From: Gammaproteobacteria bacterium | Lineage (GTDB): Bacteria > Pseudomonadota > Gammaproteobacteria > Eutrophobiales > Eutrophobiaceae | Assembly: GCA_965200295.1 (NCBI GenBank) | Contig: OZ241347.1 | Coordinates: 3,006,093 to 3,070,092 of the forward strand | Length of the DNA: 64,000 bases | Reading direction: 5' to 3' | Shown here: positions 1 through 64,000 of the stretch, one piece after another | Numbering within the stretch: position 1 is the first letter of the stretch | Layout: each line of letters opens with the position of its first letter | Translations under genes and position numbers: made by a program | The notes under the pieces: generated by a model | The model's database searches: none | What the model saw: the letters and a program-made list of their open reading frames with translations, nothing else | Told to the model about the DNA's origin: nothing

Positions 1-155
1 ACCTGAAAAAGGGGACGGTGCCCAAAGACCCCTGGGGCAATGACTATCGGTATCAATCGCCTGGTAATAACGGCGTTTACGATTTATTTACCTACGGCGC
101 CGACAATCAGGCGGATGGGGACGATGAAAACAGGGATATTGTGAGTTGGGAATAA
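1..155 (+). CDS. gspG: Type II secretion major pseudopilin GspG, C-terminal part (5' end outside the window)
   Basis: Frame 3 translates to '...DPWGNDYRYQSPGNNGVYDLFTYGADNQADGDDENRDIVSWE*'. This is the typical GspG C-terminus (DPWGN.Y.Y..PG..G.YDL.S.G.DG). The following genes are gspH-M. Confidence 0.8.
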   Translation, partial: LKKGTVPKDPWGNDYRYQSPGNNGVYDLFTYGADNQADGDDENRDIVSWE

Positions 156-196
156 GCTGTAGCGGGAATTAAGAACCGTATCTGATGAGACTGGAA

Positions 197-345
197 GTAA
201 CCTCTAAAAATGCCCTCCGTGGCATTTTTAGCGACGGAAACGGAAAAATGCGATTTTCCGTTTCCGTCATTTTCAGTCACTCACGTGACTAAAAATGGCA
301 GCATATCCCTATGCTGCACAGGCGCCTCTAATTTTTAGAGGCGCC
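197..345. repeat. Full copy of the composite palindromic intergenic repeat (REP/MITE-like), lying between gspG and gspH
   Basis: Five consecutive hairpins are seen directly: cctctaaaaatgcc-ctccgt-ggcatttttagagg; gacggaaacggaaaa...ttttccgtttccgtc; agtcactcacgtgact; gcagcatatccctatgctgc; ggcgcctctaatttttagaggcgcc. The same architecture recurs at least 8 more times in the window. Confidence 0.8.
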
Positions 346-363
346 TTGAACTCGCCAGCCGTA

Positions 364-816
364 ATGCCCGGCGCAACGGTGCGGCGGGGTTTCAGCCTGC
401 CGGAATTGCTGCTGGCGCTCATTATCCTGTCTTTGCTTCTGGGCCTCAGCGCGCCGCTGTTGACCCATGCGCTTGACGGCGCCCGTCTCAAGCGGACGCA
501 ACGGGAGATTGTTTCCGCCCTGCGGTTTTCCCGCAGCAGGGCCATCAACACCCAGCGCGTGGTTATATTCTCTCTTGATACTCATACCGGTGCCATGCGC
601 ACGGGAGCAGATGAACGCCACATCTCATTGCCCGATGGTGCCACCTTGGGTATACAGGTTGAGCCTGCCGAGCAGTTGTCGGCCCAGGAATACGCGGTGC
701 GGTTCTATCCGGACGGCAGCGCTACGGATATGACGCTGTCGTTCCGGCGTGGCGGGCAGATTTTCCGCATTGAGGTGGATGCCCTGACGGGCAGGGTAAC
801 TCGTTTTGCGCCATAA
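364..816 (+). CDS. gspH: T2SS minor pseudopilin GspH
   Basis: Prepilin leader 'MPGATVRRGF/SLPELLLALIILSLLLG'. Start moved to the ATG at 364 because the ORF-track start at 295 lies inside the palindromic repeat. Confidence 0.75.
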   Translation: MPGATVRRGFSLPELLLALIILSLLLGLSAPLLTHALDGARLKRTQREIVSALRFSRSRAINTQRVVIFSLDTHTGAMRTGADERHISLPDGATLGIQVEPAEQLSAQEYAVRFYPDGSATDMTLSFRRGGQIFRIEVDALTGRVTRFAP

Positions 817-1198
817 TTGCGCTGCATCCCAGCACGGTTTCACCCTGTTGGAGGTCATGGTGGCGTTTGTCATCACCACCATGGCTCTGGGCGCCTTATA
901 CCCAATCTATGTCAAAGGAGCTGCCGCACTGGACCTGGCGCGAGACTACGCCTCGGCGCTGTCCATCGCGGAATCGAAACTGGCTGAAGCCCTCCGCCCG
1001 GACCTGCCGCAACAAGGCCGGGAGCTGGACCGGTTCGATTGGGAACTCTCAACGCAAACGTATATCAACGTGAGCTTGGATGAGGTGTCCTCTCTGTCTT
1101 ACACACTGCTTCTGGTCGAAGTCAATGTGCGCTGGCAAAATCGGGGCAAGATCCATGATACAACCCTGCAAACACTGAAGCCGACGCTACGTGATTAG
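806..1198 (+). CDS. gspI: T2SS minor pseudopilin GspI
   Basis: 'QHGFTLLEVMVAFVITTMALGALY' prepilin N-terminus with a TTG start. Overlaps the gspH stop. Size and position fit GspI. Confidence 0.7.
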   Translation: MRHNCAASQHGFTLLEVMVAFVITTMALGALYPIYVKGAAALDLARDYASALSIAESKLAEALRPDLPQQGRELDRFDWELSTQTYINVSLDEVSSLSYTLLLVEVNVRWQNRGKIHDTTLQTLKPTLRD

Positions 1199-1850
1199 TT
1201 CGGTTTTCGCACCTGTGCGTCGTAACGGCTTCGCCCTGCCGGAAGCATTGTTGGCGATGCTCCTGCTCATGTTTATTGTGCTGATACTGTACAGCGCGCT
1301 GTTCTCCACAGGCAATTACCAGCGCGCCGGCGATATTCGGCTGCGCCACAACGATGACAAGCGCTTTGTCCACTCCTTCCTGCGTCGGCAGGTTGAGCAA
1401 GCCGTGCCGTTGATAGCAGTGGAAAATGGCGTTGTGCAGGCATTGTTCCGCGGCAATGAACACATGCTGCGATTTGTCGGCCCATTGCCTTCCTATCAGC
1501 GAGATGACGGATTGTATTTGCAGGAATTATCGCTGGCTGATGACGCGCTGATACTCCGCTATCACCCGCTGACCCGTGCAGCGGCGCTGTTTGCTGACGA
1601 CGGTCTGGCGGGCACCGAGCAGATCATCCTGGCGGACTCGGTTGAACGGCTTGAATTAGCCTATTTCGGCCGCCACACGGCAGGCGGCGCGGCGCACTGG
1701 CGAGATGCCTGGGATAACCCGGAATGGTTGCCATCGCTGTTGAGACTGGGTGTCGTAATGGAACAACGCGAGGTCTGGCCGGCGCTGGTGGTCGCACTGC
1801 GTGCACAAGCTGAATGGCGCCCGCCACAGTTGGGGTTGTACCTGCAATAA
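1191..1850 (+). CDS. gspJ: T2SS minor pseudopilin GspJ
   Basis: 'RRNGFALPEALLAMLLLMFIVL' prepilin-like N-terminus. About 219 aa, positioned between gspI and gspK. Confidence 0.7.
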   Translation: MISSVFAPVRRNGFALPEALLAMLLLMFIVLILYSALFSTGNYQRAGDIRLRHNDDKRFVHSFLRRQVEQAVPLIAVENGVVQALFRGNEHMLRFVGPLPSYQRDDGLYLQELSLADDALILRYHPLTRAAALFADDGLAGTEQIILADSVERLELAYFGRHTAGGAAHWRDAWDNPEWLPSLLRLGVVMEQREVWPALVVALRAQAEWRPPQLGLYLQ

Positions 1851-1854
1851 CGAC

Positions 1855-2784
1855 ATGCAGAGCAATAACGAACAGCGCGGCGTGGTTCTGGTACTGGTGC
1901 TGTGGTTGCTGGCGCTCCTGAGTCTCATGGCCGGCGCGCATAGCTACGCCCTGCGAACCGAAACCTGGTTGACCATTCACGCGCAGGACCGGGCGCGGGC
2001 GCGGGCGGTGGCCGAAGCCGGGGTGTGGCTGGCCGTGGCCGACCTGTTAAGCCCGCCCTCGGCGCAAAGCTGGCCGCATGATGGCACCCCCATCGAGGTC
2101 AACTTTACGGCCGGCGCCATCGAGTTGCGCATACAGGATGAAGCCGGCCTGATCGATATTAACAGCGCCGATGACGCCTTGTTACAAGGGTTGTTGGTCA
2201 ACGCCGCGCCACCGGGGCAAGATGCCGCACTGTTGTTTGACGCCCTGCTGGATTGGCGCGATGCCGATTCCAACCGGCGCAGTGGTGGCGTAGAAGATCA
2301 GGACTACCAGCACACACTGCATGACTCAAAGAATGGCCCCTTTAACAGCATCGAAGAATTACGCCGGGTCGCAGGGATGAGTGGTACAATTTACCGCGCC
2401 ATCCGCCCTGCCGTCACCATCCACTCCCTGCAACCCGGGTTCAACCCGGCGCTGGCGCCGCGGGCCGCGCTCGAAGCCATACCGGGCAGCCGTGCAGAAC
2501 TGATCGATGCGTATCTGGCTACACGTCATGTGCCGGGGCAAACGGCTACCATCACGGACACAGCCCACCACCACTTCAACGCGCGCCAAGGACTCACGCT
2601 GAGTATTACCAGCACCGGCCGGGTGGGTCACGGCAGGTTACAGGTGCACGCAGTGGTGGCGCTGGATCGCACGCGTACGCCGCCTTATTCGGTGCTGGGC
2701 TGGCGCGAGTCGCGCCTGCCTTATACACATCCGTTACACCCGGATGATCAGGACTTTTTGCCCCCCGATGACAGCAAAAATTAA
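1855..2784 (+). CDS. gspK: T2SS minor pseudopilin GspK
   Basis: ATG at 1855 gives 'MQSNNEQRGVVLVLVLWLLALLSLMA...', the GspK-type N-terminus. About 310 aa. Confidence 0.7.
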   Translation: MQSNNEQRGVVLVLVLWLLALLSLMAGAHSYALRTETWLTIHAQDRARARAVAEAGVWLAVADLLSPPSAQSWPHDGTPIEVNFTAGAIELRIQDEAGLIDINSADDALLQGLLVNAAPPGQDAALLFDALLDWRDADSNRRSGGVEDQDYQHTLHDSKNGPFNSIEELRRVAGMSGTIYRAIRPAVTIHSLQPGFNPALAPRAALEAIPGSRAELIDAYLATRHVPGQTATITDTAHHHFNARQGLTLSITSTGRVGHGRLQVHAVVALDRTRTPPYSVLGWRESRLPYTHPLHPDDQDFLPPDDSKN

Positions 2785-3829
2785 ACAGCGCCTAGGGGCC
2801 GCGCTGGCTTGGTGGTCAGCCGGGTTGCTGTCCGCCTTACCGGCGCGCTGGGCCGCCAAACTGGTCACTCCGATTGATACGATGACTGTTACGCGCCAGG
2901 CCGATGAACTGGTATTCAAGCTGTATGACGGGGACGGCACAGCGCTGCTTGAGCAACGCAGCATGGATGTGGGTGATGCCGCCGCGCAGGACGAGGTCAA
3001 CCGTTGGTTTGCTCAGCGTCAACGCAACGTCAGGCTGGTACTGCTGCTGCCCGGCGCTGCCTTGCTGGAAAAGCGCTTGGTGTATCCCTTGAGCGCGGCA
3101 CCGGACTTGCGCGCGCTGCTGGCCTTTGAGGTGGAACGGCTAACGCCGTTCAGCTGCGAGCAAGTGTACTTTGACTACGCTATCACCCGCCGCGATGAGG
3201 ACAGCAACCGGCTCCATATCGATATGTACCTGGCATTGAGGGAAACTGTTCAAGAACAAATTGACGGCTTGCGCTTCCTGGCGTTAACACCCGCGGCGGT
3301 CACAGCAGACAAGGCAAAGTCCCGCATTAACTTCCTGCCTGAGGCTGCGCGCGGCGTTACTTCACCGGCAGCCCGACCACTCCTGTTGCCTGCACTGTTG
3401 TGCCTGGTCCTGTTGATTATCGCGCTGTACACCCCGCTGCTACGTTACGAGGCATTAACCGAGCAGCTTGAGGCACAAGTGCGTGATAACCGCGCCAAGG
3501 CGCTGCAAGCCCAGGCACAGACGGCCGGACAACAGCTTGCCCTGGACCGTGCCCGGTTTCTATCAACCCAACCACGCTTCCCCGCGCCGGCGATGCAGCT
3601 GCTGCTGACGCTGACTCGCAGCCTGCCTGACCACACCTCGGTGCAGCAAATCATCCTGCGCACAGATGAGATTCAGCTACAGGGCGAGTCTGCCGCCGCA
3701 GCCTCGCTCATCGGACTAATCGAGGCCTCGAACTATTTTGAGCAGGTGGAGTTTCGCGCGCCGTTGACCAAAAACGCCCATGACGGCAGGGAGCGGTTTC
3801 ACCTGGCAGCCCGGTTGCGGCAGCCATGA
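2744..3829 (+). CDS. gspL: T2SS inner-membrane component GspL (start uncertain; a plausible ATG lies at 2768)
   Basis: Size (about 355 aa) and position between gspK and gspM. Has a central hydrophobic segment 'LLLPALLCLVLLIIALY'. Confidence 0.6.
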   Translation: MIRTFCPPMTAKIKQRLGAALAWWSAGLLSALPARWAAKLVTPIDTMTVTRQADELVFKLYDGDGTALLEQRSMDVGDAAAQDEVNRWFAQRQRNVRLVLLLPGAALLEKRLVYPLSAAPDLRALLAFEVERLTPFSCEQVYFDYAITRRDEDSNRLHIDMYLALRETVQEQIDGLRFLALTPAAVTADKAKSRINFLPEAARGVTSPAARPLLLPALLCLVLLIIALYTPLLRYEALTEQLEAQVRDNRAKALQAQAQTAGQQLALDRARFLSTQPRFPAPAMQLLLTLTRSLPDHTSVQQIILRTDEIQLQGESAAAASLIGLIEASNYFEQVEFRAPLTKNAHDGRERFHLAARLRQP

Positions 3830-4398
3830 AGCACAGGATTTTGACACCCGGACTGCACGCCCTGCTGGCTGTCGGTATCACGCTTATTCTCTTAGGGGCG
3901 CTGTATTATGCGCTGCTATGGCCGGCGCTGAGCAGCCGCGCAGTAAGCGCCGAACGTCTGGCCGCCCTGCACTTCCAGCAACAACGCTTCGAGCAGCTTG
4001 CCCGCGCGCCCGAACAGCCTGGCGCAGCGCCGGCCTTGTTGATCGGCCCGGACTCCGCCGAGTTTCTGCCAGAACAAGCGCCCGCCCTGGCCGGGGCCTA
4101 TCTGCAACAGCGATTGAGCGCTCTGGTAACCGAGGCTGGCGGCGCCCTGCTCAGCAGCCAGGTGTTGTCGAACCATGCCGATAACAGCCTGTTCCCTGCG
4201 GTAACCGTGAAGGCATCGTTGAACGGCAGCATGGCCACACTGCACCGGCTCCTGTACCGGATTGAAAGCCACCGACCGGTGTTGCTACTGGATAACCTGC
4301 TGATACAGGCGCGCAACGCCGGCGCGCCCGCCGAGCCGGATGAGCTGGACATCCGGTTTGATGTGACGGCCTTCATCTACCGGGCGCAGCAACCATGA
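3826..4398 (+). CDS. gspM: T2SS protein GspM
   Basis: 190 aa with an N-terminal transmembrane segment 'LHALLAVGITLILLGALYYALLW'. Overlaps the gspL stop. Confidence 0.65.
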   Translation: MKHRILTPGLHALLAVGITLILLGALYYALLWPALSSRAVSAERLAALHFQQQRFEQLARAPEQPGAAPALLIGPDSAEFLPEQAPALAGAYLQQRLSALVTEAGGALLSSQVLSNHADNSLFPAVTVKASLNGSMATLHRLLYRIESHRPVLLLDNLLIQARNAGAPAEPDELDIRFDVTAFIYRAQQP

Positions 4399-4898
4399 TG
4401 CCCATGGTCCGCTTGCTGCGTCGCTTGCTGTTAGGGGCAAGCGTTGGTCTGGCCGGGTACAGCGTGTATGAATGGACCCGGCCCTATGTTGCGCCTGATG
4501 TTGTGCCATCTGTGAAACAGGACACAGCGGCGCTGCTGACAACCGTCAGCGCCAGCACATATAACCTGCCACCCGTTGAAACCTTTGCCGAAATCCTGGA
4601 ACGCCCGCTGTTCAGGGCCGACCGGCGCCCTTACACCGCGCCGCAACCCGTGACGGTCGATGAACCGGCGCCAGCGCCCGTGCCGGAAATTCCCCTGACC
4701 GAGCAAGTGGCCCTGCGCGCCACCATTATCATCGGCGAGAAACGGATTGCCCTGCTGCACGATATGGTCAACGACAGCCCACTCCGGCTGAGCCAGGGCG
4801 ACAGCGTGCACGGCTGGACGCTGACCGAAGTGGGCACCAACAGTGTAGCCCTGCAGAAAGGCGGGATGACAGAACGTCTGGCGCTGCAACAGGAATAA
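4395..4898 (+). CDS. gspN: T2SS GspN/GspC-like protein (N-terminal transmembrane segment plus a homology-region-type C-terminal domain)
   Basis: 167 aa with a transmembrane segment 'LLLGASVGLAGYSV'. C-terminal 'IIIGEKRIALLHDMVNDSPLRLSQGDSVHGWTLTEVGTNSVAL' resembles the HR/PilP-like fold of GspC/XpsN. Position follows gspM. Confidence 0.5.
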   Translation: MMPMVRLLRRLLLGASVGLAGYSVYEWTRPYVAPDVVPSVKQDTAALLTTVSASTYNLPPVETFAEILERPLFRADRRPYTAPQPVTVDEPAPAPVPEIPLTEQVALRATIIIGEKRIALLHDMVNDSPLRLSQGDSVHGWTLTEVGTNSVALQKGGMTERLALQQE

Positions 4899-4912
4899 GC
4901 CAAATCATAACC

Positions 4913-6643
4913 ATGAGCATAACAACCATCGGCGAGGCGCTGGTCAAGGCCGGCAAGTTACAACCCGAAGAGCTGCAACAGGCGCTGTCAGTCAACGACC
5001 AACAAGCTGACGGCATTGGCCCGCTGCTGGTGCGGCTTGGCCTGGTGTCGGAGGCTGATCTGGTGAACGCCTATGCCGAACATTACCACCTGGAACGTCT
5101 GGCAGACCATGAAATCCCCGTCGCGCCGCTCAACCCGGACCTGTTTGCCGGCGTTTTTCTGGAACAGGCGGGCGTGTTGCCGGTCAGTGAGGAACGCGAG
5201 CGCATCACTCTGGCCGTAACCGACCCGGACGATCATTTTACCGTGCGCGCAGTGGAACTCGCCTGTGGCAAGGCGGCGCTGCTCAAGCTGGCGAGCATCA
5301 GCCAGATGGACAATGCCCTGCGCCGCCTCTACGGCGACGACAAGTCCACCATGGAGGACATTGTCGAGGCGATACCCGCCGATGCAGTCGCGACCGGAGA
5401 GGATTCTGTGGCAGAACTACGCTCTCTCGCCGCCGAAGCGCCCATCATCCGGCTGGTTAACCTGATCATCAACCGCGCCGTGAGCCTGCGCGCCTCCGAC
5501 ATTCACATTGAACCGTTTGCCAGACGGATGAGTGTGCGCTATCGCATCGACGGACTGTTACAGGACGCCGAGGCGCCGCCAGCCCATTCCGGCGCGGCAA
5601 TTATCTCCCGCATCAAGATCATGGCCCGGCTGAACATCGCCGAGCGGCGTTTGCCGCAGGACGGACGCATACAGCTACGCGCCCAGGGTCGGCTGTTGGA
5701 CTTGCGGGTCTCGACGTTTCCCACCCTGTACGGGGAGAGCATGGTGTTGCGCATTCTGGACCAGGGCCAGGGGAACGCCACGCTGGAACAACTCGGTTTT
5801 AACCCGGCGGTGGCGCAAGGATTGCAGCAGTTGCTGACCCTGCCCCACGGCATCATCCTGGTCACCGGCCCCACCGGCAGCGGCAAGACCACCACCTTGT
5901 ATGCCGCCTTGCAGCGCCTGAACACGGCTGAGCGCAAAATCCTCACGGTAGAAGACCCGGTGGAATACCAGCTTGAGGGCATCAATCAGATGCAGGTGAA
6001 ACCACAAATCGGGCTGAATTTTGCCGCCGCGCTACGGGCGCTGGTGCGGCAGGACCCGGACGTGATCATGATCGGCGAGATGCGCGATGTGGAAACGGCC
6101 CGGATTGCGGTGCAGGCGGCGCTCACCGGCCATCTGGTATTCTCCACGCTACACACCAACGACGCCGGCAGTTCCATCACCCGCCTGTTGGACATGGGCA
6201 TTGAGGATTATCTGCTGACCTCTACCCTGAGCGGCATCCTGGCGCAACGCCTGGTGCGTACCTTGTGCCACGCCTGTCGGTCGGCTTACGCACCGGACCC
6301 GGCCTTGTACGCACAGTTACAGCAAGAGCTACCTGCAGGGGACGCTGATAACATCCCGCAGAACAACGAAGGCCACCCGGACGTACCGCACCTGTACCAG
6401 GCCAACGGCTGTGACGCTTGTGCCCACACCGGCTATCGCGGGCGCACTGTCATCGGTGAGTTATTGCTCCTGTCCGATACCTTGCGCAGCCTGGTACGCA
6501 AGGGCGCGGACGGCAAAGTCATCCAGCAGGCCGCCATACATGCCGGCATGGACAGCATGCGCACAGACGGGATCAAAAAAGCGCTGGCCGGCATGACCAC
6601 GGTTGAGGAGATCACACGGGTTACCCAATGCTCTCCTGGTTGA
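4913..6643 (+). CDS. gspE: T2SS ATPase GspE
   Basis: 576 aa with Walker A 'GPTGSGKTT' and a tetracysteine 'CHACRS...CDACAHTGYRGR' zinc motif. Typical GspE/PulE family features. Confidence 0.9.
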   Translation: MSITTIGEALVKAGKLQPEELQQALSVNDQQADGIGPLLVRLGLVSEADLVNAYAEHYHLERLADHEIPVAPLNPDLFAGVFLEQAGVLPVSEERERITLAVTDPDDHFTVRAVELACGKAALLKLASISQMDNALRRLYGDDKSTMEDIVEAIPADAVATGEDSVAELRSLAAEAPIIRLVNLIINRAVSLRASDIHIEPFARRMSVRYRIDGLLQDAEAPPAHSGAAIISRIKIMARLNIAERRLPQDGRIQLRAQGRLLDLRVSTFPTLYGESMVLRILDQGQGNATLEQLGFNPAVAQGLQQLLTLPHGIILVTGPTGSGKTTTLYAALQRLNTAERKILTVEDPVEYQLEGINQMQVKPQIGLNFAAALRALVRQDPDVIMIGEMRDVETARIAVQAALTGHLVFSTLHTNDAGSSITRLLDMGIEDYLLTSTLSGILAQRLVRTLCHACRSAYAPDPALYAQLQQELPAGDADNIPQNNEGHPDVPHLYQANGCDACAHTGYRGRTVIGELLLLSDTLRSLVRKGADGKVIQQAAIHAGMDSMRTDGIKKALAGMTTVEEITRVTQCSPG

Positions 6644-6737
6644 GGTGGTCTTTGAGATTTGAATACGGAACAGAACCAATATAGAATTCAGCCTCCTGTA
6701 CTCCTGTGTAACGCTCTTCAATAACCCGGGGATAATA

Positions 6738-6980
6738 GTGGAACAAATAGTGGAACAAATTGCCAACGTTCATATCGAAAAACTGCCAGAGGGGGTGTAT
6801 CTGGCTACCAGTGAAGATATCCCAGGCCTGGTTGCTCAGGGACGTAAAATTACCGAAACACTGGAAACCGCCCGCGATGTAGCAAAGAAGTTGCTGGAAG
6901 CAAAAGCGGGGCGCCACCAACAAGCCAAATTGAAACACGCTGAAGATTCGTTCGATTACCCACTGGTTCTTGGCGCCTGA
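6738..6980 (+). CDS. hicB: HicB-family antitoxin (UPF0150)
   Basis: 80 aa containing 'GVYLATSEDIPGLVAQGRKITETLETARDVAKKLLE', typical of HicB. Its stop overlaps the downstream hicA ATG (TGATG). Confidence 0.7.
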   Translation: MEQIVEQIANVHIEKLPEGVYLATSEDIPGLVAQGRKITETLETARDVAKKLLEAKAGRHQQAKLKHAEDSFDYPLVLGA

Positions 6981-7203
6981 TGGGTCGGCTGTCAGGGTTT
7001 AATACCGGCAGGTTATCAGCAAACTGAAAAAAACTGGATTTGAGTTTGACAGGCAGGCTGCCAGCAGCCATGAGATCTGGTTCAATCCCAAAACTGGCAG
7101 ATATACCACCATTCCCAATCATCCGGGCGATATGCCTGAAGGAACTCTGAGGGCGATTCTCAAGCAGGCAGAGGTCGAAGTAAACCTGTTTTTGGAAGCT
7201 TGA
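6980..7203 (+). pseudogene. hicA: HicA-family toxin with an apparent +1 frame disruption near codon 9
   Basis: The ATG at 6980 reads 'MGRLSGFNTG...' and hits a stop after 15 codons. The +1 frame from about 7006 reads 'RQVISKLKKTGFEFDRQAGSSHEIWFNPKTGRYTTIPNHPGDMPEGTLRAILKQAEVEVNLFLEA*', a complete HicA body. Confidence 0.6.
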
Positions 7204-7381
7204 TAGTCACGCGTGGACGGTTGTTTTCCTGCACCCCGTCGGTCCAGCGATACGCATGACCCCACTGATTATACTGCACCGCCACCACGTTATCCGTCCA
7301 GTCGGCCCGCTGCCGGGCAAGCGCACCCTTCCTTGATAAAAGACCTGAAAGATGGCCTACAAAGACAGTTGCAAAGCTCAA
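7160..7381 (-). pseudogene. Short RHS-repeat relic
   Basis: 7207-7330 is nearly identical at nucleotide level to an internal segment of the RHS genes (encoding RADWTDNVVAVQYNQWGHAYRWTDGVQENNRPR). The flanks are unrelated. Confidence 0.7.
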
Positions 7382-7679
7382 GTCCGACAGACTGCCAGGG
7401 GGCGTTAGCCGCCAAGGTCGTCATTCACCCGAGTATCTGGAATCAGGCATCGTCGCCACCCGACGATGTCGCTACAGGCCCGAGGGCGCTTACTCGCTGG
7501 CAGGCCGGCGCCGGGGTCGGCGGGACAACCAGCGCACCAGCAGGGCACCGCCTAGCAGCGCGGCCATGGATGCGATCAGGTTAAGCGTCATGTGTCTTTC
7601 TCCTCGGCGCCAAGCATCACCAGGAACCAGCCCAACAAGGTGATCGCCGCTTTGGATTTGACGATGTCGTGGGCTTCAT

Positions 7680-8576
7680 TCATACGGACAAAATACAGGG
7701 ACATAACCCTGTTGTCAAATGCGGGTCGATGCGCTGGCCCCAGACGTCATAGCGCAGGCGCTGTAAGATAACGCCGTCAGGGTCTACCACACCGACCACG
7801 CTGTCGAGGTGGTCTTTGAGATAATAGCGGGTGTCGTTAGCCGTGCGCGTCCCGGCCTTGTTGTGTTGCTGGGTGATGAGCACCGTGCCCCCGGCCAGCG
7901 TGCGCCGATAGGTGCTGGCGCCGTCGGCGGCGATGACATGCTCTACGGCGCCGAGATAGACCGTGGTCGTGGTACTCGTGCCCTGACCGGTGCGCACCGT
8001 GTCCGTGCGGGTGCTGCGGCTGCGGTCGGGGCCATAAACAAAGGTGGTGGCGTGTGTGCCCCGGGTGATGCCAGCCACCTTGTTAAAAGCCGTGTAGGTC
8101 AGCGTGCGCCCGGCGCCGCTGAGTTGGTTGCCGTTGGCATCGTAGGTGTAGGTGTCAGTACCGGCCTGCACCACAGCGTGCGGGCCGGGAGTGCTCTCAT
8201 CCGTGCTGCCGTAGGTGTACGCGCCCACCCCGCTCTTGCGGGTGATGTTGCCCTGAGCGTCGTAGTCCACAGTGCGGGTGACGCTGGTCCGGCCGCCAGC
8301 GGTCCAGGCCCGCACCAGACGGTTGTGGCGGTCGTAGCTGAGATACTCGCCGAACCGGATAGCGCCCGCCTGCCAGGCGCGCTGACTTAAGTTGCCGAGC
8401 ACATCCCAGCCGTAGCTGTCCTTCTGCAAGCGCACACGCAAGGCCGTGTGGGCATTAATCAGACCCACGCGCCCGGTGCTGTCCGAAATGCTGCGCACCG
8501 TACTGACCGCACCGCCGCCTAAGGTCTCCCGGGTAACCTGCCCGCGCGCGTTGCGATGGTTGATGGTGCGATACAC
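7680..8576 (-). pseudogene. Internal RHS fragment truncated at both ends
   Basis: Nucleotide and amino-acid identity to the RHS body from 'YRTINHRNARGQ...' to 'WGQRIDP'. It then diverges to 'HLTTGLCPCILSV*'. No N-terminal body and no toxin tip. Confidence 0.8.
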
Positions 8577-8718
8577 GGCGCGTGGGCGGTGGTAAATATA
8601 GATTCAATGGGATTGGTCGTGCGGATCGACTGCCAATGCGCGCCGGGAAGTCATAAAAGGCCAGCAATGTCTCGCGGTCATCGTCGAGGCAGATGGCGGT
8701 GCACCCCTCCTTTGCCCA

Positions 8719-9081
8719 TCAATGCATTTCCACGGAAAATCTTTCAAATTTGATCCCCCCTTTCGTTATAGTAATCTTATCTGTGACGTCGAAGCCGTAC
8801 GAAACATAGCCTAATTTTTTTGTCACCTCTTTGCCCGATAAGAACTCAACGCCTAAATTGTATCCTGTGTCACGTTTTACGAAAAACTGCATTTCGACTT
8901 CCTCGTCTTGCTCTAACCCCTTAACGGTTTGGGTATTTTCGTTAACTGTAACTTGTATCAATGCAATGATTTCATTAGATTGATTTACGATAGTCAGGGT
9001 TGCTTTGCCATCTTTTGAACAATTAACTAATACGAGCATGGCTCCCACCAAGCAGAGAAATTTCAAGCAGCATGTTTTCAT
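8719..9081 (-). CDS. Putative lipoprotein immunity protein for the HNN-motif RHS tip (low GC)
   Basis: 120 aa with a lipoprotein-type signal 'LCLVGAMLVLVNCS'. Its ATG shares one base with the stop of the upstream RHS toxin gene. Paralogous to 12667..13041. Confidence 0.65.
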   Translation of the reverse strand: MKTCCLKFLCLVGAMLVLVNCSKDGKATLTIVNQSNEIIALIQVTVNENTQTVKGLEQDEEVEMQFFVKRDTGYNLGVEFLSGKEVTKKLGYVSYGFDVTDKITITKGGIKFERFSVEMH

Positions 9082-12000
9082 CAGTATTGCGTGACTACAT
9101 CTAACAACGGTTCTGATGGGTCTATCACTATTAGCTGAGAGTGATCGATCATTGTGCCACTTGCGGCGGCTGCCCGCCCAACCGAGTTATTGTGTAAATC
9201 CATTAGCATTTCTCTTATAGGCTGATCTTTTATAATTAGCCCTTCCAGTTCGTGCCCATATCCGACCATAATTGAGGTGATCGGATTAATTTCCTGATAC
9301 ATGCGCTGATTCCATACAGAATGTCTATATGCATCGCCTGTATTATTGTGGCCCGGTATGGCATTCAAAACTTCCTGGCCAATCTCTCTTGCTCGACCAA
9401 AATCAGGAACAAACTTATCTTTAATTGACTGCAACCCTCGTTTAATGCCATCAGACCAACTTTTTGCTGTCCGACGCGTCTCGTCTATAGAACCTTGCGC
9501 CCGTGCCGCCGACGCTTCCGCGTTAAACAACTGCGCCATCGCCGCAGTTAGCGCCCCATTAGCAAACTTGCCACCGGTGATACGGGAGATGGTGCCACCC
9601 GCCACGGCGGCTATCGTGGTGCGACCGATGACCGCCGAGGCGCTGAGGTCGCGGTAAGAGAATCGTCCCATCACCGCCTTGGACAAACCTGCCGCTAAGA
9701 ACCCGTTGCCGAACTGCCCACCCTGTAACTCGGCCAGAACACCCCCGGCTAAGCCGTGGGTCAAAACATGACCGGCGCCGCCCGCAGGTAACCCCGTGAG
9801 CGCCGTGAAATGCTCCCCTATCCCATAGAACGCCGCCGCACTGATACCCCCGAACAAAGCGCCCTTGACCGAGCCGGTGGCAATGCCGCCGGTGACAAAC
9901 CCGAACTGAAAGGCACTCAGCCAGGACTGGAAGACCCAAGCCTGTACGCCTGGTATCGCCAGCAAGGCAATGCTCATGAACGGCGCAACATCCCCGAACA
10001 CCTTGTTTAAGCCCTTAAACAGCTTCCCGATAAAATACCCACTGGGATCGGTGTAGGTCAAGGGGTTATTGAGCACATAGCTGTAGCGGTTCTGTCCCTG
10101 GGTATAGTGGGGAAACTGAATAATCGGGTCGGCCTGTAAGAACCGACCGAGCTTCGGGTCATAAATGCGCCCGTTCATGTGGATTAAGCCGTGAGCATCG
10201 AGCATCTCATGGCCGGTGTAGCCGCGGGGGGTGAAGCGGGTGTGCAGCGGACTGGTCAGGGTGAGCTGGGCCAGTATCTCACTGTTGTCCGGGTCGATGC
10301 GCTGGCCCCAGGCGTCATAGCGCAGGCGCTGTAAGACAACGCCATCGGAGTCCACCACACCGACCACGCTGTCGAGGTGGTCTTTGAGATAATAGCGGGT
10401 GTCATTGGTCGTGCGGGCGCCGCTCTTGTCGTGTTGCTGGGTGATGAGTACTGTCCCCCCGGCCAGCGTGCGCCGGTAGGCGCTGGCGCCGTCGGCGGCG
10501 ATGACATGCTCTACGGCGCCGAGATAGACCGTGGTCGTGGTACTCGTGCCCTGACCGGTGCGCACCGTGTCCGTGCGGGTGCTGCGGCTGCGGTCGGGGC
10601 CATAAACAAAGGTGGTGGCGTGTGTGCCCCGGGTGATGCCAGCCACCTTGTTAAAAGCCGTGTAGGTCAGCGTGCGCCCGGCGCCGGTGCGTTGGTTGCC
10701 GTTAGCATCGTAGGTGTAGGTATCCGTGCCGGCCTGCACCACAGCGTGCGGGCCGGGGGTGCTCGCGTCCGTGCTGCCGTAGGTGTACGCGCCCACCCCG
10801 CTCTTGCGGGTGATGTTGCCCTGAGCGTCGTAGTCCACAGTGCGGGTGACGCTGGTCCGGCCACCGGCAGTCCAGGCCCGCACCAGACGATTGTGGCGGT
10901 CGTAGCTGAGATACTCGCCGAACCGGATAGCGCCCGCCTGCCAGGCGCGCTGACTTAAGTTGCCGAGCACATCCCAGCCGTAGCTGTCCTTCTGCAAGCG
11001 CACACGCATGGCCGTGTGGGCAGTAATCAGACCCACGCGCCCGGTGCTGTCCGAAATGCTGCGCACCGTACTGACCGCACCGCCGCCTAAGGTCTCCCGG
11101 GTAACCTGCCCGCGCGCGTTGCGATGGTTGATGGTGCGATACACGGCGCGTGGGCGGTTGTGCTCCTGCACCCCGTCGGTCCAGCGATACGCATGGCCCC
11201 ACTGATTATACTGCACCGCCACCACGTTATCCGTCCAGTCGGCCCGCTGCCGGGCCGCATCGAAGGTCTGATACGGACGCCCGTATTCATCGAAGGTCTG
11301 GCGGCTGTGGTAGGTCTTCGCCGTAGCGCCGACGCGCACGGTGGTCTCGGTCATGGCAGGACGCCCCAGCCTGTCATAGCGGTGCGCGCGAACATAGCCG
11401 CTACGGGTGTCTGCGACCCGGCTGAGTTGCCCCAGACCATTAGCCGCCGTGTCATACGTCCAGGTCACCTCGGACTCAATATCCGGCTTGGTATCCGCAT
11501 CAGCGCCATCCGGCACTGTGTCCCGGCGCGTCAGCGGGCGACCCAGGGCATCATAAGTCAGCGCTTGGACATTGCCCACCGCATCGGTCTGTTTGACCAG
11601 TTCGTCAAAGCCGTTATACGTGTAGTGGGTTACCCCCCGGTTCGGGTCTGTTTCCTTGACGCGCCGCCCGCGCAGGTCGTAGGCCCAGGCCACGGTCACG
11701 GCAGCATCGCCCGTGCCGGTGGCAGTCGCCACCACCTGCCCCCAGGCGTCGTAACGGTGCGTGACCGGCGTGCCCGCCGCATCGGTAGTCTTAATCACCT
11801 CGCCTAAGGCATTGCGGGTCTCGACGCTGGCCTGATTCTTGCCGTTGACGGTCTTAGCGCTCATGCCCTGATAAGTCATTGTGAGCCGGCTGTTGTGTCC
11901 GGCGCTGTAGTCAGGCAGGGTGGTCTGTGTCACCCGACCCAGCAGGTCGTAGGTGTGGACCGTGCGATACACCGTACCCCCGACATAGTACGGCTCGCTC

Positions 12001-12317
12001 TGCCGGGCCACCCGGCCCAAGGCGTCATAGTCCGTGTCGGTATGTACCCACTGCCCGCCAAAGCCGCGCCGGGCCGTGCGCACTACCCGATCCAGCATGT
12101 CGCGGTAGTCCCGGCTGACCCCGCCGCCAGCTAGCCGGGTCTCGGTGTACCAGGCCGCCTGACCGGGACAGTGAGACACCCCGGCACAGGCCGCCCGCAG
12201 CGCGCCGGTGTGAGAACCGTCAGCGGTCTGCGTAAAATACAACCGTCCCCCGGCCGTGTAGTGGTAGGTGGTCTTGAGACTGGCTGTCACCGCATAACTG
12301 CCGTTAACATCCAACAC
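9081..12317 (-). CDS. N-truncated RHS repeat protein (orphan) with an HNN-motif C-terminal toxin domain
   Basis: 1078 aa, nearly identical to the main RHS body from 'VLDVNGSY...' through the 'MAQLFNAE' core end. It carries a unique approximately 140-aa tip, '...PGHNNTGDAYRHSVWNQRMYQEI...'. Homology with the main gene stops at about 12352. Confidence 0.8.
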   Translation of the reverse strand: MLDVNGSYAVTASLKTTYHYTAGGRLYFTQTADGSHTGALRAACAGVSHCPGQAAWYTETRLAGGGVSRDYRDMLDRVVRTARRGFGGQWVHTDTDYDALGRVARQSEPYYVGGTVYRTVHTYDLLGRVTQTTLPDYSAGHNSRLTMTYQGMSAKTVNGKNQASVETRNALGEVIKTTDAAGTPVTHRYDAWGQVVATATGTGDAAVTVAWAYDLRGRRVKETDPNRGVTHYTYNGFDELVKQTDAVGNVQALTYDALGRPLTRRDTVPDGADADTKPDIESEVTWTYDTAANGLGQLSRVADTRSGYVRAHRYDRLGRPAMTETTVRVGATAKTYHSRQTFDEYGRPYQTFDAARQRADWTDNVVAVQYNQWGHAYRWTDGVQEHNRPRAVYRTINHRNARGQVTRETLGGGAVSTVRSISDSTGRVGLITAHTAMRVRLQKDSYGWDVLGNLSQRAWQAGAIRFGEYLSYDRHNRLVRAWTAGGRTSVTRTVDYDAQGNITRKSGVGAYTYGSTDASTPGPHAVVQAGTDTYTYDANGNQRTGAGRTLTYTAFNKVAGITRGTHATTFVYGPDRSRSTRTDTVRTGQGTSTTTTVYLGAVEHVIAADGASAYRRTLAGGTVLITQQHDKSGARTTNDTRYYLKDHLDSVVGVVDSDGVVLQRLRYDAWGQRIDPDNSEILAQLTLTSPLHTRFTPRGYTGHEMLDAHGLIHMNGRIYDPKLGRFLQADPIIQFPHYTQGQNRYSYVLNNPLTYTDPSGYFIGKLFKGLNKVFGDVAPFMSIALLAIPGVQAWVFQSWLSAFQFGFVTGGIATGSVKGALFGGISAAAFYGIGEHFTALTGLPAGGAGHVLTHGLAGGVLAELQGGQFGNGFLAAGLSKAVMGRFSYRDLSASAVIGRTTIAAVAGGTISRITGGKFANGALTAAMAQLFNAEASAARAQGSIDETRRTAKSWSDGIKRGLQSIKDKFVPDFGRAREIGQEVLNAIPGHNNTGDAYRHSVWNQRMYQEINPITSIMVGYGHELEGLIIKDQPIREMLMDLHNNSVGRAAAASGTMIDHSQLIVIDPSEPLLDVVTQY

Positions 12318-12666
12318 CTGCTCGGATTGGGTCGGCAGTCCGTGGGCGTTATACCCCGGGACCCGGCGCAGCGAGTGTATTTGAAGTTCTGCTCCGATTA
12401 AACCCCTGCTAGCGGCATTAGCCTCGCCACAGTACCTACAGCCGTTGCCCAGCGCGGCGTAGTTCTGCCAAATTCCTGCTTATTCATCCCCTGACTAGCC
12501 GGGGCGAGGCCGAGTCATGCATCAGAGACGGGCCGAATCCGGAGCCCAAAAGCGGCTACGCATCTGCCACAAGGCCATTCATCGTTCACCCTGATTGAGT
12601 AGGGTGCCACCAACAGGCCAAGTGGTTGGCAGAGACCCGTTTTGAATCCCTCACGCAAGATTTGGG

Positions 12667-13041
12667 TTAGATGTCCGGGTCGGACGTTTCAACTAACACG
12701 CTGTTAAATTCTATACCTGTCTCGTGGATGATAACTTTATCTAATATGCTTGTCTCTCTCACAAGATAACCAACATCTTTCCATATTGTTCTTCCTGAAC
12801 TAAATTCAACATCGATATGGTAATCCGAAGGGCGTTTTACCAGAAAACGCATTTTAGTTTGTTCGCCATGCTTCAGATCTCTAACCATTTGCATATTTTC
12901 ATCAACTGTGACACGAAGTACAACAACCGTCTCACTAGACTCATTCACTATAGTCAATTCTGCTGTCCCTTCTCTGAAACAACCTTCAAATGCGAGTAGA
13001 ACACCAACTAAACAGAGAAATTTCAACCAGTGCGTTTTCAT
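12667..13041 (-). CDS. Putative lipoprotein immunity protein, paralog of 8719..9081
   Basis: 124 aa beginning 'MKTHWLKFLCLVGVLLAFEGC...', similar to 'MKTCCLKFLCLVGAMLVLVNC...'. Start overlaps the stop of orphan cassette 13041..14345. Confidence 0.65.
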   Translation of the reverse strand: MKTHWLKFLCLVGVLLAFEGCFREGTAELTIVNESSETVVVLRVTVDENMQMVRDLKHGEQTKMRFLVKRPSDYHIDVEFSSGRTIWKDVGYLVRETSILDKVIIHETGIEFNSVLVETSDPDI

Positions 13042-14345
13042 CAGTATTGCGTGACGGCATCTATAAATGGTTCTGATGGATCTATTACTATCAGATGAGA
13101 GTGATCGATCATTGTGCCACTTGCGGCGGCTGCCCGCCCAACCGAGTTATTGTGTAAATCCATAAGCGTTTCATTTAGCGGTTGTCTAGTCAATAGATTT
13201 TTAAGTTCGTATAAGTACCCAGCAGTATATGAAGTAACAGGATTGATCTCTTGGTACATCCGTTGACTCCACACGGCGTGTCTTTTTGCATCACCCATGT
13301 TGTTGTGACCGGGCGATGTATCCAAGACTTCCTGGCCAATCTCCCCTGCTCGACCAAAATCAGGAACAAACTTATCTTTAATTGACTGCAACCCTCGTTT
13401 AATGCCATCAGACCAACTTTTTGCTGTCCGACGCGTCTCGTCTATAGAACCTTGCGCCCGTGCCGCCGACGCTTCCGCGTTAAACAACTGCGCCATCGCC
13501 GCCGTTAGCGCCCCGTTAGCAAACTTGCCGCCGGTGATACGGGAGACAGTGCCGCCCACCACGGCGGCTATCGTGGTGCGGCCAATAACCGCCGGGGCGC
13601 TGACGTCCCGATAGGAGAACCGACCTATCACGGACTTGGATAAGCCCGCCGCTAAGAACCCGTTACCGAACTGTCCACCCTGCAACTCAGCCAGCACCCC
13701 GCCGGTCAACGCATGCGCGCCAAGATGTGTGAACCCACCTGTGGCCTCTATAGCCTGAAAGTAGTGCCCCACGGCGCTAAACGCCTGCGCCGATACATAA
13801 GTAAAGAGGCCTGCCTTCAACACCCGTTGCAAGGACACCCCGCCAGCATAGGCGTTCCCAGCCGCCGCCGTGGCGCAGGTCAGAGCATTGCCACTGAGGC
13901 AGTGTGCCAGGGTAGAAAACTGACGCAGTACCGGGACCTTGCTGAACAAGACCTCCCCAAAAATGCCGTTGATGATGCCGCCCACTACCTTACGTAACAG
14001 CTTCCCGATAAAATACCCACTGGGATCGGTATAGGTCAAGGGGTTGTTCAGCACATAGCTGTAGCGGTTCTGACCCTGGGTAGAGTGGGGGAACTGAATA
14101 ATCGGGTCGGCCTGTAAAAACCGGCCGAGCTTCGGATCATAGATGCGCCCGTTCATGTGGATTAAGCCGTGAGCATCGAGCATCTCATGGCCGGTGTAGC
14201 CACGGGGGGTGAAGCGGGTGTGCAGCGGACTGGTCAGGGTGAGCTGCGCCAGTATCTCACTGTTGTCCGGGTCGATGCGCTGGCCCCAGACGTCATAGCG
14301 CAGGCGCTGTAAGACAACGCCGTCGGAGTCCACCACACCGACCAC
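13041..14345 (-). CDS. Orphan RHS C-terminal cassette (core end plus an HNN-motif tip paralog). GTG start, possibly silent
   Basis: 434 aa starting inside the RHS body ('VGVVDSDGVVLQRLRYD...'). The tip contains '...PGHNNMGDAKRHAVWSQRMYQEI...', a paralog of the 9081 tip. A conserved junction lies upstream (14346-14483). Confidence 0.75.
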   Translation of the reverse strand: MVGVVDSDGVVLQRLRYDVWGQRIDPDNSEILAQLTLTSPLHTRFTPRGYTGHEMLDAHGLIHMNGRIYDPKLGRFLQADPIIQFPHSTQGQNRYSYVLNNPLTYTDPSGYFIGKLLRKVVGGIINGIFGEVLFSKVPVLRQFSTLAHCLSGNALTCATAAAGNAYAGGVSLQRVLKAGLFTYVSAQAFSAVGHYFQAIEATGGFTHLGAHALTGGVLAELQGGQFGNGFLAAGLSKSVIGRFSYRDVSAPAVIGRTTIAAVVGGTVSRITGGKFANGALTAAMAQLFNAEASAARAQGSIDETRRTAKSWSDGIKRGLQSIKDKFVPDFGRAGEIGQEVLDTSPGHNNMGDAKRHAVWSQRMYQEINPVTSYTAGYLYELKNLLTRQPLNETLMDLHNNSVGRAAAASGTMIDHSHLIVIDPSEPFIDAVTQY

Positions 14346-14483
14346 GCTGTCGAGGTGGTCTTTGAGATAATAGCGGGTGTCGTTAGTCGTGCGCGTCCCG
14401 GCCTTGTTGTGCTGCTGCGCCGTGCCCAGTGAGAAGGCATGATCAAGGGGTTAGAAATGAGCATCAGGTTTTTCAGGGATGAC

Positions 14484-14948
14484 TTACCCTGATGGGTGAC
14501 ATTCAGTTACATGGGGGGCATTAGTGTTAATTTTTCTAATCCGATTCTTTGTAATATTTTCCTCTAAAACGCCTTCTCTAATCCACACATGACCATTCCC
14601 AACCATCAAACCCCGCCAAGTAAAAAACAGATCTTCAATTTCTTGTTTCAAAATAGCTTCTTTAACGTTCGAATTGAAAATGACTTCGTAGCTTTTAATA
14701 AAATCAGCTTTAGTCTCGAGCCACAACACCTCTCGGTTTCCCAATGAAATCGGTAATGGATATGCGATAAGCTCAGAAATTCGTTTTTTATCATCTGCCT
14801 TCGTAGCAGCTTTAAGGACATTTACAAACGCTATCTGTTCCGACGTAACTTCGTCTGCGGATATAGACTCACAAGCATTAGAATTAATAGCGCTAATAAC
14901 CAATATTACTAATAATATTTTCACTAACAGCCCCCTTGAAACATGCAT
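14484..14948 (-). CDS. Orphan immunity protein, paralog of the lysozyme-tip immunity at 26542..27006. Signal peptide present
   Basis: 154 aa beginning 'MHVSRGLLVKILLVILVISAINSNACE...', about 80% identical to 26542..27006. Confidence 0.7.
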   Translation of the reverse strand: MHVSRGLLVKILLVILVISAINSNACESISADEVTSEQIAFVNVLKAATKADDKKRISELIAYPLPISLGNREVLWLETKADFIKSYEVIFNSNVKEAILKQEIEDLFFTWRGLMVGNGHVWIREGVLEENITKNRIRKINTNAPHVTECHPSG

Positions 14949-15023
14949 ATCTCTTCATAGCGTCGACTGGTCAAGCCTTTTGATGTAGTCTTTGTTGGAG
15001 AATTTCTTACTGAATTCTCAGCA

Positions 15024-15293
15024 TTAAACAACTGCGCCATCGCTGAGGTCCTGGTAAGAGAACCGTCCCATCACCGCCTTGGATAAGCCTGCGGCCAAAA
15101 ACCCGTTACCGAACTGTCCGCCCTGCAACTCAGCAAGGACACCCCCGGCCAGACCATGGGTCAGGACATGACCGGCGCCGCCCGCAGGTAACCCCGTGAG
15201 CGCTGTGAAATGCTCCCCTATCCCATAGAACGCCGCCGCACTGATACCCCCGAACAAAGCGCCCTTGACCGAGCCGGTGGCAAACCCGAGCAA
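15024..15293 (-). pseudogene. Displaced and decayed relic: RHS core end fused by deletions to a collapsed GH24 lysozyme tip, frameshifted
   Basis: Reads 'ATGSVKGALFGG...GRFSYQDLS' and then is out of frame. Continuing in the -1 frame gives 'AMAQLFNAENSVRNSPTK|TTSKGLTSRRYEEICM', which matches both ends of the lysozyme tip of 26982..37826 with the middle missing. Confidence 0.7.
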
Positions 15294-15297
15294 GAGT

Positions 15298-15903
15298 TCA
15301 TATTTCTACCTCAACATGCCGAATCCACTTACCATCGTAATAAAACAATATCACGGTAGATGACGGCGATGAGATCAAAATTGGAATGCTAAGTTTTCGT
15401 TTATCAATATCGGAAACATTAATTTTCGAACCATCTTTCATGTAACTGAACTGTATTGTTTCCAGATTTATACCGGTATAACCATAATAAAGATACATCC
15501 CTTTTAGTCCAATACCATCATCCAAGACATCCTTAACTACAAACGATTTTGCATGACTCCCTTTAACTGCAAATACCAAAAAATAGTCAAATCCATGCAC
15601 TAAATTTGAAACATGTTCAATATTGCTGTCTTTGTCGTAGAATTCATTTCTTTTTCTGGCTAGAAATAGAATGCTACTTTTGATATCACCGTAATCGACA
15701 AAGTCTAATACATATGGTGAGCCATCACTTCCATACGGATTAATATCTGGAAATCGGTCGCCGTGTACTGCTTCCAGTCCTTTAGTCGCTGCTAACTTGT
15801 CCATAAGTTGGAATACACTCTCCTTACTCTCAGATGAAGCCCAAGACAGCAGGGCCATTGAAAAACCAATAAGCAGAAGTAAACGAGAGACAATTCTGGC
15901 CAT
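15298..15903 (-). CDS. Putative periplasmic immunity protein for the M15-like peptidase tip (signal peptide, low GC)
   Basis: 201 aa beginning 'MARIVSRLLLLIGFSMALLSWASSE'. Lies immediately downstream of RHS 15906..18554. Confidence 0.6.
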   Translation of the reverse strand: MARIVSRLLLLIGFSMALLSWASSESKESVFQLMDKLAATKGLEAVHGDRFPDINPYGSDGSPYVLDFVDYGDIKSSILFLARKRNEFYDKDSNIEHVSNLVHGFDYFLVFAVKGSHAKSFVVKDVLDDGIGLKGMYLYYGYTGINLETIQFSYMKDGSKINVSDIDKRKLSIPILISSPSSTVILFYYDGKWIRHVEVEI

Positions 15904-15905
15904 TG

Positions 15906-18554
15906 TTAATTCTGTTTGCGAAGTTGAAAATGATAATGTCTATCATTGTAGTGATATGGCATCGCATTGGGATCAAAAATTAAATCTGTTTTACTAACAG
16001 AAGGCCGGACTATATCTACAGGCACAATCTCGCCGTCGTAGTATTTTATTCTCAAATCTACGGCATCACCTCTGATGTGAGCTGCTCCAGATTTACCTAT
16101 CAAAGAGCCATCTGTGCTTGAGTAGACTCTCCCGTCGGTCCCCTTATATCGGTCTCCACCTGTAACCCTGAATTGAAATTGGTCTGTTTCAATTTTCTTG
16201 ACTAGATTACTGTACAGATCTGCTACGTTTTCTCGAAGGGAATCATTTTCTAACACATAACCATCAGGATTTAATTCTCTGCCATCGACCATAATAGGGT
16301 ATCTATTCACTCGCGCCCGTGCCGCCGACGTTTCCGCATTAAACAACTGCGCCATCGCCGCGGTCAACGCCCCGTTAGCAAACTTGCCGCCGGTGATACG
16401 GGAGATGGTGCCACCCACCACAGCCGCTATGGTGGTACGACCAATAACCGCCGGGGCGCTGACGTCTCGATAGGCGAACCGCCCCATCACCGCCTTGGAC
16501 AAACCCGCCGCTAAGAACCCGTTGCCGAACTGCCCGCCCTGCAACTCGGCCAGAACACCCCCGGCTAAGCCATGGGTCAACACATGACCGGCGCCGCCCG
16601 CAGGTAACCCCGTGAGCGCCGTGAAATGCTCCCCTATCCCATAGAACGCCGCCGCACTGATACCCCCGAACAAAGCGCCCTTGACCGAGCCGGTGGCAAT
16701 GCCACCGGTGACAAACCCGAACTGAAAGGCACTCAGCCAGGACTGGAAGACCCAAGCCTGTACGCCTGGTATCGCCAGCAAGGCAATGCTTAAAAACGGC
16801 GCAAAGTCCCCGAACACCTTGTTCAAGCCCTTAAACAGCTTCCCGATAAAATACCCACTCGGGTCGGCATAGGTCAAGGGATTGTTCAGCACATAGCTGT
16901 AGCGGTTCTGACCCTGGGTATAGTGGGGGAACTGAATAACCGAGTCGGCCTGTAAGAACCGGCCGAGCTTCGGATCATAGATGCGCCCGTTCATGTGGAT
17001 TAAACCGTGAGCATCGAGCATCTCATGGCCGGTGTAGCCGCGTGCGGTGAAGCGGGTGTGCAGCGGACTGGTCAGGGTGAGCTGGGCCAGTATCTCACTG
17101 TTGTCCGGGTCGATGCGCTGGCCCCAGACGTCATAGCGCAGGCGCTGTAAGACAACGCCATCGGAGTCCACCACACCGACCACGCTGTCGAGGTGGTCTT
17201 TGAGATAATAGCGGGTGTCATTGGTCGTGCGGGCGCCGCTCTTGTCGTGTTGCTGGGTGATGAGTACTGTCCCCCCGGCCAGCGTGCGCCGGTAGGCGCT
17301 GGCGCCGTCGGCGGCGATGACATGCTCTACGGCGCCGAGATAGACCGTGGTCGTGGTACTCGTGCCCTGACCGGTGCGCACCGTGTCCGTGCGGGTGCTG
17401 CGGCTGCGGTCGGGGCCGTAAACAAAGGTGGTGGCGTGTGTGCCCCGGGTGATGCCAGCCACCTTGTTAAAAGCCGTGTAGGTCAGCGTGCGCCTGGCGC
17501 CGCTGAGTTGGTTGCCGTTGGCATCGTAGGTGTAGGTATCCGTGCCGGCCTGTACTACGGCATGTGGGCCGGGGGTGCTCGCGTCCGTGCTGCCGTAGGT
17601 GTACACGCCCACCCCGCTCTTGCGGGTGATGTTGCCCTGAGCGTCGTAGTCCACAGTGCGGGTGATGCTGGTCCGGCCACCGGCAGTCCAGGCCCGCACC
17701 AGACGATTGTGGCGGTCGTAGCTGAGATACTCGCCGAACCGGATAGCGCCCGCCTGCCAGGCGCGCTGACTTAAGTTGCCGAGCACATCCCAGCCGTAGC
17801 TGTCCTTCTGCAAGCGCACACGCATGGCCGTGTGGGCAGTAATCAGACCCACGCGCCCGGTGCTGTCCGAAATGCTGCGCACCGTACTGACCGCACCGCC
17901 GCCTAAGGTCTCCCGGGTAACCTGCCCGCGCGCGTTGCGATGGTTGATGGTGCGATACACGGCGCGTGGGCGGTTGTGCTCCTGCACCCCGTCGGTCCAG
18001 CGATACGCATGGCCCCACTGATTATACTGCACCGCCACCACGTTATCCGTCCAGTCGGCCCGCTGCCGGGCCGCATCGAAGGTCTGATACGGACGCCCGT
18101 ATTCATCGAAGGTCTGGCGGCTGTGGTAGGTCTTCGCCGTAGCGCCGACGCGCACGGTGGTCTCGGTCATGGCAGGACGCCCCAGCCTGTCATAGCGGTG
18201 CGCGCGAACATAGCCGCTACGGGTGTCTGCGACCCGGCTGAGTTGCCCCAGACCATTAGCCGCCGTGTCATACGTCCAGGTCACCTCGGACTCAATATCC
18301 GGCTTGGTATCCGCATCAGCGCCATCCGGCACTGTGTCCCGGCGCGTCAGCGGGCGACCCAGGGCATCATAAGTCAGCGCTTGGACATTGCCCACCGCAT
18401 CGGTCTGTTTGACCAGTTCGTCAAAGCCGTTATACGTGTAGTGGGTTACGCCCCGGTTCGGAAAATGGGCTATTTGATAAAGATTGTCTCTAATGAAATG
18501 TACGATAATACCAACGCCCCTCAAAGCATAAAAAATAAATCCAGCCTCCGCCAC
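15906..18554 (-). CDS. N-truncated RHS repeat protein (orphan) with a zinc D-Ala-D-Ala-type peptidase (M15-like) C-terminal toxin domain
   Basis: 882 aa. Identity with the main RHS begins at 'PNRGVTHYTYNGFD'. The tip after 'AQLFNAE' contains 'KSGAAHIRGDAVDL' (S-x-H-x-x-G-x-A-x-D) and 'DRHYHFQL', the metal ligands typical of peptidase M15 (VanY/VanX family). Confidence 0.7.
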   Translation of the reverse strand: MAEAGFIFYALRGVGIIVHFIRDNLYQIAHFPNRGVTHYTYNGFDELVKQTDAVGNVQALTYDALGRPLTRRDTVPDGADADTKPDIESEVTWTYDTAANGLGQLSRVADTRSGYVRAHRYDRLGRPAMTETTVRVGATAKTYHSRQTFDEYGRPYQTFDAARQRADWTDNVVAVQYNQWGHAYRWTDGVQEHNRPRAVYRTINHRNARGQVTRETLGGGAVSTVRSISDSTGRVGLITAHTAMRVRLQKDSYGWDVLGNLSQRAWQAGAIRFGEYLSYDRHNRLVRAWTAGGRTSITRTVDYDAQGNITRKSGVGVYTYGSTDASTPGPHAVVQAGTDTYTYDANGNQLSGARRTLTYTAFNKVAGITRGTHATTFVYGPDRSRSTRTDTVRTGQGTSTTTTVYLGAVEHVIAADGASAYRRTLAGGTVLITQQHDKSGARTTNDTRYYLKDHLDSVVGVVDSDGVVLQRLRYDVWGQRIDPDNSEILAQLTLTSPLHTRFTARGYTGHEMLDAHGLIHMNGRIYDPKLGRFLQADSVIQFPHYTQGQNRYSYVLNNPLTYADPSGYFIGKLFKGLNKVFGDFAPFLSIALLAIPGVQAWVFQSWLSAFQFGFVTGGIATGSVKGALFGGISAAAFYGIGEHFTALTGLPAGGAGHVLTHGLAGGVLAELQGGQFGNGFLAAGLSKAVMGRFAYRDVSAPAVIGRTTIAAVVGGTISRITGGKFANGALTAAMAQLFNAETSAARARVNRYPIMVDGRELNPDGYVLENDSLRENVADLYSNLVKKIETDQFQFRVTGGDRYKGTDGRVYSSTDGSLIGKSGAAHIRGDAVDLRIKYYDGEIVPVDIVRPSVSKTDLIFDPNAMPYHYNDRHYHFQLRKQN

Positions 18555-19077
18555 GTTCAGTGCTAATCAACCTGGCCTCGTCCGTAAAGATGATTTCACC
18601 TGACGATGTTCCATCGATAACAGGATAGAATGTAGGAGATATCGCTCCTTTTGTGACAGGTTTCTCGATAATGTTTAACCCCCCAGTTTTGTATTTTAAC
18701 GGTATCTGGCTCGGGCAAGTACTGTACTTTTCATATTTTGCAAAGGGGGCATTTTTGTTTTTCCCAGAAAAGATAAGAATCCTATAAGGATGATCATCTT
18801 CTGGGTTATTTGACTCACACGCCATTATCAATGTTTGTTCGCCTTCTGTGAAATCTTCGGTCACCAGATAGGGCGGCGTAAAAACAAACGGGCTGTCGTA
18901 ATAAAAATCCTTTATCGGTGAACAGCCCTGTGGGGCCATATACGTATGGTAGAAATGATGGGGAATATTGCTGTATTCCGGCAGCATGGGTGTCATCATA
19001 GAGTCGCTTGCTATAGCATACAAAAATGGCCATACAAGCAGTATTGCGATTTGTATCATCTGCTTCATCGTTTTCAT
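18490..19077 (-). CDS. Secreted hypothetical protein (signal peptide, low GC). Possibly an orphan or second immunity protein
   Basis: Probable start 'MKTMKQMIQIAILLVWPFLYAIASD'. Sits between two RHS cassettes. Confidence 0.4.
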   Translation of the reverse strand: MKTMKQMIQIAILLVWPFLYAIASDSMMTPMLPEYSNIPHHFYHTYMAPQGCSPIKDFYYDSPFVFTPPYLVTEDFTEGEQTLIMACESNNPEDDHPYRILIFSGKNKNAPFAKYEKYSTCPSQIPLKYKTGGLNIIEKPVTKGAISPTFYPVIDGTSSGEIIFTDEARLISTERGGGWIYFLCFEGRWYYRTFH

Positions 19078-19323
19078 TGGTCGATACAGCCTGGAGCATT
19101 GCAGGCAAGGTGTATATGACCTCTGCTTGATACACCAGAAGGATAGTTTTTGCTGTGCAAAACTTTGAAGTCGGTGTGCTTCTGTATGAAGGGGATAACT
19201 TCTTCTCTGGTCAAACCGGGATACGATCACTCAGAAGATGGCTTTCCTGTTCGCCAGTCTGGTACCCAGACTTGTGAAATCCTAAACCTCTTCACGATGA
19301 CCTCCCTGGTCCCCACATGCCGA

Positions 19324-19584
19324 TTATTTGACAATCGTCAATTGCCATTCATCATCCTTATTTTTCTGATACAGCCAGACTTCACTTTTTTCTAATCCCC
19401 TCTCTTTATAATCCACTTGAAAGTAAACATTATCAGAATCGCCTTCTAGAATGCCGATTGATACCAATGTTGCCCATGGATGGTCTTGCCTGAATTTGTC
19501 TTCAACTTCTCCAACGGTTACTATGTCACAGGCTGCTAGTATTAGAACCAAAAGTGAGAAACCAAAAATCCGTCTGGCAATCAT
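19324..19584 (-). CDS. Small lipoprotein, putative immunity for the tip of RHS 19581..23234
   Basis: 86 aa with 'FGFSLLVLILAACD' (lipobox LAAC). Start overlaps the RHS stop. Confidence 0.6.
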   Translation of the reverse strand: MIARRIFGFSLLVLILAACDIVTVGEVEDKFRQDHPWATLVSIGILEGDSDNVYFQVDYKERGLEKSEVWLYQKNKDDEWQLTIVK

Positions 19585-22500
19585 GGGCCATGTCCCTCTG
19601 TGTTAGCAGCTTTAATACCCTTCTCGTTCGCTATTAGATCATCTATAGAAAACGCCCAAGGGCGGCTCCCATCCAACCTAGAAGGCAAATCTCGGACATC
19701 ATACAAGATTAGTCCCTGCAACTCATTGACGATACCAGCGGTTCTTACCAACCCTCCTCCATATTTAAGTGTCAATTCATAGCTTACTGCCTTGTGCCTA
19801 ATTTCGGAATTATCATGCCCTGGAAAATTTTTGTGCCCCCTTGAACGCGTCTCATTAAAATCATCATATACATTTGTGTATTTATCATATTCATCTCCAA
19901 CCCAGATCCTTGCCCTTTTAATCCAGTTTTCTACTTTTTCAAAAATACTTCTATGATCTATCAGCTGTGAACCTTGCGCCCGTGCCGCCGACGTTTCCGC
20001 ATTAAACAACTGCGCCATCGCCGCGGTCAACGCCCCGTTAGCAAACTTGCCGCCGGTGATACGGGAGATGGTGCCACCCACCACAGCCGCTATGGTGGTA
20101 CGACCAATAACCGCCGGGGCGCTGACGTCTCGATAGGCGAACCGCCCCATCACCGCCTTGGACAAACCCGCCGCTAAGAACCCGTTGCCGAACTGCCCGC
20201 CCTGCAACTCGGCCAGAACACCCCCGGCCAAACCATGGGTCAGGACATGACCGGCGCCGCCCGCAGGCAGCCCCGTGAGCGCCGTGAAATGCTCCCCTAT
20301 CCCATAGAACGCCGCCGCACTGATACCCCCGAACAAAGCGCCCTTGACCGAGCCGGTGGCAATGCCACCGGTGACAAACCCGAACTGAAAAGCGCTCAGC
20401 CAGGACTGGAAGACCCAAGCCTGTACGCCTGGTATCGCCAGCAAGGCAATGCTTAAAAACGGCGCAAAGTCCCCGAACACCTTGTTCAAGCCCTTAAACA
20501 GCTTCCCGATAAAATACCCACTGGGATCGGTGTAGGTCAAGGGGTTGTTCAGCACATAGCTGTAGCGGTTCTGACCCTGGGTATAGTGGGGAAACTGGAT
20601 AATGGGATCTGCTTGTAAGAACCGACCGAGCTTCGGGTCATAAATGCGCCCGTTCATGTGGATTAAACCGTGAGCATCGAGCATCTCATGGCCGGTGTAG
20701 CCGCGTGCGGTGAAGCGGGTGTGCAACGGACTGGTCAGGGTGAGCTGGGCCAGTATCTCACTGTTGTCCGGGTCGATGCGCTGGCCCCAGGCGTCATAGC
20801 GCAGGCGCTGTAAGATAACGCCGTCGGAGTCCACCACACCGACCACGCTGTCGAGGTGGTCTTTGAGATAATAGCGGGTGTCGTTAGCCGTGCGCGTCCC
20901 GGCCTTGTTGTGTTGCTGGGTGATGAGTACTGTCCCCCCGGCCAGCGTGCGCCGGTAGGTGCTGGCGCCGTCGGCGGCGATGACATGCTCCACGGCGCCG
21001 AGATAGACCGTGGTCGTGGTACTCGTGCCCTGACCGGTGCGTACCGTGTCCGTGCGGGTGCTGCGGCTGCGGTCGGGGCCGTAAACAAAGGTGGTGGCGT
21101 GTGTGCCCCGGGTGATGCCAGCCACCTTGTTAAAAGCCGTGTAGGTCAGCGTGCGCCTGGCGCCGCTGAGTTGGTTGCCGTTAGCATCGTAGGTGTAGGT
21201 ATCCGTGCCGGCCTGTACTACGGCATGTGGGCCGGGGGTGCTCGCGTCCGTGCTGCCGTAGGTGTACACGCCCACCCCGCTCTTGCGGGTGATGTTGCCC
21301 TGAGCGTCGTAGTCCACAGTGCGGGTGATGCTGGTCCGGCCACCGGCAGTCCAGGCCCGCACCAGACGATTGTGGCGGTCGTAGCTGAGATACTCGCCGA
21401 ACCGGATAGCGCCCGCCTGCCAGGCGCGCTGACTTAAGTTGCCGAGCACATCCCAGCCGTAGCTGTCCTTCTGCAAGCGCACACGCATGGCCGTGTGGGC
21501 AGTAATCAGACCCACGCGCCCGGTGCTGTCCGAAATGCTGCGCACCGTACTGACCGCACCGCCGCCTAAGGTCTCCCGGGTAACCTGCCCGCGCGCGTTG
21601 CGATGGTTGATGGTGCGATACACGGCGCGTGGGCGGTTGTGCTCCTGCACCCCGTCGGTCCAGCGATACGCATGGCCCCACTGATTATACTGCACCGCCA
21701 CCACGTTATCCGTCCAGTCGGCCCGCTGCCGGGCCGCATCGAAGGTCTGATACGGACGCCCGTATTCATCGAAGGTCTGGCGGCTGTGGTAGGTCTTCGC
21801 CGTAGCGCCGACGCGCACGGTGGTCTCGGTCATGGCAGGACGCCCCAGCCTGTCATAGCGGTGCGCGCGAACATAGCCGCTACGGGTGTCTGCGACCCGG
21901 CTGAGTTGCCCCAGACCATTAGCCGCCGTGTCATACGTCCAGGTCACCTCGGACTCAATATCCGGCTTGGTATCCGCATCAGCGCCATCCGGCACTGTGT
22001 CCCGGCGCGTCAGCGGGCGACCCAGGGCATCATAAGTCAGCGCTTGGACATTGCCCACCGCATCGGTCTGTTTGACCAGTTCGTCAAAGCCGTTATACGT
22101 GTAGTGGGTCACACCCCGGTTTGGATCTGTTTCCTTGACACGTCGCCCGCGCAGGTCGTAGGCCCAGGCCACGGTCATGGCAGTATCGCCCGTGCCGGTG
22201 GCAGTCGCCACCACCTGCCCCCAGGCGTCGTAACGGTGCGTGACCGGCGTGCCCGCCGCATCGGTAGTCTTAATCACCTCGCCTAAGGCATTGCGGGTCT
22301 CGACGCTGGCCTGATTCTTGCCGTTGACGGTCTTAGCGCTCATGCCCTGATAAGTCATTGTGAGCCGGCTGTTGTGTCCGGCGCTGTAGTCAGGCAGGGT
22401 GGTCTGTGTCACCCGACCCAGCAGGTCGTAGGTGTGGACCGTGCGATACACCGTACCCCCGACATAGTACGGCTCGCTCTGCCGGGCCACCCGGCCCAAG

Positions 22501-23234
22501 GCATCATAGTCCGTGTCGGTATGTACCCACTGCCCGCCAAAGCCGCGCCGGGCCGTGCGCACTACCCGATCCAGCATGTCCCGATAGTCCCGGCTGCCCC
22601 CGCCGCCGGACAGCCGGGTCTCGGTGTACCAGGCCGCCTGACCGGGACAGTGAGACACCCCGGCACAGGCCGCCCGCAGCGCGCCGGTGTGAGAACCGTC
22701 AGCGGTGTGCGTAAAATACAACCGTCCCCCGGCCGTGTAGTGGTAGGTGGTCTTGAGACTGGCTGTCACCGCATAGCTGCCGTTAACATCCAACACCTGC
22801 TCGGATTGGGTCGGCAGTCCGTGGGCGTTATAGGCGCGGGTCCGGCGCAACGGGCGACCCAGGCAGTCTTTTTCCAGTGTCACAAACCGCCCAGCGCTGT
22901 CGTACTCTGTTGTGTCGATGTTGCAACGGGTGACGCCGGCGGCGGTGACCGCAGCCCGGATGCGGTGGCCGAACTTGTCATAGTCATAGGTGGCGGTGTG
23001 TTTGAGGTCGGTCTTATCCGGCTCCCGTACCTCAGTCTTGAGCAAGCCTTTGCGGTGACCGCTGGTGTAGTAGCTGAACTCGGCGGTGCGGCTTGCCGTG
23101 AACTCGGTGCCGACCATGGTGTTCCTGACGCCGCTCTCGATGCCGGCAACGGGTAGATCATTAGTTGGGCAGTTCAATCCTTGTCGGGTGGATATTAGCT
23201 TGAGTTGGCTCAATCCCTTACATGCCCCAAGCAT
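19581..23234 (-). CDS. N-truncated RHS repeat protein (orphan) with an uncharacterized C-terminal toxin domain
   Basis: 1217 aa. Identity with the main RHS begins at 'TASRTAEFSYYTSGHRKG'. It has a unique 45-aa N-terminus and a unique tip '...SRGHKNFPGHDNSEIRHKAVSYELTLKYGGG...'. Confidence 0.8.
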   Translation of the reverse strand: MLGACKGLSQLKLISTRQGLNCPTNDLPVAGIESGVRNTMVGTEFTASRTAEFSYYTSGHRKGLLKTEVREPDKTDLKHTATYDYDKFGHRIRAAVTAAGVTRCNIDTTEYDSAGRFVTLEKDCLGRPLRRTRAYNAHGLPTQSEQVLDVNGSYAVTASLKTTYHYTAGGRLYFTHTADGSHTGALRAACAGVSHCPGQAAWYTETRLSGGGGSRDYRDMLDRVVRTARRGFGGQWVHTDTDYDALGRVARQSEPYYVGGTVYRTVHTYDLLGRVTQTTLPDYSAGHNSRLTMTYQGMSAKTVNGKNQASVETRNALGEVIKTTDAAGTPVTHRYDAWGQVVATATGTGDTAMTVAWAYDLRGRRVKETDPNRGVTHYTYNGFDELVKQTDAVGNVQALTYDALGRPLTRRDTVPDGADADTKPDIESEVTWTYDTAANGLGQLSRVADTRSGYVRAHRYDRLGRPAMTETTVRVGATAKTYHSRQTFDEYGRPYQTFDAARQRADWTDNVVAVQYNQWGHAYRWTDGVQEHNRPRAVYRTINHRNARGQVTRETLGGGAVSTVRSISDSTGRVGLITAHTAMRVRLQKDSYGWDVLGNLSQRAWQAGAIRFGEYLSYDRHNRLVRAWTAGGRTSITRTVDYDAQGNITRKSGVGVYTYGSTDASTPGPHAVVQAGTDTYTYDANGNQLSGARRTLTYTAFNKVAGITRGTHATTFVYGPDRSRSTRTDTVRTGQGTSTTTTVYLGAVEHVIAADGASTYRRTLAGGTVLITQQHNKAGTRTANDTRYYLKDHLDSVVGVVDSDGVILQRLRYDAWGQRIDPDNSEILAQLTLTSPLHTRFTARGYTGHEMLDAHGLIHMNGRIYDPKLGRFLQADPIIQFPHYTQGQNRYSYVLNNPLTYTDPSGYFIGKLFKGLNKVFGDFAPFLSIALLAIPGVQAWVFQSWLSAFQFGFVTGGIATGSVKGALFGGISAAAFYGIGEHFTALTGLPAGGAGHVLTHGLAGGVLAELQGGQFGNGFLAAGLSKAVMGRFAYRDVSAPAVIGRTTIAAVVGGTISRITGGKFANGALTAAMAQLFNAETSAARAQGSQLIDHRSIFEKVENWIKRARIWVGDEYDKYTNVYDDFNETRSRGHKNFPGHDNSEIRHKAVSYELTLKYGGGLVRTAGIVNELQGLILYDVRDLPSRLDGSRPWAFSIDDLIANEKGIKAANTEGHGP

Positions 23235-23361
23235 TTTTTTCTATACTCACTGACCCGCTATAATAAGGGAGACGCTAAATATGATTGGATAAAAATGACG
23301 ACCCCAAATCGCTTTAGATAACGTACCCCGCATAATGATGTTCTTCCCAAGCAGATCAGCT

Positions 23362-23700
23362 TCACCTTCCATTCAAAAAGACTATCTGAACTTTATCTAC
23401 ATCAGCTACGATTGTCTCATTTAGTTCAGATAATGTCTCACGGGTCCCAACAACAATAGGCAAATTTAATCTAAAAACATAAATAATAAGATATTCATCA
23501 ATGTCCGGTGTTTCACCGTAATTTGGCGATCCAAACCTATGCTCCAGTTCTATTATGCCTGCAAGTTCAACTATTTCGGGCTCATAAGGATAGCTTCCTG
23601 CCGAAACCACACAGCCACTCTGAATTACAATCACAAATATCAATGTCAATGTCTTAATAGCGCGCTTACTCATTGATATATCACCGTTCCTACACGCCAA
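23362..23700 (-). CDS. Lipoprotein (probable start 23673, 'MSKRAIKTLTLIFVIVIQSGC'). Putative immunity for the IS-disrupted tip of 25075..26403
   Basis: Lipobox 'QSGC' and low GC. Overlaps the end of relic ORF 23670..23897 that lies between it and the IS. Confidence 0.5.
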   Translation of the reverse strand: MACRNGDISMSKRAIKTLTLIFVIVIQSGCVVSAGSYPYEPEIVELAGIIELEHRFGSPNYGETPDIDEYLIIYVFRLNLPIVVGTRETLSELNETIVADVDKVQIVFLNGR

Positions 23701-23897
23701 CCCTCCACTCGTTCTATGGCACCCGTAAGATCGTTAAGTTGTTGTGTATTAAGAGCATCCATTCTTGTACCACCACTTAATCCCGTAAATTTCCGAATTA
23801 GTGTTTGGTAGTTTGTAGTATCATTTTCGGATGGAGGAGCATATGTATGAGTTATGCTCATTTCTGGTGTATGAGCTGAGTTAGTGAGGTGGCGCAC
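23670..23897 (-). pseudogene. Probable 3' remainder of the toxin tip separated from its 5' part by the IS256-family insertion
   Basis: ORF abuts the IS left end and overlaps the start of the downstream lipoprotein gene (toxin-immunity coupling). Confidence 0.35.
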
Positions 23898-23905
23898 CCG
23901 GTGTT

Positions 23906-25250
23906 GTAAAATGGTGTTTTTTTGAAGAGCAACCTACAACATAAGAGAGGTACACCACCATGCAGAACGATACTGTAGTTTCCTTAAAAAAGCCAGCAGA
24001 GGAATCAGATCCTTTGAGCAGTTTGTTACGCGACGGTGCCCGGGCGTTGTTGCACGGGGCATTAGAGGCGGAGTTGGCGACGTATTTGTCCAGGCATGCC
24101 GGTGACTGCGATGCATCGGGGCGTCGGCACTTGGTACGCAACGGGTATTTACCTGCGCGCACGGTGCTGACCGGCTTAGGTGAGGTGCCGATACGGGTGC
24201 CCAAGACGCGCGACCGGGGCGGTCAGGGTCGGCATTTTACGTCCCGGTTGTTACCGCCGTACATCAAGCGCACGACGAGCGTGGAGAGTGTGCTGCCGTG
24301 GTTGTATTTGAAGGGGGTGTCAACGGGGGACATGCGTGCGGCGTTAGCGGCGTTGCTGGGCGAGCAGGCGCAGGGGTTATCGGCGGCAACGGTGAGTCGG
24401 TTAAAGCGGGTGTGGGAGGACGAGTACCGGGTCTGGCGGGGGCGGCAGTTTACGGGTCGGCGTTACGTGTACGTGTGGGTAGACGGGATTTACTTCAATG
24501 TGCGCGGCGATGAGGCCCGGCAGTGTCTGCTGGTGATGATAGGGGTGGATGAGTGGGGCCACAAGACCTTGTTGGCGGTCGAGGACGGCTACCGGGAGTC
24601 CAAGCAGAGTTGGCGTGAACTGTTAGTGGACTTGCAAGCCCGGGGCTTTGCGCCGCCGGCGCTGGCTATCGGGGACGGGGCGCTGGGGTTCTGGGCGGCG
24701 CTGGCCGAAGTATATCCCACCACCCGCACACAGCGCTGTTGGGTGCACAAGATAGCGAATATCTTAAACAAGCTGCCCCAGGGTTTGCAGAACAAGGCCA
24801 AGGAAGGCTTACACGCCATCTGGATGGCCGAGAGCCGGGCGGCGGCGCTGGCGGCCTTGAACCGATTTATTCGCACCTATCAGGATAAGTACCCGAAGGC
24901 GACCGCCTGCCTGGACGAAGACCGGGAGGCCTTACTGGCCTTTTATGACTTCCCGGCCGCGCACTGGCAGTCCATCCGCACCACCAATCCCATTGAATCC
25001 ACGTTTGCCACCGTGCGCCTGCGTACCGCCAGGACACGAGGCTGTGTCAGCCGCACCAGCCTGCTGACCATGGTCTATAAGCTCGGATTATGCGCCGAGC
25101 AGAACTGGCGCCGGCTGCGGGGGTTCAAGCACCTGGCCGACGTGATTGAGAATGTGAAGTTTATTGACGGAGTAAAACAACAGACTATTGAACAACACCA
25201 ACGGGCCGCCTGACTATGAGGCCATACACCAGATTTGACAATAACTCCAT
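23906..25250 (+). mobile_element. IS256-family insertion sequence (boundaries approximate)
   Basis: Single 417-aa transposase plus imperfect terminal inverted repeats: left 'ggtgttgtaaaatggtgt', right (reverse complement) 'ggagttattgtcaaatctggtgtatgg'. No clean target-site duplication found. Interrupts RHS cassette 25075..26403. Confidence 0.6.
23960..25213 (+). CDS. IS256-family (Mutator-type) transposase
   Basis: 417 aa containing 'YVYVWVDGIYFNVRG', 'CWVHKIANILNKLP' and 'NPIESTFATVRLR', characteristic of IS256 transposases. Confidence 0.85.
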   Translation: MQNDTVVSLKKPAEESDPLSSLLRDGARALLHGALEAELATYLSRHAGDCDASGRRHLVRNGYLPARTVLTGLGEVPIRVPKTRDRGGQGRHFTSRLLPPYIKRTTSVESVLPWLYLKGVSTGDMRAALAALLGEQAQGLSAATVSRLKRVWEDEYRVWRGRQFTGRRYVYVWVDGIYFNVRGDEARQCLLVMIGVDEWGHKTLLAVEDGYRESKQSWRELLVDLQARGFAPPALAIGDGALGFWAALAEVYPTTRTQRCWVHKIANILNKLPQGLQNKAKEGLHAIWMAESRAAALAALNRFIRTYQDKYPKATACLDEDREALLAFYDFPAAHWQSIRTTNPIESTFATVRLRTARTRGCVSRTSLLTMVYKLGLCAEQNWRRLRGFKHLADVIENVKFIDGVKQQTIEQHQRAA

Positions 25251-26403
25251 ATGTATTGATTGCTTCATTAATGCTTAAACCTTGGTACTTATCCGTTCTA
25301 AGTAAATCAACGAGGGCCCGACGGCCTATGCTCTCACTGGGAAACACTGCGAAACCGCCCGCTTCGCCAAGAGAGCCTCTGCGTTCAGCAAAATCAGTGC
25401 TCGTAATATTACCAGGGTTATTATTGCGCCATGCTCTGGTGCCTCCAGAACGTACCTCTATCGAGCCGTCACTATATTCAATGATTACATCATTGCCATC
25501 CGCTCTTGCTGATACCGGAGCTCTGATACGTGCGTTATTAGCTGCTGCTTTCTCCGCATTAAACAACTGCGCCATCGCCGCCGTTAGCGCCCCATTAGCA
25601 AACTTGCCGCCGGTTATCCTTGAGACAGTGCCGCCCACCACAGCCGCTATGGTGGTGCGACCAATAACCGCCGGGGCGCTGAGGTCTCGGTAGGAGAACC
25701 GTCCCATCACTGCCTTGGACAAACCTGCCGCTAAGAACCCGTTGCCGAACTGCCCGCCCTGTAACTCGGCCAGAACACCCCCGGCCAAACCATGGGTCAG
25801 GACATGACCGGCGCCGCCCGCAGGCAGCCCCGTGAGCGCTGTGAAATGCTCCCCTATCCCATAGAACGCCGCCGCACTGATACCCCCGAACAAAGCGCCC
25901 TTGACCGAGCCGGTGGCAATGCCGCCGGTGACAAACCCGAACTGAAAGGCACTCAGCCAGGACTGGAAGACCCAAGCCTGTACGCCTGGTATCGCCAGCA
26001 AGGCAATGCTCAGGAACGGCGCAACATCCCCGAACACCTTGTTTAAGCCCTTAAACAGCTTCCCGATAAAATACCCACTGGGATCGGTGTAGGTCAAGGG
26101 GTTATTGAGCACATAGCTGTAGCGGTTCTGTCCCTGGGTATAGTGGGGAAACTGAATAATCGGGTCGGCCTGTAAGAACCGACCGAGCTTCGGGTCATAA
26201 ATGCGCCCGTTCATGTGGATTAAGCCGTGAGCATCGAGCATCTCATGGCCGGTGTAGCCGCGGGGGGTGAAGCGGGTGTGCAGCGGACTGGTCAGGGTGA
26301 GCTGGGCCAGTATCTCACTGTTGTCCGGGTTGATGCGCTGGCCCCAGGCGTCATAGCGCAGGCGCTGTAAGATAACGCCATCGGAGTCCACCACACCGAC
26401 CAC
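25075..26403 (-). CDS. Orphan RHS C-terminal cassette with an uncharacterized tip, 3' end disrupted by the IS
   Basis: Begins 'VGVVDSDGVILQRLRYDAWGQRINP...'. The unique tip runs '...NARIRAPVSARADGNDVIIEYSDGSIEVRSGGTRAWRNNNPGN...EAINTY' and then reads into IS sequence from about 25250. Conserved junction upstream at 26404-26541. Confidence 0.7.
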   Translation of the reverse strand: MVGVVDSDGVILQRLRYDAWGQRINPDNSEILAQLTLTSPLHTRFTPRGYTGHEMLDAHGLIHMNGRIYDPKLGRFLQADPIIQFPHYTQGQNRYSYVLNNPLTYTDPSGYFIGKLFKGLNKVFGDVAPFLSIALLAIPGVQAWVFQSWLSAFQFGFVTGGIATGSVKGALFGGISAAAFYGIGEHFTALTGLPAGGAGHVLTHGLAGGVLAELQGGQFGNGFLAAGLSKAVMGRFSYRDLSAPAVIGRTTIAAVVGGTVSRITGGKFANGALTAAMAQLFNAEKAAANNARIRAPVSARADGNDVIIEYSDGSIEVRSGGTRAWRNNNPGNITSTDFAERRGSLGEAGGFAVFPSESIGRRALVDLLRTDKYQGLSINEAINTYGVIVKSGVWPHSQAARWCCSIVCCFTPSINFTFSITSARCLNPRSRRQFCSAHNPSL

Positions 26404-26541
26404 GCTGTCGAGGTGGTCTTTGAGATAATAGCGGGTGTCGTTGGCCGTGCGCGTCCCGGCCTTGTTGTGCTGCTGCGCCGTGCCCAGTGAGAAGGCGTGA
26501 TCAAGGGGTTAGAAATGATCATCAGGCTTTTCAGGGATGAC

Positions 26542-27006
26542 TTACCCTGATGGATGACATTCAGTTACAGGGGGGGCATCAGTATTAATTGTCGTAATCC
26601 AATACGTTGTAATATCTCCGTCTGAAATTACTCCTGTAATCCACACATGACCATGCCCAACCATCAAGCCCCGCCAAGTAAAAAATAGAGCTTCAATTTC
26701 TTGTTTCAAAATAGCTTCTTTAACATTCGAATTGAAAATAACTTCGTAGTTTTTAATAAAATCAGCTTCAGTCTCGAGTCGCAACAGCTCTCCATTTTCC
26801 AATGAAATCGATAATGGATATGCGATAAGCTCTGAAATTCGTTTCTTATTATCTACCTTTGTGGCAGCTTTTAAGGCATTTACAAATGCTACCTGTTCCG
26901 ACGCAACTTCATAGGCGGATTCAAATTCACAAGCATTAGAATTAATAGCGCCAATAACCAATATTACTAATAATATTTTCACTAACAGCCCCCTTGAAAC
27001 ATGCAC
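26542..27006 (-). CDS. Periplasmic immunity protein for the GH24 lysozyme tip (signal peptide). GTG start overlaps the toxin 3' end by 25 nt
   Basis: 154 aa beginning 'VHVSRGLLVKILLVILVIGAINSNACE...'. Low GC. Immediately downstream of the lysozyme-tipped RHS. Confidence 0.7.
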   Translation of the reverse strand: MHVSRGLLVKILLVILVIGAINSNACEFESAYEVASEQVAFVNALKAATKVDNKKRISELIAYPLSISLENGELLRLETEADFIKNYEVIFNSNVKEAILKQEIEALFFTWRGLMVGHGHVWITGVISDGDITTYWITTINTDAPPVTECHPSG

Positions 27007-30000
27007 ATCTCTTTATAGCGTCGACTGGTCAAGCCTTTTGATGTAGTCTTTGCTCCGTCGACGGTAATTTTATCCCATCTCAAAAACTGACTTGCAGCGC
27101 CGGCATAATGCCCGGAATTGAGTTGTCTCAATAGTGTCGAGCTTCGAAAATTTCCCGCACCAATGTTAAGTGTCAGAGATACCAACGCATCAAACTGGTT
27201 CTGTGTCAAAGAAGCTGTGACACCATTTCTAACTGCTGCTTGGGCAACACCAATGTCCTGGCGCAATAATTTTATTGCTTGCTCTCTGGTTATACCGTTC
27301 GCGTAAACTCCGCTCTTTATTTCTGCAGATGTCAATTTATGACCATATCCAATAGTTGGATGTTTTGCTTGATCTGGATATACGATTGCACTAAATCCCT
27401 CTCGTTCCATAATATGTGCAAGTCCACTCTCACTGATCTTTGTTGGAGAATTCCTTATCGACGTTTCCGCATTAAACAACTGCGCCATCGCCGCCGTTAG
27501 CGCCCCGTTAGCAAACTTGCCGCCGGTGATACGGGAGATGGTGCCACCCACCACAGCCGCTATGGTGGTACGACCAATAACCGCCGGGGCGCTGACGTCT
27601 CGATAGGCGAACCGCCCCATCACCGCCTTGGACAAACCCGCCGCTAAGAACCCGTTGCCGAACTGCCCGCCCTGCAACTCGGCCAGAACACCCCCGGCTA
27701 AGCCATGGGTCAACACATGACCGGCGCCGCCCGCAGGTAACCCCGTGAGCGCCGTGAAATGCTCCCCTATCCCATAGAACGCCGCCGCACTGATACCCCC
27801 GAACAAAGCGCCCTTGACCGAGCCGGTGGCAATGCCACCGGTGACAAACCCGAACTGAAAGGCACTCAGCCAGGACTGGAAGACCCAAGCCTGTACGCCT
27901 GGTATCGCCAGCAAGGCAATGCTTAAAAACGGCGCAAAGTCCCCGAACACCTTGTTCAAGCCCTTAAACAGCTTCCCGATAAAATACCCACTCGGGTCGG
28001 CATAGGTCAAGGGATTGTTCAGCACATAGCTGTAGCGGTTCTGACCCTGGGTATAGTGGGGGAACTGAATAACCGAGTCGGCCTGTAAGAACCGGCCGAG
28101 CTTCGGGTCATAAATGCGCCCGTTCATGTGGATTAAACCGTGAGCATCGAGCATCTCATGGCCGGTGTAGCCGCGTGCGGTGAAGCGGGTGTGCAGCGGA
28201 CTGGTCAGGGTGAGCTGGGCCAGTATCTCACTGTTGTCCGGGTCGATGCGCTGGCCCCAGACGTCATAGCGCAGGCGCTGTAAGACAACGCCATCGGAGT
28301 CCACCACACCGACCACGCTGTCGAGGTGGTCTTTGAGATAATAGCGGGTGTCATTGGTCGTGCGGGCGCCGCTCTTGTCGTGTTGCTGGGTGATGAGTAC
28401 TGTCCCCCCGGCCAGCGTGCGCCGGTAGGCGCTGGCGCCGTCGGCGGCGATGACATGCTCTACGGCGCCGAGATAGACCGTGGTCGTGGTACTCGTGCCC
28501 TGACCGGTGCGCACCGTGTCCGTGCGGGTGCTGCGGCTGCGGTCGGGGCCGTAAACAAAGGTGGTGGCGTGTGTGCCCCGGGTGATGCCAGCCACCTTGT
28601 TAAAAGCCGTGTAGGTCAGCGTGCGCCTGGCGCCGCTGAGTTGGTTGCCGTTGGCATCGTAGGTGTAGGTATCCGTGCCGGCCTGTACTACGGCATGTGG
28701 GCCGGGGGTGCTCGCGTCCGTGCTGCCGTAGGTGTACACGCCCACCCCGCTCTTGCGGGTGATGTTGCCCTGAGCGTCGTAGTCCACAGTGCGGGTGATG
28801 CTGGTCCGGCCACCGGCAGTCCAGGCCCGCACCAGACGATTGTGGCGGTCGTAGCTGAGATACTCGCCGAACCGGATAGCGCCCGCCTGCCAGGCGCGCT
28901 GACTTAAGTTGCCGAGCACATCCCAGCCGTAGCTGTCCTTCTGCAAGCGCACACGCATGGCCGTGTGGGCAGTAATCAGACCCACGCGCCCGGTGCTGTC
29001 CGAAATGCTGCGCACCGTACTGACCGCACCGCCGCCTAAGGTCTCCCGGGTAACCTGCCCGCGCGCGTTGCGATGGTTGATGGTGCGATACACGGCGCGT
29101 GGGCGATTGTTCTCCTGCACCCCGTCGGTCCAGCGATACGCATGACCCCACTGGTTGTACTGCACCGCCACCACGTTATCCGTCCAGTCGGCCTGCTGGC
29201 GGGCCGCATCGAAGGTCTGATACGGACGCCCGTAGGCATCAAAAGTCTGGCGGCTGTGGTAGGTCTTCGCCGTAGCGCCGACGCGCACGGTGGTCTCGGT
29301 CATGGCAGGACGCCCCAGCCTGTCATAGCGGTGCGCGCGAACATAGCCGCTACGGGTGTCTGCGACCCGGCTGAGTTGCCCCAGACCATTAGCCGCCGTG
29401 TCATACGTCCAGGTCACCTCGGACTCAATATCCGGCTTGGTATCCGCATCAGCGCCATCCGGCACTGTGTCCCGGCGCGTCAGCGGGCGACCCAGGGCAT
29501 CATAAGTCAGCGCTTGGACATTGCCCACCGCATCGGTCTGTTTGACCAGTTCGTCAAAGCCGTTATACGTGTAGTGGGTCACACCCCGGTTTGGATCTGT
29601 TTCCTTGACACGTCGCCCGCGCAGGTCGTAGGCCCAGGCCACGGTCATGGCAGTATCGCCCGTGCCGGTGGCAGTCGCCACCACCTGCCCCCAGGCGTCG
29701 TAACGGTGCGTGACCGGCGTGCCCGCCGCATCGGTAGTCTTAATCACCTCGCCTAAGGCATTGCGGGTCTCGACGCTGGCCTGATTCTTGCCGTTGACGG
29801 TCTTAGCGCTCATGCCCTGATAAGTCATTGTGAGCCGGCTGTTGTGTCCGGCGCTGTAGTCAGGCAGGGTGGTCTGTGTCACCCGACCCAGCAGGTCGTA
29901 GGTGTGGACCGTGCGATACACCGTACCCCCGACATAGTACGGCTCGCTCTGCCGGGCCACCCGGCCCAAGGCATCATAGTCCGTGTCGGTATGTACCCAC

Positions 30001-33000
30001 TGCCCGCCAAAGCCGCGCCGGGCCGTGCGCACTACCCGATCCAGCATGTCCCGATAGTCCCGGCTGCCCCCGCCGCCGGACAGCCGGGTCTCGGTGTACC
30101 AGGCCGCCTGACCGGGACAGTGAGACACCCCGGCACAGGCCGCCCGCAGCGCGCCGGTGTGAGAACCGTCAGCGGTGTGCGTAAAATACAACCGTCCCCC
30201 GGCCGTGTAGTGGTAGGTGGTCTTGAGACTGGCTGTCACCGCATAGCTGCCGTTAACATCCAACACCTGCTCGGATTGGGTCGGCAGTCCGTGGGCGTTA
30301 TAGGCGCGGGTCCGGCGCAACGGGCGACCCAGGCAGTCTTTTTCCAGTGTCACAAACCGCCCAGCGCTGTCGTACTCTGTTGTGTCGGTGTTGCAACGGG
30401 TGACGCCGGCGGCGGTGACCGCAGCCCGGATGCGGTGGCCGAACTTGTCATAGTCATAGGTGGCGGTGTGTTTGAGGTCGGTCTTATCCGGCTCCCGTAC
30501 CTCAGTCTTGAGCAAGCCTTTGCGGTGACCGCTGGTGTAGTAGCTGAACTCGGCGGTGCGGCTTGCCGTGATCTTGCTGTCGTAGCTGTCGCTGTTGGCC
30601 GTCTCGTTGCGCTTGCGCGTCACCACACTCTTCGTGAGCCGCCCCAACTCTTTCGACTCGGTATCCGTTGCCGCGCCGTACGTGTTGGCGGTCATTTGCC
30701 AGAAGCGTTTAGCATTGGCGTGGTCTTCGGTGGTCGTTGTTATTTCGGTGGGGTTGCCATAGCTGTCCACCACAGTGTCGGTGGTGACCGTGATGAGATC
30801 ATCGCCGGCTTCGGTGGTGGTGACGTTGTTCTTGGTGCTGGTCACGGGCAGGTCATAGGTCGTCTCTACCGCCTGCGCCAGGTACGGTTGCAGGGCGCCT
30901 AAGTCAGTGGTGGGTTGGGCGACATTCCAGCCGGACTGATACCCCTTGAGTCGCCAGGTATTGGCCGCCGTCCGCAGCAGGTGCCCGTCCTCGGTCTTCA
31001 CCTCGGTCTTCAGGGGATAACCGGTGTAGGGGAAGTCCTGGCGATACGTAGTGGTGGTCGCTACCTCCGTTTGCAAGTCCATGGTCGTTAAGGTCTTAAA
31101 GCCCAGCAGCCCCCGACCGCCGGCCTGTATTTTTGCCTGCTCGTACAGGTAACAGACGCTGCTCAAAGCGGCTGCGTTGGCGCTCGTGGGGGCGCTGGAG
31201 TCGACCCGCGTGAGTACGTACAGCGGCGCCATCAACTCCAGCACTGGTGCATTGCCGGCGAGGGCAGACAGGGAGTCGGTCAGTGTGCTGTCCGCCCAGG
31301 GGGTGTTCAGCGCAGTGTAAAAGTCAGACGCATTCAGGCTGGCGGTCTGTGCCTCCCAGCAGAAGTTGGCGCCGCCCCAGGTGAAGCAGCGCTGCCGCTG
31401 TGTGCGGGTGGTGTGCAACCCGTCGATGCGGGCATAAGCGTCGGTGCGGCTCAGGGATTCATAGGTGAGCACGGTCTTGGCGCCCAGGCCGTTGGTGATG
31501 GCGGTAATGAGGTGCGGGCGGGTGGTGGTGTTATGGTGGTAGGTGGCGAGGCTCTCCGTACTGGTACCGGACTCCGGCAGATGCAGCAGGTCGGCGTTGC
31601 CGTCGCCGTTCACATCTGCAGTGAAGTACTGCTCGGCATCCTTGCCGCGGGTGGTGCGCACGCTGACCGCGGCGGCATAAGCGCCGGTTTTGGGTGAGAA
31701 ACGCTGTACGCGCAGAGCCTTGCCCTTCACGTCGTGGTAGAGCGCATCCGGGTAACCATCGCCGTTGTCGTCGTACAAGGACAGCGCCGAGGACGCCTGG
31801 GCGCCGGTCGCGACGTTCGTCAGTTGGGTCGCGTCGGTAAAGCCGGCGCCGGTACTCAGGCGGTAATGCCAGTTGCCGGTCCACTGGTAGTTGTTCCTGG
31901 CCTTCTCGTACCACTTGCCGACAAAGTAGAGGAGATCAGAGAGCCCGTCGCCGTTCAGGTCTGTACTACGGAGCCCTTTCGGACTGAGACCGGTGGCTGC
32001 CAGCGGGAAGCCGGCCGCGGCGCCATAGGGCTTGAACTCGATGCTATTCTCCTCGTCTGTTTGTCGAAACACATGCAGGCGGCGCAGTGCGTGCGTGGAC
32101 TGACCACTGGAGCTTCTTTGCAGATCAAACTGTATGGCGCTGTCATAGCCCCAGGTGATCAGGTCTGCGCGCCCATCCCCGTCCATATCCGCCAGCGCCA
32201 CATCTGCCACCCGTAGCGAGCGCCAGCGTAGCAGCTCCAGGCCGGTCGCGGTCGCAGCCTGGGGCGTAAACTCGATGGGCAGTCGCGTCTCCCCGGTGTA
32301 GGCATAATACCGGCTGGAGTCAGGTTTGGCGGCAGTGTTGCGTTTGAGATAGCGTACTGCCAGCGTGTAACCGGCGGGGCCATAGCGCACCGGCTGCCCC
32401 TGTTGCGGCGCCGGATGCGAAAGCTCAACTAAGCGATAGGCGTCCAGCAACCCGTCCGAGTTCAGGTCGGCATAGCGGTAACGGTCGCCGAACAGCCGGT
32501 CAGACACCGCAGTGCCGGCGCTGAGGCGCCAGCCGCCCGTGGCTTGTGTCCCGGTGGTGGTCTGCGGCACCGCCAGATGCAGCCGGGTCTCCTTATTTTT
32601 GGCGCTGTACACCAGCAGGTCGTGGCGCCCGTCGCCGTTGTAATCCACCACCTCGGTGTGCACGCGCAGGTTCTCGCCGTAATTGGATGTGCCGTAACCA
32701 TCGTCGTATTCCAGAGAGGTGCCCCCGCCTACGAAGACGCCAGATACCAACCGGCCAGTGGTTTTGTCGGCCAGGGCATAACGCAGCCGGTGTTTATCGC
32801 TGCTGGCTTCGGTCCAGACCAGATCGGTGAGCCCGTCGCCGTTGATGTCTGCGGGGTTGAAGTCCACCGGCGACCACTCACTCTCCGTGTTCAGGGTCAG
32901 CGTGGCCGCGGCTGCTTGTTTGAACAGCGGGGTCGGGTCAGACCAGGCAAACGTGGTTTCCGGCTGGCACACCGTCGTCCCTGAACCCACACACGCCTTG

Positions 33001-36000
33001 ACCCCAACCAGACGGGAGAGCGCATGAGTCGTAGCGCTCTGATAGCGCAGGCGGTAATTGCGCACGGCCTTCACGCTGCCGGTCGTGCCCGCCGAATGCA
33101 CCGTGATGGTAGTGAGGCGCTGGGCGCTTTGCAACGGGCGCCCGGCCAGATAGCCGCGGGTGATGTCGCCCCGGGTGAGGTCGTAGCCGAAGGCCACCTT
33201 GGCTCTGGCGGTCTGGGTGGTCTTGCCCGGGTCGCCGTAGGCATAACGAATCTCACGGAGGCGGTGGCCCTTTGCATCCAGTGTGTAGTGGTAGGTGATT
33301 TTGTTACCGACGCTGTCCTTGACCTGTTGCAGCGCCCAGGTCAGCGCTGGGTCGGTGGGGGATGCGTCGGTCAATTTAGCATAGAGCTTGTGCTCACTGG
33401 CGTTGGCGCCGGATGCGCCGTAGGTGGCCACCGAGCCGTCTTTACGGGTCACTTCAAAGTAGTCCGGGTGACCGCCTGTATCGTGCTTGACGGTGACGGT
33501 TGAGAAACTGTCGATCTCGGTCTTGTATTCGGTATTGGCCTCACCGTATTTACGGTTCTTGTTGGCGGCGCTGTCGCTGAGCGTCAGACGCTGCCCATCC
33601 AGGCAAAAGCGGTCGTTGCGGGTGAAGGTAAGCGGTTGGGCGGCGCCGTCCTGGGCCAGGGTCTGGCGGCAGCGGGTAATAGCGGAAAGTCCCTCGATGC
33701 CCCAGCCGATGCCGACCGGGCCGTTGCCGCGCTGGCTGTTGTAGCTGAGCGCCAGGGGTGGGATCACTCCGGCGGTGCCGGGCGGCAGGGGAATCTCAAT
33801 GCGGTAGGTGGCGGCGCCGGACTCGTCGGCCCGGAAGCTGCCGGGCAGGGTTCCGGTACGGTCGATCTTGCTTTTCTCGGTGTCGTTAATGACTGCATTA
33901 GGCTGCGTCCGGGCAGGCGCCGGGGGGCGGGGCACCGACGGCGTGCCGACCGTGACCGTGACAAGGGCGCTCCAGGGGCCACAATATTGCCCGTCACAGG
34001 CGCGCACCCGGTAGCCCCAGGCGCCGTTGGTCAGGGCGCTGAAGGCCTTACTGGTCTGGCTGCCGGTGTCGTGCGTCATCCAGTTTGCGCCGTTGCGTCG
34101 GGCCTGCAACTCGTAGCGGGTCGCCCCGGTGACCGGCTGCCAACTGACGCTGTGGTCGCCAGTGCTGCTGGCCGGGGCGGTCAGCCCGGCCGGGGCGGCC
34201 AGTTGTCGTTGCGGGGTCGCCGTGGCGCGCTCGCTCCAGGGAGAGTTGCCGCGCGCATTGACGGCTTGCACCTGCACTGCGTACTCAAGGCCGTTGGTGA
34301 GATTATCAATGACGGTCTCTGTGGTCTTCGTGGTGTGCGAGTGTGCGCGCCAGTTGGAAGCTGTGGCGAGCCGGTAACGCACGTTGTAGCCGGTCAGGGC
34401 GCTGCCGTTATCAGCCGGGGCGCGCCAGGTGACGGTCAGTTGGTCATCGCCCGGGGTCAGGTTGGGGGCATCAGGCTGCGCTGGCGGGCCGGGGACGGCC
34501 ACAGACAGGGCGGCGCTCCAGTTCCCGCAGGTGACGTTATCCTGGCGGCAGGCGCGCACCCGGTAGCTCCAGGCGCCGGCGGTCTTGCCGGTAATGGGTT
34601 TTGTGACGCCGGTGGTGACGGTGTAGGTGGTATCCCAACTGGCGCCGTCATCGTCGCTCTCTTGCAGCTGGTAGCGGGCGGCGCCAGTGACCGCATCCCA
34701 ACTGACAGTGTAATCCCCGTTCGCGTCCGGGGTAGTGGCCGTGAGGTTGGCCGGCACCTCAAGGCGCGGTACGGTGACCGCAAGAGACTGGCTCCAGCCA
34801 CTGCACACGCTGGCAGATTTACACGCGCGCACCCGGTAGGCCCAGTCGCCGGGGGCCTTGTCGGCGAAGGTCTTGTCCGTGCCGGTGGTGATGGAATAGG
34901 TGGCGCTCCAGGTTGCGCCGTCATCACTGCTTTCTTGCGCCTCATAGTAACTGGCGCCGGTCACGGCATCCCAGCTCAGGGTGTAGCCGCCCTGTGCCGT
35001 AGGGGTGGTGGCGCTGACATTGGCCGGGGCCGGGGTGACGCTGACCGTGACAGTGTAACTGGCGCTCCAGTTACCGCAGCTGGCACTGCGGTGGCGGCAG
35101 GCGCGCACCTGATAAGTCCAGGCGCCACTGGTCTTGCCGGCAAAGACTCTGCGGGTGCTGCTTGAGGTAGAGTAAGTGGCGTCCCAGGTCTTGCCGTCGT
35201 CATCGCTCTCCCGTAGCTGATAGCGTACGGCATGAGTGACAGTATTCCAACTGACCGTGTAGTCGCCGCCCACGGTGGGCGTGGTGCTGACAAGGCCGGG
35301 CGGCGCGCCGAGCCGGGGCACGGAGACGGTGATCGATGCGCTCCAGTCACTGCAGGCCGGGCTGGCGCCGCTGTTGCAGGCGCGCACCTGGTAAGTCCAG
35401 TTGCCGGTCCCCTGACCCGAGAACGCCCGGCGAGTACCGTTGCGCAGGGTATAGTCATCGTCCCAGGTCTTGCCGCCATCATCACTTTCCCGTAGTTCAT
35501 AGCGGGTGGCATGGGTGACGCTGTTCCAACTCACAGTATAGTTGCCCCGGGCATCCGCACGGGCGCCGGTGAGGCCGGTTGGGATCGCAGGTGTAGTCAC
35601 GGGGCGAGACACCACTACCGTGATAGGGCTGCCCATCGGCGCATTATTCAATAGCAACCGGTAGCTGTACTCTCCATCGCTCCGAGCAGTAAAGTCATGC
35701 GAGGTGGCATTGGCGGGAATGCCAGAGAGCGTCACCCAACTGCCCTGCGCGCCCACCCGCTCTTGCAACTCCCGGCAGAGGCGCCCGCCCCCGAAGCCGA
35801 TGCTGAAACACCGGGATAAGGCCCAGCGCACCGTATAGTCACCGTCCGGGCTGGGGTTGGGCGAAGCCACCAGAAGGGCACTCACCGTGACGGTGTGAGT
35901 GCTGCCCCAGTCACCACAGCCACCCGCATTACAGGCCCGGACCTGATAGTTCCAACTGCCGGATGCCACATTATTGAAGGCTTTGGATGTAGCCGTACCG

Positions 36001-37826
36001 GCGTCGTGCTCAGCCCATGCTCCGCTCGTGCCTTGACGCGCCCGGACCTTATAACTGGTGGCGCCGCTGGCAGAGTTCCAGGTGATGGTGTGGGCGCCGG
36101 CGCTCTTGGCCGGGCCATCTGCCGGCGGGGCAGCCAGGGGAACACCCACGGTAGCGTCACTCCATTCCGACCAGCCGCCGGCATTCTGTGCACGTATCCT
36201 TATCCGATAGGTGGCGCCGTTGGTCAGGCTGCGAATGGTAGTGCGGCGTGTAAGTCCGGTGACAGGATGTTGCCGGGTGGCGCTGCCGTCACGTTTGAAA
36301 GAGATCCCATAAGCGGTAATGGCTGCGCCGTTGCCGTCCGGGGTAGTCCAGGTCACCTGCAACTCGCCGGTGCCGGTGGTCACCGTCGGGCGGTCAGGCT
36401 TATCAGGTTCGTCCTGGGTACTCACGTTGACGGTGGCGCCGGGACTGAAATCAGACCAGCCCTCACTGTTCCCGGCCCGGACATGGACGGTGTAAGTGCC
36501 TGCAGCCAACCCGGAAACCGTGGCGCGGGTGGCGGCGCTGCCCGTGGTGGTGCGTTGCCAGGTGCCGCTGCCGCGGCGATACTGCAGGGTATAATCGGTA
36601 ATGGCATTACCGTTATCATCCGGCGCCGTCCAGGTGGCAGTGAACTGCCCTACCCCACCGGTCAGGGTGGGTCGGGCCGGACGCTCGGGCCGGTCAGCCG
36701 GAGGCGGCGCAACGGTTAACGTGGCGCTCTTTGTGGCAGAGGTGCCGCCGGGACCGGTGCAATAAAACTTGTCCGTGCGGGTGACAGTACGGTCTTTGGC
36801 TAACCAGTTGCCGCGGGTGCTGAAATCCTTCCCGTTCAGGTAACAGGCAGTGGCATTGGTGGATGACCAGCTTAACGTGGAGGAGGCTCCGTAGGCGACT
36901 GATGCCGGGCTCCAACTGATTGACGCCGTCGGTTTGGGAGTGCCGGTAATGGTCAGGGTGGCGCTCACCGTGGCGGAGGTGCCGCCGGGACCGGTGCAGT
37001 AAAACTTGTCCGTGCGGGTGGCGGTGCGATCTTTGGCTAACCAGTTGCCGCGGGTGCTGAAATCCTTCCCGTTCAGGTAACAGGCAGTGGCATTGGTGGA
37101 TGACCAGCTTAACGTGGAGGAGGCTCCGTAAGCGACTGATGCCGGGCTCCAACTGATTGACGCCGTCGGTTTGGGAGTGCCAGTGATGGTCAGGGTGGCA
37201 CTCACCGTGGCGGAGGTGCCGCCAGGGCCGGTGCAATACAAACTGTCGGTGCGCGTGTGTCGCTGGTTGGTGGCCCGCCAGCTATAGCCGGTGCCGCGCT
37301 CGGTTCTGTTCAGATAACAGGCGGTGGCATGGGTTGAAGACCAGATTAAGTTGGATGACCCGCCGTAGGCGATGGATGACGGCGACCAACGCATCGTGGC
37401 GGTGGGCTTGGGGGAGGTGACCGTGACACTTACCGGGCCGGCCGCGTCCCAGCAGGAGAGGCTCCCGAACACCGAGAGGCACTGCGAGGTTTTATAGCTG
37501 TAGGCGCCTGCTGCCTTGCCAGTGAAAGTCCTGGATGTGACGCTCCAGGGATACGTGCCTACCCACAACCAGCTCCCACTGCCAGTCTTCTCTAATAACT
37601 GTGTGCGAATAGAGTAGCTGGCCGGCCTGCTCCAGGTCACCGTATAAGATCCGTCCGTACTCGTAGCGGGGCTGACCGTCAGAGTGGGGGTCTGCGCCGC
37701 GGCGGGTAAGGAGGCGCCGGTGAACAGGCACAGGGACAACAGCAACGACCACAGGGTCCTGCTGCTGCCGACATAAGCAGGTATGGACCGGGATAGCGCC
37801 GACATACACCAACGGAGATCACGCAC
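26982..37826 (-). CDS. Giant secreted RHS/Tc-toxin BC-like protein (probable start 37805). Domains: signal peptide, Ig/FN3 repeats, SpvB-like domain, FG-GAP beta-propeller, RHS/YD shell and core, GH24 lysozyme tip
   Basis: Signal peptide '[40 protein letters not shown]'. Three tandem approximately 81-aa repeats. SpvB motif '[44 protein letters not shown]'. FG-GAP-like 'DxNGDGxxD' motifs at least six times. Numerous YD repeats. Core motifs '[13 protein letters not shown]...MAQLFNAE'. C-terminal '[21 protein letters not shown]...[44 protein letters not shown]...GLTSRRY' is a phage-type (GH24) lysozyme. Confidence 0.85.
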   Translation of the reverse strand: [3614 protein letters not shown]

Positions 37827-38044
37827 GAGGAAAGCCTCTGGTGTTGTTGGTTGTTCGTTTCTGCCCTGTTAAGCTGCAGGGCATGTGATTCGCGGCTCAC
37901 TCTATGAGACCGTCGCGGGACTGTCAAGCGTTTTTTGAGTTTTGTTTTTGAGTTTTATTCAGTTTAAGGCAGACTATGCACTGCTGTAACCGTGTAAAAA
38001 ATGAACGCAGAACCTCCGTTACGACCCTGGCAAACAACCTATTC

Positions 38045-39271
38045 ATGGCAACATTCAGATACAAGGCATTATCAGCGCAAGGCGGAGAGCCAGTGCGCGG
38101 GGATATTGACGCACCGTCCCGGGCGGCGGCCGTGCGCAAACTGCGACAGGCCGGGCAGCTGCCAATCAGTGTGCTGGCGAGCGGTGGTCAACCCTGGTTG
38201 CGCGCCGCTGCCCTGAAGTATCGACGCCCAAAGCGCAAGGTATCTCACCCGGATGTGGTGTTGCTGACCCGAGGTCTGGCTACCTTGCTGGAGGCCGGCC
38301 TGTCGCTGGAGCAGGCGCTACGGGCGCTGGCCGGCTTTGACCTGGCAGCGCCGGCCAGACGCATGGTAACGACCCTGGCCGAGCAACTGCAGGGCGGCGT
38401 CAGCTTGTCTGAGGCCCTGACACAACACCCGACAGTATTCGATGGCCTGTATATCAGTATGGTTCGGGCCGGTGAGGCCAGCGGCGCGCTGGATCAGGTG
38501 ATCGCACGGCTGGCGGATTACCTGGAACGCATGGCTGCGTTACGGGCCAACCTGATCAATGCTCTCATTTATCCGGGCATCCTGCTCGGTTTTTCCGTGG
38601 CGTCCGTGGTAGCGCTGATGACGTTTGTTATCCCGCAGTTTGTGCCCCTGTTTGAGGGCGCCAACCAGACGTTGCCGTGGCTGACGCGCGTAGTATTTAG
38701 CGGCTCGGCGTTATTCCAGGCCTACTGGTGGTGCCTGCCGCCTGGCCTGCTGCTGTGCGTCTGGAGTGTGGACAAGTATCTCGCCGACCCCGGGCGCCGC
38801 TATCGTGTGGATGGCTGGTGCTTGCGCCTGCCCTGGCTGGGCACGCTGATCCGGCAGGTAGAGATTGCGCGTTGTGCGCGCACCCTGAGCACGGCGCTCA
38901 GTCATGGGGTACCGCACCTGACCGGCATCGCGTTGGTGCGACAGGCCAGCGTCAATACGCACATAGCCGAGACGCTGGCGGCCGTGTCAAACAGCCTGGA
39001 GCAGGGACAGTCCATGGCCGCGCCGCTGAAAGAATCGCAACTGTGGCCGGCGCTGGCTACGCAACTGATCGAAATCGGTGAGGCCAGCGGTCAGCTGGAA
39101 CCCATGCTGGCAAAGCTGGCAGACATCTATGACGGAGAGGTGCAGGCCGGCATCAAACGACTGTTGACGGTGTTGGAACCGCTGTTGATACTGGGACTGG
39201 GCGGCCTGATTGCGGTGATCATCGCATCCGTGCTGCTGGCCGTGATGGGACTGAACGCACTGGTGATATAA
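38045..39271 (+). CDS. gspF: T2SS inner-membrane platform protein GspF
   Basis: 'MATFRYKALSAQGGEPVRGDIDAPSRAAAVRKLRQAGQLPISV' is a GspF-type N-terminus. About 408 aa with three transmembrane segments. Transcribed divergently from the RHS gene. Confidence 0.85.
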   Translation: MATFRYKALSAQGGEPVRGDIDAPSRAAAVRKLRQAGQLPISVLASGGQPWLRAAALKYRRPKRKVSHPDVVLLTRGLATLLEAGLSLEQALRALAGFDLAAPARRMVTTLAEQLQGGVSLSEALTQHPTVFDGLYISMVRAGEASGALDQVIARLADYLERMAALRANLINALIYPGILLGFSVASVVALMTFVIPQFVPLFEGANQTLPWLTRVVFSGSALFQAYWWCLPPGLLLCVWSVDKYLADPGRRYRVDGWCLRLPWLGTLIRQVEIARCARTLSTALSHGVPHLTGIALVRQASVNTHIAETLAAVSNSLEQGQSMAAPLKESQLWPALATQLIEIGEASGQLEPMLAKLADIYDGEVQAGIKRLLTVLEPLLILGLGGLIAVIIASVLLAVMGLNALVI

Positions 39272-39276
39272 TATAA

Positions 39277-39427
39277 GGTAACCTCTAAAAATGCCCTCCG
39301 TGGCATTTATAGAGACGGAAATGAAAAAGTGTGATTTTTCATTTCCTTCATTTTCAAGCACTTACGTGCTTAAAAATGGCAGCATATCTTTATGCTGCAC
39401 GGCCACCTCTAATTTTTAGAGGTGGCC
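39277..39427. repeat. Full copy of the composite palindromic repeat, between gspF and gspD
   Basis: Same five-hairpin architecture as 197-345, with compensatory changes in the stems (for example aagcacttacgtgctt in place of agtcactcacgtgact). Confidence 0.8.
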
Positions 39428-39440
39428 ATAACACACGCGC

Positions 39441-41738
39441 TTGTCTGATATTCTGCGCGCGGCTATGGCTGCGCCCGGCAAGAGCAAAACGGGTGCGCGG
39501 CGCGTGCGCCGTCAACCCGGCGGAGTCGTCGTTTTGAAAACTGTTTCGGGAGATGAAAAAACTGACATGTGCGGTATTGAGGAACAAACAGCAACCATTT
39601 GTAAGGACGCTGGAATCAGTGTGGACATAGGCCGCAGAACCGTGAGGTTAAGGCTGTTATGTCAACTCGGCTGCGTGGCGTTGCTGTTGGCGGCATGTTC
39701 TCATGCTCCGCCGGACAACAATGTTGCGTTACAGCCGGACGCTGAAACCAGGCAAGAGGGCGCGCCTGCGCCTGATACAGCAAACGCGCACACCCAAAAC
39801 ATCACCGCGGAAGCGGCAGAAGCGACTAACGCGCAACCGCGTCCGGCTGTGCGCGAACAGGCATCGACCGGCTTTGTTGGTGAACCATCCCCTCCAATAC
39901 CGTCCCAACCTGTCGCTGAGGGCGGCATCAACCTTAATTTTCAGGACACCGACCTGCGCGAGTTTGTGCGGCTGATCCTCAATGACGTGTTGAATGAAAA
40001 CTACGTTATTGACAGCAATGTGCAAGGCAGCGTCACCCTCAACACAGCCCGGCCGGTGCATCCGGATACGGCGCTGGGGTTGCTGGAAGATGTACTGGCC
40101 CTGCACGACGCGGCGCTGATCCGACAAGGCGACCTGTACCGTGTCGTGCCGGAACAGCAAGCGGCAGGGCAACTCTCTCCGGGTATGACTACGGCCGGAG
40201 GGTATGCCGTCCGGGTGCTACCGCTCAAGTATATTGCGGCGCAGGAGTTACAAACGCTGTTGGAGCCGTTCCTGGCAGAAGGCGCGAATGCGCGCATTGA
40301 TGCCAAGCGCAACCTGCTGGTGGTGTCCGGCACGCAACAAGAGATCGCCGCGCTACAGGACGCAGTGGCGCTTTTTGACGTGGACTGGCTGCGTGGGATG
40401 TCGATAGGCTTGTATCCCCTGTACCACGTCTCACCGGGCGCCATGAAAGCAGAACTGGAGGCGGTGTTGAACGCGCTGGATGCGGAAGAAGGGCAGGACC
40501 CGTTAGGCGGGCTGGTGCGTATTGTAGCGTTCGACCGGTTACAATCCGTGCTGTTGGTGGGCTCCACTCCCACAGCGCTGGCCGAGACGGAAACCTGGTT
40601 AAAGCGTCTGGATGTAGCTGGCGAAGGGGTGGACAAGCGCTTGTACGTGTATCACGTGCAGAATGCCAAAGCCGTCGAGTTGGGCGCCGTGCTGGGCCGT
40701 ATTTTCAATGTCTCTGCACGCGCCGATCGGCCCGGCGAGATGCAAGCAAGCCTGCCTCTGACCGCACTGCAAGAACAACCTGACGGTTTGGGCGCCGCAG
40801 TTGATGCCGGGGGGCTGGCGCTGTCAACGGATCAACACATCGATATTATTGCCGATGAGACACGTAATGCGCTGGTTATTCTGGCGCAGCCGCAGGCGTA
40901 CAAGTTAGTGCTTGCGGCCTTGACCGAACTGGACCAGGCGCCGCTGCAAGTGCTGATTGAAGCCAGTATTATCGAAGTCAGCCTCAGGGATGAACTGGAC
41001 TACGGGGTGGAATGGTTCTTCAAGAATAACTTCGAACGCGGCAACGTGGTAGGTGGGCGCGGTGCGCTGGACCTGGGCACAACCGGGATTGCCGCCACCG
41101 CCCCTTCGTTCTCCTACACCGTGTTGGATAACGCTGATCAGGCGCGCATCGCCCTTAACGCCCTGGAGCAGGAAACCCAGGTGAATATCCTCTCTTCACC
41201 GTCGTTGATGGTGTTGGATAACCAGACTGCGTTCATTAATGTAGGCGATGAGATTCCGGTGCCGGCGCGCCAGTCCGTCAGCAACATCAACCCGGACTCG
41301 CCCACCGTGAATGAGATACAGTTCCGGCAAACCGGCATTACTCTGACGGTCACGCCGCGGGTGAACCACAATGGCCGGGTAACCATGGACATCCGCCAGG
41401 AAGTCAGCAGCGCCGTGGGCACTACTTCATCAAACCTCGACGCGCCGACCATTCAGCAACGTCAGGTGGAAAGCACCGTAGCCGTGCATTCCGGGGAAAC
41501 CCTGGTGCTGGGCGGTTTGATCCAGGATTCTGCCAGCGACGCCGAGAGCGGCATTCCGGGCCTGCGCCGCATTCCGCTGCTGGGCAAGCTGTTCGGCGAG
41601 ACCCGGGCAGAGCAACGGCGCACGGAACTGTTGGTGCTGATAACGCCGCGGGTGATCGTGGATCGCAACGACATGCGGCAGATTACAGACGAGTTCAGGG
41701 ATAAGCTGCGCGCCATCGCGCCGGCGGGGCCGGCCTGA
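39441..41738 (+). CDS. gspD: T2SS secretin GspD (probable true start GTG 39642, giving a lipoprotein-type signal peptide)
   Basis: C-terminal secretin domain 'VLGGLIQDSASDAESGIPGLRRIPLLGKLFGE...LLVLITPRVI'. Internal GTG at 39642 yields 'MRLRLLCQLGCVALLLAAC/S' (lipobox). This is followed by a low-complexity Pro/Ala/Gln-rich linker. Confidence 0.85.
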   Translation: MSDILRAAMAAPGKSKTGARRVRRQPGGVVVLKTVSGDEKTDMCGIEEQTATICKDAGISVDIGRRTVRLRLLCQLGCVALLLAACSHAPPDNNVALQPDAETRQEGAPAPDTANAHTQNITAEAAEATNAQPRPAVREQASTGFVGEPSPPIPSQPVAEGGINLNFQDTDLREFVRLILNDVLNENYVIDSNVQGSVTLNTARPVHPDTALGLLEDVLALHDAALIRQGDLYRVVPEQQAAGQLSPGMTTAGGYAVRVLPLKYIAAQELQTLLEPFLAEGANARIDAKRNLLVVSGTQQEIAALQDAVALFDVDWLRGMSIGLYPLYHVSPGAMKAELEAVLNALDAEEGQDPLGGLVRIVAFDRLQSVLLVGSTPTALAETETWLKRLDVAGEGVDKRLYVYHVQNAKAVELGAVLGRIFNVSARADRPGEMQASLPLTALQEQPDGLGAAVDAGGLALSTDQHIDIIADETRNALVILAQPQAYKLVLAALTELDQAPLQVLIEASIIEVSLRDELDYGVEWFFKNNFERGNVVGGRGALDLGTTGIAATAPSFSYTVLDNADQARIALNALEQETQVNILSSPSLMVLDNQTAFINVGDEIPVPARQSVSNINPDSPTVNEIQFRQTGITLTVTPRVNHNGRVTMDIRQEVSSAVGTTSSNLDAPTIQQRQVESTVAVHSGETLVLGGLIQDSASDAESGIPGLRRIPLLGKLFGETRAEQRRTELLVLITPRVIVDRNDMRQITDEFRDKLRAIAPAGPA

Positions 41739-41743
41739 TTTAT

Positions 41744-41850
41744 GGTGACCTCTAAAAATGCCCTCCATGGCACATAAGCAGAGACGGAAACGGAAAAGTG
41801 CCCGAAAAAGTGGGACATTCCGTTTCCCTCATTGTGTCCATCCGTGGACG
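41744..41850. repeat. Partial copy of the composite palindromic repeat, downstream of gspD
   Basis: 'ggtgacctctaaaaatgccctccatggcac...gacggaaacggaaaagtgcccgaaaaagtgggacattccgtttccctc'. Confidence 0.7.
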
Positions 41851-41964
41851 CAACCCTACGGGCAGCTATCGCTGTGCACAAATTCGTCCGGAACGAATTT
41901 GGACAGCGCAGCTGGCCCCATTGGGGCAAACTACACGGATGTAGTTTGCAAAAGGAAAATAGTG

Positions 41965-43257
41965 TTAGCCGAAGCTCGGGTTCGCGACCGGCGCCGCGGT
42001 GTGCGCGACGGCGGCTTGCAGTCGTGTTTGCACATGGGTCATCAGCGACGGAATGCCCGGTTCAAACCAGTCGTTGGCGCTGGTCACCCGCCAGGTGTAG
42101 CCCAGCGCGGCCAGTTGCCCAAGCGCCGCCGAGGCCGCCGCGACCTCCAGACCCAGGACCTCCTGCAAGGCGGTCCGTAGCGCAGCCTTATGCGCTTGGT
42201 CGGTGTCCGCGAAGACCTCGGCCACAATGTCCGCAGCCTCGACCAGCCCGCGGTCTTCCAATTCCCTGTAGCGTTCGCCGTAATAGCGCTGGCGCCGGGC
42301 ATCGACCTGCGCATACACCTGCTCTACCGTCGCCGGCGTCACGGTGTGTTCATGGGACTCATACACCAACGCCTCACACAGCGCCTCGCCCCAAAGCTGG
42401 GTAAAATACGGGTAGCCCTGACAGTCCGTCACCACCGTCTCCAATGCCGCCGGGTCAAATGTCACTGACCAATCCGCCAGCGGCTCGGTCAGCGCCGTGG
42501 CGGTGTCTTGGGCGTTAAGCCGGCCGATGGGGAGAATCTCGGCGCGGCTCCAAAACGTCGCATCCATCTCACCCAGGCGTGCTTCGAGATTGGGTGTCCC
42601 GACCAGGATCAGGCCGAAGGGTATGCCGTCGGTGCGCAGCTGCTGGCTGAGATTGAGCAGGTCCTGACCGACCTCGCAGTCCAGCGTGTGCGCCTCGTCC
42701 ACGGTGACTAACAGCGGTTGCTCACCACAGCGCGCCGTCAGCCGCGCCACCAGCTCGGTTGTCAGCGCCGCCGCCGAGACAGCGCCCAACGACACTGTGC
42801 CGAGGCTCGGGGCGCCCACGGTGACGCCATCAACGGCCAGATTTTGATCCACGTCGCGTTGGGCAGTGTCAACCGCCGTCGCCACGGCGCGCGTCAGCGC
42901 CCCCTGCCCGGTTGAGGGCGAATTCAGCAACGCGCGAGCGAGGTCCACCGGCGATTTAAGCGCCCGTCGGGTCAGCGCGATGACACCGATCCGGGCCGCG
43001 CGTGCCTGGCGTCTGAAATCGGCCAACAGCGCGGTCTTGCCGTTGCCGCGTGGGCCGTAGAGTACCAGATCACGCGCTGGCCCCCGACCGCCTTGCAACG
43101 GGCGTAATAGCTTATTAAGACAGATCTTCGTCTCGCGTACCCGCCCGGCGAGTTTGGGCGGGGGCACGCCACTGCCAGGCTGGAATAGGCCCAACATGGC
43201 CTCTTGGTACTGTTTATCACTGAAATCGTGCGGAAACGTCGTTGCCATAGCTATCAC
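41965..43257 (-). CDS. AAA+ ATPase (Orc1/Cdc6-like or archaeal-ATPase-type P-loop NTPase)
   Basis: 430 aa with Walker A 'LYGPRGNGKTALL' and Walker B 'LLVTVDEAH'. Confidence 0.6.
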   Translation of the reverse strand: MIAMATTFPHDFSDKQYQEAMLGLFQPGSGVPPPKLAGRVRETKICLNKLLRPLQGGRGPARDLVLYGPRGNGKTALLADFRRQARAARIGVIALTRRALKSPVDLARALLNSPSTGQGALTRAVATAVDTAQRDVDQNLAVDGVTVGAPSLGTVSLGAVSAAALTTELVARLTARCGEQPLLVTVDEAHTLDCEVGQDLLNLSQQLRTDGIPFGLILVGTPNLEARLGEMDATFWSRAEILPIGRLNAQDTATALTEPLADWSVTFDPAALETVVTDCQGYPYFTQLWGEALCEALVYESHEHTVTPATVEQVYAQVDARRQRYYGERYRELEDRGLVEAADIVAEVFADTDQAHKAALRTALQEVLGLEVAAASAALGQLAALGYTWRVTSANDWFEPGIPSLMTHVQTRLQAAVAHTAAPVANPSFG

Positions 43258-43289
43258 GTTGACAGGTCGGTGTAATGAATCTGATTCTA

Positions 43290-43583
43290 TCAGGGCAGCG
43301 GGGGTGCAATCAAGGACAGGACAGAAGCTCCGTCCACAAGAATATCAACGGCAACCCTATAGTGTTCGCTCTCGAACCAGGCCAGCAATGCGGTTTTCCC
43401 GTTACCTCGGGGTGCACAGAGTATGGTGTCCTTAGCGGGCGGGTGTCCTTGACTCATTCGATTGATAAGCGCTTTGAAGTGGCGTTTTGCTTCTTGCCGG
43501 CCGGGAAAAAAAGGGGGGATCAGTCCGGCGCCTGGGGTGAAGGGGTTGATTGCGGTTTCAGGGATCATGTAGGGCAAGATCAT
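43290..43583 (-). pseudogene. Truncated paralog (N-terminal 97 aa) of the AAA+ ATPase
   Basis: 'NPFTPGAGLIPPFFPGRQEAKRHFKALI...ILCAPRGNGKTALLAWFE' is paralogous to the N-terminus of 41965..43257. Ends after the Walker A motif. Confidence 0.55.
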
Positions 43584-43695
43584 ACTTTTTGATATAAGGA
43601 GAGGGGTTTTTATTCCAAAAAGATATAGATAAGTGGGGAACTTATGGAAATTAGGGGGATCAGATCAGTAAATACCCTCGATTCAGGAGAAAACC

Positions 43696-44805
43696 ATGAG
43701 TTTAATGACCCATTTAGCAACGATTGACGACCCGCGCCGTGATATCAACAAGAAGCATGACTTATTGGACATTCTGTTTTTAACGGTCAGTGCAGTGATG
43801 TCGGGGGCGGAAGGCTGGAAGGACATCAAGGAATTTGGTGATGAGAAGCTGGTCTGGTTGCGCCAGTACCGGCCGTTTGCGAACGGGATTCCGGTGGATG
43901 ATACGATTGCGCGGGTGGTGCGGGCACTGGATCCGGGGCAGTTCAATCGAGCGTTTATCAGTTGGGTCAATGAAGTGCGGGCGGTGCAGGGTCAGGAGCA
44001 GATTGCGTTGGACGGGAAGACGTTGCGGCGTTCACATGACGGGGTGCGGGATACGGCTTTGCACAGCATCACGGCCTGGGGGCATGAATGCGGGCTGGTG
44101 TTAGCGCAGGAGAAGTCATCGGGGAAGAAGAACGAACAGGCATCGGTGTTGGCGATGCTGGATATGTTACAGGTCAGGGGGGCGCATATCACCGCTGATG
44201 CGATGAATACGCAGACGAAAATTGCACGCACGATTCATAACAAGGGCGGGGACTACACGTTGTCATTGAAGGACAATCACAAGACTTTCAGGCAGGAGAT
44301 AGCGGCGTATTTTCATAAGGTTAGCCGCGATGACCCGGACCGGATAGCGGTTTATGACGAGGTGGATGGCGGTCATGGTCGGGGGGAGCGGCGCACCTGC
44401 CGGCAGGTGTCGGTGAGCGAATGGTTGAGCGGGGCGGCGAAGTGGCCGGGCTTGCAGACGGTCATTGAAATGACACGCGAGCGCCACCTGCCCGGGAAGG
44501 CGGTGCAGGCGCAGACCCACTACTATATCAGTTCCTTAGCGATGGATGCTGAGCGGGTGGCACAGGGGATACGCCGGCATTGGGGCGTGGAGAACAAGGC
44601 ACATTGGGTGCTTGATGTGGCCTTTAGGGAAGATGACAGTCGCATTCGTAAGGGAGATGGCGCGGAGAACGTGGCGATTATCCGGCGTTTTTGTTTGAAC
44701 CTGGCGCGGCTCGATGGGAAGAAGAACAGTATGCGGGGAAAACTTAAGCAGGCCGGGTGGAGTGATACCCGGCGCGCAGAGATTTTATTCGGACAACCTG
44801 TGTGA
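43696..44805 (+). CDS. ISAs1-family (H-repeat-associated) transposase
   Basis: 369 aa with a DDE core. 'HWGVENKAHWVLDVAFREDDSRIRKGDGAENVAIIRRFCLNL' is typical of ISAs1/YhhI-type transposases. Confidence 0.8.
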   Translation: MSLMTHLATIDDPRRDINKKHDLLDILFLTVSAVMSGAEGWKDIKEFGDEKLVWLRQYRPFANGIPVDDTIARVVRALDPGQFNRAFISWVNEVRAVQGQEQIALDGKTLRRSHDGVRDTALHSITAWGHECGLVLAQEKSSGKKNEQASVLAMLDMLQVRGAHITADAMNTQTKIARTIHNKGGDYTLSLKDNHKTFRQEIAAYFHKVSRDDPDRIAVYDEVDGGHGRGERRTCRQVSVSEWLSGAAKWPGLQTVIEMTRERHLPGKAVQAQTHYYISSLAMDAERVAQGIRRHWGVENKAHWVLDVAFREDDSRIRKGDGAENVAIIRRFCLNLARLDGKKNSMRGKLKQAGWSDTRRAEILFGQPV

Positions 44806-44882
44806 TATGTATAAAAGTGTGCGGTTGCCCTAAGGGATCATGGACGCAACATCTGGTCAATCTTGTAATACGATGTATATTA

Positions 44883-45033
44883 GGTAACCTCTAAAAATGC
44901 CCTCCGTGGCATTTTTAGAGACGGAAACGGAAAAGTATGATTTTCCGTTTCCTTCATTTTCAAGCACTTACGTGCTTAAAAATGGCAGCACATCCCTGTG
45001 CTGCACGGTCACCTCTAATTAATAGAGGTGACC
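44883..45033. repeat. Full copy of the composite palindromic repeat
   Basis: Five-hairpin architecture. The terminal hairpin here is ggtcacctctaattaatagaggtgacc. Confidence 0.8.
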
Positions 45034-45180
45034 ATTAGTTAATGCACTATACAAGATCAACTGCGACAGCTGATTGGATGGGGAGACAACCGTGCTGAAC
45101 ATTGACAACCGCACTATTTTCCGTGATGACAATATTGATACTCTGCCGGGCATCAATACCGAGGCCATCAGGACACATAA

Positions 45181-45240
45181 GGTAACTTCTAAAAATGCCC
45201 TCCGTGGCACATAAGCAAAGACGGAAACGGAGAGGTGCCC
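45181..45240. repeat. Partial copy (first two modules) of the composite repeat
   Basis: 'ggtaacttctaaaaatgccctccgtggcacataagcaaagacggaaacggagaggtgccc'. Confidence 0.65.
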
Positions 45241-45279
45241 ACAAGCCCGAAGCTGCTGAGCCGCCGGTCCGGCCTTAAT

Positions 45280-45945
45280 ATGGACATAACCTCGCCCCGA
45301 TCGGAAGCGGAGTTGTTACAGCGCTGCGGCGCCCTGGCAGGCAGGTCGCTGGGGCAGGTGGCGGCCGAGTTGGATGTTGCGATGCCCGCCTCCCGCACCC
45401 GGGGCAAGGGTTGGGCCGGGCAGCTGCTCGAGCGTTACCTGGGGGCCAGCGCCGGTTCGCAGCCGCAGCCGGACTTCGTGGCGCTGGGCATTGAGCTGAA
45501 AACCATACCCGTGAACCGGCAGAGCCGGGCCGGGGAGTCGACCTTCGTTTGTATGGCGCCACTGACGGGCGCCGCCGGCTTGCGCTGGCCTGACTCCACC
45601 GTCAGACGCAAACTTAACCGGGTGTTGTGGGTGCCGCTGGAGGCCGACCCAACGATCCTGCCGCAACACAGCAGGGTCGGCAATGCCTTTCTCTGGAGTC
45701 CGTCGCCGCACCAGGCGCGCATCCTGGAACAGGACTGGCAGGAACTGATGGAACTGCTCTGTTTCGGTGACTTTGATCAGGTCAGCGCAAAACACGGGCA
45801 ATACCTGCAAATCAGGCCCAAGGCGGCCAACGCCGCGAGTCTGGCCCGGGCCACCTTGGCCGACGGCAACAGTGGTCACACCCTCCCCCGCGGGTTTTAC
45901 CTGCGCGCGCGTTTTACCAACATGCTGCTGGAAGAATATTTGTGA
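45280..45945 (+). CDS. mutH: DNA mismatch repair endonuclease MutH
   Basis: 'KGWAGQLLERYLGASAGSQPQPDFVALGIELKTIPV...STFVCMAPLTG...RKLNRVLWVPLE...LWSP...QDWQELME...HGQYLQIRPKAANA...LPRGFYL' is collinear with E. coli MutH. Confidence 0.85.
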   Translation: MDITSPRSEAELLQRCGALAGRSLGQVAAELDVAMPASRTRGKGWAGQLLERYLGASAGSQPQPDFVALGIELKTIPVNRQSRAGESTFVCMAPLTGAAGLRWPDSTVRRKLNRVLWVPLEADPTILPQHSRVGNAFLWSPSPHQARILEQDWQELMELLCFGDFDQVSAKHGQYLQIRPKAANAASLARATLADGNSGHTLPRGFYLRARFTNMLLEEYL

Positions 45946-46931
45946 CATTCAGCCACAAATTCTGCGTGGCGCCGATGATGGCGCATACGGATCGGCATTT
46001 TCGCTATCTGCTGCGTCTGCTTTCAGGACAAGCCATGTTATATACGGAAATGCTGACCACCGGCGCACTGTTGTATGGTGATGCGGAGAAATATCTGCGC
46101 TTCCATGCCGCCGAGCGCCCGCTCGGGATACAGTTGGGCGGCAGCGACCCCGAGGCGCTGGCAAAGTGCGCCGGACGCACCGCCGAGTGCGGCTATGACG
46201 AGGTCAACCTGAACCTGGGATGCCCCAGTGAACGGGTCAAATCCGGACGCTTTGGCGCCTGCCTCATGGCCGAACCGGAGCTAGTCGCAGACTGCGTCAA
46301 GGCCATGCTTGAGACCAGCGCCGCACCGGTCACGGTGAAAACCCGTACCGGTATAGACCAGCTTGACGATTATGACTACCTGCAACGGTTTATTGCAACA
46401 GTTAGCGGAGCCGGTTGCCGCACCTTCATCATCCATGCCCGCAAGGCCTGGCTGCAAGGGTTAAGCCCGCGCCAGAACCGCACGCTGCCGCCCCTGCAAT
46501 ACGACCGGGTGTACCGCCTGAAACAGGATTTTCCGGACCTGGAGATAGTCATCAACGGCGGCATTAACAGCCTGGATGAGACGCAAGCGCATCTGCGCCA
46601 TGTTGACGGCGTTATGCTCGGCCGCGCCCTGTGCCATAACCCTTACTTACTGACAGGGGTGGACAAAACCCTGTTTGACGTGAACAATAGGGCGCTTTCC
46701 CGTATGGAAGCGCTGCAACGCTACCTGGACTACATGGAGACGGAGCTGGCACAAGGCGAGCGCTTGTATGCCATGGCGCGGCACTTGCTCGGACTGTTTC
46801 GCGGGCAACATGGCGCGCGCGCATTCCGGCGCCACCTGACAACCCGGGCCGTGCACAAAAATGCCGGAGTGGAGGTGGTGCGGGAGGCGGCAGGGTTGCT
46901 TGGAAATTTAGAATTAATACAGAGAATATAA
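45942..46931 (+). CDS. dusA: tRNA-dihydrouridine(20/20a) synthase DusA
   Basis: 'FCVAPMMAHTDRHFRYLLRLLS...MLYTEMLTTGALLYGD' N-terminus and the Dus TIM-barrel signature. 329 aa. Confidence 0.8.
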   Translation: MTFSHKFCVAPMMAHTDRHFRYLLRLLSGQAMLYTEMLTTGALLYGDAEKYLRFHAAERPLGIQLGGSDPEALAKCAGRTAECGYDEVNLNLGCPSERVKSGRFGACLMAEPELVADCVKAMLETSAAPVTVKTRTGIDQLDDYDYLQRFIATVSGAGCRTFIIHARKAWLQGLSPRQNRTLPPLQYDRVYRLKQDFPDLEIVINGGINSLDETQAHLRHVDGVMLGRALCHNPYLLTGVDKTLFDVNNRALSRMEALQRYLDYMETELAQGERLYAMARHLLGLFRGQHGARAFRRHLTTRAVHKNAGVEVVREAAGLLGNLELIQRI

Positions 46932-47597
46932 ATGAAAAATTTACTATTACTGTTTGTTTTTACTTGTATATTGCTGCTTAATCCAGCCCAGGCAGACGAC
47001 CTGGACGATAAACAAAAACTCGGCTATGCGCTGGGGGTATTTTTTGCGGAGAATGTCGCTCAGCAGGGTATCGACATGGACACAGAGTCATTTATCGCCG
47101 CAGTCGCCGATGTTCTGCACAACCGACCGCGACAACTGTCGCCCGCTGAAATCCAGGATGCCTTTATGGCGTTTCAGCAGCGGGAGCAGCAAAACCGGGC
47201 CGCACAAGCCACGGTAAATCGGCAGGCCGGGGAAGAATTCCTGGCAAGCAACAAGGACAAAGAAGGGATAGTGGCGCTCGACAACGGCCTGCAATACCGG
47301 ATTGTGCGTCCCGGCACTGGCCCCAAACCTCAGGCGGGTGGCGAGGTCAGCGTCCATTACCGGGGAACGCTGCTCGACGGGCGCGAGTTCGATAGCTCGT
47401 ACCAGCGTGGCGAGCCGACCAGGCTGTCGTTGAACCGGGTTATCAGGGGTTGGCAACTGGCCCTGCCGATGATGCAAACAGGCGCCAAGTGGCAGCTTTA
47501 TATCCCGGCAGAACTGGCTTACGGCGGCGCCGGACAAGGCGCCATCGGCCCGGATGAAACGCTGATATTCGAGGTTGAGCTCGTTGCGGTGCATTAA
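46932..47597 (+). CDS. fkpA: Periplasmic FKBP-type peptidyl-prolyl isomerase (FkpA/FklB-like)
   Basis: Signal peptide, dimerisation helix and C-terminal FKBP domain 'GGEVSVHYRGTLLDGREFDSSYQRGEPTRLSLNRVIRGWQLALPMMQTGAKWQLYIPAELAYG'. Confidence 0.8.
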   Translation: MKNLLLLFVFTCILLLNPAQADDLDDKQKLGYALGVFFAENVAQQGIDMDTESFIAAVADVLHNRPRQLSPAEIQDAFMAFQQREQQNRAAQATVNRQAGEEFLASNKDKEGIVALDNGLQYRIVRPGTGPKPQAGGEVSVHYRGTLLDGREFDSSYQRGEPTRLSLNRVIRGWQLALPMMQTGAKWQLYIPAELAYGGAGQGAIGPDETLIFEVELVAVH

Positions 47598-48024
47598 CGC
47601 GCTGGTAACAGCCGGTGAGGCGCTTATGGCGGCGCTGCTGGCGCTGAGTCCGCTCGGCTACGGCTGGGCCTTCGACAACCCGCTGGCGGCTGGCATTGCC
47701 GCTTATAATGACGGTAACTACCGGGCTGCAGCAGACCGTTTTGCCGAGGCCGTGACGGCCGCGCCGCAGGACTCGATGCGGCATCACTGGCTGGGCAAGA
47801 GCTACGGCAGAATCGCCGAACATGGCAACTGGTTCGTCTCCATGTCTTATGCAAAAAAGACACTGCAACAATTTCGCACCGCGGTGGCGCTGGATGCGGA
47901 TAACTACGAGGCGGTACGCGATCTGGCAGATTACCTGGAATCCGCCCCGCGTTTTCTGGGCGGCGACAAGCAGGAAGCCGCGCGCCTGAAACAACAACTG
48001 GAACGGTTGCGGGGCGATCAATGA
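47575..48024 (+). CDS. Hypothetical TPR-like protein
   Basis: ORF continuity and codon usage. 'AAYNDGNYRAAADRFAEAV' resembles a TPR helix. No stronger signature. Confidence 0.35.
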   Translation: MSSLRCINALVTAGEALMAALLALSPLGYGWAFDNPLAAGIAAYNDGNYRAAADRFAEAVTAAPQDSMRHHWLGKSYGRIAEHGNWFVSMSYAKKTLQQFRTAVALDADNYEAVRDLADYLESAPRFLGGDKQEAARLKQQLERLRGDQ

Positions 48025-50129
48025 GCAAGACTCGCGCCACTGCGTTACTGTTGCCCTGGTTGTGGCTGCCCTGGTTGTGGCTGACAAGCGCCCAGGCAAT
48101 CCCCCCCACAGTGACGGATGCGGAACTGTACGCAGCAGAGCGTCACCAGCGCGCCACGCTGATCATCACTCACATCATGGATGAATACCATTACCGCAAC
48201 AAGCCGTTGGATGACGACCTGTCCGCGCGTATCCTGGATTCCTACCTCGAGAGCCTGGACGGGAATCGCAGTTACTTCCTGGCACAGGATATAGCAGACT
48301 TTGCACGCTACCGCCACCAACTCGACGAAGCGCTGGCAGAAGCGCAGCTTGAGCCTGCCTTCGAGATCTTCCGGCGCTACCGGCAGCGAGTGGCCGCGCG
48401 CGTCGAGTATGCCCGACACCTGCTGCAAACGGAATTCGACTTCAGCATTGAGGAGGAATATATGTTCGACCGGCGCGCCGGCGCCTGGGCTGCCAGCCCG
48501 GCAGAGTTGGATGAAATCTGGCGCAAAAAGGTCAAGAACGACTACCTGATGTTATTACTGGCAGACAAGGAGCGTAACGAAATAAAAGACCTGCTGGACA
48601 AACGCTATGCCCGGTTACAGACCAGCGCCTGGCAAATCAAGTCCAACGATGTGTTCCAGTCGTTCATCAATGCCTACACCTCGGCCATAGAACCGCACTC
48701 TTACTACTTTACCCCGCGCTCTTCGGAAAATTTCGACATCACCATGAAACTCTCCCTGGAGGGTATCGGCGCGGTACTGCGCGCAGAAAACGAATATACG
48801 GTGGTACAGAAAATCATCCCCGGCGGCCCGGCGGAGCACGGCGGCGAGTTGCGTACTGAAGACCGGATTATTGGCGTCGGCCAGGGCCTGCAAGGCGACC
48901 TCACGGATGTGGTAGGCTGGCGCTTAGATGACGTGGTTGACATGATCCGGGGGGCGAAAGGTTCCGTAGTGAGGCTGGAAATCTTGCCGGAAAGAGCTGC
49001 TGCCAAAGGCCTCAGTAAGATTATCGCCATCACCCGTGATGAGATTAAGCTGGAAGACCAGGCGGCCAAATCGGAGATTATACAACTGGACAACGGCGGC
49101 GCTATCGGTGTTATCAAGGTGCCTGCGTTCTACAGCGACTACACTGCGCAGCAGGCCGGCAAACAGGATTATCGCAGCACGACCCGGGATGTGCGGCGCT
49201 TACTTGAAGAGCTGCAACACAGTGACCTGGACGGCCTGGTGATAGACCTGCGCGGCAACGGCGGCGGCTCGCTGGCGGAAGCGCTGGAACTGACCGGACT
49301 GTTCATAGCAACCGGCCCCATCATCCAGACCCGGGACTACTCCGGCAACATCGAGATCAACGGCGACCCTTACCCGGATATCAGCTACGGCGGCCCGTTG
49401 GCGGTACTGGTCAACCGCAACAGCGCCTCGGGTTCCGAAATCTTTGCCGGCGCCATCCAGGACTACCGGCGCGGCATTATTATCGGCGAGCCAACCTTCG
49501 GCAAGGGCACGGTGCAGAACATTATCGACCTGAACCAGTTCACCGAAACGCCGGCGGAAGACCATGGCCGCCTGAAGGCAACGGTGGCACAGTTTTATCG
49601 TGTCAGCGGCGGCAGCAACCAGTATCTCGGCGTGACCCCGGACATCATCTACCCCACGGCCCGCTACAGCGAGGACTACGGCGAGCGCATGCTGGACAAT
49701 GCCCTGCCCTGGGATAAGGTGCGCCCGGTACATTTCGTGCCGACCAGCGCGCCGGTGCAGCATTTTGCCCGGGTCCGGGCGCAACATGAGCAACGCCTGC
49801 GCGACAACCGGCTGATCAGCCTGCTGCTCAAGGACCTGGAAGCCTCAAAATCCACCGAGGACATCAAGAGCGTGAGCCTGCAAGAGCAGCAACGCCGGGC
49901 AGAACGGGAACAACGGCAACTTGAGACCGAGGCCATCCGCAATGAAATACGTCTGGCCGCGGGTCTGCAACCGGTCTCCGCAGCCACCGCCGCAGATGCC
50001 GATGCAGACGCCGACGCGCTGGAACAACTGGACCCGTTCCTGGAAGAAGCTGCCCGCATCCTCTACGATCTGGTCGTGCCGGTGCGCCGGACCGCGACGC
50101 GACCAACGGCATTGTCTGCCTTAGACTGA
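48021..50129 (+). CDS. prc: Carboxy-terminal processing protease (tail-specific protease Prc, family S41)
   Basis: 702 aa with a signal peptide, a PDZ domain and the S41 motifs 'LVIDLRGNGGGSL...', 'LAVLVNRNSASGSEIFAGAIQDYRRGIIIGEPTFGKGTVQ'. Confidence 0.85.
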   Translation: MSKTRATALLLPWLWLPWLWLTSAQAIPPTVTDAELYAAERHQRATLIITHIMDEYHYRNKPLDDDLSARILDSYLESLDGNRSYFLAQDIADFARYRHQLDEALAEAQLEPAFEIFRRYRQRVAARVEYARHLLQTEFDFSIEEEYMFDRRAGAWAASPAELDEIWRKKVKNDYLMLLLADKERNEIKDLLDKRYARLQTSAWQIKSNDVFQSFINAYTSAIEPHSYYFTPRSSENFDITMKLSLEGIGAVLRAENEYTVVQKIIPGGPAEHGGELRTEDRIIGVGQGLQGDLTDVVGWRLDDVVDMIRGAKGSVVRLEILPERAAAKGLSKIIAITRDEIKLEDQAAKSEIIQLDNGGAIGVIKVPAFYSDYTAQQAGKQDYRSTTRDVRRLLEELQHSDLDGLVIDLRGNGGGSLAEALELTGLFIATGPIIQTRDYSGNIEINGDPYPDISYGGPLAVLVNRNSASGSEIFAGAIQDYRRGIIIGEPTFGKGTVQNIIDLNQFTETPAEDHGRLKATVAQFYRVSGGSNQYLGVTPDIIYPTARYSEDYGERMLDNALPWDKVRPVHFVPTSAPVQHFARVRAQHEQRLRDNRLISLLLKDLEASKSTEDIKSVSLQEQQRRAEREQRQLETEAIRNEIRLAAGLQPVSAATAADADADADALEQLDPFLEEAARILYDLVVPVRRTATRPTALSALD

Positions 50130-50131
50130 CC

Positions 50132-51364
50132 TTAAGGCATGAAGTATTGCAACAGGTCGTTCAGGTAGCGCGCGCCTTTTTCCGTTGCCCGCAGCAACCC
50201 CGGCTCCGGCTCCAGCAAACCGTCAGACCTGGCGGCCTCGACCTGGGCGGCAATGGTATCCGGCTCCAACCCGGTTCTGGCGCTGAAACCGGACAACGGC
50301 ACGCCGTCTTTAAGCCGCAAGGCATTGAGCATAAATTCCAGGATGCAATCGTCCTGTGTCAACATCCTGCGCTCGGCAATGACGGCATCAGTCCCGGCAT
50401 GGTGGATATACCTTGCCGGCACGCGCCGACGTGATTGCCGCGTTATCGTCGTCCGCAACGTGGCAGGTCCCGGGGCGCCCCCGTCCGTGTGTGTGGTAAG
50501 TTTGCCATGGGCGCCAGCGCCGATCCCGAGATAGTCGCCAAACTGCCAGTAGTTCAGGTTGTGCCGGCATTCACTACCCGGCCGCGACCAGGCGGAAACC
50601 TCATAGCGCCGGTAGCCGTGTCGCGCCAGATAGTCGCAACCACGCGCGTACATTTCCCAGGCGCTATCGTCATCAGGCAACGACGGTGGTCTGGCATGGA
50701 ACACGGTATTGGGCTCAATGGTAAGCTGGTACCAGGAGATATGCGCCGGTTCCAAATTGACCGCGGCGGCGAGGTCGGACAGGGCCGCTTGCACAGACTG
50801 CCCCGGCAGCCCATACATCAGGTCGATATTGATGTTGGCAAACCCTGCCTTGGTTGCCATTGCCAGCGCCGCGCGCGCGTCGGCGGCGGTGTGAATCCTG
50901 CATAAGGCCTTGAGGCTGTCGTCATTAAAACTCTGCACGCCGATAGACAGCCGGTTCACGCCCAAATCACGGTAATCGGCAAAGCGCCGACCGTCGCTGG
51001 CGCCGGGGTTGGCTTCCAGAGTAATTTCCGCGTCGGCAGCAAGCCCTGACCGGGAAGCTGCCGCCTCCAGGATGGCGCCGATACCGGTTGGCGAGACCAG
51101 GCTTGGCGTGCCGCCGCCAAGGAAAACAGTCTCAAGCCTGTTGCCTCCCAGCGCGCCGACACTGAACTCAAGGTCGCGCACCAACGCCTTCACGTATTCC
51201 TGCTCCGGAAAGGAACCGCCCGTTATTTCATGGGAATTGAAATCACAATAAGGGCACTTCCTGACACACCAGGGCAGGTGTACGTACAACGCTAAGGGCA
51301 GGTTAGTGACTTGTCGCTGCCGCGGCGCCAATCCCGAGCTCCGAACGTATGAACTGTTCCTCAA
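50132..51364 (-). CDS. hemW: Radical SAM heme chaperone HemW (coproporphyrinogen III oxidase-like)
   Basis: 'LYVHLPWCVRKCPYCDFNS' radical-SAM CxxxCxxC motif plus a HemN_C-like C-terminus. The precise start is uncertain. Confidence 0.75.
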   Translation of the reverse strand: MRNSSYVRSSGLAPRQRQVTNLPLALYVHLPWCVRKCPYCDFNSHEITGGSFPEQEYVKALVRDLEFSVGALGGNRLETVFLGGGTPSLVSPTGIGAILEAAASRSGLAADAEITLEANPGASDGRRFADYRDLGVNRLSIGVQSFNDDSLKALCRIHTAADARAALAMATKAGFANINIDLMYGLPGQSVQAALSDLAAAVNLEPAHISWYQLTIEPNTVFHARPPSLPDDDSAWEMYARGCDYLARHGYRRYEVSAWSRPGSECRHNLNYWQFGDYLGIGAGAHGKLTTHTDGGAPGPATLRTTITRQSRRRVPARYIHHAGTDAVIAERRMLTQDDCILEFMLNALRLKDGVPLSGFSARTGLEPDTIAAQVEAARSDGLLEPEPGLLRATEKGARYLNDLLQYFMP

Positions 51365-51469
51365 ATGCTGCGCGCTCGCGCCCTGCTCTGGCGCTACGGT
51401 CCGTTAATGGCGCCGCGAGTCGTGAACCCGCGCCAGTACATGGACAGCCGTAATATCGGCGCATTGGCG

Positions 51470-53707
51470 CTACCGGCCACCGCCAGCGCCACCGTTATCA
51501 GTATTACTGGAAAAATAAGGATTAAACCCACTTACGTCCTCCCTTTGTTGCTCGCCGGTGTCCATCGGGGGTGTCGGGGTATAATGCGCCGGCGGCGGGC
51601 CGCCGTTGGCCTTGCGGGCTAAGGCCTGGGCCACGGTTTCGACCTTGACGGCGGCGGCGATGCCGTCTTTTCGCTTCACCATCATAGCGATTCCTGAGCT
51701 GTTCGGGGGCGGCATCATATCGGCGTGGTAATACGCGACCTTATGTTTTTGCACGTCAATTTTGCGGTTCACGTCCAGATCCCGTTGGTTTATGCCTTTA
51801 CGCGGATGCACGCAGACACCGTCCACGATCTCCAGGTCCAGCCACCATTTCTTGGCAGGATTGCGCACGCCATGGCCCAGCATGTCATCGAGTTTTACTG
51901 CGATCGGCACCAGTAATGGCTTGAGCCAGAAGGCGTTGACGCCACACCAGCTTGCCGCCTGTGCGGCAATGGGGCCGTCCCAGCTGATGACCTTGTTCAA
52001 CGGACAGGTCTTCATGCAGCGACCGCAGGCCAGCCCGCGCTGGTTGGTCAGGCGGTAGCGGGTACAGCGCTCGACATCCGGCTTCCAGATCTCGTAACCG
52101 TTAAACATCACCTTGTCGCCGAAGGGGATGGCGTCGCAGGGGCATTCCCTGGCGCACTTGAGGCAGTTGGAGCAGAAATACTGCAACCCGAAATCAACGG
52201 GCTTATCGGGCGTCAGCGGCAGGTCGGTGGTCATGACCACGGTCTTGAAACGCGGGCCGATAAACGGGTTCAGCACCAGCTCGCCGATACGGCTGAGCTC
52301 GCCCAGTCCGGCCCACATCACCAGGGGAATGTGCAGTACGTGAGAATCCGCATTGGTCTGCGGCCGGGCAGGATAGCCCATGGCGCGGATGTGCTCAGCC
52401 ATGATGCCGGCGATCAAGGCGCCGCGCATGTAGGCGCGCATGGACTGCGCCCCGGAAATGAAATCGTCGCCCGAAGCCCCTTCCATGGTGTCATAGCCCT
52501 GGTCGATCAGGCAGACGACCGCATATTTGTGGTACGGCTTGATCTCGGAACCGTCTTCCTTGTGTGAATACCAGGCGTAGTCAGGTATCTCGCAGATCCC
52601 CGTTATCTCCGACCCCAAGGCATACGACAACGACTTGAGCGCTCTGGTGTTGGCTTCGGGATCGTGCAGCTGCGGGTCTTTTGTTTCTGCAACAGGGCCG
52701 TCCTGGTGCGGCACCATGCCGCTGATCTGCTTCAGCATGGCTGCGGCAAACGGGTGTTTGAAGGAAAACCGCTGGCGTTCCACCTGGGCTTTCTTATCCA
52801 GGTCGCCATGGATGGCTCGTTCAAAGAAGCCTGCCCGTTTCGGCACCCGCGGCACTTCATCATCCAGTATCAGCGTCGTCGGCCGCTCCACGCGCCGCAC
52901 CTGTTCCATCGGGTAATTGCTGAGATGAGTCTGGCGCTGCGCCCGGCGCCAGCGCTCCAGACCGGATGTGGCGCCGCCGATACCCAGCCAGTAGGCCAGA
53001 TTCCTGCCGTTTTTTGCTTTGCGCGCCAGTGGTTTATCCGGTGCCAGCGCGTAATCTGTGGTCACCACCGCGACCGCATAGCCGGTTCCCAGGTAGGGGT
53101 TGACGACCTGTCCGTTATCCCGGACTCCCAGGCCCGCCAATACGGTCAGGCGGTCGATATCGGCTTGATCGTTGCGGTCGTCATAAGCGGTCGCGTTGAA
53201 CCCCATTGCCCGGATGTGGTTGGCTATGCCCACCGCCACTTCGAAGGCGCGCATTTGCGCGGTGGCGTGGATGGAGCCGTCCAGCCAGCTTCGAGCCAGA
53301 TTGTCCGCTTCCGGCAAGCGGCTGTATTCGGCCAGCACGACGATGCCATGAGTATGATCTTCCGGACTCGCGTGCCGATACCAGCACGATGCAGACAACT
53401 CACATATCCCGATCTGCCCGGCATCGAGAAAATAGCCGGCGCCCTTGATGTCTATCGAACGCCGTTCCAGGTCATCAGGCACCGGCGCCCTGACCGGCGC
53501 CACCGGGCCGTTACAGAATTGCTTGAAAATGGCGTGGTATTTCTCCAGCGCACCGGCGTAGCCTGAGGGCGCGCCATTGCCGGACACAGGGCTGGTATTT
53601 TGTCCCCGCGAGCGTTCATATTCAATGACCTGAGCTGCGCGAGGCAAGCTCTCCAAGGGATAAAACCCGTAGTGGAAGGGGCGATTCTTGTTGGAGAGGA
53701 AGATCAT
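51470..53707 (-). CDS. RdhA/QueG-family protein (reductive dehalogenase-like) with a C-terminal double [4Fe-4S] motif. Start moved to MIFLSNK (53707)
   Basis: C-terminal 'CSNCLKCARECP' (CxxCxxCxxxCP) and 'C(x12)CGRCMKTCP', the pattern characteristic of RdhA/QueG. RBS GGAGG lies 7 nt upstream of the ATG at 53707. No Tat signal. Confidence 0.45.
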   Translation of the reverse strand: MIFLSNKNRPFHYGFYPLESLPRAAQVIEYERSRGQNTSPVSGNGAPSGYAGALEKYHAIFKQFCNGPVAPVRAPVPDDLERRSIDIKGAGYFLDAGQIGICELSASCWYRHASPEDHTHGIVVLAEYSRLPEADNLARSWLDGSIHATAQMRAFEVAVGIANHIRAMGFNATAYDDRNDQADIDRLTVLAGLGVRDNGQVVNPYLGTGYAVAVVTTDYALAPDKPLARKAKNGRNLAYWLGIGGATSGLERWRRAQRQTHLSNYPMEQVRRVERPTTLILDDEVPRVPKRAGFFERAIHGDLDKKAQVERQRFSFKHPFAAAMLKQISGMVPHQDGPVAETKDPQLHDPEANTRALKSLSYALGSEITGICEIPDYAWYSHKEDGSEIKPYHKYAVVCLIDQGYDTMEGASGDDFISGAQSMRAYMRGALIAGIMAEHIRAMGYPARPQTNADSHVLHIPLVMWAGLGELSRIGELVLNPFIGPRFKTVVMTTDLPLTPDKPVDFGLQYFCSNCLKCARECPCDAIPFGDKVMFNGYEIWKPDVERCTRYRLTNQRGLACGRCMKTCPLNKVISWDGPIAAQAASWCGVNAFWLKPLLVPIAVKLDDMLGHGVRNPAKKWWLDLEIVDGVCVHPRKGINQRDLDVNRKIDVQKHKVAYYHADMMPPPNSSGIAMMVKRKDGIAAAVKVETVAQALARKANGGPPPAHYTPTPPMDTGEQQREDVSGFNPYFSSNTDNGGAGGGR

Positions 53708-53943
53708 CGTATTGCCTCCGGATGCTGCTGTCGCAGGACTATACCACAAACTGCTTTGGGCTGAGGGTGGTTACCGATCTGGTCCCCCAAATTTCCAAAT
53801 GTCTCCCTTTATTATGACAAAAAGCATGATTTTGCCCTGCGGTTATAGGGGGAAATCCCTCTATTACCGTTATGGATTCAAATCTATTATTTGGATCGAT
53901 TGTATCGGGGCGCCTCTGACTTTTAGACGCTCTTAAAGTTTGG

Positions 53944-54010
53944 GTAACCTCTAAAAATGCCCTCCGTGGCATTTTTGAGACGGAAATGAAAAAGTATGAT
54001 TTTTCATTCA
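53944..54010. repeat. Partial copy of the composite palindromic repeat
   Basis: 'ggtaacctctaaaaatgccctccgtggcatttttgagacggaaatgaaaaagtatgatttttcattc'. Confidence 0.7.
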
Positions 54011-54074
54011 GGGCAGTCGTGAGTTGGTTCAGCCTTACACCTTCATTTTCTGTACATTTAGCGCAGTGTACGGG

Positions 54075-55652
54075 TTAGTGGCTTGTCGCTGCCGACGCGC
54101 CGATACCCAGTTCCGAGCGCATATATTGTTCGTCAAACGCCGCTCTTTCCCCGTCCGCCCTGGCGCTGTGATCGGTCCTTGAGAACAGCCAGGCCGCGAG
54201 GAACGCCAGCGGCGCCGAGACTACAGTGGGATAGACATAAGGGAACAACGGTTGGTCCATGCCGATCACGTCCACCCAGACTTGCGGGCCCAGGATAATC
54301 AGGCTGACGGACGCTGCCAGCCCGGTCAGACAGCCGTAAATGGCGCCGCGGGTCGTGAGCCCGCGCCAGTACATGGACAGCAGTAATATCGGCGCATTGG
54401 CGCTACCGGCCACCGCCAGCGCCATATTGGTGATAAAAATGACATTCAAGCCCTCGAACGCAATACCGAACAGGATCGCCAGTATGCCAATAATGATGAC
54501 TGCACAACGGGACACCAACAGTTCGGATCGTTCCGAGGCCCGGCCTTGTTTAATCGACTTCGCATACAGATCATGAGCGATGGTGGCGGCTGCAGAGATG
54601 GTCAGGCCCGAGACGACGGCCAGGATGGTAGCGAACGTCACCGCGGAAACAAAACCCAGCAGCACATCGCCTCCCAGAAAATGAGAAACATGCAGCACCA
54701 CCATATTGCGCCCGCCGACCAGCGCGCCGGCGGCGTCCTGGTAATCCACGTTAAACATAATCAGCGACACCGCGCCAAAGCCGATGACGATCATCAGCAA
54801 GTTAAAGTAGCCGATGATAGATACAGCATAAAATGTTGACTTCCTTGCTGTTTTAGCATCTTTAACTGTGAACATCCGCATCAGTACGTGCGGTAGCCCC
54901 AGGAATCCCAGCAGGCAGGTCAGCCCCAGGGAGATCACCGACACCGGATCGGTGAGCCAGCCTCCCGGCGCCATCAGCTCTGCGCCTTTGGGGTGCACGG
55001 CGATCGCACCCTGAAACACCTGCCCTAAGTCGAAACCGAAATGTTGCAGCATCAGCACGGTGATGATGGTGCCGCCCACCACCAGCAGGAAGGCCTTGAT
55101 GATCTGCACCCAGGTAGTCGCCAGCATCCCCCCAAAAGTGACGTACAGGATCATCAACGCGCTCACACAGGTAACCGCCAGAACATAGTCAATGCCGAAC
55201 AGCAGCTGGATCAATTTACCCGCGCCCACCAGTTGCGAGATAAGGTAAAACACCGCAGTAGCCAGCGAACCCAGGGCTGCGACCAGGGTCACGGGGCGTT
55301 CCGCCAGGCGCACAGATACCACGTCGATAAAGGTGTAACGCCCCAGGTTGCGCAAACGCTCAGAGACCAACAACAGGATAATCGGCCAACTGGCAACGGC
55401 GCCGGCAGCCACCATCAGGCCATCCGACCCGGAGAAGTACAACAGACTGGACAGCCCTAAAAACGTGGCCGCGGACATAAAATCGCCGGAGATGGCAATA
55501 CCGTTCTGCCAGGCGGTAATCCCGCCCCCGGCGACATAAAACTGCTGGCGCGAACGCGTGCGCCGCGCCGCCCACCAGGTAATCCCCAGGGTGCTCAGGA
55601 CAAACAGGATGAAGGTGAGGATGGCGGTGATATTCGGGGTCACGACACTCAT
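54075..55652 (-). CDS. actP: Cation/acetate symporter ActP (SSS family)
   Basis: 'FYVAGGGITAWQNGIAISGDFMSAATFLGLSSLLYFSGSDGLM...WPIILLLVSERLRNLGRYTFIDVVSVRL' is collinear with E. coli ActP. 525 aa. Confidence 0.85.
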   Translation of the reverse strand: MSVVTPNITAILTFILFVLSTLGITWWAARRTRSRQQFYVAGGGITAWQNGIAISGDFMSAATFLGLSSLLYFSGSDGLMVAAGAVASWPIILLLVSERLRNLGRYTFIDVVSVRLAERPVTLVAALGSLATAVFYLISQLVGAGKLIQLLFGIDYVLAVTCVSALMILYVTFGGMLATTWVQIIKAFLLVVGGTIITVLMLQHFGFDLGQVFQGAIAVHPKGAELMAPGGWLTDPVSVISLGLTCLLGFLGLPHVLMRMFTVKDAKTARKSTFYAVSIIGYFNLLMIVIGFGAVSLIMFNVDYQDAAGALVGGRNMVVLHVSHFLGGDVLLGFVSAVTFATILAVVSGLTISAAATIAHDLYAKSIKQGRASERSELLVSRCAVIIIGILAILFGIAFEGLNVIFITNMALAVAGSANAPILLLSMYWRGLTTRGAIYGCLTGLAASVSLIILGPQVWVDVIGMDQPLFPYVYPTVVSAPLAFLAAWLFSRTDHSARADGERAAFDEQYMRSELGIGASAATSH

Positions 55653-56056
55653 TCTCCGTCACGCCGGTCCTGAGACCCGGCAGCCGCAGCACTGTCCTCC
55701 GGGCGCTCCTTTGCTGCGCTGACTTCCGGCTTGCCCTCGAATTGCGCATCGAGCAAACTCACTATCCGCTCACGCTCAGGGTCAAAATACCTGCCGGTCC
55801 ACCAGATATAAAACGCAGACATCAACACACTCAGCACAATGACCAGCACGGTCAACCAGATAATGACACTGACCGCGCTCCCCTGCGGCCAGCCCCCCCC
55901 GGACCACGCCGGCAACCAGGCAATGGCGCCGAAATAAACAACAAACTGGAGTATGCCGACCAGGGTCAACAGCAACGTCACCCCCCGCCGCCGGCGCACC
56001 AGCGCCCGGTAGTCGGCGGAAGTTGACAGTTTGTGGATTTGTTCAGGTGTTTCCAT
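55649..56056 (-). CDS. yjcH: DUF485 inner-membrane protein (YjcH), partner of ActP
   Basis: Two transmembrane segments 'LTLVGILQFVVYFGAIAW' and 'IIWLTVLVIVLSVLMSAFYIWW', with 'DYRALVRRRR'. Overlaps the actP start. Confidence 0.7.
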   Translation of the reverse strand: METPEQIHKLSTSADYRALVRRRRGVTLLLTLVGILQFVVYFGAIAWLPAWSGGGWPQGSAVSVIIWLTVLVIVLSVLMSAFYIWWTGRYFDPERERIVSLLDAQFEGKPEVSAAKERPEDSAAAAGSQDRRDGE

Positions 56057-56301
56057 GTTCAGCAGCCGCCCTGTACTTGATACGATGACTGGCAAAGAAG
56101 GAGCGAGGAAACAGGAGCGGCAGCAATGTCATTAAATTGGTTATGATCAGTAGCGCTGAATCTATCAGGGTGCGGAACTCGTATCACCCACTTCATTAGA
56201 GCTGCATAGCGAGGAAACCGGGCGTCAGATAGAGCCAGAGGCCGATGGCCTCATTAAATGGGATGCTCACAACAGGAACTTGACCCGATAATTACAGATA
56301 A

Positions 56302-56487
56302 TCATTTATCGATGCCAGCGCCACCGTTATCAGTATTACTGGTTTGGTTTGCTTGTATCTGGGCAGACTGCTGAGACTCAGGAACTTGTAAAGCCGAGAA
56401 AGGAGGCTCAGAACTAGGGGGCGGGTTAGCATGAGTGAATGATCTTTCTTCAACTGTAACGTTGCGAGATTTAATGCTATCGGACAT
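56302..56487 (-). CDS. Hypothetical 61-aa ORF whose C-terminal tail ('...NQTSNTDNGGAGIDK') is shared at DNA level with the 3' end of the RdhA-like gene
   Basis: 29-nt identity 'gccagcgccaccgttatcagtattactgg' between 56310-56338 and 51472-51500. Confidence 0.3.
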   Translation of the reverse strand: MSDSIKSRNVTVEERSFTHANPPPSSEPPFSALQVPESQQSAQIQANQTSNTDNGGAGIDK

Positions 56488-56759
56488 ATTCTGCTACCTC
56501 CATATACTTTCTAAAACTGTGAACCGGTTTAGTTTACCCTACCTCAAATTATCGCTTAAAGCAAACACCGTCCCCGGCTGCCCTGCCCCCTAACCTGTGT
56601 GACCGGAGATTATGGTAAGCTGGTGGGAGTAATGGCCTGCACTATGAGAACAACACCAGTAATGAGTCAATATGACTGCATCATCGTAGGCAGCGGTATC
56701 AACGCGCTAGAGCTTGCTAAACGACGTTTACGTGATGTGCAACGTATGCGGAGTGGACT

Positions 56760-57047
56760 ATGAAAAGTAACCATACAACGCCTTCGGGCGGCAATGTCTT
56801 CGCTGATTTGAACCTGCCTGATGCGGAGAACCTGAGATTGCGTTCTGAATTAATGGTCGCAATCAGGAAATGGGTCAAAGATACCAGCCTGACCCAGGCA
56901 GAAGCGGCACAACGATTGGACACGACACAGCCGATACTGAATGATGTAATCAGAGGGCGCTATGACAGGTTTACCATTGACCGACTTGTGAATGTGTTGG
57001 ACGCAGCAGGCCTGCGTGTATCGGTATCTGTCCGTAAGGCGGCTTGA
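56760..57047 (+). CDS. XRE-family helix-turn-helix protein (HigA-like antitoxin, apparently orphan)
   Basis: 95 aa containing '...LTQAEAAQRLDTTQPILNDVIRGR...', an HTH_XRE signature. Its ATG is coupled (ATGA) to a 46-aa upstream ORF (56625..56763). Confidence 0.55.
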   Translation: MKSNHTTPSGGNVFADLNLPDAENLRLRSELMVAIRKWVKDTSLTQAEAAQRLDTTQPILNDVIRGRYDRFTIDRLVNVLDAAGLRVSVSVRKAA

Positions 57048-57242
57048 CCAGTAAGGTTTGGCATGTCTCCAAAGTATAACAGGCATCGCCGATGTGAACG
57101 GTTTAGCACAGTTATTCAGGCTGTTCCCTGATGATAGTGCCTGCTGCGTAATTTACCGCGTCTGGCGCGGCGTAGAGTAGTTGAAAACATCGAAGTTGTG
57201 AATATAATGCGACAGGTAATGTGTATATGAGGAGAGAGTCCG

Positions 57243-57497
57243 ATGAAACGTAGTTTTATGGTAAAGGCCGTTTGGGATGATGAAGCAAACGTTTTCTATT
57301 CGGAAAGTGACATTGAAGGCTTGCATATCGAAGCTGTCACTATCGCTGAATTTGAGCAAATCATGATGGAAGTGGCTCCTGACTTGATTGTTGCCAACCA
57401 TCTCAGTGCGCCTGAGATCGCCGCACACCCGCTCAAGGACCTGATACCGGCCATTTTGTGGCAGCGACCGCCAACGGAAGAGACGGTTGTAGCATAA
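57243..57497 (+). CDS. hicB: HicB-like antitoxin (DUF1902/UPF0150-type)
   Basis: 84 aa and immediately followed by a HicA gene: its TAA stop (57495-57497) abuts the hicA ATG at 57498. Confidence 0.5.
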   Translation: MKRSFMVKAVWDDEANVFYSESDIEGLHIEAVTIAEFEQIMMEVAPDLIVANHLSAPEIAAHPLKDLIPAILWQRPPTEETVVA

Positions 57498-57692
57498 TTG
57501 AGCAGTTTCTATAACACGGTTACCAGGGAAATCTCAAAACTCGGTTTCAAGTATTGGAAAAACGCAAAAGGATCTCACGAGAAGTGGAAATGCGCGCGTA
57601 CCGGCAAAATTCTGCTGGTCCCGCATAATTTGAAAAGCCGCCACACGGCAAATGCCATCTTGACAGATACGGGCAGCGCCAAGAGGCTGTGA
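57498..57692 (+). CDS. hicA: HicA-family toxin (mRNA interferase)
   Basis: 64 aa containing 'GFKYWKNAKGSHEKWKCARTGKILLVPHNLKSRHTANAILTDTG', a HicA motif. Confidence 0.7.
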   Translation: MSSFYNTVTREISKLGFKYWKNAKGSHEKWKCARTGKILLVPHNLKSRHTANAILTDTGSAKRL

Positions 57693-57719
57693 TTCTCAAG
57701 AATAAGGGTTGTTATCCTC

Positions 57720-58220
57720 ATGTCTCAACCACGCAAGGTCTCCGTGCTGTTCGTCTGCTTGGGCAACATCTGCCGCTCACCTGCGGCGGAAGGTGTCTTC
57801 CGGCGCTACGTCGAACAACAGGGCGTTGCCGATCACATTGACATCGATTCCGCCGGCGCCATCGACTACCACCGCGACAAATCCGCAGACCCGCGTATGC
57901 GTGCCGCTGCATCCCGGCGCGGTTACCCGCTGACATCCGTCGCGCGCCAGGCGCTGCCCGAAGACCTGGATCGGTTCGAGCTGATCGTGGCCATGGACCG
58001 GGACAACCTGCGCTACCTGCAAGAGCTTGCCGGCGCCCCGCAAACCCATATCAGACTGCTTGGCTCGTTCCTTCCGGAGCATCAGGGACACCCGGAACAA
58101 GCCCCCGAAGTGCCGGACCCCTACTACGGGAGCGCCCAGGGTTTTGAGAATGTGCTGGATATGATCGAGCGCGCCTGTCCCGCTCTCTGCGCCGCCTGCC
58201 GCAAGCTGCTTGGGGATTAA
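57720..58220 (+). CDS. Low-molecular-weight protein tyrosine phosphatase
   Basis: 'VLFVCLGNICRSPAAEGVFR' (CX5R P-loop) with the conserved 'DPYYG' Asp loop. Confidence 0.85.
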   Translation: MSQPRKVSVLFVCLGNICRSPAAEGVFRRYVEQQGVADHIDIDSAGAIDYHRDKSADPRMRAAASRRGYPLTSVARQALPEDLDRFELIVAMDRDNLRYLQELAGAPQTHIRLLGSFLPEHQGHPEQAPEVPDPYYGSAQGFENVLDMIERACPALCAACRKLLGD

Positions 58221-58263
58221 CACCGATCCCTGAGTGGCCTGTCAACCATTGTCAATAACTTAA

Positions 58264-58445
58264 GGCCACCTCTAAAAATTAGGGGTGGCCGTGCAGCATA
58301 GGGATATGCTGCCATTTTTAAGCACGTAAGTGCTTGAAAATGAAGGAAATGAAAAATCACACTTTTTCATTTCCGTCTCTAAAAATGCCACGGAGGGCAT
58401 TTTTAGAGGTTACCTTAAGGTAACCTCTAAAAATTAGAGGCAACC
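58264..58445. repeat. Full copy of the composite palindromic repeat in opposite orientation, with an extra terminal hairpin
   Basis: Reverse complement of the five-module unit, followed by 'ggtaacctctaaaaattagaggcaacc'. Confidence 0.8.
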
Positions 58446-58468
58446 TGTAACTACTCGCCCCCTGGTCG

Positions 58469-59947
58469 TCATTCCTGCACCCAACCCATGTCCTGTTGTT
58501 TGCAGAAACCGTCTTCTTCCAGTTTGATCAGGCCGGCCAGCAGGGAGCGGGCGGCGATCGGGTAGGCGCTTGTGGATAGGCCGGCATAGACTTCAGGCAG
58601 TAGTTCATCGACGCTGCGGGGCGTGTCGGTCAATGCTGTTTTAATTGCGTCTTCACGCTTTTGCCGGTGGCGCAGGAAGCGCCGTATCAGGCTGTGGCCG
58701 TCGCCGCGGGGCGGGCCGTGGGCGGGATACAGCACGTTGATGGGCGTGTCGAGCAACCGGTTCAGGCTATCCAGGTAGGTGTGCATGTGGCCTTCCGGCG
58801 GGTCGATGACGATGGTTGACAGCGTGGACAACATATCGCCCACGATCGCCGCATGGTAGCGGCTGTCGATGAAGCACAGGTGATCGACGGCATGGCCCGG
58901 CGTGTGCAACACCTTGAGATGCCAGTCGCCGGACCCGTCCGGGGCCGTGCCCAGCTCCAGGCGGTCGCCGTCTACCAGCGGCTCGCCTTGCAGGTAACCG
59001 GGGGCGATGCGGTGATAGGTCTGCGCGTGCGCCCGCAGCGGCAGCCGGTAACGCTGGCTCACGGCGTTGACCGCGCCGACATGATCGGGGTGGTGGTGTG
59101 TTAATAAAATGGCCTCGAACGTTGCCCCGGCATCGATCAGTGCATCCATCTTGTCGAACAGTCGTTGCTGCTCGGTCGCATCCGGCGTGGCCGGGTCGAT
59201 GACGTACAGCTTGTCCGTGCCGGCGATCAGGGTATTGGTGGTGGTCGCCGGCGGCAAGGTCGGTGTCGCCAACGGCGCCACGAAGATACCGGGGGAAAAA
59301 TAAACCGGGTGCAGGCCGCCTTGCGCCAGACGCTCGGACTCCTGCCGGCTGCGCGTCAGGAACGCATCCAGTCCGCCTGTGGTCAGCAGGCGCAACAGGA
59401 ATAATACCGGTGGCGCAATCTCCATTTCCCCCCGGTCCCAGGCGGCAACCACCTGCTGCGGCTTGACAAACCGACCCTCAACCAGTTCGTAGTTGTCGAT
59501 GCCCGGGATCTCGTCTTGCGGACAGCGTGCGCATAAGAACAAGGTGTCGAAGCGGACCGGGAAAAACGGCGGGGTAATGATGCGGAACAACGGCGTGAGC
59601 AGTGGTAGGTCGGCGCCATACTGCGCCAGAAAATCCTGCCATTGTTCAGGCGCCTCCTTGATCTGCCGTTGCAATGCCTGCTTGCGCTCCCGGCTGAATT
59701 CCCCGCCGAGGGTAGCGGCCAGCGCCTCCGTTTCCTCAAGCAGCTCGCGCACGGCGCAGCGTTTCAGTACCAGTTCTTCGGCATCGTCTTCGCACTGGCG
59801 ATCGAGCGGGCTGACGTTGCCGCCGGGGAACACCCAGTAACCGCCGAAGAACTTGAGCTCCGGGGCGCGCCTGACCAAGTATACCTCAGGTGCTTCGTCA
59901 GAACCTCGTATCAGGATAACGCTGGCGGCTGATTTTATTTTGGACAT
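58469..59947 (-). CDS. NUDIX hydrolase / MBL-fold metallo-hydrolase fusion protein
   Basis: N-terminal NUDIX-like 'FPGGNVSPLDRQCEDDAEELVLKRCAVRELLEETE'. C-terminal 'ILLTHHHPDHVGA...HTPGHAVDHLCF' metallo-beta-lactamase motifs. Confidence 0.65.
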   Translation of the reverse strand: MSKIKSAASVILIRGSDEAPEVYLVRRAPELKFFGGYWVFPGGNVSPLDRQCEDDAEELVLKRCAVRELLEETEALAATLGGEFSRERKQALQRQIKEAPEQWQDFLAQYGADLPLLTPLFRIITPPFFPVRFDTLFLCARCPQDEIPGIDNYELVEGRFVKPQQVVAAWDRGEMEIAPPVLFLLRLLTTGGLDAFLTRSRQESERLAQGGLHPVYFSPGIFVAPLATPTLPPATTTNTLIAGTDKLYVIDPATPDATEQQRLFDKMDALIDAGATFEAILLTHHHPDHVGAVNAVSQRYRLPLRAHAQTYHRIAPGYLQGEPLVDGDRLELGTAPDGSGDWHLKVLHTPGHAVDHLCFIDSRYHAAIVGDMLSTLSTIVIDPPEGHMHTYLDSLNRLLDTPINVLYPAHGPPRGDGHSLIRRFLRHRQKREDAIKTALTDTPRSVDELLPEVYAGLSTSAYPIAARSLLAGLIKLEEDGFCKQQDMGWVQE

Positions 59948-59983
59948 GTTGGCAGTATATCACTGCCGCGCTGTCCTCGTCGC

Positions 59984-61417
59984 TCACCCGCGTTGGGCAA
60001 GCAAGGGCGCCGTCAACGGCCAGGGTGCGGCCTGTTCCAGCTGCCGGGCCAGTTGTAGCAGCGTGGTCTCAGCGCCATAGCGCCCGACAAATTGCACCCC
60101 CAACGGCAGATCGGCGGCGCTGCGCTGTAACGGCAGCGAGACTGCCGGTTGGCCGGTCATGTTGAACAACGGCGTAAACGGGCAGAATTCAAAAATACGG
60201 CTCGACCATGCTCTTGCATCGAGGCTGGGATCATTGGCATTGATGACACCCAGCGGCAGCGGCGGTTGCGCCATGGTAGGCGTCAGCAGAATGTCGTATT
60301 CCTGGAAGAAGCGACCAATATTGCGGCATATCTGATTGGCGATGATCTGCGCCCTGAGCAAGGTTTCTGCCTTAACCTGCTTGCCTTCGCGATAACAGGC
60401 AAGGGTGGTGGCCTCAAGATGCTCCTCATCCGCCGGCCGGCCGCTGAGCATTACCGCATAATCTATGAACACGGCCAGGTTGGCGATCCAGAGGATGACC
60501 GTTGCCTCCAGGAACTGTTCCCAGTCGAGTTCAGGGCTGGCCTCGACAACATGGTGCCCCAAATCTGCGCAGAGTTGCGCAGTCTGCGGGATCGTGTTTT
60601 TGACCTGTGCGTCAACATGCACGCCCGACCAGGCTTCGCTCATACAGGCTATTTTCAGTGCGCCGGGGTCTTTTTGCGCGCTGCTGGCATAGGGCTCGCC
60701 GGGGCTCGGAATCTCGAAAGGATCGCCAATGCCGGGCCCGTTGACGGCATCGAGCAAGGCTGCCGCGTCCCTGACTGTTCTGGTTACGGCAAATTCCACC
60801 GCCAGCCCGCTCAACAACTCGGCGTTGTCAGGCCCGACCGGCACCCTGCCCCGCGTCGGTTTCAGGCCGACCAAGCCGCAGCAGGAGGCAGGGATACGGA
60901 TGGACCCGCCGCCGTCATTGGCGTGGGCAAACGGGACGATACCTGCCGCAACCGATGCAGCCGTGGCGCCGCTGGAACCGCCCGGCGTCCTGGTCAGGTC
61001 CCAGGGATTGCGCGAGGGACCGTTGACCAAAGATTCGGTCGTTATGCAATAACCAAACTCCGGGATGGCTGCCCGACCTATGGTGCGCAAGCCGGCGCGA
61101 CGGAAACGCTGCATCAGGTCGGTGTCATGTTGCGCCCGGATGCCCAGAGACAGCCTGCTGCACATTTCATTCAACACGCCCTCGGCATGCAGCGCAAGGT
61201 CCTTGATTAAGAAAGGCACACCGAAGAAAGGCGCATCAGCACGCTGCGTGCCTGCCAGGGGTTCGGGAAAAAGTTCGACGATAGTATTGATCTGCGGGTT
61301 CAGCAACTCCGCCATACCCAGAGCACAGTCCAGCGCTTCGGCCTGACTGATCTCCCCGTTGCGAATCAACTCAGCCAGACCGAGCCCATCATGGGAAATA
61401 TATTCTGTCGGTTTCAT
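59984..61417 (-). CDS. Amidase (amidase-signature family)
   Basis: 'GGSSGATAASVAAGIVPFAHANDGGGSIRIPASCCGLVGLKPTRGRV' is the amidase-signature sequence with the Ser-cisSer-Lys triad. 477 aa. Confidence 0.85.
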   Translation of the reverse strand: MKPTEYISHDGLGLAELIRNGEISQAEALDCALGMAELLNPQINTIVELFPEPLAGTQRADAPFFGVPFLIKDLALHAEGVLNEMCSRLSLGIRAQHDTDLMQRFRRAGLRTIGRAAIPEFGYCITTESLVNGPSRNPWDLTRTPGGSSGATAASVAAGIVPFAHANDGGGSIRIPASCCGLVGLKPTRGRVPVGPDNAELLSGLAVEFAVTRTVRDAAALLDAVNGPGIGDPFEIPSPGEPYASSAQKDPGALKIACMSEAWSGVHVDAQVKNTIPQTAQLCADLGHHVVEASPELDWEQFLEATVILWIANLAVFIDYAVMLSGRPADEEHLEATTLACYREGKQVKAETLLRAQIIANQICRNIGRFFQEYDILLTPTMAQPPLPLGVINANDPSLDARAWSSRIFEFCPFTPLFNMTGQPAVSLPLQRSAADLPLGVQFVGRYGAETTLLQLARQLEQAAPWPLTAPLLAQRG

Positions 61418-61452
61418 TTAATTTCAGCGATTTCCGCATGTAACGAGTTATG

Positions 61453-61478
61453 GGAACCTCTAAAAATTAGAGGTGGCC
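61453..61478. terminator. Isolated terminal hairpin module of the composite repeat, acting as a terminator-like stem-loop between the HDAC-like gene and the amidase gene
   Basis: 'ggaacctctaaaaattagaggtggcc' has a perfect 9-bp stem. It abuts the stop of 61478..62575. Confidence 0.5.
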
Positions 61479-62575
61479 TAAAGCCTTTTCAGCAACGGCT
61501 CAACCTGCTTGAGCAACGCGTCCTGGTGCGGCTGCAACGGGTGGCCGCCCAGGCCTGCGAGCACCGGCTCGAAGGGGTCTTCCACGCCGGTGTTGATGCC
61601 GGACAACTGTTCCAGCACCGCCAGACCGAAAAACGGTACCGTGTGGCCGCTGTAGCCGCCTTCGTGGCACAGCGCCAGGCGGCCGCCGCAGACTTCATCC
61701 GCAACCTGCATCATCTTTGCCGTCAGGCTGCGGTAGGCGCCGCTGGTCAACATCTGCCGGCCCAGCGGGTCGTGCGCGCCGGCATCGAAACCGGACGGGA
61801 TGATGATGAAATCGGGCCGGTATTTTTGCAGCGCGGGGATAACGATGCGATCAAACGCAGCTTGATATGCGCCTGTGCCCGAACCGGGCGGCAACGGCAC
61901 ATTGATGTTATAGCCGGCGCCGGCGCCCTCCCCGGTCTCACTGATATGGCCGGAATCAGGCGGAAAGCAGTTGTCCTGGTGTATTGATATGGTCAGCGCG
62001 GCAGGGTTGTCCAAGAACGCGGCCTGGGTGCCGTTGCCGTGGTGCACATCCCAGTCCACGATGGCAATGCGATCGAGCTTGCGCGCGGCCAGCAGGTGCA
62101 GCCCGGCAAGCGCGGCATTGCCGAAGATACAAAACCCCATGCCCATATCGGGCAAGGCATGGTGTCCCGGCGGGCGTATCAGGGCGTAGGCATTGTCCAC
62201 CTTGCCGTCCAGCACTGCATCCACCGCCTCGATCACCCCGCCGACAGAGAGGCGGGCGATCTCGAAACTGCCGCGTCCCATCGCCGTAAAAAAACCCGTC
62301 TCCGACAGATACTGGTCATTCTGCGCCTTGACCTTCTGATAATGATCAACCGTATGAAACCGGCAGATCTCCTCTTGTGTCGCCTCCCGCGGCTCGATAT
62401 GCACCAGGTCCTTGAGGATGCCGCTGACGTCCAGCAGGTTACGAATACGCCGCTTGGTTTCCTGATGCTCGGCATGGATATAAGGCTGCACCGGGTTGCC
62501 GAACGGCATCATCGCGGCAAAATTGCCGTTCTCATGCCACATATACAGTTCGTGATAGACAAAACCTGTTGTCAT
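61478..62575 (-). CDS. Histone deacetylase-family amidohydrolase (acetoin utilisation/acetylpolyamine amidohydrolase-like)
   Basis: 'IRPPGHHA' and 'IVDWDVHHGNGTQ' zinc-binding HDAC motifs. 365 aa. Confidence 0.8.
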   Translation of the reverse strand: MTTGFVYHELYMWHENGNFAAMMPFGNPVQPYIHAEHQETKRRIRNLLDVSGILKDLVHIEPREATQEEICRFHTVDHYQKVKAQNDQYLSETGFFTAMGRGSFEIARLSVGGVIEAVDAVLDGKVDNAYALIRPPGHHALPDMGMGFCIFGNAALAGLHLLAARKLDRIAIVDWDVHHGNGTQAAFLDNPAALTISIHQDNCFPPDSGHISETGEGAGAGYNINVPLPPGSGTGAYQAAFDRIVIPALQKYRPDFIIIPSGFDAGAHDPLGRQMLTSGAYRSLTAKMMQVADEVCGGRLALCHEGGYSGHTVPFFGLAVLEQLSGINTGVEDPFEPVLAGLGGHPLQPHQDALLKQVEPLLKRL

Positions 62576-62648
62576 AACGGTCTCCTTAACATTTGAAAAA
62601 TCGGGTATAATATATCAGGTCTGTTACGCTACTACCGAGATCCGAATC

Positions 62649-63809
62649 ATGCTGAAACAATTCCTGCGATTTGTGCTGTTGCTGGGTATGACATATACCG
62701 CCTTGGCAGAGTTGCCGAATGACGAGCTGGGCCAGGTGCAAACCCTGCCCTTGCCCTACCCGGACGACTGGGTCATTGTGCATGATGCAGCCTTTGACCA
62801 CATGTCCCTGGGCCGGTTTATCGTGCTGGATACCAACGGCGGTGAGCTCAAGGACTATTTCAAGGGCACCTTCAACGGTGGTTTTATTGCGGCCTTCACC
62901 CAGGCGCTGAACAAGCCGGAGCTGTATGTGCTGGAGCATTATTACGATCGCGGCACGCGCGGCAACCGCACCGATGTGCTGACCATCTACGACAAGGCCA
63001 CCCTGCTGCCCATCGATGAGATCATCCTGGATGACCCCAAACTCAAACGCGCGGAAATACTGGTCAGCAAGTTTATCATCTCCCTCATCGACGACGAAAA
63101 GTTCCTGTTGTTTTTCAGTTTTACGCCCGGCACCTTTGTGACCGTGGTTGACCTGGAACAGCGTAAGGTTGTGAACGGGGTGCAGTTGCCGACCTGCGCC
63201 GGCATCTACCCCACCGGCCAGCGCGGCTTCAGTTCCCTGTGCGGTAACGGTTCCATGGTCAGCTTCCAGCTTGATGAGAACGGCCAGGTCACGGAGCAGA
63301 ACCAGAGCGAGCCGTTCTTCGATGTGGACGAGGACGCCTTGTTCGAGCGCCCTGCAATCATCGACGGCACGGGTTATTTCCCCAGCTACCAGGGCCAGGT
63401 GCAGGAAATTGACTTAACCGGCGCCGTGGCCACTCTAGGCGAACAATGGAGCCTGTTAAACGAAGAAGACAAGGCGCAGAACTGGCGTCCCGGCGGCGCC
63501 TGGCTGGCGGCGACGGACAGCGCCGGGCGTCTGTACGTGCTGATGCACCCGGATGGCGGAGAAGGCTCCCACGATGACCCCGGTACGGAGATCTGGGTAT
63601 TCGACACTGCCACAAAAACCCGGGTACAACGTATTGCGCTGGCGCTGCCCGCCATTGCTTTCGATATCACCATGGGTGATGCGCCCAGGATCGTAACCAC
63701 CAATATTGAGATGAACCTGGAAGTCTATGACGCCCGCTCCGGCGCGCAACTCAACACCATTGCCGATTTCTACCATAACTGGCCGTTGCTGGTGTATGCC
63801 TCACAATAA
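62649..63809 (+). CDS. mauB: Amine (methylamine/aralkylamine) dehydrogenase heavy chain, a 7-bladed beta-propeller
   Basis: Signal peptide. 'YVLEHYYDRGTRGNRTDVLTIYDKATLLPIDEIILDDP', 'NWRPGGAWLAATDSAGRLYVLMH' and 'EIWVFDTATKTRV' are collinear with Paracoccus/Methylobacterium MauB. Confidence 0.75.
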   Translation: MLKQFLRFVLLLGMTYTALAELPNDELGQVQTLPLPYPDDWVIVHDAAFDHMSLGRFIVLDTNGGELKDYFKGTFNGGFIAAFTQALNKPELYVLEHYYDRGTRGNRTDVLTIYDKATLLPIDEIILDDPKLKRAEILVSKFIISLIDDEKFLLFFSFTPGTFVTVVDLEQRKVVNGVQLPTCAGIYPTGQRGFSSLCGNGSMVSFQLDENGQVTEQNQSEPFFDVDEDALFERPAIIDGTGYFPSYQGQVQEIDLTGAVATLGEQWSLLNEEDKAQNWRPGGAWLAATDSAGRLYVLMHPDGGEGSHDDPGTEIWVFDTATKTRVQRIALALPAIAFDITMGDAPRIVTTNIEMNLEVYDARSGAQLNTIADFYHNWPLLVYASQ

Positions 63810-63810
63810 G

Positions 63811-63890
63811 GCGCCTCTAAAAGCTGGAGGCGCCTTTGCAACATTAATGGATATGTTGCTATTTTTAAGCACGTCAGTGCTTGAAAATGT
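63811..63890. repeat. Partial, opposite-orientation copy of the composite repeat, between the dehydrogenase heavy- and light-chain genes
   Basis: 'ggcgcctctaaaagctggaggcgcc...gcaacattaatggatatgttgc...aagcacgtcagtgctt'. Confidence 0.65.
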
Positions 63891-63919
63891 TCCTGATAAC
63901 GATCAACGGGAGACAAGCA

Positions 63920-64000
63920 CATGAACTGGTTTGACAAACTGACGGAAAACGTTTCCAGAAACGTGGCCAAGACCTCCTCACGCAGAGGGTTTCTCGGCGG
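63920..64000 (+). CDS. mauA: Amine dehydrogenase light chain precursor, N-terminal part (Tat-type leader). Continues past the window end
   Basis: 'MNWFDKLTENVSRNVAKTSSRRGFLG' matches the MauA pre-sequence pattern (FDD..EK.SR.VA..TSRRG). Confidence 0.5.

Follow-up and report, generated by a model that had tools for sequence, protein, structure and literature searches.

The Correia elements (CREE/NEMIS) of Neisseria are MITEs of ~100 to 155 bp that end in inverted repeats and duplicate a short AT target. They occur in many intergenic copies, some of them inside operons, form stable hairpins in RNA, and influence transcripts through RNase III cleavage, an IHF site, and promoters (PMC10969869). 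The enterobacterial ERIC/IRU and RU-1/2/3 elements are likewise intergenic, imperfectly palindromic, 100 to 170 bp in length, and cotranscribed with flanking genes, and orientation-dependent effects of ERIC on mRNA decay have been reported (PMC10969869). The pneumococcal BOX, RUP, and SPRITE elements are modular, with boxes missing, swapped, or repeated; they carry terminator-like hairpins, insert into one another, and cluster (PMC10969869). Finally, REP/BIME and REPIN sequences, which are associated with RAYT, are short GC-clamped palindromes of 20 to 40 nt, adjoined by a conserved GTAG-like 5' tetranucleotide, that lie between genes in solo and composite forms and show stem covariation.

The repeat that we describe here resembles each of these systems. 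Like the BOX, RUP, and SPRITE elements, its copies are found nested in or adjoining one another. It differs from Correia elements in duplicating 4 bp rather than TA (2 bp) and in the pairing of its ends: the 26-nt Correia ends join in a single long hairpin, whereas each end of the present element finds its partner in an internal copy, so that five hairpins form separately. The two have no sequence similarity and belong to different host lineages. ERIC is a single long imperfect palindrome with no reported 4-bp target-site duplication and thus differs on both counts; no similarity to ERIC/IRU was detected by blastn in plasmids or in Rfam. BOX elements lack clear terminal inverted repeats and target-site duplications, reside in Firmicutes, and have different sequences. 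We consider it highly probable that the repeat is a 151-nt nonautonomous transposable element (MITE) moved by a putative DDE-type transposase.

Structure and copies of the repeat

A sequence-only reading of the window (the whole stretch of DNA that was analyzed, 64 kb) had described a modular repeat of ~150 bp with five hairpins. Direct reading and an nhmmer search with a profile built from 24 copies confirmed that it is real, with full copies of 151 nt and a chance expectation of zero. The profile search of the window found no copies beyond those read directly, so the earlier list was complete, and its coordinates were correct to within a few bases. The window contains four full copies, four shortened copies, and two or three solo hairpins, or 10 to 11 loci per 64 kb, all of them intergenic (Table 1). 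A 30-nt pattern for module 1 matched five times and a 28-nt pattern for module 4 matched four times, versus 0.00 in shuffled sequences for each, and the palindrome CCTCTAAnnWWTAGAGG occurred at six sites versus 0.01 by chance.

Table 1. Copies of the repeat and the associated insertion sequence in the window
Feature	Position	Strand	Context and remarks
Full copy, 151 nt	196-346	+	Between gspG stop (153-155) and gspH start; flanking 4-mers TGGA / TGAA, 3/4 matching
Full copy	39277-39427	+	Begins 5 nt past gspF stop codon; gspD ATG at 39567, 3' of the copy; target-site duplication ATAA at 39273-39276 and 39428-39431
Partial copy	41745-41835	+	6 nt past gspD stop; hairpin 1 variant with right arm changed to CATAAGCAGAG; hairpin 2 loop enlarged
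ISAs1-family insertion sequence	43563-44839	+	Transposase 43696-44805; imperfect inverted repeats of 34 nt
Full copy	44883-45033	+	Directly 3' of the ISAs1-family insertion sequence; target-site duplication ATTA
Partial copy	45182-45237	+	Hairpin 1 variant and hairpin 2 left arm
Solo terminal hairpin, degenerate	53908-53934		GGGCGCCTCTGACTTTTAGACGCTC; 9 nt upstream of partial copy 53944-54008
Partial copy	53944-54008	+	Hairpins 1 and 2; flanked by two minus-strand genes and thus antisense to their transcription
Full copy, inverted	58264-58414	-	Target-site duplication TTAA; separates convergent LMW phosphatase gene (57720-58220) from NUDIX/MBL gene (58469-59947)
Solo hairpin, 27 nt	58419-58445		Left TIR joined directly to right TIR (GGTAACCTCTAAAAATTAGAGGCAACC); head-to-head with full copy 58264-58414, TTAA between
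Solo TIR-TIR hairpin, 27 nt	61452-61478		Between amidase and deacetylase genes
Diverged half copy	63810-63889	-	Hairpins 5, 4, and 3; begins 1 nt past stop of ORF 62649-63809; compensatory change in hairpin 4 (GCAACAT/ATGTTGC)

Alignment of 24 full copies defined the boundaries of the element and its terminal inverted repeats (GGnnACCTCTAAAAAT). The left repeat reads GG(T/G/C)AACCTCTAAAAAT and the right repeat is the complement of GG(C/G)nnCCTCTAAAAAT; the left end (GGnAACCTCTAAAAAT) and the right end (reverse complement, GGnnnCCTCTAAAAAT) are both conserved in the 24 copies. The element is made up of hairpins throughout, contains no ORF, and at 151 nt lies within the ~500-bp limit for prokaryotic MITEs. 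The two terminal repeats each pair with an internal duplicate of themselves (hairpins 1 and 5) instead of with the opposite end, which is unusual, and the core contributes three more hairpins. Deletion derivatives also occur, the smallest of which is a TIR-TIR hairpin of 27 to 44 nt.

RNA structure prediction, a check that had been proposed earlier, recovered the five hairpins as the minimum-free-energy fold of both strands (-73.8 kcal/mol, z = -11.7, and -79.0 kcal/mol, z = -14.7), and RNAalifold returned the same five from the 24 copies. Compensatory changes were seen in hairpins 2 to 5, and hairpin 1 had no covariation. Across 15 copies, 95.2% of cells were paired, compared with 41 to 46% in slid controls, and double changes occurred at eight pairs (33 cells), a level reached by 0 of 500 shuffles. 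The stem covariation noticed in the sequence-only reading is therefore genuine, but the selection on structure that had been read from it is one interpretation among several: template-switching self-correction of the hairpins, or inheritance within subfamilies, would give the same pattern. Two features, the way the termini fold back and the GGA/TCC triplets that stay invariant in the loops, speak against a MITE in that they hint at constraints other than recognition by a transposase.

Target sites and mode of mobilization

If the repeat is a transposon, its insertions would be expected to bear target-site duplications. Perfect 4-bp AT-rich direct repeats flanked 14 of the 24 full copies, and another 6 had flanks matching at three of four positions. 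Permutation of the flanks (10,000 trials) gave a mean of 1.6 perfect repeats and a maximum of 7, and the next-outer 4-mers matched in none of the 24 copies. The repeats are direct rather than inverted (ATAA/ATAA, TTGA/TTGA, TGTA/TGTA, and TCAA/TCAA). A recognizable duplication was missing at 4 of the 24 full copies and at most solo hairpins, which counts against a MITE.

Filled and empty versions of the same site could be compared in three cases. The copy at 7026-7177 of locus L015 sits in an ISAs1 end, and the uninterrupted ISAs1 element of the window represents the corresponding empty site: removal of the repeat and of one TTTT from L015 left 49/53 identity with the ISAs1 end of the window. 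Here, gspF and gspD are separated by 295 nt, compared with 140 nt in a relative (L024), a difference of 151 + 4; beyond the far side of the element, the spacer is homologous to that of the relative. The gap between gspG and gspH is 22 nt in a second relative (L025), in which the element is absent. All three comparisons show clean insertions. The target-site duplications, the terminal inverted repeats, and the clean insertions together argue that the repeat is a MITE and not a REP/RAYT element.

We propose that a transposase supplied in trans, presumably of the DDE type, would insert the element into AT-rich 4-bp targets and duplicate them. Such targets cluster just past stop codons and in the spacers of a genome of ~58% G+C, which would explain why copies accumulate in intergenic gaps, including gaps within operons. 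The hairpins would serve transposition or survival of the element rather than host regulation.

Alternatively, the hairpins might be units of the REP/BIME type mobilized by a RAYT acting on single-stranded DNA hairpins. The solo 27-nt palindromes do look like REPs, they often adjoin full copies in BIME-like clusters (window positions 53908/53944 and 58414/58419; L003), and the stem covariation is compatible with recognition of a single-stranded hairpin. Against this stand the direct 4-bp duplications and the clean excision comparisons; transposition of the IS200/IS605 Y1 type is not known to duplicate its target. Unlike REP and REPIN sequences, the element has terminal inverted repeats and no conserved GTAG-like 5' tetranucleotide, and neither a RAYT nor any other recurring Y1 transposase was seen among 119 neighboring ORFs, a screen that a single gene could escape. 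The earlier lead toward a RAYT was therefore not borne out, and we regard this origin as extremely unlikely; the 4-bp duplications, together with the inverted repeats at the ends, are the mark of a cut- or copy-and-paste MITE of the DDE type.

The neighbors of the copies are housekeeping genes. In a Pfam screen of the 119 neighboring ORFs, no transposase family recurred, which fits a nonautonomous element. The window and ~0.5 Mb of retrieved loci yielded no autonomous insertion sequence that shares these ends, which counts against a MITE and makes the enzyme acting in trans hypothetical; many accepted MITE families have no known autonomous partner. The ISAs1 element of the window was ruled out as the parent since its ends differ, and those of an IS256-like element in the window are also unlike the ends of the MITE. 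Both families make duplications of 8 to 10 bp. Inverted pairs of element ends lying 0.6 to 3.5 kb apart did not enclose a transposase in any case. The only long end pair, in L007, has its ends facing outward, and the gene between them is methyltransferase-like.

The gsp genes and effects on host RNA

Analysis of the gene context with Pfam confirmed that copies lie between gspG and gspH, between gspF and gspD, and past gspD. As had been suspected, the gspH ORF call (295-816) does extend into the copy at 196-346; the GspH homolog in L025 and the prepilin motif place the true start at ATG 364 or TTG 346. A short-read JGI contig from the same strain (L027) ends 18 nt into the copy at 39277-39427, as expected of a multicopy repeat.

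The sequence-only reading had suggested that these copies tune the stoichiometry of pseudopilins and secretin. More generally, the copies could be host-selected cis-regulatory RNAs, acting as 3'-end stabilizers or partial terminators that set the output of gspG relative to gspH-E and of gspF relative to gspD. Both strands fold very stably, the stems covary, and one hairpin per strand fits a terminator-like consensus with a T-rich tail: hairpin 2 on the plus strand (TTCATTTTCA) and hairpin 4 on the minus strand (CATTTTTAAG). An intrinsic terminator combines a GC-rich hairpin with a U tract; in these two matches, the stems are rich in A and T and the tails are interrupted. In tandem gene contexts the forward strand is transcribed in a ratio of 11:3, a possible bias that depends on heuristic gene calls; it may reflect selection on the RNA, which would count against the MITE interpretation. 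Correia and ERIC elements are also known to change transcript processing and stability (PMC10969869).

Other observations speak against such a role. In the nearest relatives (L025 and L024), the orthologous gsp spacers lack the element and are otherwise conserved, and ~100 kb from the nearest relatives (78 to 86% GspF identity, retrieved with a 408-aa form of GspF) contained no copy whatever. The insertions carry target-site duplications, as for any transposon, and copies are also found in divergent promoter regions, next to a tRNA, and within an IS end, a range of sites that does not point to a dedicated role. The terminator-like matches reflect the consensus only, with 12 in the region versus 6.7 expected. 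We therefore judge host-selected regulation unlikely, and the tuning of gsp stoichiometry is unsupported. Under the MITE interpretation, insertion into the secretion-gene cluster is a matter of chance with no sign of retention for regulation, and any effect on gsp expression would be a by-product. Local effects on mRNA, such as stabilization, processing, or partial termination, are plausible by likeness to other MITEs (PMC10969869). A partial copy at the gspD breakpoint raised the idea that the MITE had split the gsp operon; relatives free of the element have split gsp clusters too.

A different form of RNA-level function is suggested by the hairpin loops. On the reverse strand, the loop of hairpin 1 contains GGA in 24 of 24 copies (7 loop variants) and that of hairpin 4 in 23 of 24 (10 variants), and in both hairpins the triplet is preserved while the adjacent loop bases vary. 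Two or more hairpins with GGA loops are a feature of CsrA/Rsm-binding RNAs, which this strand resembles. The reverse strand could thus constitute a putative CsrA/RsmA-binding module, so that transcribed copies would titrate CsrA or bring neighboring genes under Csr control. The RsmE/CsrA consensus is (A/U)CANGGANG(U/A), and several variants present CACGGAKG or CAGGGAUG within the stem-loop in agreement with it. Moreover, 26 nt of hairpin 1 recur unchanged in hairpin 1 of TwoAYGGAY RNAs from a clostridial MAG, a family predicted to bind CsrA (PMC4333381). Mismatches of the A.C type (G.U on the reverse strand) exceed G.T mismatches (32 cells at 15 sites versus 12 cells at 8 sites); this asymmetry is weak, and the copies are not independent.

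The resemblance to TwoAYGGAY RNA (RF01731) extends to an apical hairpin, GCC-A(C/U)GGA(G/U)-GGC, on an A/U-rich stem; the 26-nt identity covers hairpin 1 of three clostridial members, and the same strand also bears a second hairpin with GGA in its loop. Unlike TwoAYGGAY, the element has no enclosing stem, and ~90 nt, including two other hairpins, separate its GGA hairpins. The RF01731 covariance model, which scores 50 bits on L019, had no match in the window at its gathering score, and neither it nor the CsrB/Rsm families matched positions 39200-39500 even at an E value of ≤10. Convergence on a hairpin that is both short and constrained is the probable source of the identity. In addition, mRNA in tandem contexts mostly carries the other strand (the same 11:3), and GGA/GGAGG is equally a Shine-Dalgarno-like word. 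No csrA match was found in the sampled DNA, a tiny sample. On balance, a CsrA-binding module seems very unlikely. We assign a similarly slight probability to the broader proposal that the MITE, in spreading, would scatter candidate Csr sites or decoys over a symbiont genome and thereby link the genes beside it, those of the type II secretion operon among them, to a global posttranscriptional regulator. If that proposal were true, the orientation of copies relative to transcription would be under selection.

Distribution and significance of the family

The repeat could have been a local duplication, and its occurrence across genomes ruled this out. In agreement with the dispersed family first suspected, copies with 85 to 95% identity are present in at least five other genomes, all gammaproteobacterial MAGs, and the family also occurs in two Mediterranean sponge metagenomes, from Sarcotragus foetidus (LXNI01) and Aplysina aerophoba (MKWU01). 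A genome scan placed at least 12 matches on one 2.6-Mb contig, among 22 matches listed. Among 45 pattern matches in metagenomes, 30 were attributable to chance, and four loci that at first appeared hairpin-like (L031, L060, L033, and L073) proved to be duplicated coding sequence.

The sequence-only reading could not place the family among cataloged repeats, and our searches bear this out. Rfam returned nothing for the whole window at gathering thresholds and only noise (e.g., MicA and caiA) for one copy (39200-39500) at an E value of ≤10. No match was obtained by sensitive blastn against 72,556 plasmids or by a scan of viral contigs (0 matches), and a literature text search yielded nothing relevant. 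By these searches, the MITE family is previously undescribed; it has spread through the genomes of a group of uncultured sponge-associated bacteria.

These results point to a recent MITE expansion in one sponge-associated lineage of Gammaproteobacteria, absent from ~100 kb of its nearest relatives. Its copies break short-read assemblies, inflate ORF calls such as that of gspH, and can pass for regulatory RNAs, problems in sponge-symbiont MAGs that a model of the family would remove. Regulatory interest beyond that of an ordinary MITE is confined to the GGA-loop observation. Should a partner transposase come to light, its minimal substrate would be defined by the folded-back ends together with the 27-nt miniature forms. 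Given its absence from the nearest relatives, the family could mark strains or lineages and serve to probe how active transposons are in an uncultured symbiont.

Ends, target duplications and insertion sites

Direct reading of the window recovered every repeat sequence quoted in the sequence-only reading, each in its place. A 30-nt word from module 1 (hairpin 1 of five; ≤1 mismatch) occurred 5 times in the window and a 28-nt word from module 4 occurred 4 times, each versus 0.00 expected from shuffles; the terminal palindrome CCTCTAAnnWWTAGAGG was present at six sites versus 0.01 expected. A search profile made from 24 full copies of the 151-nt element located the copies listed in the table and no further ones in the window, including its 31-kb RHS region. 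All window copies are intergenic according to Pfam-supported gene calls.

Coordinates of element copies, neighboring genes and related sequences (L numbers, loci from other genomes or metagenomes)
Feature	Sequence	Positions	Strand	Basis or remark
Full copy	window	196-346	+	24-copy profile
Full copy	window	39277-39427	+	24-copy profile
Full copy	window	44883-45033	+	24-copy profile
Full copy	window	58264-58414	-	24-copy profile
Truncated copy	window	41745-41835		24-copy profile
Truncated copy	window	45182-45237		24-copy profile
Truncated copy	window	53944-54008		24-copy profile
Truncated copy	window	63810-63889	-	24-copy profile
Solo hairpin	window	58419-58445		24-copy profile
Solo hairpin	window	61452-61478		24-copy profile
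Degenerate solo	window	53908-53934		
gspG..gspE	window	1-6643		
gspF-gspD run	window	37976-41738		
gspF	window	ends 39271		
gspD	window	39567-41738		
gspF-gspD spacer with conserved block (part past the element)	window	39428-39566		
gspF-gspD spacer with conserved block	L024	11180-11319		
gspF-gspD spacer with conserved block	L025	11228-11387		
gspF-gspD spacer with conserved block	L028	1361-1543		
RHS/Tc-toxin locus	window	7000-37826	-	
3614-aa RHS-family gene	window	26982-37826	-	
Tandem repeat, ~276 nt	window	34631-35546		4 copies, 63-81% identical
Tandem repeat, 237 nt	window	36711-37421		3 copies, 68-94%
IS256-like transposase gene	window	23960-25213		Mutator family
ATPase gene	window	41965-43257	-	AAA_22/AAA_16, 430 aa
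ATPase homologue	L005	831-2138		70% identical DNA
ISAs1-family element	window	43563-44839		transposase 43696-44805
Second repeat family	L007	2733-2762, 4408-4436		
Second repeat family	L015	6755-6817		
Second repeat family	L005	4292		
Second repeat family	L011	2524		
Second repeat family	L064	3578		
TwoAYGGAY RNA	L009	1035-1187		RF01731
TwoAYGGAY RNA	L019	1806-1937		RF01731
TwoAYGGAY RNA	L021	about 424-449		RF01731

The boundaries of the element were set by aligning window copies with copies from other genomes. Both ends carry terminal inverted repeats (TIRs; end sequence GGnnACCTCTAAAAAT): GG(T/G/C)AACCTCTAAAAAT on the left, matched in inverted orientation by ...ATTTTTAGAGG(T/C)G(G/C/A/T)CC on the right. 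A 4-bp direct repeat abuts the TIRs externally (ATAA at 39277, ATTA at 44883 and TTAA at 58264; TTGA, TGTA, TTAT, TGAT, TCAA, TTGT and TAAT in copies elsewhere). This repeat was perfect in 14 of the 24 full copies, with three of four bases agreeing in six more; when left and right flanks were re-paired at random 10,000 times, perfect matches averaged 1.6 and did not exceed 7 in any trial. The four bases just beyond the repeat on either side agreed in 0 of the 24.

In three cases a filled site could be set against an empty one, and each shows a clean insertion. At L015:7026-7177 a copy sits within the end of an ISAs1-family element whose window counterpart (43563-43620) is uninterrupted, and removal of the element and one TTTT leaves 49/53 identity to the window ISAs1 end. 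The gspF-gspD spacer is 295 nt in the window (39272-39566) versus 140 nt in the GspF relative L024, a difference of exactly 151+4, and beyond the element it is homologous to the spacer of relatives. The gspG-gspH gap, 22 nt in the GspF relative L025, holds the 196-346 copy in the window. That a copy had been absorbed into the gspH ORF call was correctly seen from the sequence alone: the over-long ORF (295-816) arises because this insertion displaced the gspH start.

Copies at 39277, 41745 and 63810 begin 1-6 nt past stop codons because the target is AT-rich. In L044 (6082-6236) the target duplication contains the stop codon of the upstream ORF, and in L004 (4964-5066) the left duplication plus the first element base rebuild one, so that neither upstream ORF is lengthened. 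The element is a MITE by the sum of its features: TIRs, a target duplication of constant length, presence/absence polymorphism, small dimensions and no coding capacity.

Each end contains an 11-nt core that forms a stem with a second copy of itself inside the element, giving four occurrences of the core per full element; in Correia and ERIC elements, by contrast, the two ends pair with each other. Modules vary between copies. Hairpin 1 has CATAAGCAGAG in place of its right arm in the window copies at 41745 and 45182 and in L002, L010 and L014; the spacer 5' of hairpin 4 is swapped for TGCTGTTACTG in L002, L010 and L017; and L007 has a 60-nt insert within hairpin 1. Internal deletion has left a 103-nt form (L004, target duplication TGTA), a 44-nt form with hairpin 1 only (L012, TTTA) and, smallest of all, 27-nt TIR-TIR hairpins.

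The element is most likely non-autonomous and mobilized in trans by a putative DDE-type transposase, which would make 4-bp staggered cuts at AT-rich sites. In the IS5 group, 4-bp duplications are found together with ends starting with GG or GA; IS701, IS1380, ISH3 and IS407 likewise make 4-bp duplications. The ISAs1 and IS256-like transposases of the window were rejected as partners because their element ends differ. No inward-facing pair of element ends was found around a transposase, and no transposase family recurred among 119 ORFs neighboring copies. A second small repeat family, absent from the window, has the terminal 12 nt GGnAACCTCTAA in common with the element and nothing more, its sequence running on as CCCGCAKATCTCACCARG. 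This family suggests that several non-autonomous families use one transposase.

Fold and possible effects on transcripts

For a single copy, a row of five hairpins is predicted on both strands (-73.8 kcal/mol, z = -11.7; -79.0 kcal/mol, z = -14.7). RNAalifold returned the same five hairpins from 24 copies, with 7 pairs that stay paired despite changes on both sides. When the structure was imposed on 15 copies, 95.2% of cells were paired, with double changes at 8 pairs (33 cells); 0 of 500 column shuffles equalled the observed pairing and covariation, and sliding partners by 1-3 columns reduced pairing to 41-46%. Covariation involves hairpins 2, 3, 4 and 5 and was never seen in hairpin 1. Compensatory changes had been read as selection on structure. 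Covariation does show that the stems are maintained, but by itself it does not say why, since copies share ancestry and template switching allows palindromes to correct themselves.

Read on the reverse strand, hairpin 1 has GGA in its loop in 24/24 copies (seven loop variants) and hairpin 4 in 23/24 (ten variants). Among the listed matches of the genome scan, the three from outside the Gammaproteobacteria come from a clostridial MAG of 38% G+C and correspond to hairpin 1 of TwoAYGGAY RNAs (RF01731), a family predicted to bind CsrA on account of its GGA-loop hairpins (PMC4333381). This hairpin and the reverse strand of element hairpin 1 are identical over 26 nt; convergence on GCC-ANGGAN-GGC seems more likely than homology. 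Rfam matched the element neither to RF01731 nor to any of the Csr/Rsm families. Where flanking genes are in tandem, the strand without GGA loops is usually the transcribed one (11:3, heuristic gene calls). Mismatches of the A.C type, which become G.U in the reverse-strand transcript, exceed G.T at 15 versus 8 sites, a weak asymmetry. The GGA loops are a candidate lead towards CsrA-type binding, of low probability.

As a side effect, copies may affect gsp transcripts, along the lines of the regulatory role proposed in the sequence-only reading. One terminator-like hairpin is predicted per strand, and other MITEs alter transcript fate (PMC10969869); however, none of the relatives examined has the element at its gsp sites, and copies lie equally in divergent, convergent and tandem gene contexts. 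Separately, the gspF-gspD spacer carries a conserved block, GCGCGGCTATGRYTGCGCCCGGYAA...AAGACRGG, common to relatives at only 78-86% GspF identity; this block may serve gspD as a leader or regulatory element.

The gsp and RHS neighborhood

The window gsp genes are split around the RHS locus, with gspG-E upstream and gspF-gspD downstream. L025 has a single contiguous gspF-D-G-H-I-J-K-L-M-N-E run, and other relatives are split differently; within this clade the cluster is thus prone to rearrangement whether the element is present or not. In the RHS locus, the gene for a 3614-aa protein is followed by at least 6 partial RHS cassettes that have common 300-nt blocks (90-99% identity), variable ends and small downstream ORFs; the row resembles a series of orphan toxin tips with their immunity genes. 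An IS256-like transposase gene lies within it. The in-frame tandem repeats of the 3614-aa gene probably encode repeated extracellular domains. At this position relatives have one giant SpvB/TcdB/FG-GAP/fn3 protein. The ATPase gene convergent with gspD, whose homologue lies in another element-bearing genome, could encode a putative ExeA/GspA-type secretin assembly factor. The ISAs1-family element has 34-nt imperfect inverted repeats (71% match), and its L015 relative has taken a MITE insertion and lost part of its length to another small repeat.

Distribution of the family

A 21-nt module-1 pattern matched at least 22 stretches in a species-representative genome collection; among the matches listed, 19 were in five gammaproteobacterial MAGs, twelve of these on one 2.6-Mb contig. 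Full copies in gammaproteobacterial MAGs are 85-95% identical to window copies. In a metagenome collection, the true copies matched by a module-4/5 pattern were confined to two sponge data sets (Horn et al. 2016; PMC5099237): LXNI01, from Sarcotragus foetidus (13 contigs), and MKWU01, from Aplysina aerophoba (2 contigs). The five MAGs and two sponge metagenomes bear out the earlier proposal of a dispersed repeat family. One element-bearing MAG has the name RHO3_bin_19, and sponge-study labels are attached to contigs of the GspF relatives; hence the hosts appear to be sponge-associated Gammaproteobacteria, a habitat that we infer for the remaining MAGs.

The 24-copy profile found no copy in the nearest GspF relatives (78-86% identity; L023-L026 and L028-L030, ~100 kb, 58-67% G+C), which places the expansion of the family, on the loci compared, within a narrow clade. 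The element represents a new MITE family with somewhat unusual folded-back ends and a lineage-restricted distribution in sponge symbionts. For the same strain, a contig assembled from short reads (L027, JGI 3300009910) matches window 36793-39294 at 99.8% identity and breaks off 18 nt inside the copy at 39277, as is characteristic of repeats that interrupt assembly; the elements fragment short-read assemblies of this organism.

Follow-up and report, generated by a model that had tools for sequence, protein, structure and literature searches.

A Sec-dependent, Tc-BC-like RHS toxin locus beside a type II secretion operon that may export its product

The window examined here is a 64,000-nucleotide stretch of a gammaproteobacterial contig (OZ241347.1, assembly GCA_965200295.1), in which the genes of a type II secretion system (T2SS) flank an array of RHS toxin genes: gsp(G)HIJKLMN-E lie upstream, a 31-kb minus-strand RHS array follows, and gspF-D lie downstream. 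An earlier sequence-only reading had described the gsp genes as contiguous on each side and the array as reading from the gspF side towards gspE. Both points are borne out, the former by Pfam and NCBIfam matches (G...N-E upstream, F-D downstream) and the latter by the minus-strand position of all RHS ORFs (7680-37826). The T2SS genes and the hic genes beside gspE are as follows.

3-155, plus strand: 3' end of gspG (major pseudopilin), continuing the T2SSG gene of locus L081
295-4898, plus strand: gspH-I-J-K-L-M and an XpsN/GspC-like gene (Pfam, NCBIfam)
4913-6643, plus strand: gspE, secretion ATPase (Pfam T2SSE, 7.5e-141; MshEN)
6738-6980, plus strand: hicB, between gspE and the distal array end (DUF1902 gene intact in L081)
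6980-7204, plus strand: hicA, frameshifted (HicA_toxin gene intact at the same place in L081)
38045-39271, plus strand: gspF (Pfam T2SSF; start set by 408-aa homologues)
39441-41738, plus strand: gspD, secretin, start uncertain (Pfam Secretin, Secretin_N three times, GspD N0)

The ORFs running from gspH to the XpsN/GspC-like gene (295-816, 806-1198, 1191-1850, 1801-2784, 2744-3829, 3826-4398, and 4395-4898) match GspH, N_methyl, T2SSK_1st, PilN, and T2SSM_b in Pfam and T2SS protein J in NCBIfam, with weak matches to GspC_delta/XpsN, and their order is collinear with that of the homologues in the related loci L169 to L172. Taken together with gspE, the plus-strand genes at 295-6643 comprise gspH, K, L, M, and E, the XpsN/GspC-like gene, and N-terminally methylated pseudopilins (Pfam, NCBIfam). 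The gspG gene is cut by the window edge, its translated piece ending ...KDPWGNDYRYQSPG...GADNQADGDDENRDIVSWE at the stop, and is complete in L081. The core genes of this Xps-like T2SS subtype (D, E, F, G, H-K, L, M, and the C/N type) are all present and intact. The locus has no prepilin peptidase gene (gspO), and the location of gspO outside a T2SS locus is a common situation. The reading frame of hicA is broken after 15 codons. As for markers of a mobile island, no tRNA gene, Rfam match, or integrase was found in the window.

The gene nearest gspF in the array is the main RHS gene, whose product has the following parts.

26982-37826, minus strand: main RHS gene, 3614 aa (Pfam, PDB sequence matches, motif position)
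aa 1-44: extended signal peptide (heuristic and conservation)
to about aa 1330: Ig/fn3 array (Pfam fn3/Ig repeats)
about aa 1335-1519: SpvB (Pfam, 1.9e-13)
about aa 1660-2030: FG-GAP propeller (Pfam FG-GAP_3, 1.5e-14)
about aa 2065-2270: TcdB_toxin_midN (Pfam, 2.1e-19)
about aa 2400-3276: RHS shell (Pfam RHS_repeat)
aa 3277: DPSGYF autoproteolysis motif
aa 3277-3456 (27459-27998, minus strand): Gly-rich pretoxin
aa 3475-3606: phage-type lysozyme (Pfam Phage_lysozyme)

By heuristic criteria the N-terminus is signal-peptide-like, with a positively charged n-region, a hydrophobic core, and an AAA/QTP boundary, and the same build is common to four RHS homologues despite their different sequences; the Sec signal claimed earlier for the 3614-aa protein is in line with both observations. 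Behind the signal comes an N-terminal stalk in which Ig/fn3 domains extend over about 1300 aa. The RHS_repeat match reaches 2.2e-13 with the whole protein and 8.3e-21 with the segment aa 2501-2900, and comparison with PDB sequences returned matches to Rhs proteins along with a weak similarity to YenB. The core-end motif (PxxxxDPxG[LY]) is present at aa 3277 of the main gene (...NNPLTYADPSGYF) and in all five of the orphan modules described below. The 338-aa cargo after DPSGYF consists of a glycine-rich, hydrophobic pretoxin domain ending ...AQLFNAE and then the phage-type lysozyme. DUF637 scores in this pretoxin family are 19-22 bits for five window copies and the L081 copy, below the cut-off of 26.6, and 30 bits for orphan 2. 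The TcB region served as the query in the homology search for RHS relatives. The earlier label of an RHS/Tc-BC-like toxin with a Sec signal and without a T6SS adaptor holds on the Pfam matches and the signal heuristic, and we are highly confident in assigning the locus to the polymorphic toxins of the RHS class that are Sec-dependent and have TcB and TcC fused ('BC'). By prediction, the TcB-like half and the RHS shell close into a cocoon.

Besides the 3614-aa main gene, the array between gspE and gspF consists of five orphan modules and one core remnant, which trail the main gene over about 20 kb, together with putative immunity genes whose products bear signal peptides. From the gspE side, the features other than the main gene are listed here.

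7210-8576, minus strand: distal RHS core remnant (fragment 7210-7318; 298-aa ORF 7680-8576)
8719-12317, minus strand: orphan module 1 (RHS-CT 9081-12317, DUF6973 tip), 97% to main-gene aa 2503-3456
8719-9081, minus strand: orphan 1 immunity-like, signal-peptide/lipoprotein-like ORF, 120 aa (signal-peptide heuristic)
12667-14345, minus strand: orphan module 2 (RHS-CT 13041-14345, DUF6973 tip, divergent pretoxin)
12667-13041, minus strand: orphan 2 immunity-like ORF, 124 aa
14484-14948, minus strand: stray lysozyme-immunity paralogue, 154 aa, near copy of 26542-27006
15041-15283, minus strand: pretoxin remnant, 90% to main-gene aa 3332-3413
15298-18554, minus strand: orphan module 3 (RHS-CT 15906-18554), 99% to main-gene aa 2744-3456
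15298-15903, minus strand: orphan 3 immunity-like ORF, 201 aa (signal-peptide heuristic)
18490-23234, minus strand: orphan module 4 (RHS-CT 19581-23234), 98% to main-gene aa 2419-3456
18490-19230, minus strand: orphan 4 immunity-like ORF, likely start near 19077
23362-23700, minus strand: immunity-like lipoprotein-type ORF, 112 aa (signal-peptide/lipobox-like N-terminus)
23960-25213, plus strand: IS256-family (Mutator) transposase in the orphan 5 tip (Pfam Transposase_mut, 8.9e-70)
25075-26403, minus strand: orphan module 5, tip disrupted by the IS, 94% to main-gene aa 3147-3454
26542-27006, minus strand: immunity candidate for the lysozyme tip, signal-peptide, 154 aa, overlapping the main-gene stop

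Up to the end of the pretoxin domain, the five orphans and the core remnant are 94-99% identical to the main gene, and comparison across the array places the end of this homology exactly at aa 3456. This shared sequence means that recombination there can swap in other tips. Within the remnant, the 298-aa ORF is 95% identical to main-gene aa 2908-3196, and the fragment at 7210-7318 matches RHS DNA of L081. The tips include DUF6973 twice (orphan 1, 2.8e-11, with DUF637; orphan 2, 3.5e-10, with DUF637 at 30 bits, above the 26.6-bit cut-off), three families without assignment, and the lysozyme of the main gene, while an M23 peptidase is found in relatives, including an RHS copy in L081. The orphan tips gave no match among PDB sequences; the orphan 3 tip, which carries H-x6-D...HxH-like motifs, likewise had none in Pfam, and the orphan 4 tip is also unassigned. 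An M15-like reading of the orphan 3 tip is not claimed, these motifs having been spotted by eye alone. In orphan 5 the reading frame enters the transposase gene, and DUF637 is the only Pfam match. The 112-aa ORF at 23362-23700, which had no Pfam match, is probably the orphan 5 partner, now cut off from its module by the IS.

A small, signal-peptide immunity-like ORF follows each tip. A signal-peptide-like N-terminus was found by heuristic in all of the immunity ORFs tested (6/6), and those scanned against Pfam showed no family match. The pairing of the lysozyme tip with the 154-aa ORF also occurs in L081. The presence of signal-peptide immunity-like ORFs after the tips fits toxins that are active on peptidoglycan or in the periplasm.

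Two spacers of the locus were also inspected.

37827-38044: divergent RHS/gspF spacer
39272-39440: gspF-gspD spacer with a 160-bp multi-hairpin repeat element (folding energy -75.5 kcal/mol)

A sigma-70-like RHS promoter was located on the minus strand of the divergent spacer (37927 to 37899; -35 TTGACA, 17-nt spacer, -10 TAGAGT), the scan of 37827-38044 returning one site against 0.1 expected, and both hexamers lie inside blocks that are invariant in L084 and L085. No consensus match for a gspF promoter was found in the same spacer; of the two promoters that had been placed there from sequence alone, the RHS promoter is upheld by the scan and the conserved hexamers, and the gspF promoter is not. 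Copies of the 160-bp repeat occur at 197-341, 44878-45035, and 58260-58417, with partial copies at 41741-41800 and elsewhere, and another copy lies in the gspN-gspD spacer of L086.

The gene order of the window is best understood from its relatives. The close clade was collected by protein searches and contig look-ups, and the GspE contig scan listed only relatives of at most 60% identity. In L169 and L170, whose GspE proteins are 82-84% identical to that of the window, the order is a minus-strand RHS gene followed by a contiguous F-D-G-H-I-J-K-L-M-N-E, with RHS divergent from gspF, gspG within about 22 bp of gspD, and gspE as the terminal gene of the operon. Thus gspE is last and gspF is first in the clade operon. 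The window operon is broken between gspD and gspG, and its order, G...N-E / array / F-D, is a circular permutation of RHS / F-D-G...N-E. The headline of the sequence-only reading, that an island had split the locus between gspE and gspF, is thereby overturned, and simple insertion of an island at that place is ruled out by the contiguous operons of L169 and L170, which already have RHS upstream of gspF. As for the synteny check proposed with that reading, gspE and gspF are indeed adjacent in distant relatives, but in the closest ones with an intact operon gspF comes first and gspE last, with RHS before gspF.

Other relatives show parts of the same arrangement: L084 carries RHS (3756 aa, M23 tip) / F-D; L085/L172 carry G...E / IS elements / array / F; and L081 and L171 agree with the gspE side of the window. 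The order is RHS / E-F-G...N-D in L086 (GspF 56% identical, concatenated T2SS proteins 63%), and E-F-G...N-D in more distant T2SS relatives (at most 60% GspE identity, among the matches listed). At the operon break the 5' part of the repeat follows gspD in the window, and its 3' part precedes gspG in L081. This suggests that the gspD/gspG break falls inside a copy of the 160-bp repeat, although a repeat-borne break stays at the level of a suggestion because the element is a hairpin mosaic and L169 and L170 have no copy. The break of the window operon and a 352-bp deletion in gspL of L081 suggest relaxed constraint in places.

The RHS gene lies divergently beside the first gsp gene of the operon in all six window-clade GspF contigs that show the upstream gene (GspF 81-100% identical), and it does so in one more distant lineage as well (L086). 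A 13,953-bp contig with a GspF homologue apparently also carries two RHS homologues, as judged only from equal contig size. The flanks of the module vary by genome lineage and include gyrB, nitrile hydratase, H+-PPase, pnp, toxin-antitoxin genes, and 2-oxoacid dehydrogenase. Outside its own clade, the window RHS protein is closest to that of L086, and vice versa (57-58%), and their divergence parallels that of the T2SS. The branching of the window clade, L086, and (L087, L089) is nearly unresolved in an NJ tree. The L087/L088 and L089/L090 loci share the T2SS type but lack an RHS gene, and no RHS gene was found within 10 kb of any of 80 more distant T2SS loci among the matches listed, so the T2SS type has other work too. 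A third apparent junction, an RHS gene beside a truncated gspE in L082, was discarded as an independent case since, at 95-97% identity, it amounts to a copy of the L086 locus or a strain variant of it. The RHS-T2SS pairing provides comparative support, hinting at a functional link of the pulA/pul type, but all linked cases may descend from a single ancestral juxtaposition.

Cognate substrate genes lie beside dedicated T2SS operons, as with pulA, lapA/Hxc, and sslE. Export of the RHS protein by the adjacent T2SS is plausible, if a little short of an even prospect, on the strength of the conserved gene linkage and literature precedent. The RHS gene and the T2SS operon would form one inherited module, the RHS promoter pointing away from the first gsp gene as that of pulA points away from pulC-O; the protein would be exported by Sec and fold in the periplasm, and the adjacent T2SS would move it, folded, across the outer membrane or display it there. 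The Ig/fn3 stalk would then touch the target cell, and the hydrophobic pretoxin domain would take the cell-wall hydrolase into the target periplasm. With its roughly 390 kDa, the RHS protein would far exceed every known T2SS substrate in size. More tentatively, and with greater doubt, the T2SS subtype might be a dedicated exporter or surface-display machine for this roughly 390-kDa Sec-exported BC-cocoon RHS toxin. The route had been put forward as undescribed; that does not stand, since an xpsD mutant of Xanthomonas perforans lacks the activity of the RHS bacteriocin Bcn-A (PMC7259588), and the catalogue of Zhang et al. (2012) includes both signal-peptide ('T2SS') and TcdB/TcaC RHS toxins (PMC3482391).

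We also regard it as possible, albeit on the whole improbable, that the RHS gene is an inherited neighbour, having landed beside a T2SS operon once and kept its junction without functional coupling while RHS-driven and repeat-driven recombination shuffled the surroundings. After Sec export the protein would then stay in the periplasm or at the outer membrane, or be released by lysis, by vesicles, or through a class-wide exporter. On the NJ tree no scenario is more parsimonious than a single origin, sister lineages have the T2SS and lack the RHS gene, and metagenomic TcB-like loci lie near gsp genes in only 1-2 cases of 78, leaving 76-77 away from them. Adjacent DNA also travels with RHS duplications, the L082 copy having taken along a dead 5' piece of gspE (the first 1165 nt), and in L027 (Methylomonas) an autotransporter sits between gspE and gspF, that is, a non-T2SS cargo inside a gsp operon. 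The size of the cocoon points the same way: the RhsA cocoon, with three turns, is already 86 x 65 Å, and those of the Tc type are larger still (PMC8765631), against T2SS figures of 55 Å for the width of an effector and at least 60 Å for an endopilus (PMC10550240). A cocoon of Tc size would probably exceed known T2SS cargo in width, and the expected width argues, though not decisively, against secretin passage. Canonical Tc toxins, at least as outlined in PMC10847048, exit by T10SS-dependent lysis. However, the junction between the RHS 5' end and the first gsp gene has outlasted at least three rearrangements (E-first to F-first, gspD relocation, and the circular permutation) while every outside flank was replaced, and the adjoining gene differs (gspE or gspF), which means that the junction formed anew rather than simply persisting. 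The missing linkage elsewhere is moreover weak evidence, because T2SS substrates are usually unlinked to their machinery.

Two further readings draw on better-known RHS toxins, and both appear much less probable than export by the T2SS. The hallmarks of TcB (SpvB, the FG-GAP propeller, and TcdB_toxin_midN) and the weak YenB similarity would suit a BC cocoon that docks by its beta-propeller on a TcA-type translocator encoded elsewhere and is released in the Tc manner, but we consider this very unlikely: no TcA-like gene was found in the window or in ten related loci, and the combination of cell-wall-hydrolase tips, putative periplasmic immunity proteins, and an orphan array follows an antibacterial polymorphic-toxin logic, not an insecticidal one. 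Moreover, Tc complexes assemble in the cytoplasm, whereas a cleavable signal peptide would place the RHS protein in the periplasm. A conventional T6SS Rhs effector with its VgrG/PAAR partner outside the window is close to refuted, even though the T6SS carries most of the Gram-negative Rhs toxins characterised so far. The N-terminus bears a conserved Sec-like signal and 1300 aa of Ig/fn3 domains, with no PAAR, prePAAR, or VgrG-binding region; no T6SS family match occurs in the 64 kb or in related loci; and we know of no T6SS Rhs protein with a TcB-like half. The marker scan covered called ORFs, and neither the larger window ORFs nor the scanned immunity-like ORFs (all except 12667-13041 and 26542-27006) matched VgrG, PAAR, or Hcp, which agrees, for the ORFs scanned, with the earlier statement that no T6SS marker lies nearby.

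The pretoxin domain is present in 4446 cluster representatives; the three large members scanned by Pfam all proved to be of the SpvB/FG-GAP/RHS type, and signal-peptide-like N-termini occur in at least 13 of the 22 large members. The characterised exits for RHS toxins are the T6SS (no signal peptide) and T10SS lysis for Tc toxins, with one genetic hint, Bcn-A, for the T2SS. Export by the T2SS, if true, would show how the large signal-peptide BC-RHS class (thousands of pretoxin-sharing clusters) crosses the outer membrane in Gram-negatives, and that a secretin passes, or helps assemble outside, cargo much wider than known T2SS substrates. Other lineages may use other two-step systems for BC-RHS export, as an upstream neighbour with a T9SS sorting domain occurs at 12 TcB-like loci. 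A real link would widen the range of cargo sizes for the T2SS and place the system among the delivery routes of cell-wall-attacking polymorphic antibacterial toxins; without one, the locus still illustrates how an operon can be circularly permuted through the action of RHS arrays and short repeats beside it. The RHS gene and the T2SS operon stay promoter to promoter through several rearrangements and in differing chromosomal surroundings, which makes them a concrete case in which a single machine can be tested against a single, very large cargo.

Several known systems resemble parts of this locus. The Tc BC subcomplex (Photorhabdus TcdB2-TccC3, Yersinia YenB-YenC) shares the SpvB N-terminal domain, the FG-GAP beta-propeller, the TcdB mid region, the RHS shell, and a C-terminal cargo of about 36 kDa behind a conserved autoproteolysis motif. 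Unlike it, the window protein is one fused chain with a Sec signal, a 1300-aa Ig/fn3 extension, and a cargo of Gly-rich pretoxin plus peptidoglycan hydrolase, and its locus has candidate immunity genes, an orphan array, T2SS linkage, and no TcA nearby. T6SS Rhs effectors (P. protegens RhsA, Tse5, Tre23; E. coli/Salmonella rhs) have in common with it the RHS cage, the DPxG-type boundary, a polymorphic C-terminal toxin (the cognate immunity being putative in the window), core-homologous orphan CT/immunity arrays, and low-GC tips, but in the window protein there is no PAAR/prePAAR/VgrG adaptor, a signal peptide and TcB-like half are present, and the polymorphism boundary lies about 180 aa past DPxG, at ...AQLFNAE. 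In CdiA, a glycine-rich pretoxin (DUF637 / PT-VENN) likewise precedes the variable toxin and the boundary motif VENN/ELYN may be compared with ...QLFNAE; the DUF637 similarity is weak (19-30 bits, above the cut-off in one copy), and the carrier here is an RHS cocoon, not a T5SS filament.

Among systems with an export route in common, substrate genes adjoin the operon in Klebsiella pulA/pulC-O, P. aeruginosa Hxc/lapA, and E. coli sslE-gsp beta, with pulA divergent as here. These systems export enzymes or lipoproteins no larger than about 165 kDa, and to our knowledge their cargos include neither an encapsulating cocoon nor a polymorphic toxin. Bacillus subtilis WapA and the myxobacterial signal-peptide Rhs proteins (PMC10433427) are Sec-dependent, very large, and engaged in contact-dependent antagonism through C-terminal polymorphic toxins, but neither has a described T2SS-operon link, and WapA belongs to a Gram-positive envelope with no outer membrane to cross. 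Bcn-A is an RHS antibacterial toxin with an immunity gene whose activity is found in the supernatant and lost in the xpsD (T2SS secretin) mutant, a dependence that refers to loss of activity only, not to protein transport (PMC7259588). Unlike the window protein, it has 1398 aa and needs accessory ORFs, and the same source makes no mention of its gene lying beside the xps operon (PMC7259588).

ORF listing and family scans placed a T2SS gene set on the forward strand of the window, bearing out the gene content and coordinates of the sequence-only reading, with (G)-H...N-E on one side of the RHS array and F-D on the other:

3-155, + strand, 3' end of gspG (by translation)
Between the gspG end and gspE, + strand, gspH, I, J, K, L and M and an XpsN/GspC-like gene (family scans)
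4913-6643, + strand, gspE (family scan)
Between gspE and the RHS array, hicB and a frameshifted hicA
26982-37826, - strand, main RHS ORF, 3614 aa
38045-39271, + strand, gspF (start set by 408-aa homologues)
39441-41738, + strand, gspD (family scan)

All RHS-related ORFs between gspE and gspF lie on the minus strand, the direction originally assigned to the array. The window hicA (6980-7204) carries a frameshift and stops after 15 codons; it is intact (7181-7405) in L081, a 99%-identical metagenome contig, and hicB is intact in both. By eye only, a further small toxin-antitoxin cluster was recognized in a low-GC patch (0.49) at 56760-57692:

56760-57047, XRE/HigA-like ORF
57243-57497, HicB-like ORF
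57498-57692, HicA-like ORF

The split itself had been read as an RHS island inserted between gspE and gspF, and this proved wrong. The order E-F-(G)-H-I-J-K-L-M-N-D prevails in almost all of the 80 T2SS loci listed from GTDB species genomes (GspE 48-60% identical), none of which has an RHS gene within 10 kb. Protein searches reached a closer clade (GspF 78-86% and GspE 81-97% identical to the window), in which two loci, L169 and L170, hold an intact, contiguous gspF-D-G-H-I-J-K-L-M-N-E operon with a giant RHS gene already present, divergent, upstream of gspF. A circle of RHS(-), F, D, G...N and E, opened between D and G, gives G...N-E, RHS(-), F-D, the exact order of the window; the clade's operon therefore starts with gspF and finishes with gspE, and its break in the window lies between gspD and gspG.

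The permuted form recurs in L081 (same species, shorter array), in L171 (GspE 97% identical, gyrB upstream of gspG) and in L172/L085 (83% identical), where gspG is preceded by nitrile-hydratase genes and gspE is separated from the array by IS66 and IS4 elements; L084 (86% identical), with an H+-PPase gene after F-D, is probably permuted as well. Tandem duplication of the module and subsequent loss of its ends would produce this arrangement, and recombination between flanking RHS copies could also do so. A repeat of about 160 bp, with four or five strong hairpins and a folding energy of -75.5 kcal/mol, is scattered in intergenic spacers:

197-341, 39272-39440, 44878-45035 and 58260-58417, window copies
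41741-41800, 45177-45227, 53943-54008, 61447-61478 and 63814-63889, partial window copies
L086 16314-16459 and L081 65-145, copies in relatives

Its sites include the gspG-H and gspF-D spacers, the position just after gspD and, in L081, that just before gspG; the distant L086 has a 79% copy between gspN and gspD, and L169 and L170 have no copy. The repeat may supply homology for operon rearrangements. After gspD, on the opposite strand, lies a 430-aa AAA_22/AAA_16 ATPase (41965-43257, -) that could be a GspA/ExeA-like candidate, and next to it, on the right-hand border of the permuted module, an IS4-type DDE transposase (43696-44805, +).

Within the close clade, an RHS gene lies upstream of gspF in all six GspF contigs that reach the upstream gene (the window, L084, L085, L169, L170 and one 13.9-kb contig, for which co-location is inferred only from both matches lying on contigs of equal size). 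The more distant L086 (GspF 56%, five concatenated T2SS proteins 63% identical to the window) has a canonical E-F-G...N-D operon with a homologous RHS gene divergent from gspE. The window and L086 RHS proteins are mutual best matches outside their own clades (57-58%), and their divergence parallels that of the T2SS. L082 was considered as a third junction type and rejected, because it duplicates, at 95-97% identity, the L086 RHS gene and spacer together with the initial 1165 nt of gspE. In a neighbour-joining tree, the window clade, L086 and (L087, L089) form one group, well apart from the GTDB representatives, with poorly resolved internal order; no RHS gene lies beside the same T2SS in L087/L088 and L089/L090. 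One ancestral RHS-T2SS pairing with one loss would be the simplest history, two independent gains being equally parsimonious. The junction between the RHS 5' end and the first gsp gene outlasted a change of that first gene (E vs F), a move of gspD, the permutation of the module and the replacement of all outside flanks. In the RHS-free sister lineage of L087 (18934-21203) and L088 (16938-19207), a giant protein (>1859 aa and >2885 aa as called) with fn3 and Autotransporter/Plug/OMP_b-brl_3 matches is convergent just downstream of gspD.

The main RHS protein begins with a signal-peptide-like segment and about 1300 aa of Ig/fn3-type repeats (Pfam), followed by a TcB-like half (SpvB, FG-GAP propeller and TcdB_toxin_midN) and a TcC-like half of RHS repeats. 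The core ends at a ...DPSGYF motif (aa 3277), after which come a Gly-rich hydrophobic pretoxin domain of about 180 aa and a C-terminal toxin tip of the phage-lysozyme type (Pfam 2e-35); a PDB sequence search returned only weak matches, to Rhs proteins and YenB. By a heuristic of hydrophobicity and the -3/-1 rule, the N-terminus shows a charged n-region, a hydrophobic core and AAA|QTP, consistent with the Sec signal originally proposed. This build is kept with different sequences in four homologues from other genomes (...STAEA|QT, ...FPAAA|QT, ...LPAVA|LG), in each of which the same first domain, TLTVSP.TST.GSYTV.W, follows; since the start M/V-RD... is conserved, the signal is unusually long (~44 aa). 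A predicted RHS-facing sigma-70-like promoter (TTGACA, 17-nt spacer, TAGAGT; 37927 to 37899) lies within blocks of sequence that L084 and L085 share without change.

The main gene is followed downstream by five orphan RHS-CT modules and a core remnant, all 94-99% identical to it. Their 5' breakpoints vary (aa 2419, 2503, 2744 and 3147), and in every case homology stops at aa 3456, where the hydrophobic domain ends; this point marks a recombination boundary. Two orphans carry a DUF6973 tip (Pfam), three tip families have no Pfam assignment, two of these tips also lacking a PDB sequence match, and two relatives carry an M23 peptidase tip; an IS256-family transposase interrupts one orphan tip. 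Behind every tip comes a small ORF whose N-terminus resembles a signal peptide or that of a lipoprotein (heuristic), and where tips and immunity ORFs lie, GC content drops from about 0.63 to 0.43-0.48. The orphan 3 tip (15906-16300), without a Pfam or PDB sequence match, contains ...SGAAHIRGDAVDL... and ...RHYHFQ..., which to the eye look like the zinc-binding motifs known from peptidoglycan peptidases of the LAS/M15 type. In L082, a 576-aa ankyrin-repeat protein with a signal-peptide-like N-terminus (6717-8447), directly after the truncated gspE copy and flanked on either side by RHS fragments, is a possible immunity or host-interaction protein.

These features suggest a route in which the RHS protein would be exported by Sec, fold in the periplasm and encapsulate its cargo autoproteolytically. 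The Ig/fn3 stalk would contact the target, the pretoxin domain would help the hydrolase enter the target periplasm, and periplasmic immunity proteins would protect the producer and its kin. That the adjacent T2SS passes the protein across the outer membrane, or displays it on the surface, we put at just short of evenly balanced, the conserved junction speaking for it. Export as T6SS cargo, the usual RHS route in the sequence-only reading, appears highly improbable; that reading had noted no T6SS marker nearby, and the scan, which took in the larger called ORFs of the 64 kb, gave no VgrG, PAAR or Hcp family match. A Tc-like complex with a distant TcA would match the TcB-like half and is judged improbable.

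More serious, if still doubtful, is the possibility that the T2SS is an inherited neighbour and the RHS protein leaves by another exit. Among 78 metagenome loci found with a TcB-region alignment, gsp genes clearly adjoin the TcB-like gene only in L099, against roughly 0.3 expected by chance by our estimate; there, on a high-GC contig (582-7096), gspD directly followed by gspF is divergent from a signal-peptide TcB-like gene whose product has SpvB/FG-GAP, no RHS repeats, a Gly-rich C-terminus and an apparent frameshift near its start. L107 shows a weak secretin match. In Methylomonas sp. TEB (L027, 11805-17531), the gspE and gspF genes of an operon that is canonical in other respects are separated by a 1908-aa autotransporter with 10 PATR repeats and an Autotransporter beta-domain, which is T5SS cargo; therefore, a large secreted protein inside a gsp operon need not be T2SS cargo. 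The RhsA cocoon, with three turns, measures 86 x 65 Å, and the Tc cocoons, with four, exceed it (PMC8765631); the 338-aa cargo here suggests a Tc-sized one. A paper on the T2SS gives 55 Å for the width of an effector and at least 60 Å for the endopilus (PMC10550240). Finally, gspL in L081 lacks 352 bp (L081 ~3680 vs window 3128-3479) and is split into 162-aa and 78-aa ORFs, either real T2SS decay in one strain or an assembly error; the window GspL is full length. The metagenome scan, the autotransporter, cocoon size and the gspL gap all weaken a functional RHS-T2SS link.

The 195-aa pretoxin domain has matches in 4446 cluster representatives when the limit is set at E <= 1e-3, and in 1573 when it is E <= 1e-10. 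Both in matching proteins 2000-3800 aa long and in the many of orphan size, the domain always lies some 130-190 aa before the C-terminus. Of the large members, the three that were scanned all proved to be SpvB/FG-GAP/RHS proteins, and at least 13 of the 22 have signal-peptide-like N-termini; therefore, signal peptide, fused TcB-TcC (BC) RHS core, pretoxin domain and tip form a widespread uncharacterised architecture, not one peculiar to this gene. In 12 TcB-like metagenome loci, the upstream same-strand neighbour has a T9SS C-terminal sorting domain (Por_Secre_tail), a hint that in Bacteroidota-like genomes toxins of the BC/RHS type are paired with another two-step exporter:

L143 8021-9718
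L147 879-2627
L134 3202-4473
Nine more among L091-L157

The pretoxin domain shows a weak match (19-30 bits, above cut-off in one copy) to Pfam DUF637, which in CdiA precedes the toxin. CdiA toxin boundaries are marked by VENN/ELYN, which the boundary motif here, ...AQLFNAE, recalls. Among the export contexts that Zhang et al. (2012) gave for RHS toxins are "T2SS", meaning a signal peptide, and "TcdB/TcaC" (PMC3482391), and large signal-peptide Rhs proteins are recognized as a class in a myxobacterial review (PMC10433427). The T2SS route had been thought undescribed, which is not so: Bcn-A of Xanthomonas perforans, a 1398-aa RHS-family bacteriocin with an immunity gene, is active in the supernatant and loses this activity in an xpsD mutant, from which its authors concluded T2SS secretion (PMC7259588), so that such a route has already been proposed with genetic support. 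T2SS export of the window protein would accordingly not be unprecedented, and it is an unproven hypothesis that has gained real comparative support; new relative to Bcn-A is that an RHS gene of the BC type, with a signal peptide, is physically paired with a T2SS operon and that this pairing is conserved.

Follow-up and report, generated by a model that had tools for sequence, protein, structure and literature searches.

The locus described here, part of a 64,000-nucleotide stretch of DNA (the window), is likely to be an Rhs/YD-repeat polymorphic toxin with a tandem stack of silent, recombining orphan cassettes, probably secreted by the type II pathway. Downstream of the main gene lie five orphan cassettes (o1 to o5), two core relics, a lysozyme-tip fossil and a duplicated module of 1 kb. 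Each orphan consists of a 0.9–3.1 kb piece from the 3' part of the shell gene, a pretoxin region, a distinct tip and its own immunity gene. Such stacks of spare cassettes behind an Rhs gene are well known; unusual here are the position in a type II secretion operon and the mostly cell-wall-degrading tips.

The carrier gene and its tip

The main Rhs gene (26982..37826; minus strand, like all features below unless stated otherwise) encodes 3614 amino acids. From the N- to the C-terminus, the Pfam scan and inspection of the protein gave a Sec-type signal peptide (MSALSRSIPAYVGSSRTLWSLLLSLCLFTGASLPAAA|QTP, read by eye), Ig/Fn3 repeats, a TcB-like part (SpvB, FG-GAP and TcdB_toxin_midN), RHS/YD repeats corresponding to a TcC-like shell, the core end NPLTYADPSGY, a glycine/alanine-rich pretoxin region of ~170 aa ending in AQLFNAE, and a Phage_lysozyme tip. 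This present tip (26982..27458, ~150 aa; PF00959, E 2e-35) is a phage-type lysozyme. Self-BLASTN placed the end of homology among all copies at main coordinate 27459, and tips are switched after AQLFNAE, at the pretoxin end ~170 residues beyond DPSGY, not at the DPxG core end. The GC content is 0.40 in the lysozyme tip and immunity gene versus 0.64 in the core; all tip-immunity units are AT-rich (GC 0.39–0.47).

The tip is followed by immL (26542..27006), a candidate lysozyme-immunity gene whose translation gives 154 aa with a signal/lipoprotein-like N-terminus. A 52%-identical homologue follows an orphan lysozyme tip in the related locus L037 (OZ244846.1), where lysozyme tip and immunity gene together form an orphan. 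Alignment showed that immL is separated from the o5 core fragment by a unique 66-bp spacer (26476..26541), identical at 63/66 positions to 14418-14483 and at 65/66 to strain L088.

Orphan cassettes, relics and the lysozyme-immunity module

Self-BLASTN recovered every repeat named in a preliminary description of this DNA, and the cassettes and relics listed there are real. The 5' truncation points, given as about 12352, 18470 and 23110, were measured at 12373, 18462 and 23112. The lengths of 2.6–3.6 kb claimed for identity to the main body are ORF lengths including tips; the homology covers 2.1–3.1 kb.

The core and pretoxin of o5, together with the start of its tip (25248-25552), occupy 25248..26475 and are truncated at main 28388; 25553-26475 corresponds to main 27466-28388 (93.8% identity, self-BLASTN). 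The tip matches PHROG 873 'endolysin' (E 7e-20) and the Gp29 N-terminus in PDB 9vvp (E 1e-11). It is split by an IS256-family insertion sequence of 1399 bp on the plus strand (23849..25247; Transposase_mut, E 9e-70). This element has inverted repeats of 25 bp and is flanked by a 9-bp target duplication (CATATGTAT); position 25075, formerly taken as the end of o5, falls inside it. In-silico removal of the element gave one continuous, clean tip ORF ending at 23670. The remainder of the cassette (23362..23848) comprises the distal tip (23670-23848) and a candidate immunity gene (23362-23673), whose product begins with MSKRAIKTLTLIFVIVIQSGC....

In o4 (19581..23112), the core and pretoxin (19989-23112) match main 27459-30582 at 98.1% over 3124 bp (self-BLASTN). 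The helical tip (19581-19988) has 146 homologues, of which many sit at the C-termini of Rhs proteins. No Pfam model covers it and its AF2 model (pLDDT 88) has no PDB match; hhalign indicated remote similarity to DUF6973 tips (probability 66%, E 5.6e-5). Translation of 19324..19584 gave a candidate immunity lipoprotein of 86 aa with the lipobox LAAC. An immunity-only gene with no adjoining toxin tip (18490..19077, within ORF 18490-19230; probable start MKTMKQM...) has a 75%-identical homologue directly after an Rhs tip in L004.

The o3 cassette (15906..18462) has a core and pretoxin (16326-18462) matching main 27459-29595 at 99.1% over 2137 bp (self-BLASTN). The motifs TGGDR, HxxGxAxD and HxH in its tip (15906-16325) are conserved across an alignment, and on these motifs the tip is putatively LAS/M15-like; a Pfam search returned nothing, and the hit among PDB profiles was 2vo9 (E 0.69). 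The candidate immunity protein (15298..15903) has 201 aa and a signal peptide.

Pfam and self-BLASTN identified DUF6973 tips in the two remaining orphans. The o2 cassette (13041..14417) starts in the core at main 28388 and has a divergent DUF637-type pretoxin variant: 13996-14417 corresponds to main 27967-28388 (94%) and 13467-13705 to main 27459-27697 (89.5%), with a divergent middle (DUF6973 E 6e-10; DUF637 28.3 bits, above the cut-off of 26.6). In o1 (9081..12373), the core and pretoxin (9510-12373) match main 27459-30322 at 96.7% over 2864 bp. The o1 and o2 tips are 81% identical, but their candidate immunity proteins (120 aa, 8719..9081, and 124 aa, 12667..13041) only 43%. Any function assigned to the tips of o3 and o4 or to those of the DUF6973 type is putative. 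Signal-like hydrophobic N-terminal segments were seen by eye in all seven candidate immunity proteins.

Self-BLASTN also delimited relic A (7709..8588; main 28231-29105), which terminates at a hairpin followed by a T-run, and relic B (7210..7318; main 29096-29204), the distal array boundary common to the window and strain L088. Fused directly to relic A is a 105-bp piece from the interior of a second IS256-family transposase gene (8587..8692), 87% identical to 24907-25013, inverted. This fragment and the immunity-only gene had been overlooked in the preliminary description, as had the insertion sequence, the AQLFNAE switch point and the type II secretion/Sec context of the carrier.

The lysozyme-immunity module occurs a second time. 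Translation and alignment identified an intact second gene, immL' (14484-14948), with a second copy of the 66-bp spacer (together 14418..14948); the two immunity proteins are 78.6% identical in amino acids (dN/dS 0.52). A 138-bp segment, described earlier as recurring almost exactly, is indeed identical at 133/138 positions. It consists of 72 bp of core homology (main 28317-28388) and the 66-bp spacer, and sits inside a 1000-bp duplication (13996-14994 = 26054-27052, 92.4%). The order lysozyme-immunity-spacer-core(28388) recurs ahead of three tips, two of them in the window (o5, o2) and the third, an M23 tip, in L088. What had been called a conserved recombination junction is the end of a ~1–2 kb lysozyme-immunity cassette recurring in three contexts, and not a dedicated recombination site. 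Next to immL', self-BLASTN and sequence comparison identified the fossil (14949..15283), in which pretoxin sequence (27832 to 27609) is followed by a 98-bp deletion, the junction AMAQLFNAE, and a lysozyme tip reduced to its first 9 residues and, fused to them, its last ~20. Both tip ends are present, as described earlier, but what is retained beside them is pretoxin sequence and not the DPxG core end.

Recombination, selection and turnover

Repeats of 2–3 kb at 96–99% identity cannot have arisen by chance. Copy-to-copy differences were clustered (permutation p <=2e-4 in 6/7 pairs): the main gene and o4 differ at 58 positions in 3124 bp, yet share an identical run of 1144 bp. All three two-by-two site partitions are present among main, o4, o3 and o1, a four-gamete-incompatible, mosaic pattern.

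Strain L088 belongs to the same species, its type II secretion flanks being 99.1–99.5% identical to the window. It is colinear with window positions 29976-25558, continues into a Peptidase_M23 tip and rejoins at 7304 in relic B, so that a single orphan takes the place of ~19 kb in the window. In the lysozyme tip (452/452 nt) and immL (465/465 nt) the two strains are identical, whereas identity in the flanking core is only 96.1–97.3%; this fully identical block stops ~195 bp into the orphan core. Differences in the main core (62/98) and in the orphan core (23/25) match variants of other window copies, in runs. The sister lineage L086/L087 (~90% nucleotide identity) has the same gspD-gspF/main ... 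gspE frame with another main tip and other orphans, switched at the same AQLFN[AN]E point. These comparisons show that patches have been shuffled and cassettes exchanged, from copy to copy and from strain to strain, by homologous recombination and gene conversion. If the window is a metagenome-assembly consensus, strain mixing could explain some of the mosaicism.

Two related loci that share the flanks but differ in tips and array content support the earlier proposal of tip replacement. Mosaicism, dN/dS and relatives likewise agree with displaced, stacked tips, module duplication and homologous bodies as recombination substrates, although the array is tandem and not nested. The claim that any of at least six tips could be placed on the carrier was overstated: five intact tip alleles are present, because the o5 tip is disrupted and the o1 and o2 tips are alleles of one family.

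The orphan cores have evolved as coding sequence: dN/dS was 0.05–0.16 in all ten pairs, and ~9 kb of orphan core had no stops or indels. It is possible, albeit not probable, that the array is kept mainly for immunity genes expressed against the tips of neighbouring strains, the toxins being passengers. The intact immL' beside a destroyed toxin, the immunity-only gene and the faster divergence of immunity alleles than of tips in o1/o2 are in keeping with this, and orphan immunity genes that protect their host have been reported elsewhere (PMC10539506, PMC12247911). Such a role is compatible with the recombining stack and not exclusive of it, but leaves unexplained both the in-frame 2–3 kb core fragments under purifying-type divergence and the movement of core patches between orphans and the main gene. 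It is unlikely that the orphans are debris of old duplications and replacements, no longer a tip reservoir. The insertion in o5, the frameshifted fossil, the relics, the transposase fragment and the lack of start or export signals would fit, but unconstrained decay should bring dN/dS near 1, intact ORFs remain for five tips and for every immunity gene, and orphan-main patch exchange postdates the split of strains with ~99.3%-identical type II secretion flanks.

An assembly artefact, with cassettes of co-existing strains or collapsed/expanded repeats wrongly joined into one tandem array, is highly improbable. Repeats of this length and identity are difficult for short reads, and the nearest strain, L088, has one orphan only between the same flanks; against this, each copy has its own SNP pattern, unique junction and intact frame, the insertion sequence bears a clean target duplication, the contig spans 3.52 Mb, and the segment main-lysozyme-immL-spacer-core(28388) was independently assembled in the second sample (L088). 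Moreover, relatives with complete chromosomes have arrays of comparable or greater size (L002 and L037 lie ~58 kb apart on OZ244846.1). Equally hard to credit is expression of orphans from internal starts as truncated, toxin-antitoxin-like Rhs proteins acting inside the producer, as proposed for Salmonella (PMC7043789): o4 has an ATG-started ORF of 1217 aa reaching 23234, 122 bp past the homology boundary, the o3 ORF starts with GTG, and promoter-like matches are modestly enriched (23 versus 13.1 +/- 3.2 expected), but no convincing ribosome-binding site was seen by eye upstream of ATG 23234, the new N-termini have neither signal peptide nor TcB-like part, tips of identifiable function are peptidoglycan hydrolases, which should do no harm in the cytoplasm, and the immunity proteins are predicted to be exported (N-termini by eye).

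In the preferred reading, that of a silent recombining stack, the orphans lack a start signal, signal peptide and N-terminal shell, so a tip would be usable only once recombined onto the main gene, with a periplasmic immunity protein encoded directly downstream of the carrier's tip. Core fragments would act as homology arms on either side of each tip-immunity cassette, and a new cassette would enter at the main gene via a crossover in the core. The simplest entry would be Campbell-type integration of a looped-out circle with core fragment, tip, immunity gene and spacer, pushing the former tip downstream, with its 5' truncation point then set by the incoming piece. This would account for lysozyme-immunity-spacer-core(28388) recurring ahead of three different tips. 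It is one among several routes to the same structure; a double crossover would explain just as well why the identical lysozyme block ends ~195 bp into the orphan core. If an orphan recombined directly with the main gene, the intervening cassettes and their immunity genes would be lost, which could be a cost. Older, distal cassettes decay, as the IS insertion, the fossil and the relics show. This evident decay of some members (o5, fossil, relics) counts against the preferred reading.

Secretion context and comparison with known systems

On one side of the array, gspE (4913..6643, plus strand; Pfam T2SSE, E 7.5e-141), the last gene of gspH-I-J-K-L-M-(C/N)-E, is convergent with the array end, an adjacency repeated in L001, L003, L004, L037, L087 and L088. 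On the other, gspF (37976-39271) and the secretin gene gspD (39441-41738; together 37976..41738, plus strand; Pfam T2SSF, Secretin) are divergent from the main gene across a 150-bp spacer, as in L086. The Rhs-type II secretion linkage is kept in L001, L003, L004, L017, L037, L054, L086/87 and L088; members further removed in the family, including Pseudoalteromonas and Microbulbifer, had no type II secretion genes within 10 kb downstream.

A shell-forming protein of ~390 kDa far exceeds the usual size of type II secretion substrates, and this size counts against such a route for the main protein, as does the result for the more distant family members. The carrier is nevertheless probably a type II secretion substrate, given its Sec-type N-terminus, the flanking type II secretion genes, their conserved linkage and the precedent of Bcn-A. 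It would be exported by the system whose operon the main gene interrupts, and would bring cell-wall hydrolases into the periplasm of Gram-negative competitors, the DUF637-like pretoxin region being a candidate element for outer-membrane crossing. A periplasmic target is suggested by the lysozyme and endolysin-like tips, the M23, Tae4 and lysozyme tips of family members, and the signal-like immunity N-termini.

The precedent for the type II link is the Rhs bacteriocin Bcn-A, which loses its activity when xpsD is mutated (PMC7259588); Xanthomonas and Ralstonia are also reported to have gspG-linked Rhs families (bioRxiv 10.1101/2025.05.08.652813). Recombination joining an orphan tip to the main gene has been demonstrated experimentally only for Salmonella Rhs (PMC3967940), whereas for the present array we infer it from sequence. 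Rhs C-terminal displacement, a known process, is seen here in a large, well-preserved example whose carrier is unusual.

Organization of the orphan cassettes

Self-BLASTN showed that the 3' part of the giant Rhs gene, the main gene (26982–37826, minus strand), is repeated five times downstream. Starting next to the main gene, positions 25553–26475 in orphan cassette o5 correspond to main-gene positions 27466–28388 (93.8% identity), 19989–23112 in o4 to 27459–30582 (98.1%), and 16326–18462 in o3 to 27459–29595 (99.1%). Cassette o2 matches in two blocks, 13996–14417 (27967–28388, 94%) and 13467–13705 (27459–27697, 89.5%), and the o1 match covers 9510–12373 (27459–30322, 96.7%). Two relics follow, A at 7709–8588 (28231–29105, about 95%) and B at 7210–7318 (29096–29204, 93.6%). 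In each copy the homology ends at main position 27459, the codon after the motif AQLFNAE, and a different tip with a small ORF lies beyond. Each orphan joins a 3' fragment of the core to an alternative tip and an immunity gene, and is devoid of initiation and export signals. The GC content was 0.64 in the core versus 0.39–0.47 in the tip-immunity units.

The cassette coordinates and 5' truncation points of the preliminary description were confirmed by self-BLASTN, but the homology of the long orphans to the main body, put there at 2.6–3.6 kb, spans 2.1–3.1 kb. Cassette o5 is present as described, except that the end assigned to it (25075) falls within an IS256-family element (23849–25247, 1399 bp; Transposase_mut PF00872, E 9e-70), which interrupts the o5 tip. 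The element is bounded by 25-bp inverted repeats (84% complementary) and has duplicated 9 bp of its target (CATATGTAT), and its in-silico deletion yielded a single o5 ORF ending at 23670, with an immunity candidate next to it. The 138-bp segment previously interpreted as a recombination junction is a real repeat (133 of 138 positions are identical in the two copies) but is composite, being made up of 72 bp of ordinary core (main 28317–28388) and a unique 66-bp spacer (26476–26541). It lies inside a 1-kb duplication (13996–14994 = 26054–27052, 92.4% identity). The fossil, a collapsed remnant of a lysozyme tip at 14949–15283, was also recovered.

Two further features had not been listed. An immunity-only gene is located within the ORF 18490–19230 (probable start 19077), and its 75%-identical homolog stands directly behind an Rhs tip in the related locus L004. 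A 105-bp transposase fragment adjoins relic A. Relics A and B are neighbors in main coordinates, with an overlap of 8–10 bp; in the window their order is permuted, and 390 bp of unrelated sequence separates them. An IS target duplication was rejected as a simple explanation: the IS-like sequence beside relic A is an internal transposase fragment and not an IS end. Comparison of the tail (6600–9100) with related loci by tblastx detected Rhs remnants only.

Terminator-like hairpins were strongly depleted across 7000–26999 (3 observed, 17.7 +/- 4.2 expected), and one of the three (minus strand, 7712–7695) coincides exactly with the 3' breakpoint of relic A.

Recombination among copies and strains

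The array has been a live recombination substrate, as seen in three tests. Differences between the main gene and o4 are unevenly distributed, with an identical run of 1144 bp and, elsewhere, 11–12 differing sites in single 100-bp bins; such clustering was significant in six of seven copy pairs (p <= 2e-4). Among the main gene, o4, o3 and o1, all three two-by-two site partitions were found. In the orphan cores, dN/dS was 0.05–0.16 in all ten pairwise comparisons, and about 9 kb of orphan core contained neither stops nor indels, indicating that the core variation arose in functional genes and not by decay in place.

A strain of the same species from a separate sample (L088) has a type II secretion flank 99.1–99.5% identical to that of the window. 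It is colinear with window 29976–25558 through the core, the lysozyme tip, the candidate lysozyme-immunity gene immL (26542–27006), the spacer and a core fragment beginning at 28388. Beyond this part it carries a Peptidase_M23 tip with a different immunity gene, and then rejoins the window at relic B, so that between the same flanks there is one orphan in L088 versus about 19 kb in the window. The lysozyme tip and immL are 100% identical in the two strains (917 nt), and the flanking core is 96.1–97.3% identical. Variants of other window copies account, in runs, for 62 of the 98 differences in the main core and 23 of the 25 in the orphan core, indicating that patches have moved between orphans and main gene within the species. 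In a sister lineage of about 90% nucleotide identity (L086 and L087), the frame is kept, the main tip and orphans differ, and one tip gives way to another at the same AQLFN[AN]E position. In contig OZ244846.1, the lysozyme tip with its immunity gene is an orphan. Exact-sequence look-up of the window proteins returned no other contig. The nearest metagenome-assembled genomes bear the names RHO3, APA and SB0675, and are presumably sponge-derived.

In the proposed origin of the stack, both flanks of a tip-immunity unit would serve as homology arms, namely the core and pretoxin upstream and the core fragment of the next orphan downstream. A looped-out cassette with fixed ends could then integrate by a crossover in the core, and the resident tip would be displaced downstream, taking the 5' truncation point of the incoming piece. 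Three different tips (o5, o2 and the M23 tip of L088) follow the order lysozyme tip, immL, spacer and core from 28388, as expected under this model. The model also places the youngest cassettes nearest the main gene, in keeping with the lysozyme unit being 100% identical in the two strains; the distal part of the array is decayed, with the IS, the fossil and the relics. An equally good fit is a double crossover through both arms, since the block of identity extends about 195 bp into the orphan core before it ends. It is very improbable that the array is an assembly error, given its unique junctions and intact frames, the size of the source contig (3.52 Mb), the independent assembly of the proximal segment in another sample, and the similar arrays in complete relatives.

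The carrier, its tips and the type II secretion setting

The main gene encodes a carrier of 3614 aa, in which Pfam detected, in order, Ig/Fn3 repeats, SpvB (PF03534), FG-GAP (PF13517/PF01839), the TcdB middle region (PF12256), RHS repeats (PF05593) and a C-terminal phage lysozyme. PF05593 was also found in o1, o3 and o4, and PF25023 (TEN_YD-shell) is precomputed for homologs. By eye, the N-terminus reads as a Sec-type signal peptide (MSALSRS...LFTGASLPAAA/QTP), with n-, h- and c-regions and an AAA/Q cleavage site. In the Ig-like region that follows, window 36721–37382 contains an internal tandem duplication of about 240 bp (86% identity), seen in the protein as near-identical repeats of about 80 residues (TGTPKPTASISWSPASVAYGASSTLSWSS...).

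The core-end motif, GRIYDPKLGRFLQAD...NPLTYADPSGYF, occurs in the main protein and in every long orphan, and differs from the PxxxxDPxGL type in having Y instead of L as its final residue. We take this RxYDPxxGRF...DPSGY arrangement to fit autoproteolytic release of the C-terminal cargo into the shell, as in TcC and Rhs proteins. The core ends with NPLTYADPSGYF, followed by a Gly/Ala-rich region of about 170 residues that terminates in AQLFNAE and then by a tip of about 150 residues. This pretoxin resembles DUF637 (cut-off 26.6 bits), with a score of 28.3 bits in o2 and sub-threshold scores of 17–21 bits in o3, o4 and o5; the main protein was not among the matches listed. Several homologs have a precomputed PF04830 annotation. 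The motif at the switch point is AQLFNAE (AQLFNNE in relatives), and no VENN motif was found there.

Six tip alleles were identified, each a single short domain with an adjoining downstream ORF of 86–201 aa. The o1 and o2 tips both belong to DUF6973 and are 81% identical, and their immunity proteins are only 43% identical. The o4 tip may be a further member of this superfamily, judging from profile comparison (probability 66%, E 5.6e-5); an exhaustive search returned 146 relatives of it, and a word-indexed search none. The availability of at least six tips proposed earlier is an overstatement: the o1 and o2 tips are related and the o5 tip is split by the IS, and the repertoire consists of five intact alleles and one that is IS-disrupted. 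Cell-wall targets were predicted for the lysozyme tip (Pfam) and the o5 tip (PHROG 'endolysin', E 7e-20). Single-sequence AlphaFold was unusable for the o3 tip (pLDDT 41), so its putative LAS/M15-like assignment was based on motifs and a sub-threshold PDB profile match (2vo9, E 0.69). The o3, o4 and o5 tips and all immunity proteins had no match in Pfam or NCBIfam. Lysozyme, M23 and Tae4 tips are present in family members. All candidate immunity proteins begin, by eye, with signal- or lipoprotein-like segments.

Units of this kind were also seen in other settings. In five other loci (L081–L085; for example L081 9377–10685), an o3-type tip (68% identical) is carried on a 236-aa protein with the pretoxin-end motif GGKFANGAVTGAFVQAFNHE. 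A 198-aa ORF follows, and the unit lies beside Trb/VirB type IV secretion genes and an integrase; it is therefore also carried on a conjugative element. In L080 (ENA ERZ25068762 ctg150599, 110 kb), a 20-kb run (341–19812) contains about ten small toxin-like/immunity-like gene pairs, including Peptidase_M15_4 and Phage_lysozyme ORFs, and terminates in an 826-aa RHS fragment. This run looks like an orphan array of the same type, longer still, from another organism.

The Rhs array interrupts a type II secretion cluster, occupying the minus strand between gspE and gspF. The genes gspH-I-J-K-L-M-(C/N)-E occupy 295–6643 (plus strand), and gspF and gspD (37976–41738, plus strand) diverge from the main gene across 150 bp. 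According to Pfam, the main protein contains no PAAR or VgrG domain, its neighbors being type II secretion genes, and no TcA-like translocator was detected among the approximately 20 flanking ORFs in the window. The linkage to type II secretion recurs in L001, L003, L004, L017, L037, L054, L086/L087 and L088, that is, in the nearest relatives and some distant ones; in more distant relatives there was none within 10 kb downstream.

The predicted features suggest a delivery route in which the carrier would be exported by Sec into the periplasm and would leave the cell by type II secretion. The shell would then release the pretoxin-plus-tip cargo, which would act in the periplasm of the target, the DUF637-like pretoxin being the candidate for the part that crosses the outer membrane. 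The size of the protein is a real difficulty for type II secretion. A more extended proposal is that a dedicated type II system exports a TcB/TcC-type Rhs shell of about 390 kDa as a diffusible bacteriocin, that a CdiA-like pretoxin carries peptidoglycan hydrolases across the outer membrane of competitors, and that the tip repertoire is renewed by looped-out circular cassettes (core arm, tip, immunity gene and spacer), which pass from strain to strain and insert again through a single homologous crossover. We consider this combination speculative and rather unlikely as a whole; if true, the array would be an integron-like cassette system driven by homology, with no integrase.

Several other elements lie in and around the secretion genes. 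A DDE_Tnp_1 (IS4/IS5-type) transposase is located just past the cluster (43696–44805, plus strand). In L086 (5146–6801), a DDE_Tnp_1 transposase divides the secretin gene gspD into two ORFs, so the secretion system of that sister lineage may be inactive. The interval from gspE to the distal array end contains a HicB-like ORF (6738–6980, plus strand; DUF1902, E 1e-5), followed by a HicA-like frame (within 6738–7200, plus strand) that ends in ...GDMPEGTLRAILKQAEVEVNLFLEA and whose start looks disrupted by eye; at the corresponding position in L088, both a HicA gene (74 aa) and a DUF1902 gene are called. An intergenic repeat of about 160 bp occurs at 39271–39431, 197–347, 44877–45044 and 58253–58417 (inverted), with 87–97% identity among copies and partial copies at 53940–54008 and 63808–63889. 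Copies lie between gspF and gspD and upstream of gspH, and the repeat is present in L088 too. Its predicted fold is a series of five near-perfect hairpins, one directly after another (-75 kcal/mol, z = -11.9), and it resembles elements of the REP/BIME or MITE type; Rfam gave no family match in the window, this repeat included.

Comparison with known systems

Zhang et al. (2012, PMC3482391) placed toxins combining a signal peptide, SpvB, a propeller and RHS repeats in a 'TcdB/TcaC' class. Like these toxins and the TcB-TcC cocoons, the window carrier joins a signal peptide, SpvB, an FG-GAP/integrin-like beta-propeller, the TcdB middle region and RHS in one chain. Unlike Tc toxins, it has no TcA-like partner among the scanned window neighbors, its N-terminus has about 1100 residues of Ig/Fn3 repeats, and its cargo is predicted to be antibacterial (lysozyme, endolysin-like) with candidate periplasmic immunity, instead of an insecticidal ADP-ribosyltransferase. 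CdiA also has a DUF637-like region directly upstream of its variable tip, and cdiA-CT/cdiI modules share the short conserved motif at the switch point and the orphan toxin-immunity arrays downstream. In the window, however, the motif is AQLFNAE and not VENN, DUF637 exceeds the Pfam threshold only in o2, and an Rhs shell takes the place of the filamentous hemagglutinin as carrier, with no CdiB. A full-text literature search found no description of this combination of carrier, secretion context and array.

Type II secretion has been connected with Rhs toxins by one Xanthomonas bacteriocin and by gene-neighborhood surveys. Culture supernatants of Xanthomonas perforans contain Bcn-A activity, which disappears when the secretin gene xpsD is mutated (PMC7259588), and gene neighborhood connects Rhs families of Xanthomonas and Ralstonia with gspG (bioRxiv 10.1101/2025.05.08.652813). 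The window toxin is likewise linked genetically to type II secretion genes, but here the array lies within the secretion operon, in the gspE-gspF gap, and the carrier is 2.6 times longer, with a TcB-like half. This context, in which a TcB/TcC-like Rhs protein with a Sec signal lies within a type II secretion operon, the identifiable tips are predicted cell-wall hydrolases, and the candidate immunity proteins are all predicted to be exported, is the more useful lead. If confirmed, it would extend the link to giant shell-forming toxins of uncultured marine Gammaproteobacteria, and would raise the question of how so large a cargo leaves the producer and crosses the outer membrane of the target.

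It is established that Enterobacteriaceae possess orphan rhs-CT/rhsI modules, which recombination with the main gene can activate (PMC3150448, PMC3967940), so the contribution of the array as such is chiefly one more example, unusually complete and well dated. It displays mosaic copies, a fossil and an IS insertion, and in another strain of the species a different array stands between identical flanks; the locus would be suited to long-read population studies of the rate at which silent tips are swapped onto the carrier. As in the 'C-terminal displacement' loci of Enterobacteriaceae (Poole et al. 2011, Koskiniemi et al. 2014), the main gene has a GC-rich YD-repeat core, the variable tips are AT-rich with an immunity gene behind each, and the downstream orphans carry 3' core sequence and are without start or export signals. 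An orphan in one genome is the tip of a full-length gene in another, and the activation route would be main-orphan recombination. In contrast to those loci, the carrier (3614 aa) has no PAAR or VgrG domain and no type VI linkage, it has a signal peptide and a TcB-like half, and the switch point lies about 170 residues past DPxG, at the pretoxin end. Core fragments reach an unusual length of as much as 3.1 kb, and the identifiable tips are predicted to act against peptidoglycan, not nucleic acids. The locus is ordinary in principle; its carrier, secretion context, switch point and tip repertoire are unusual.
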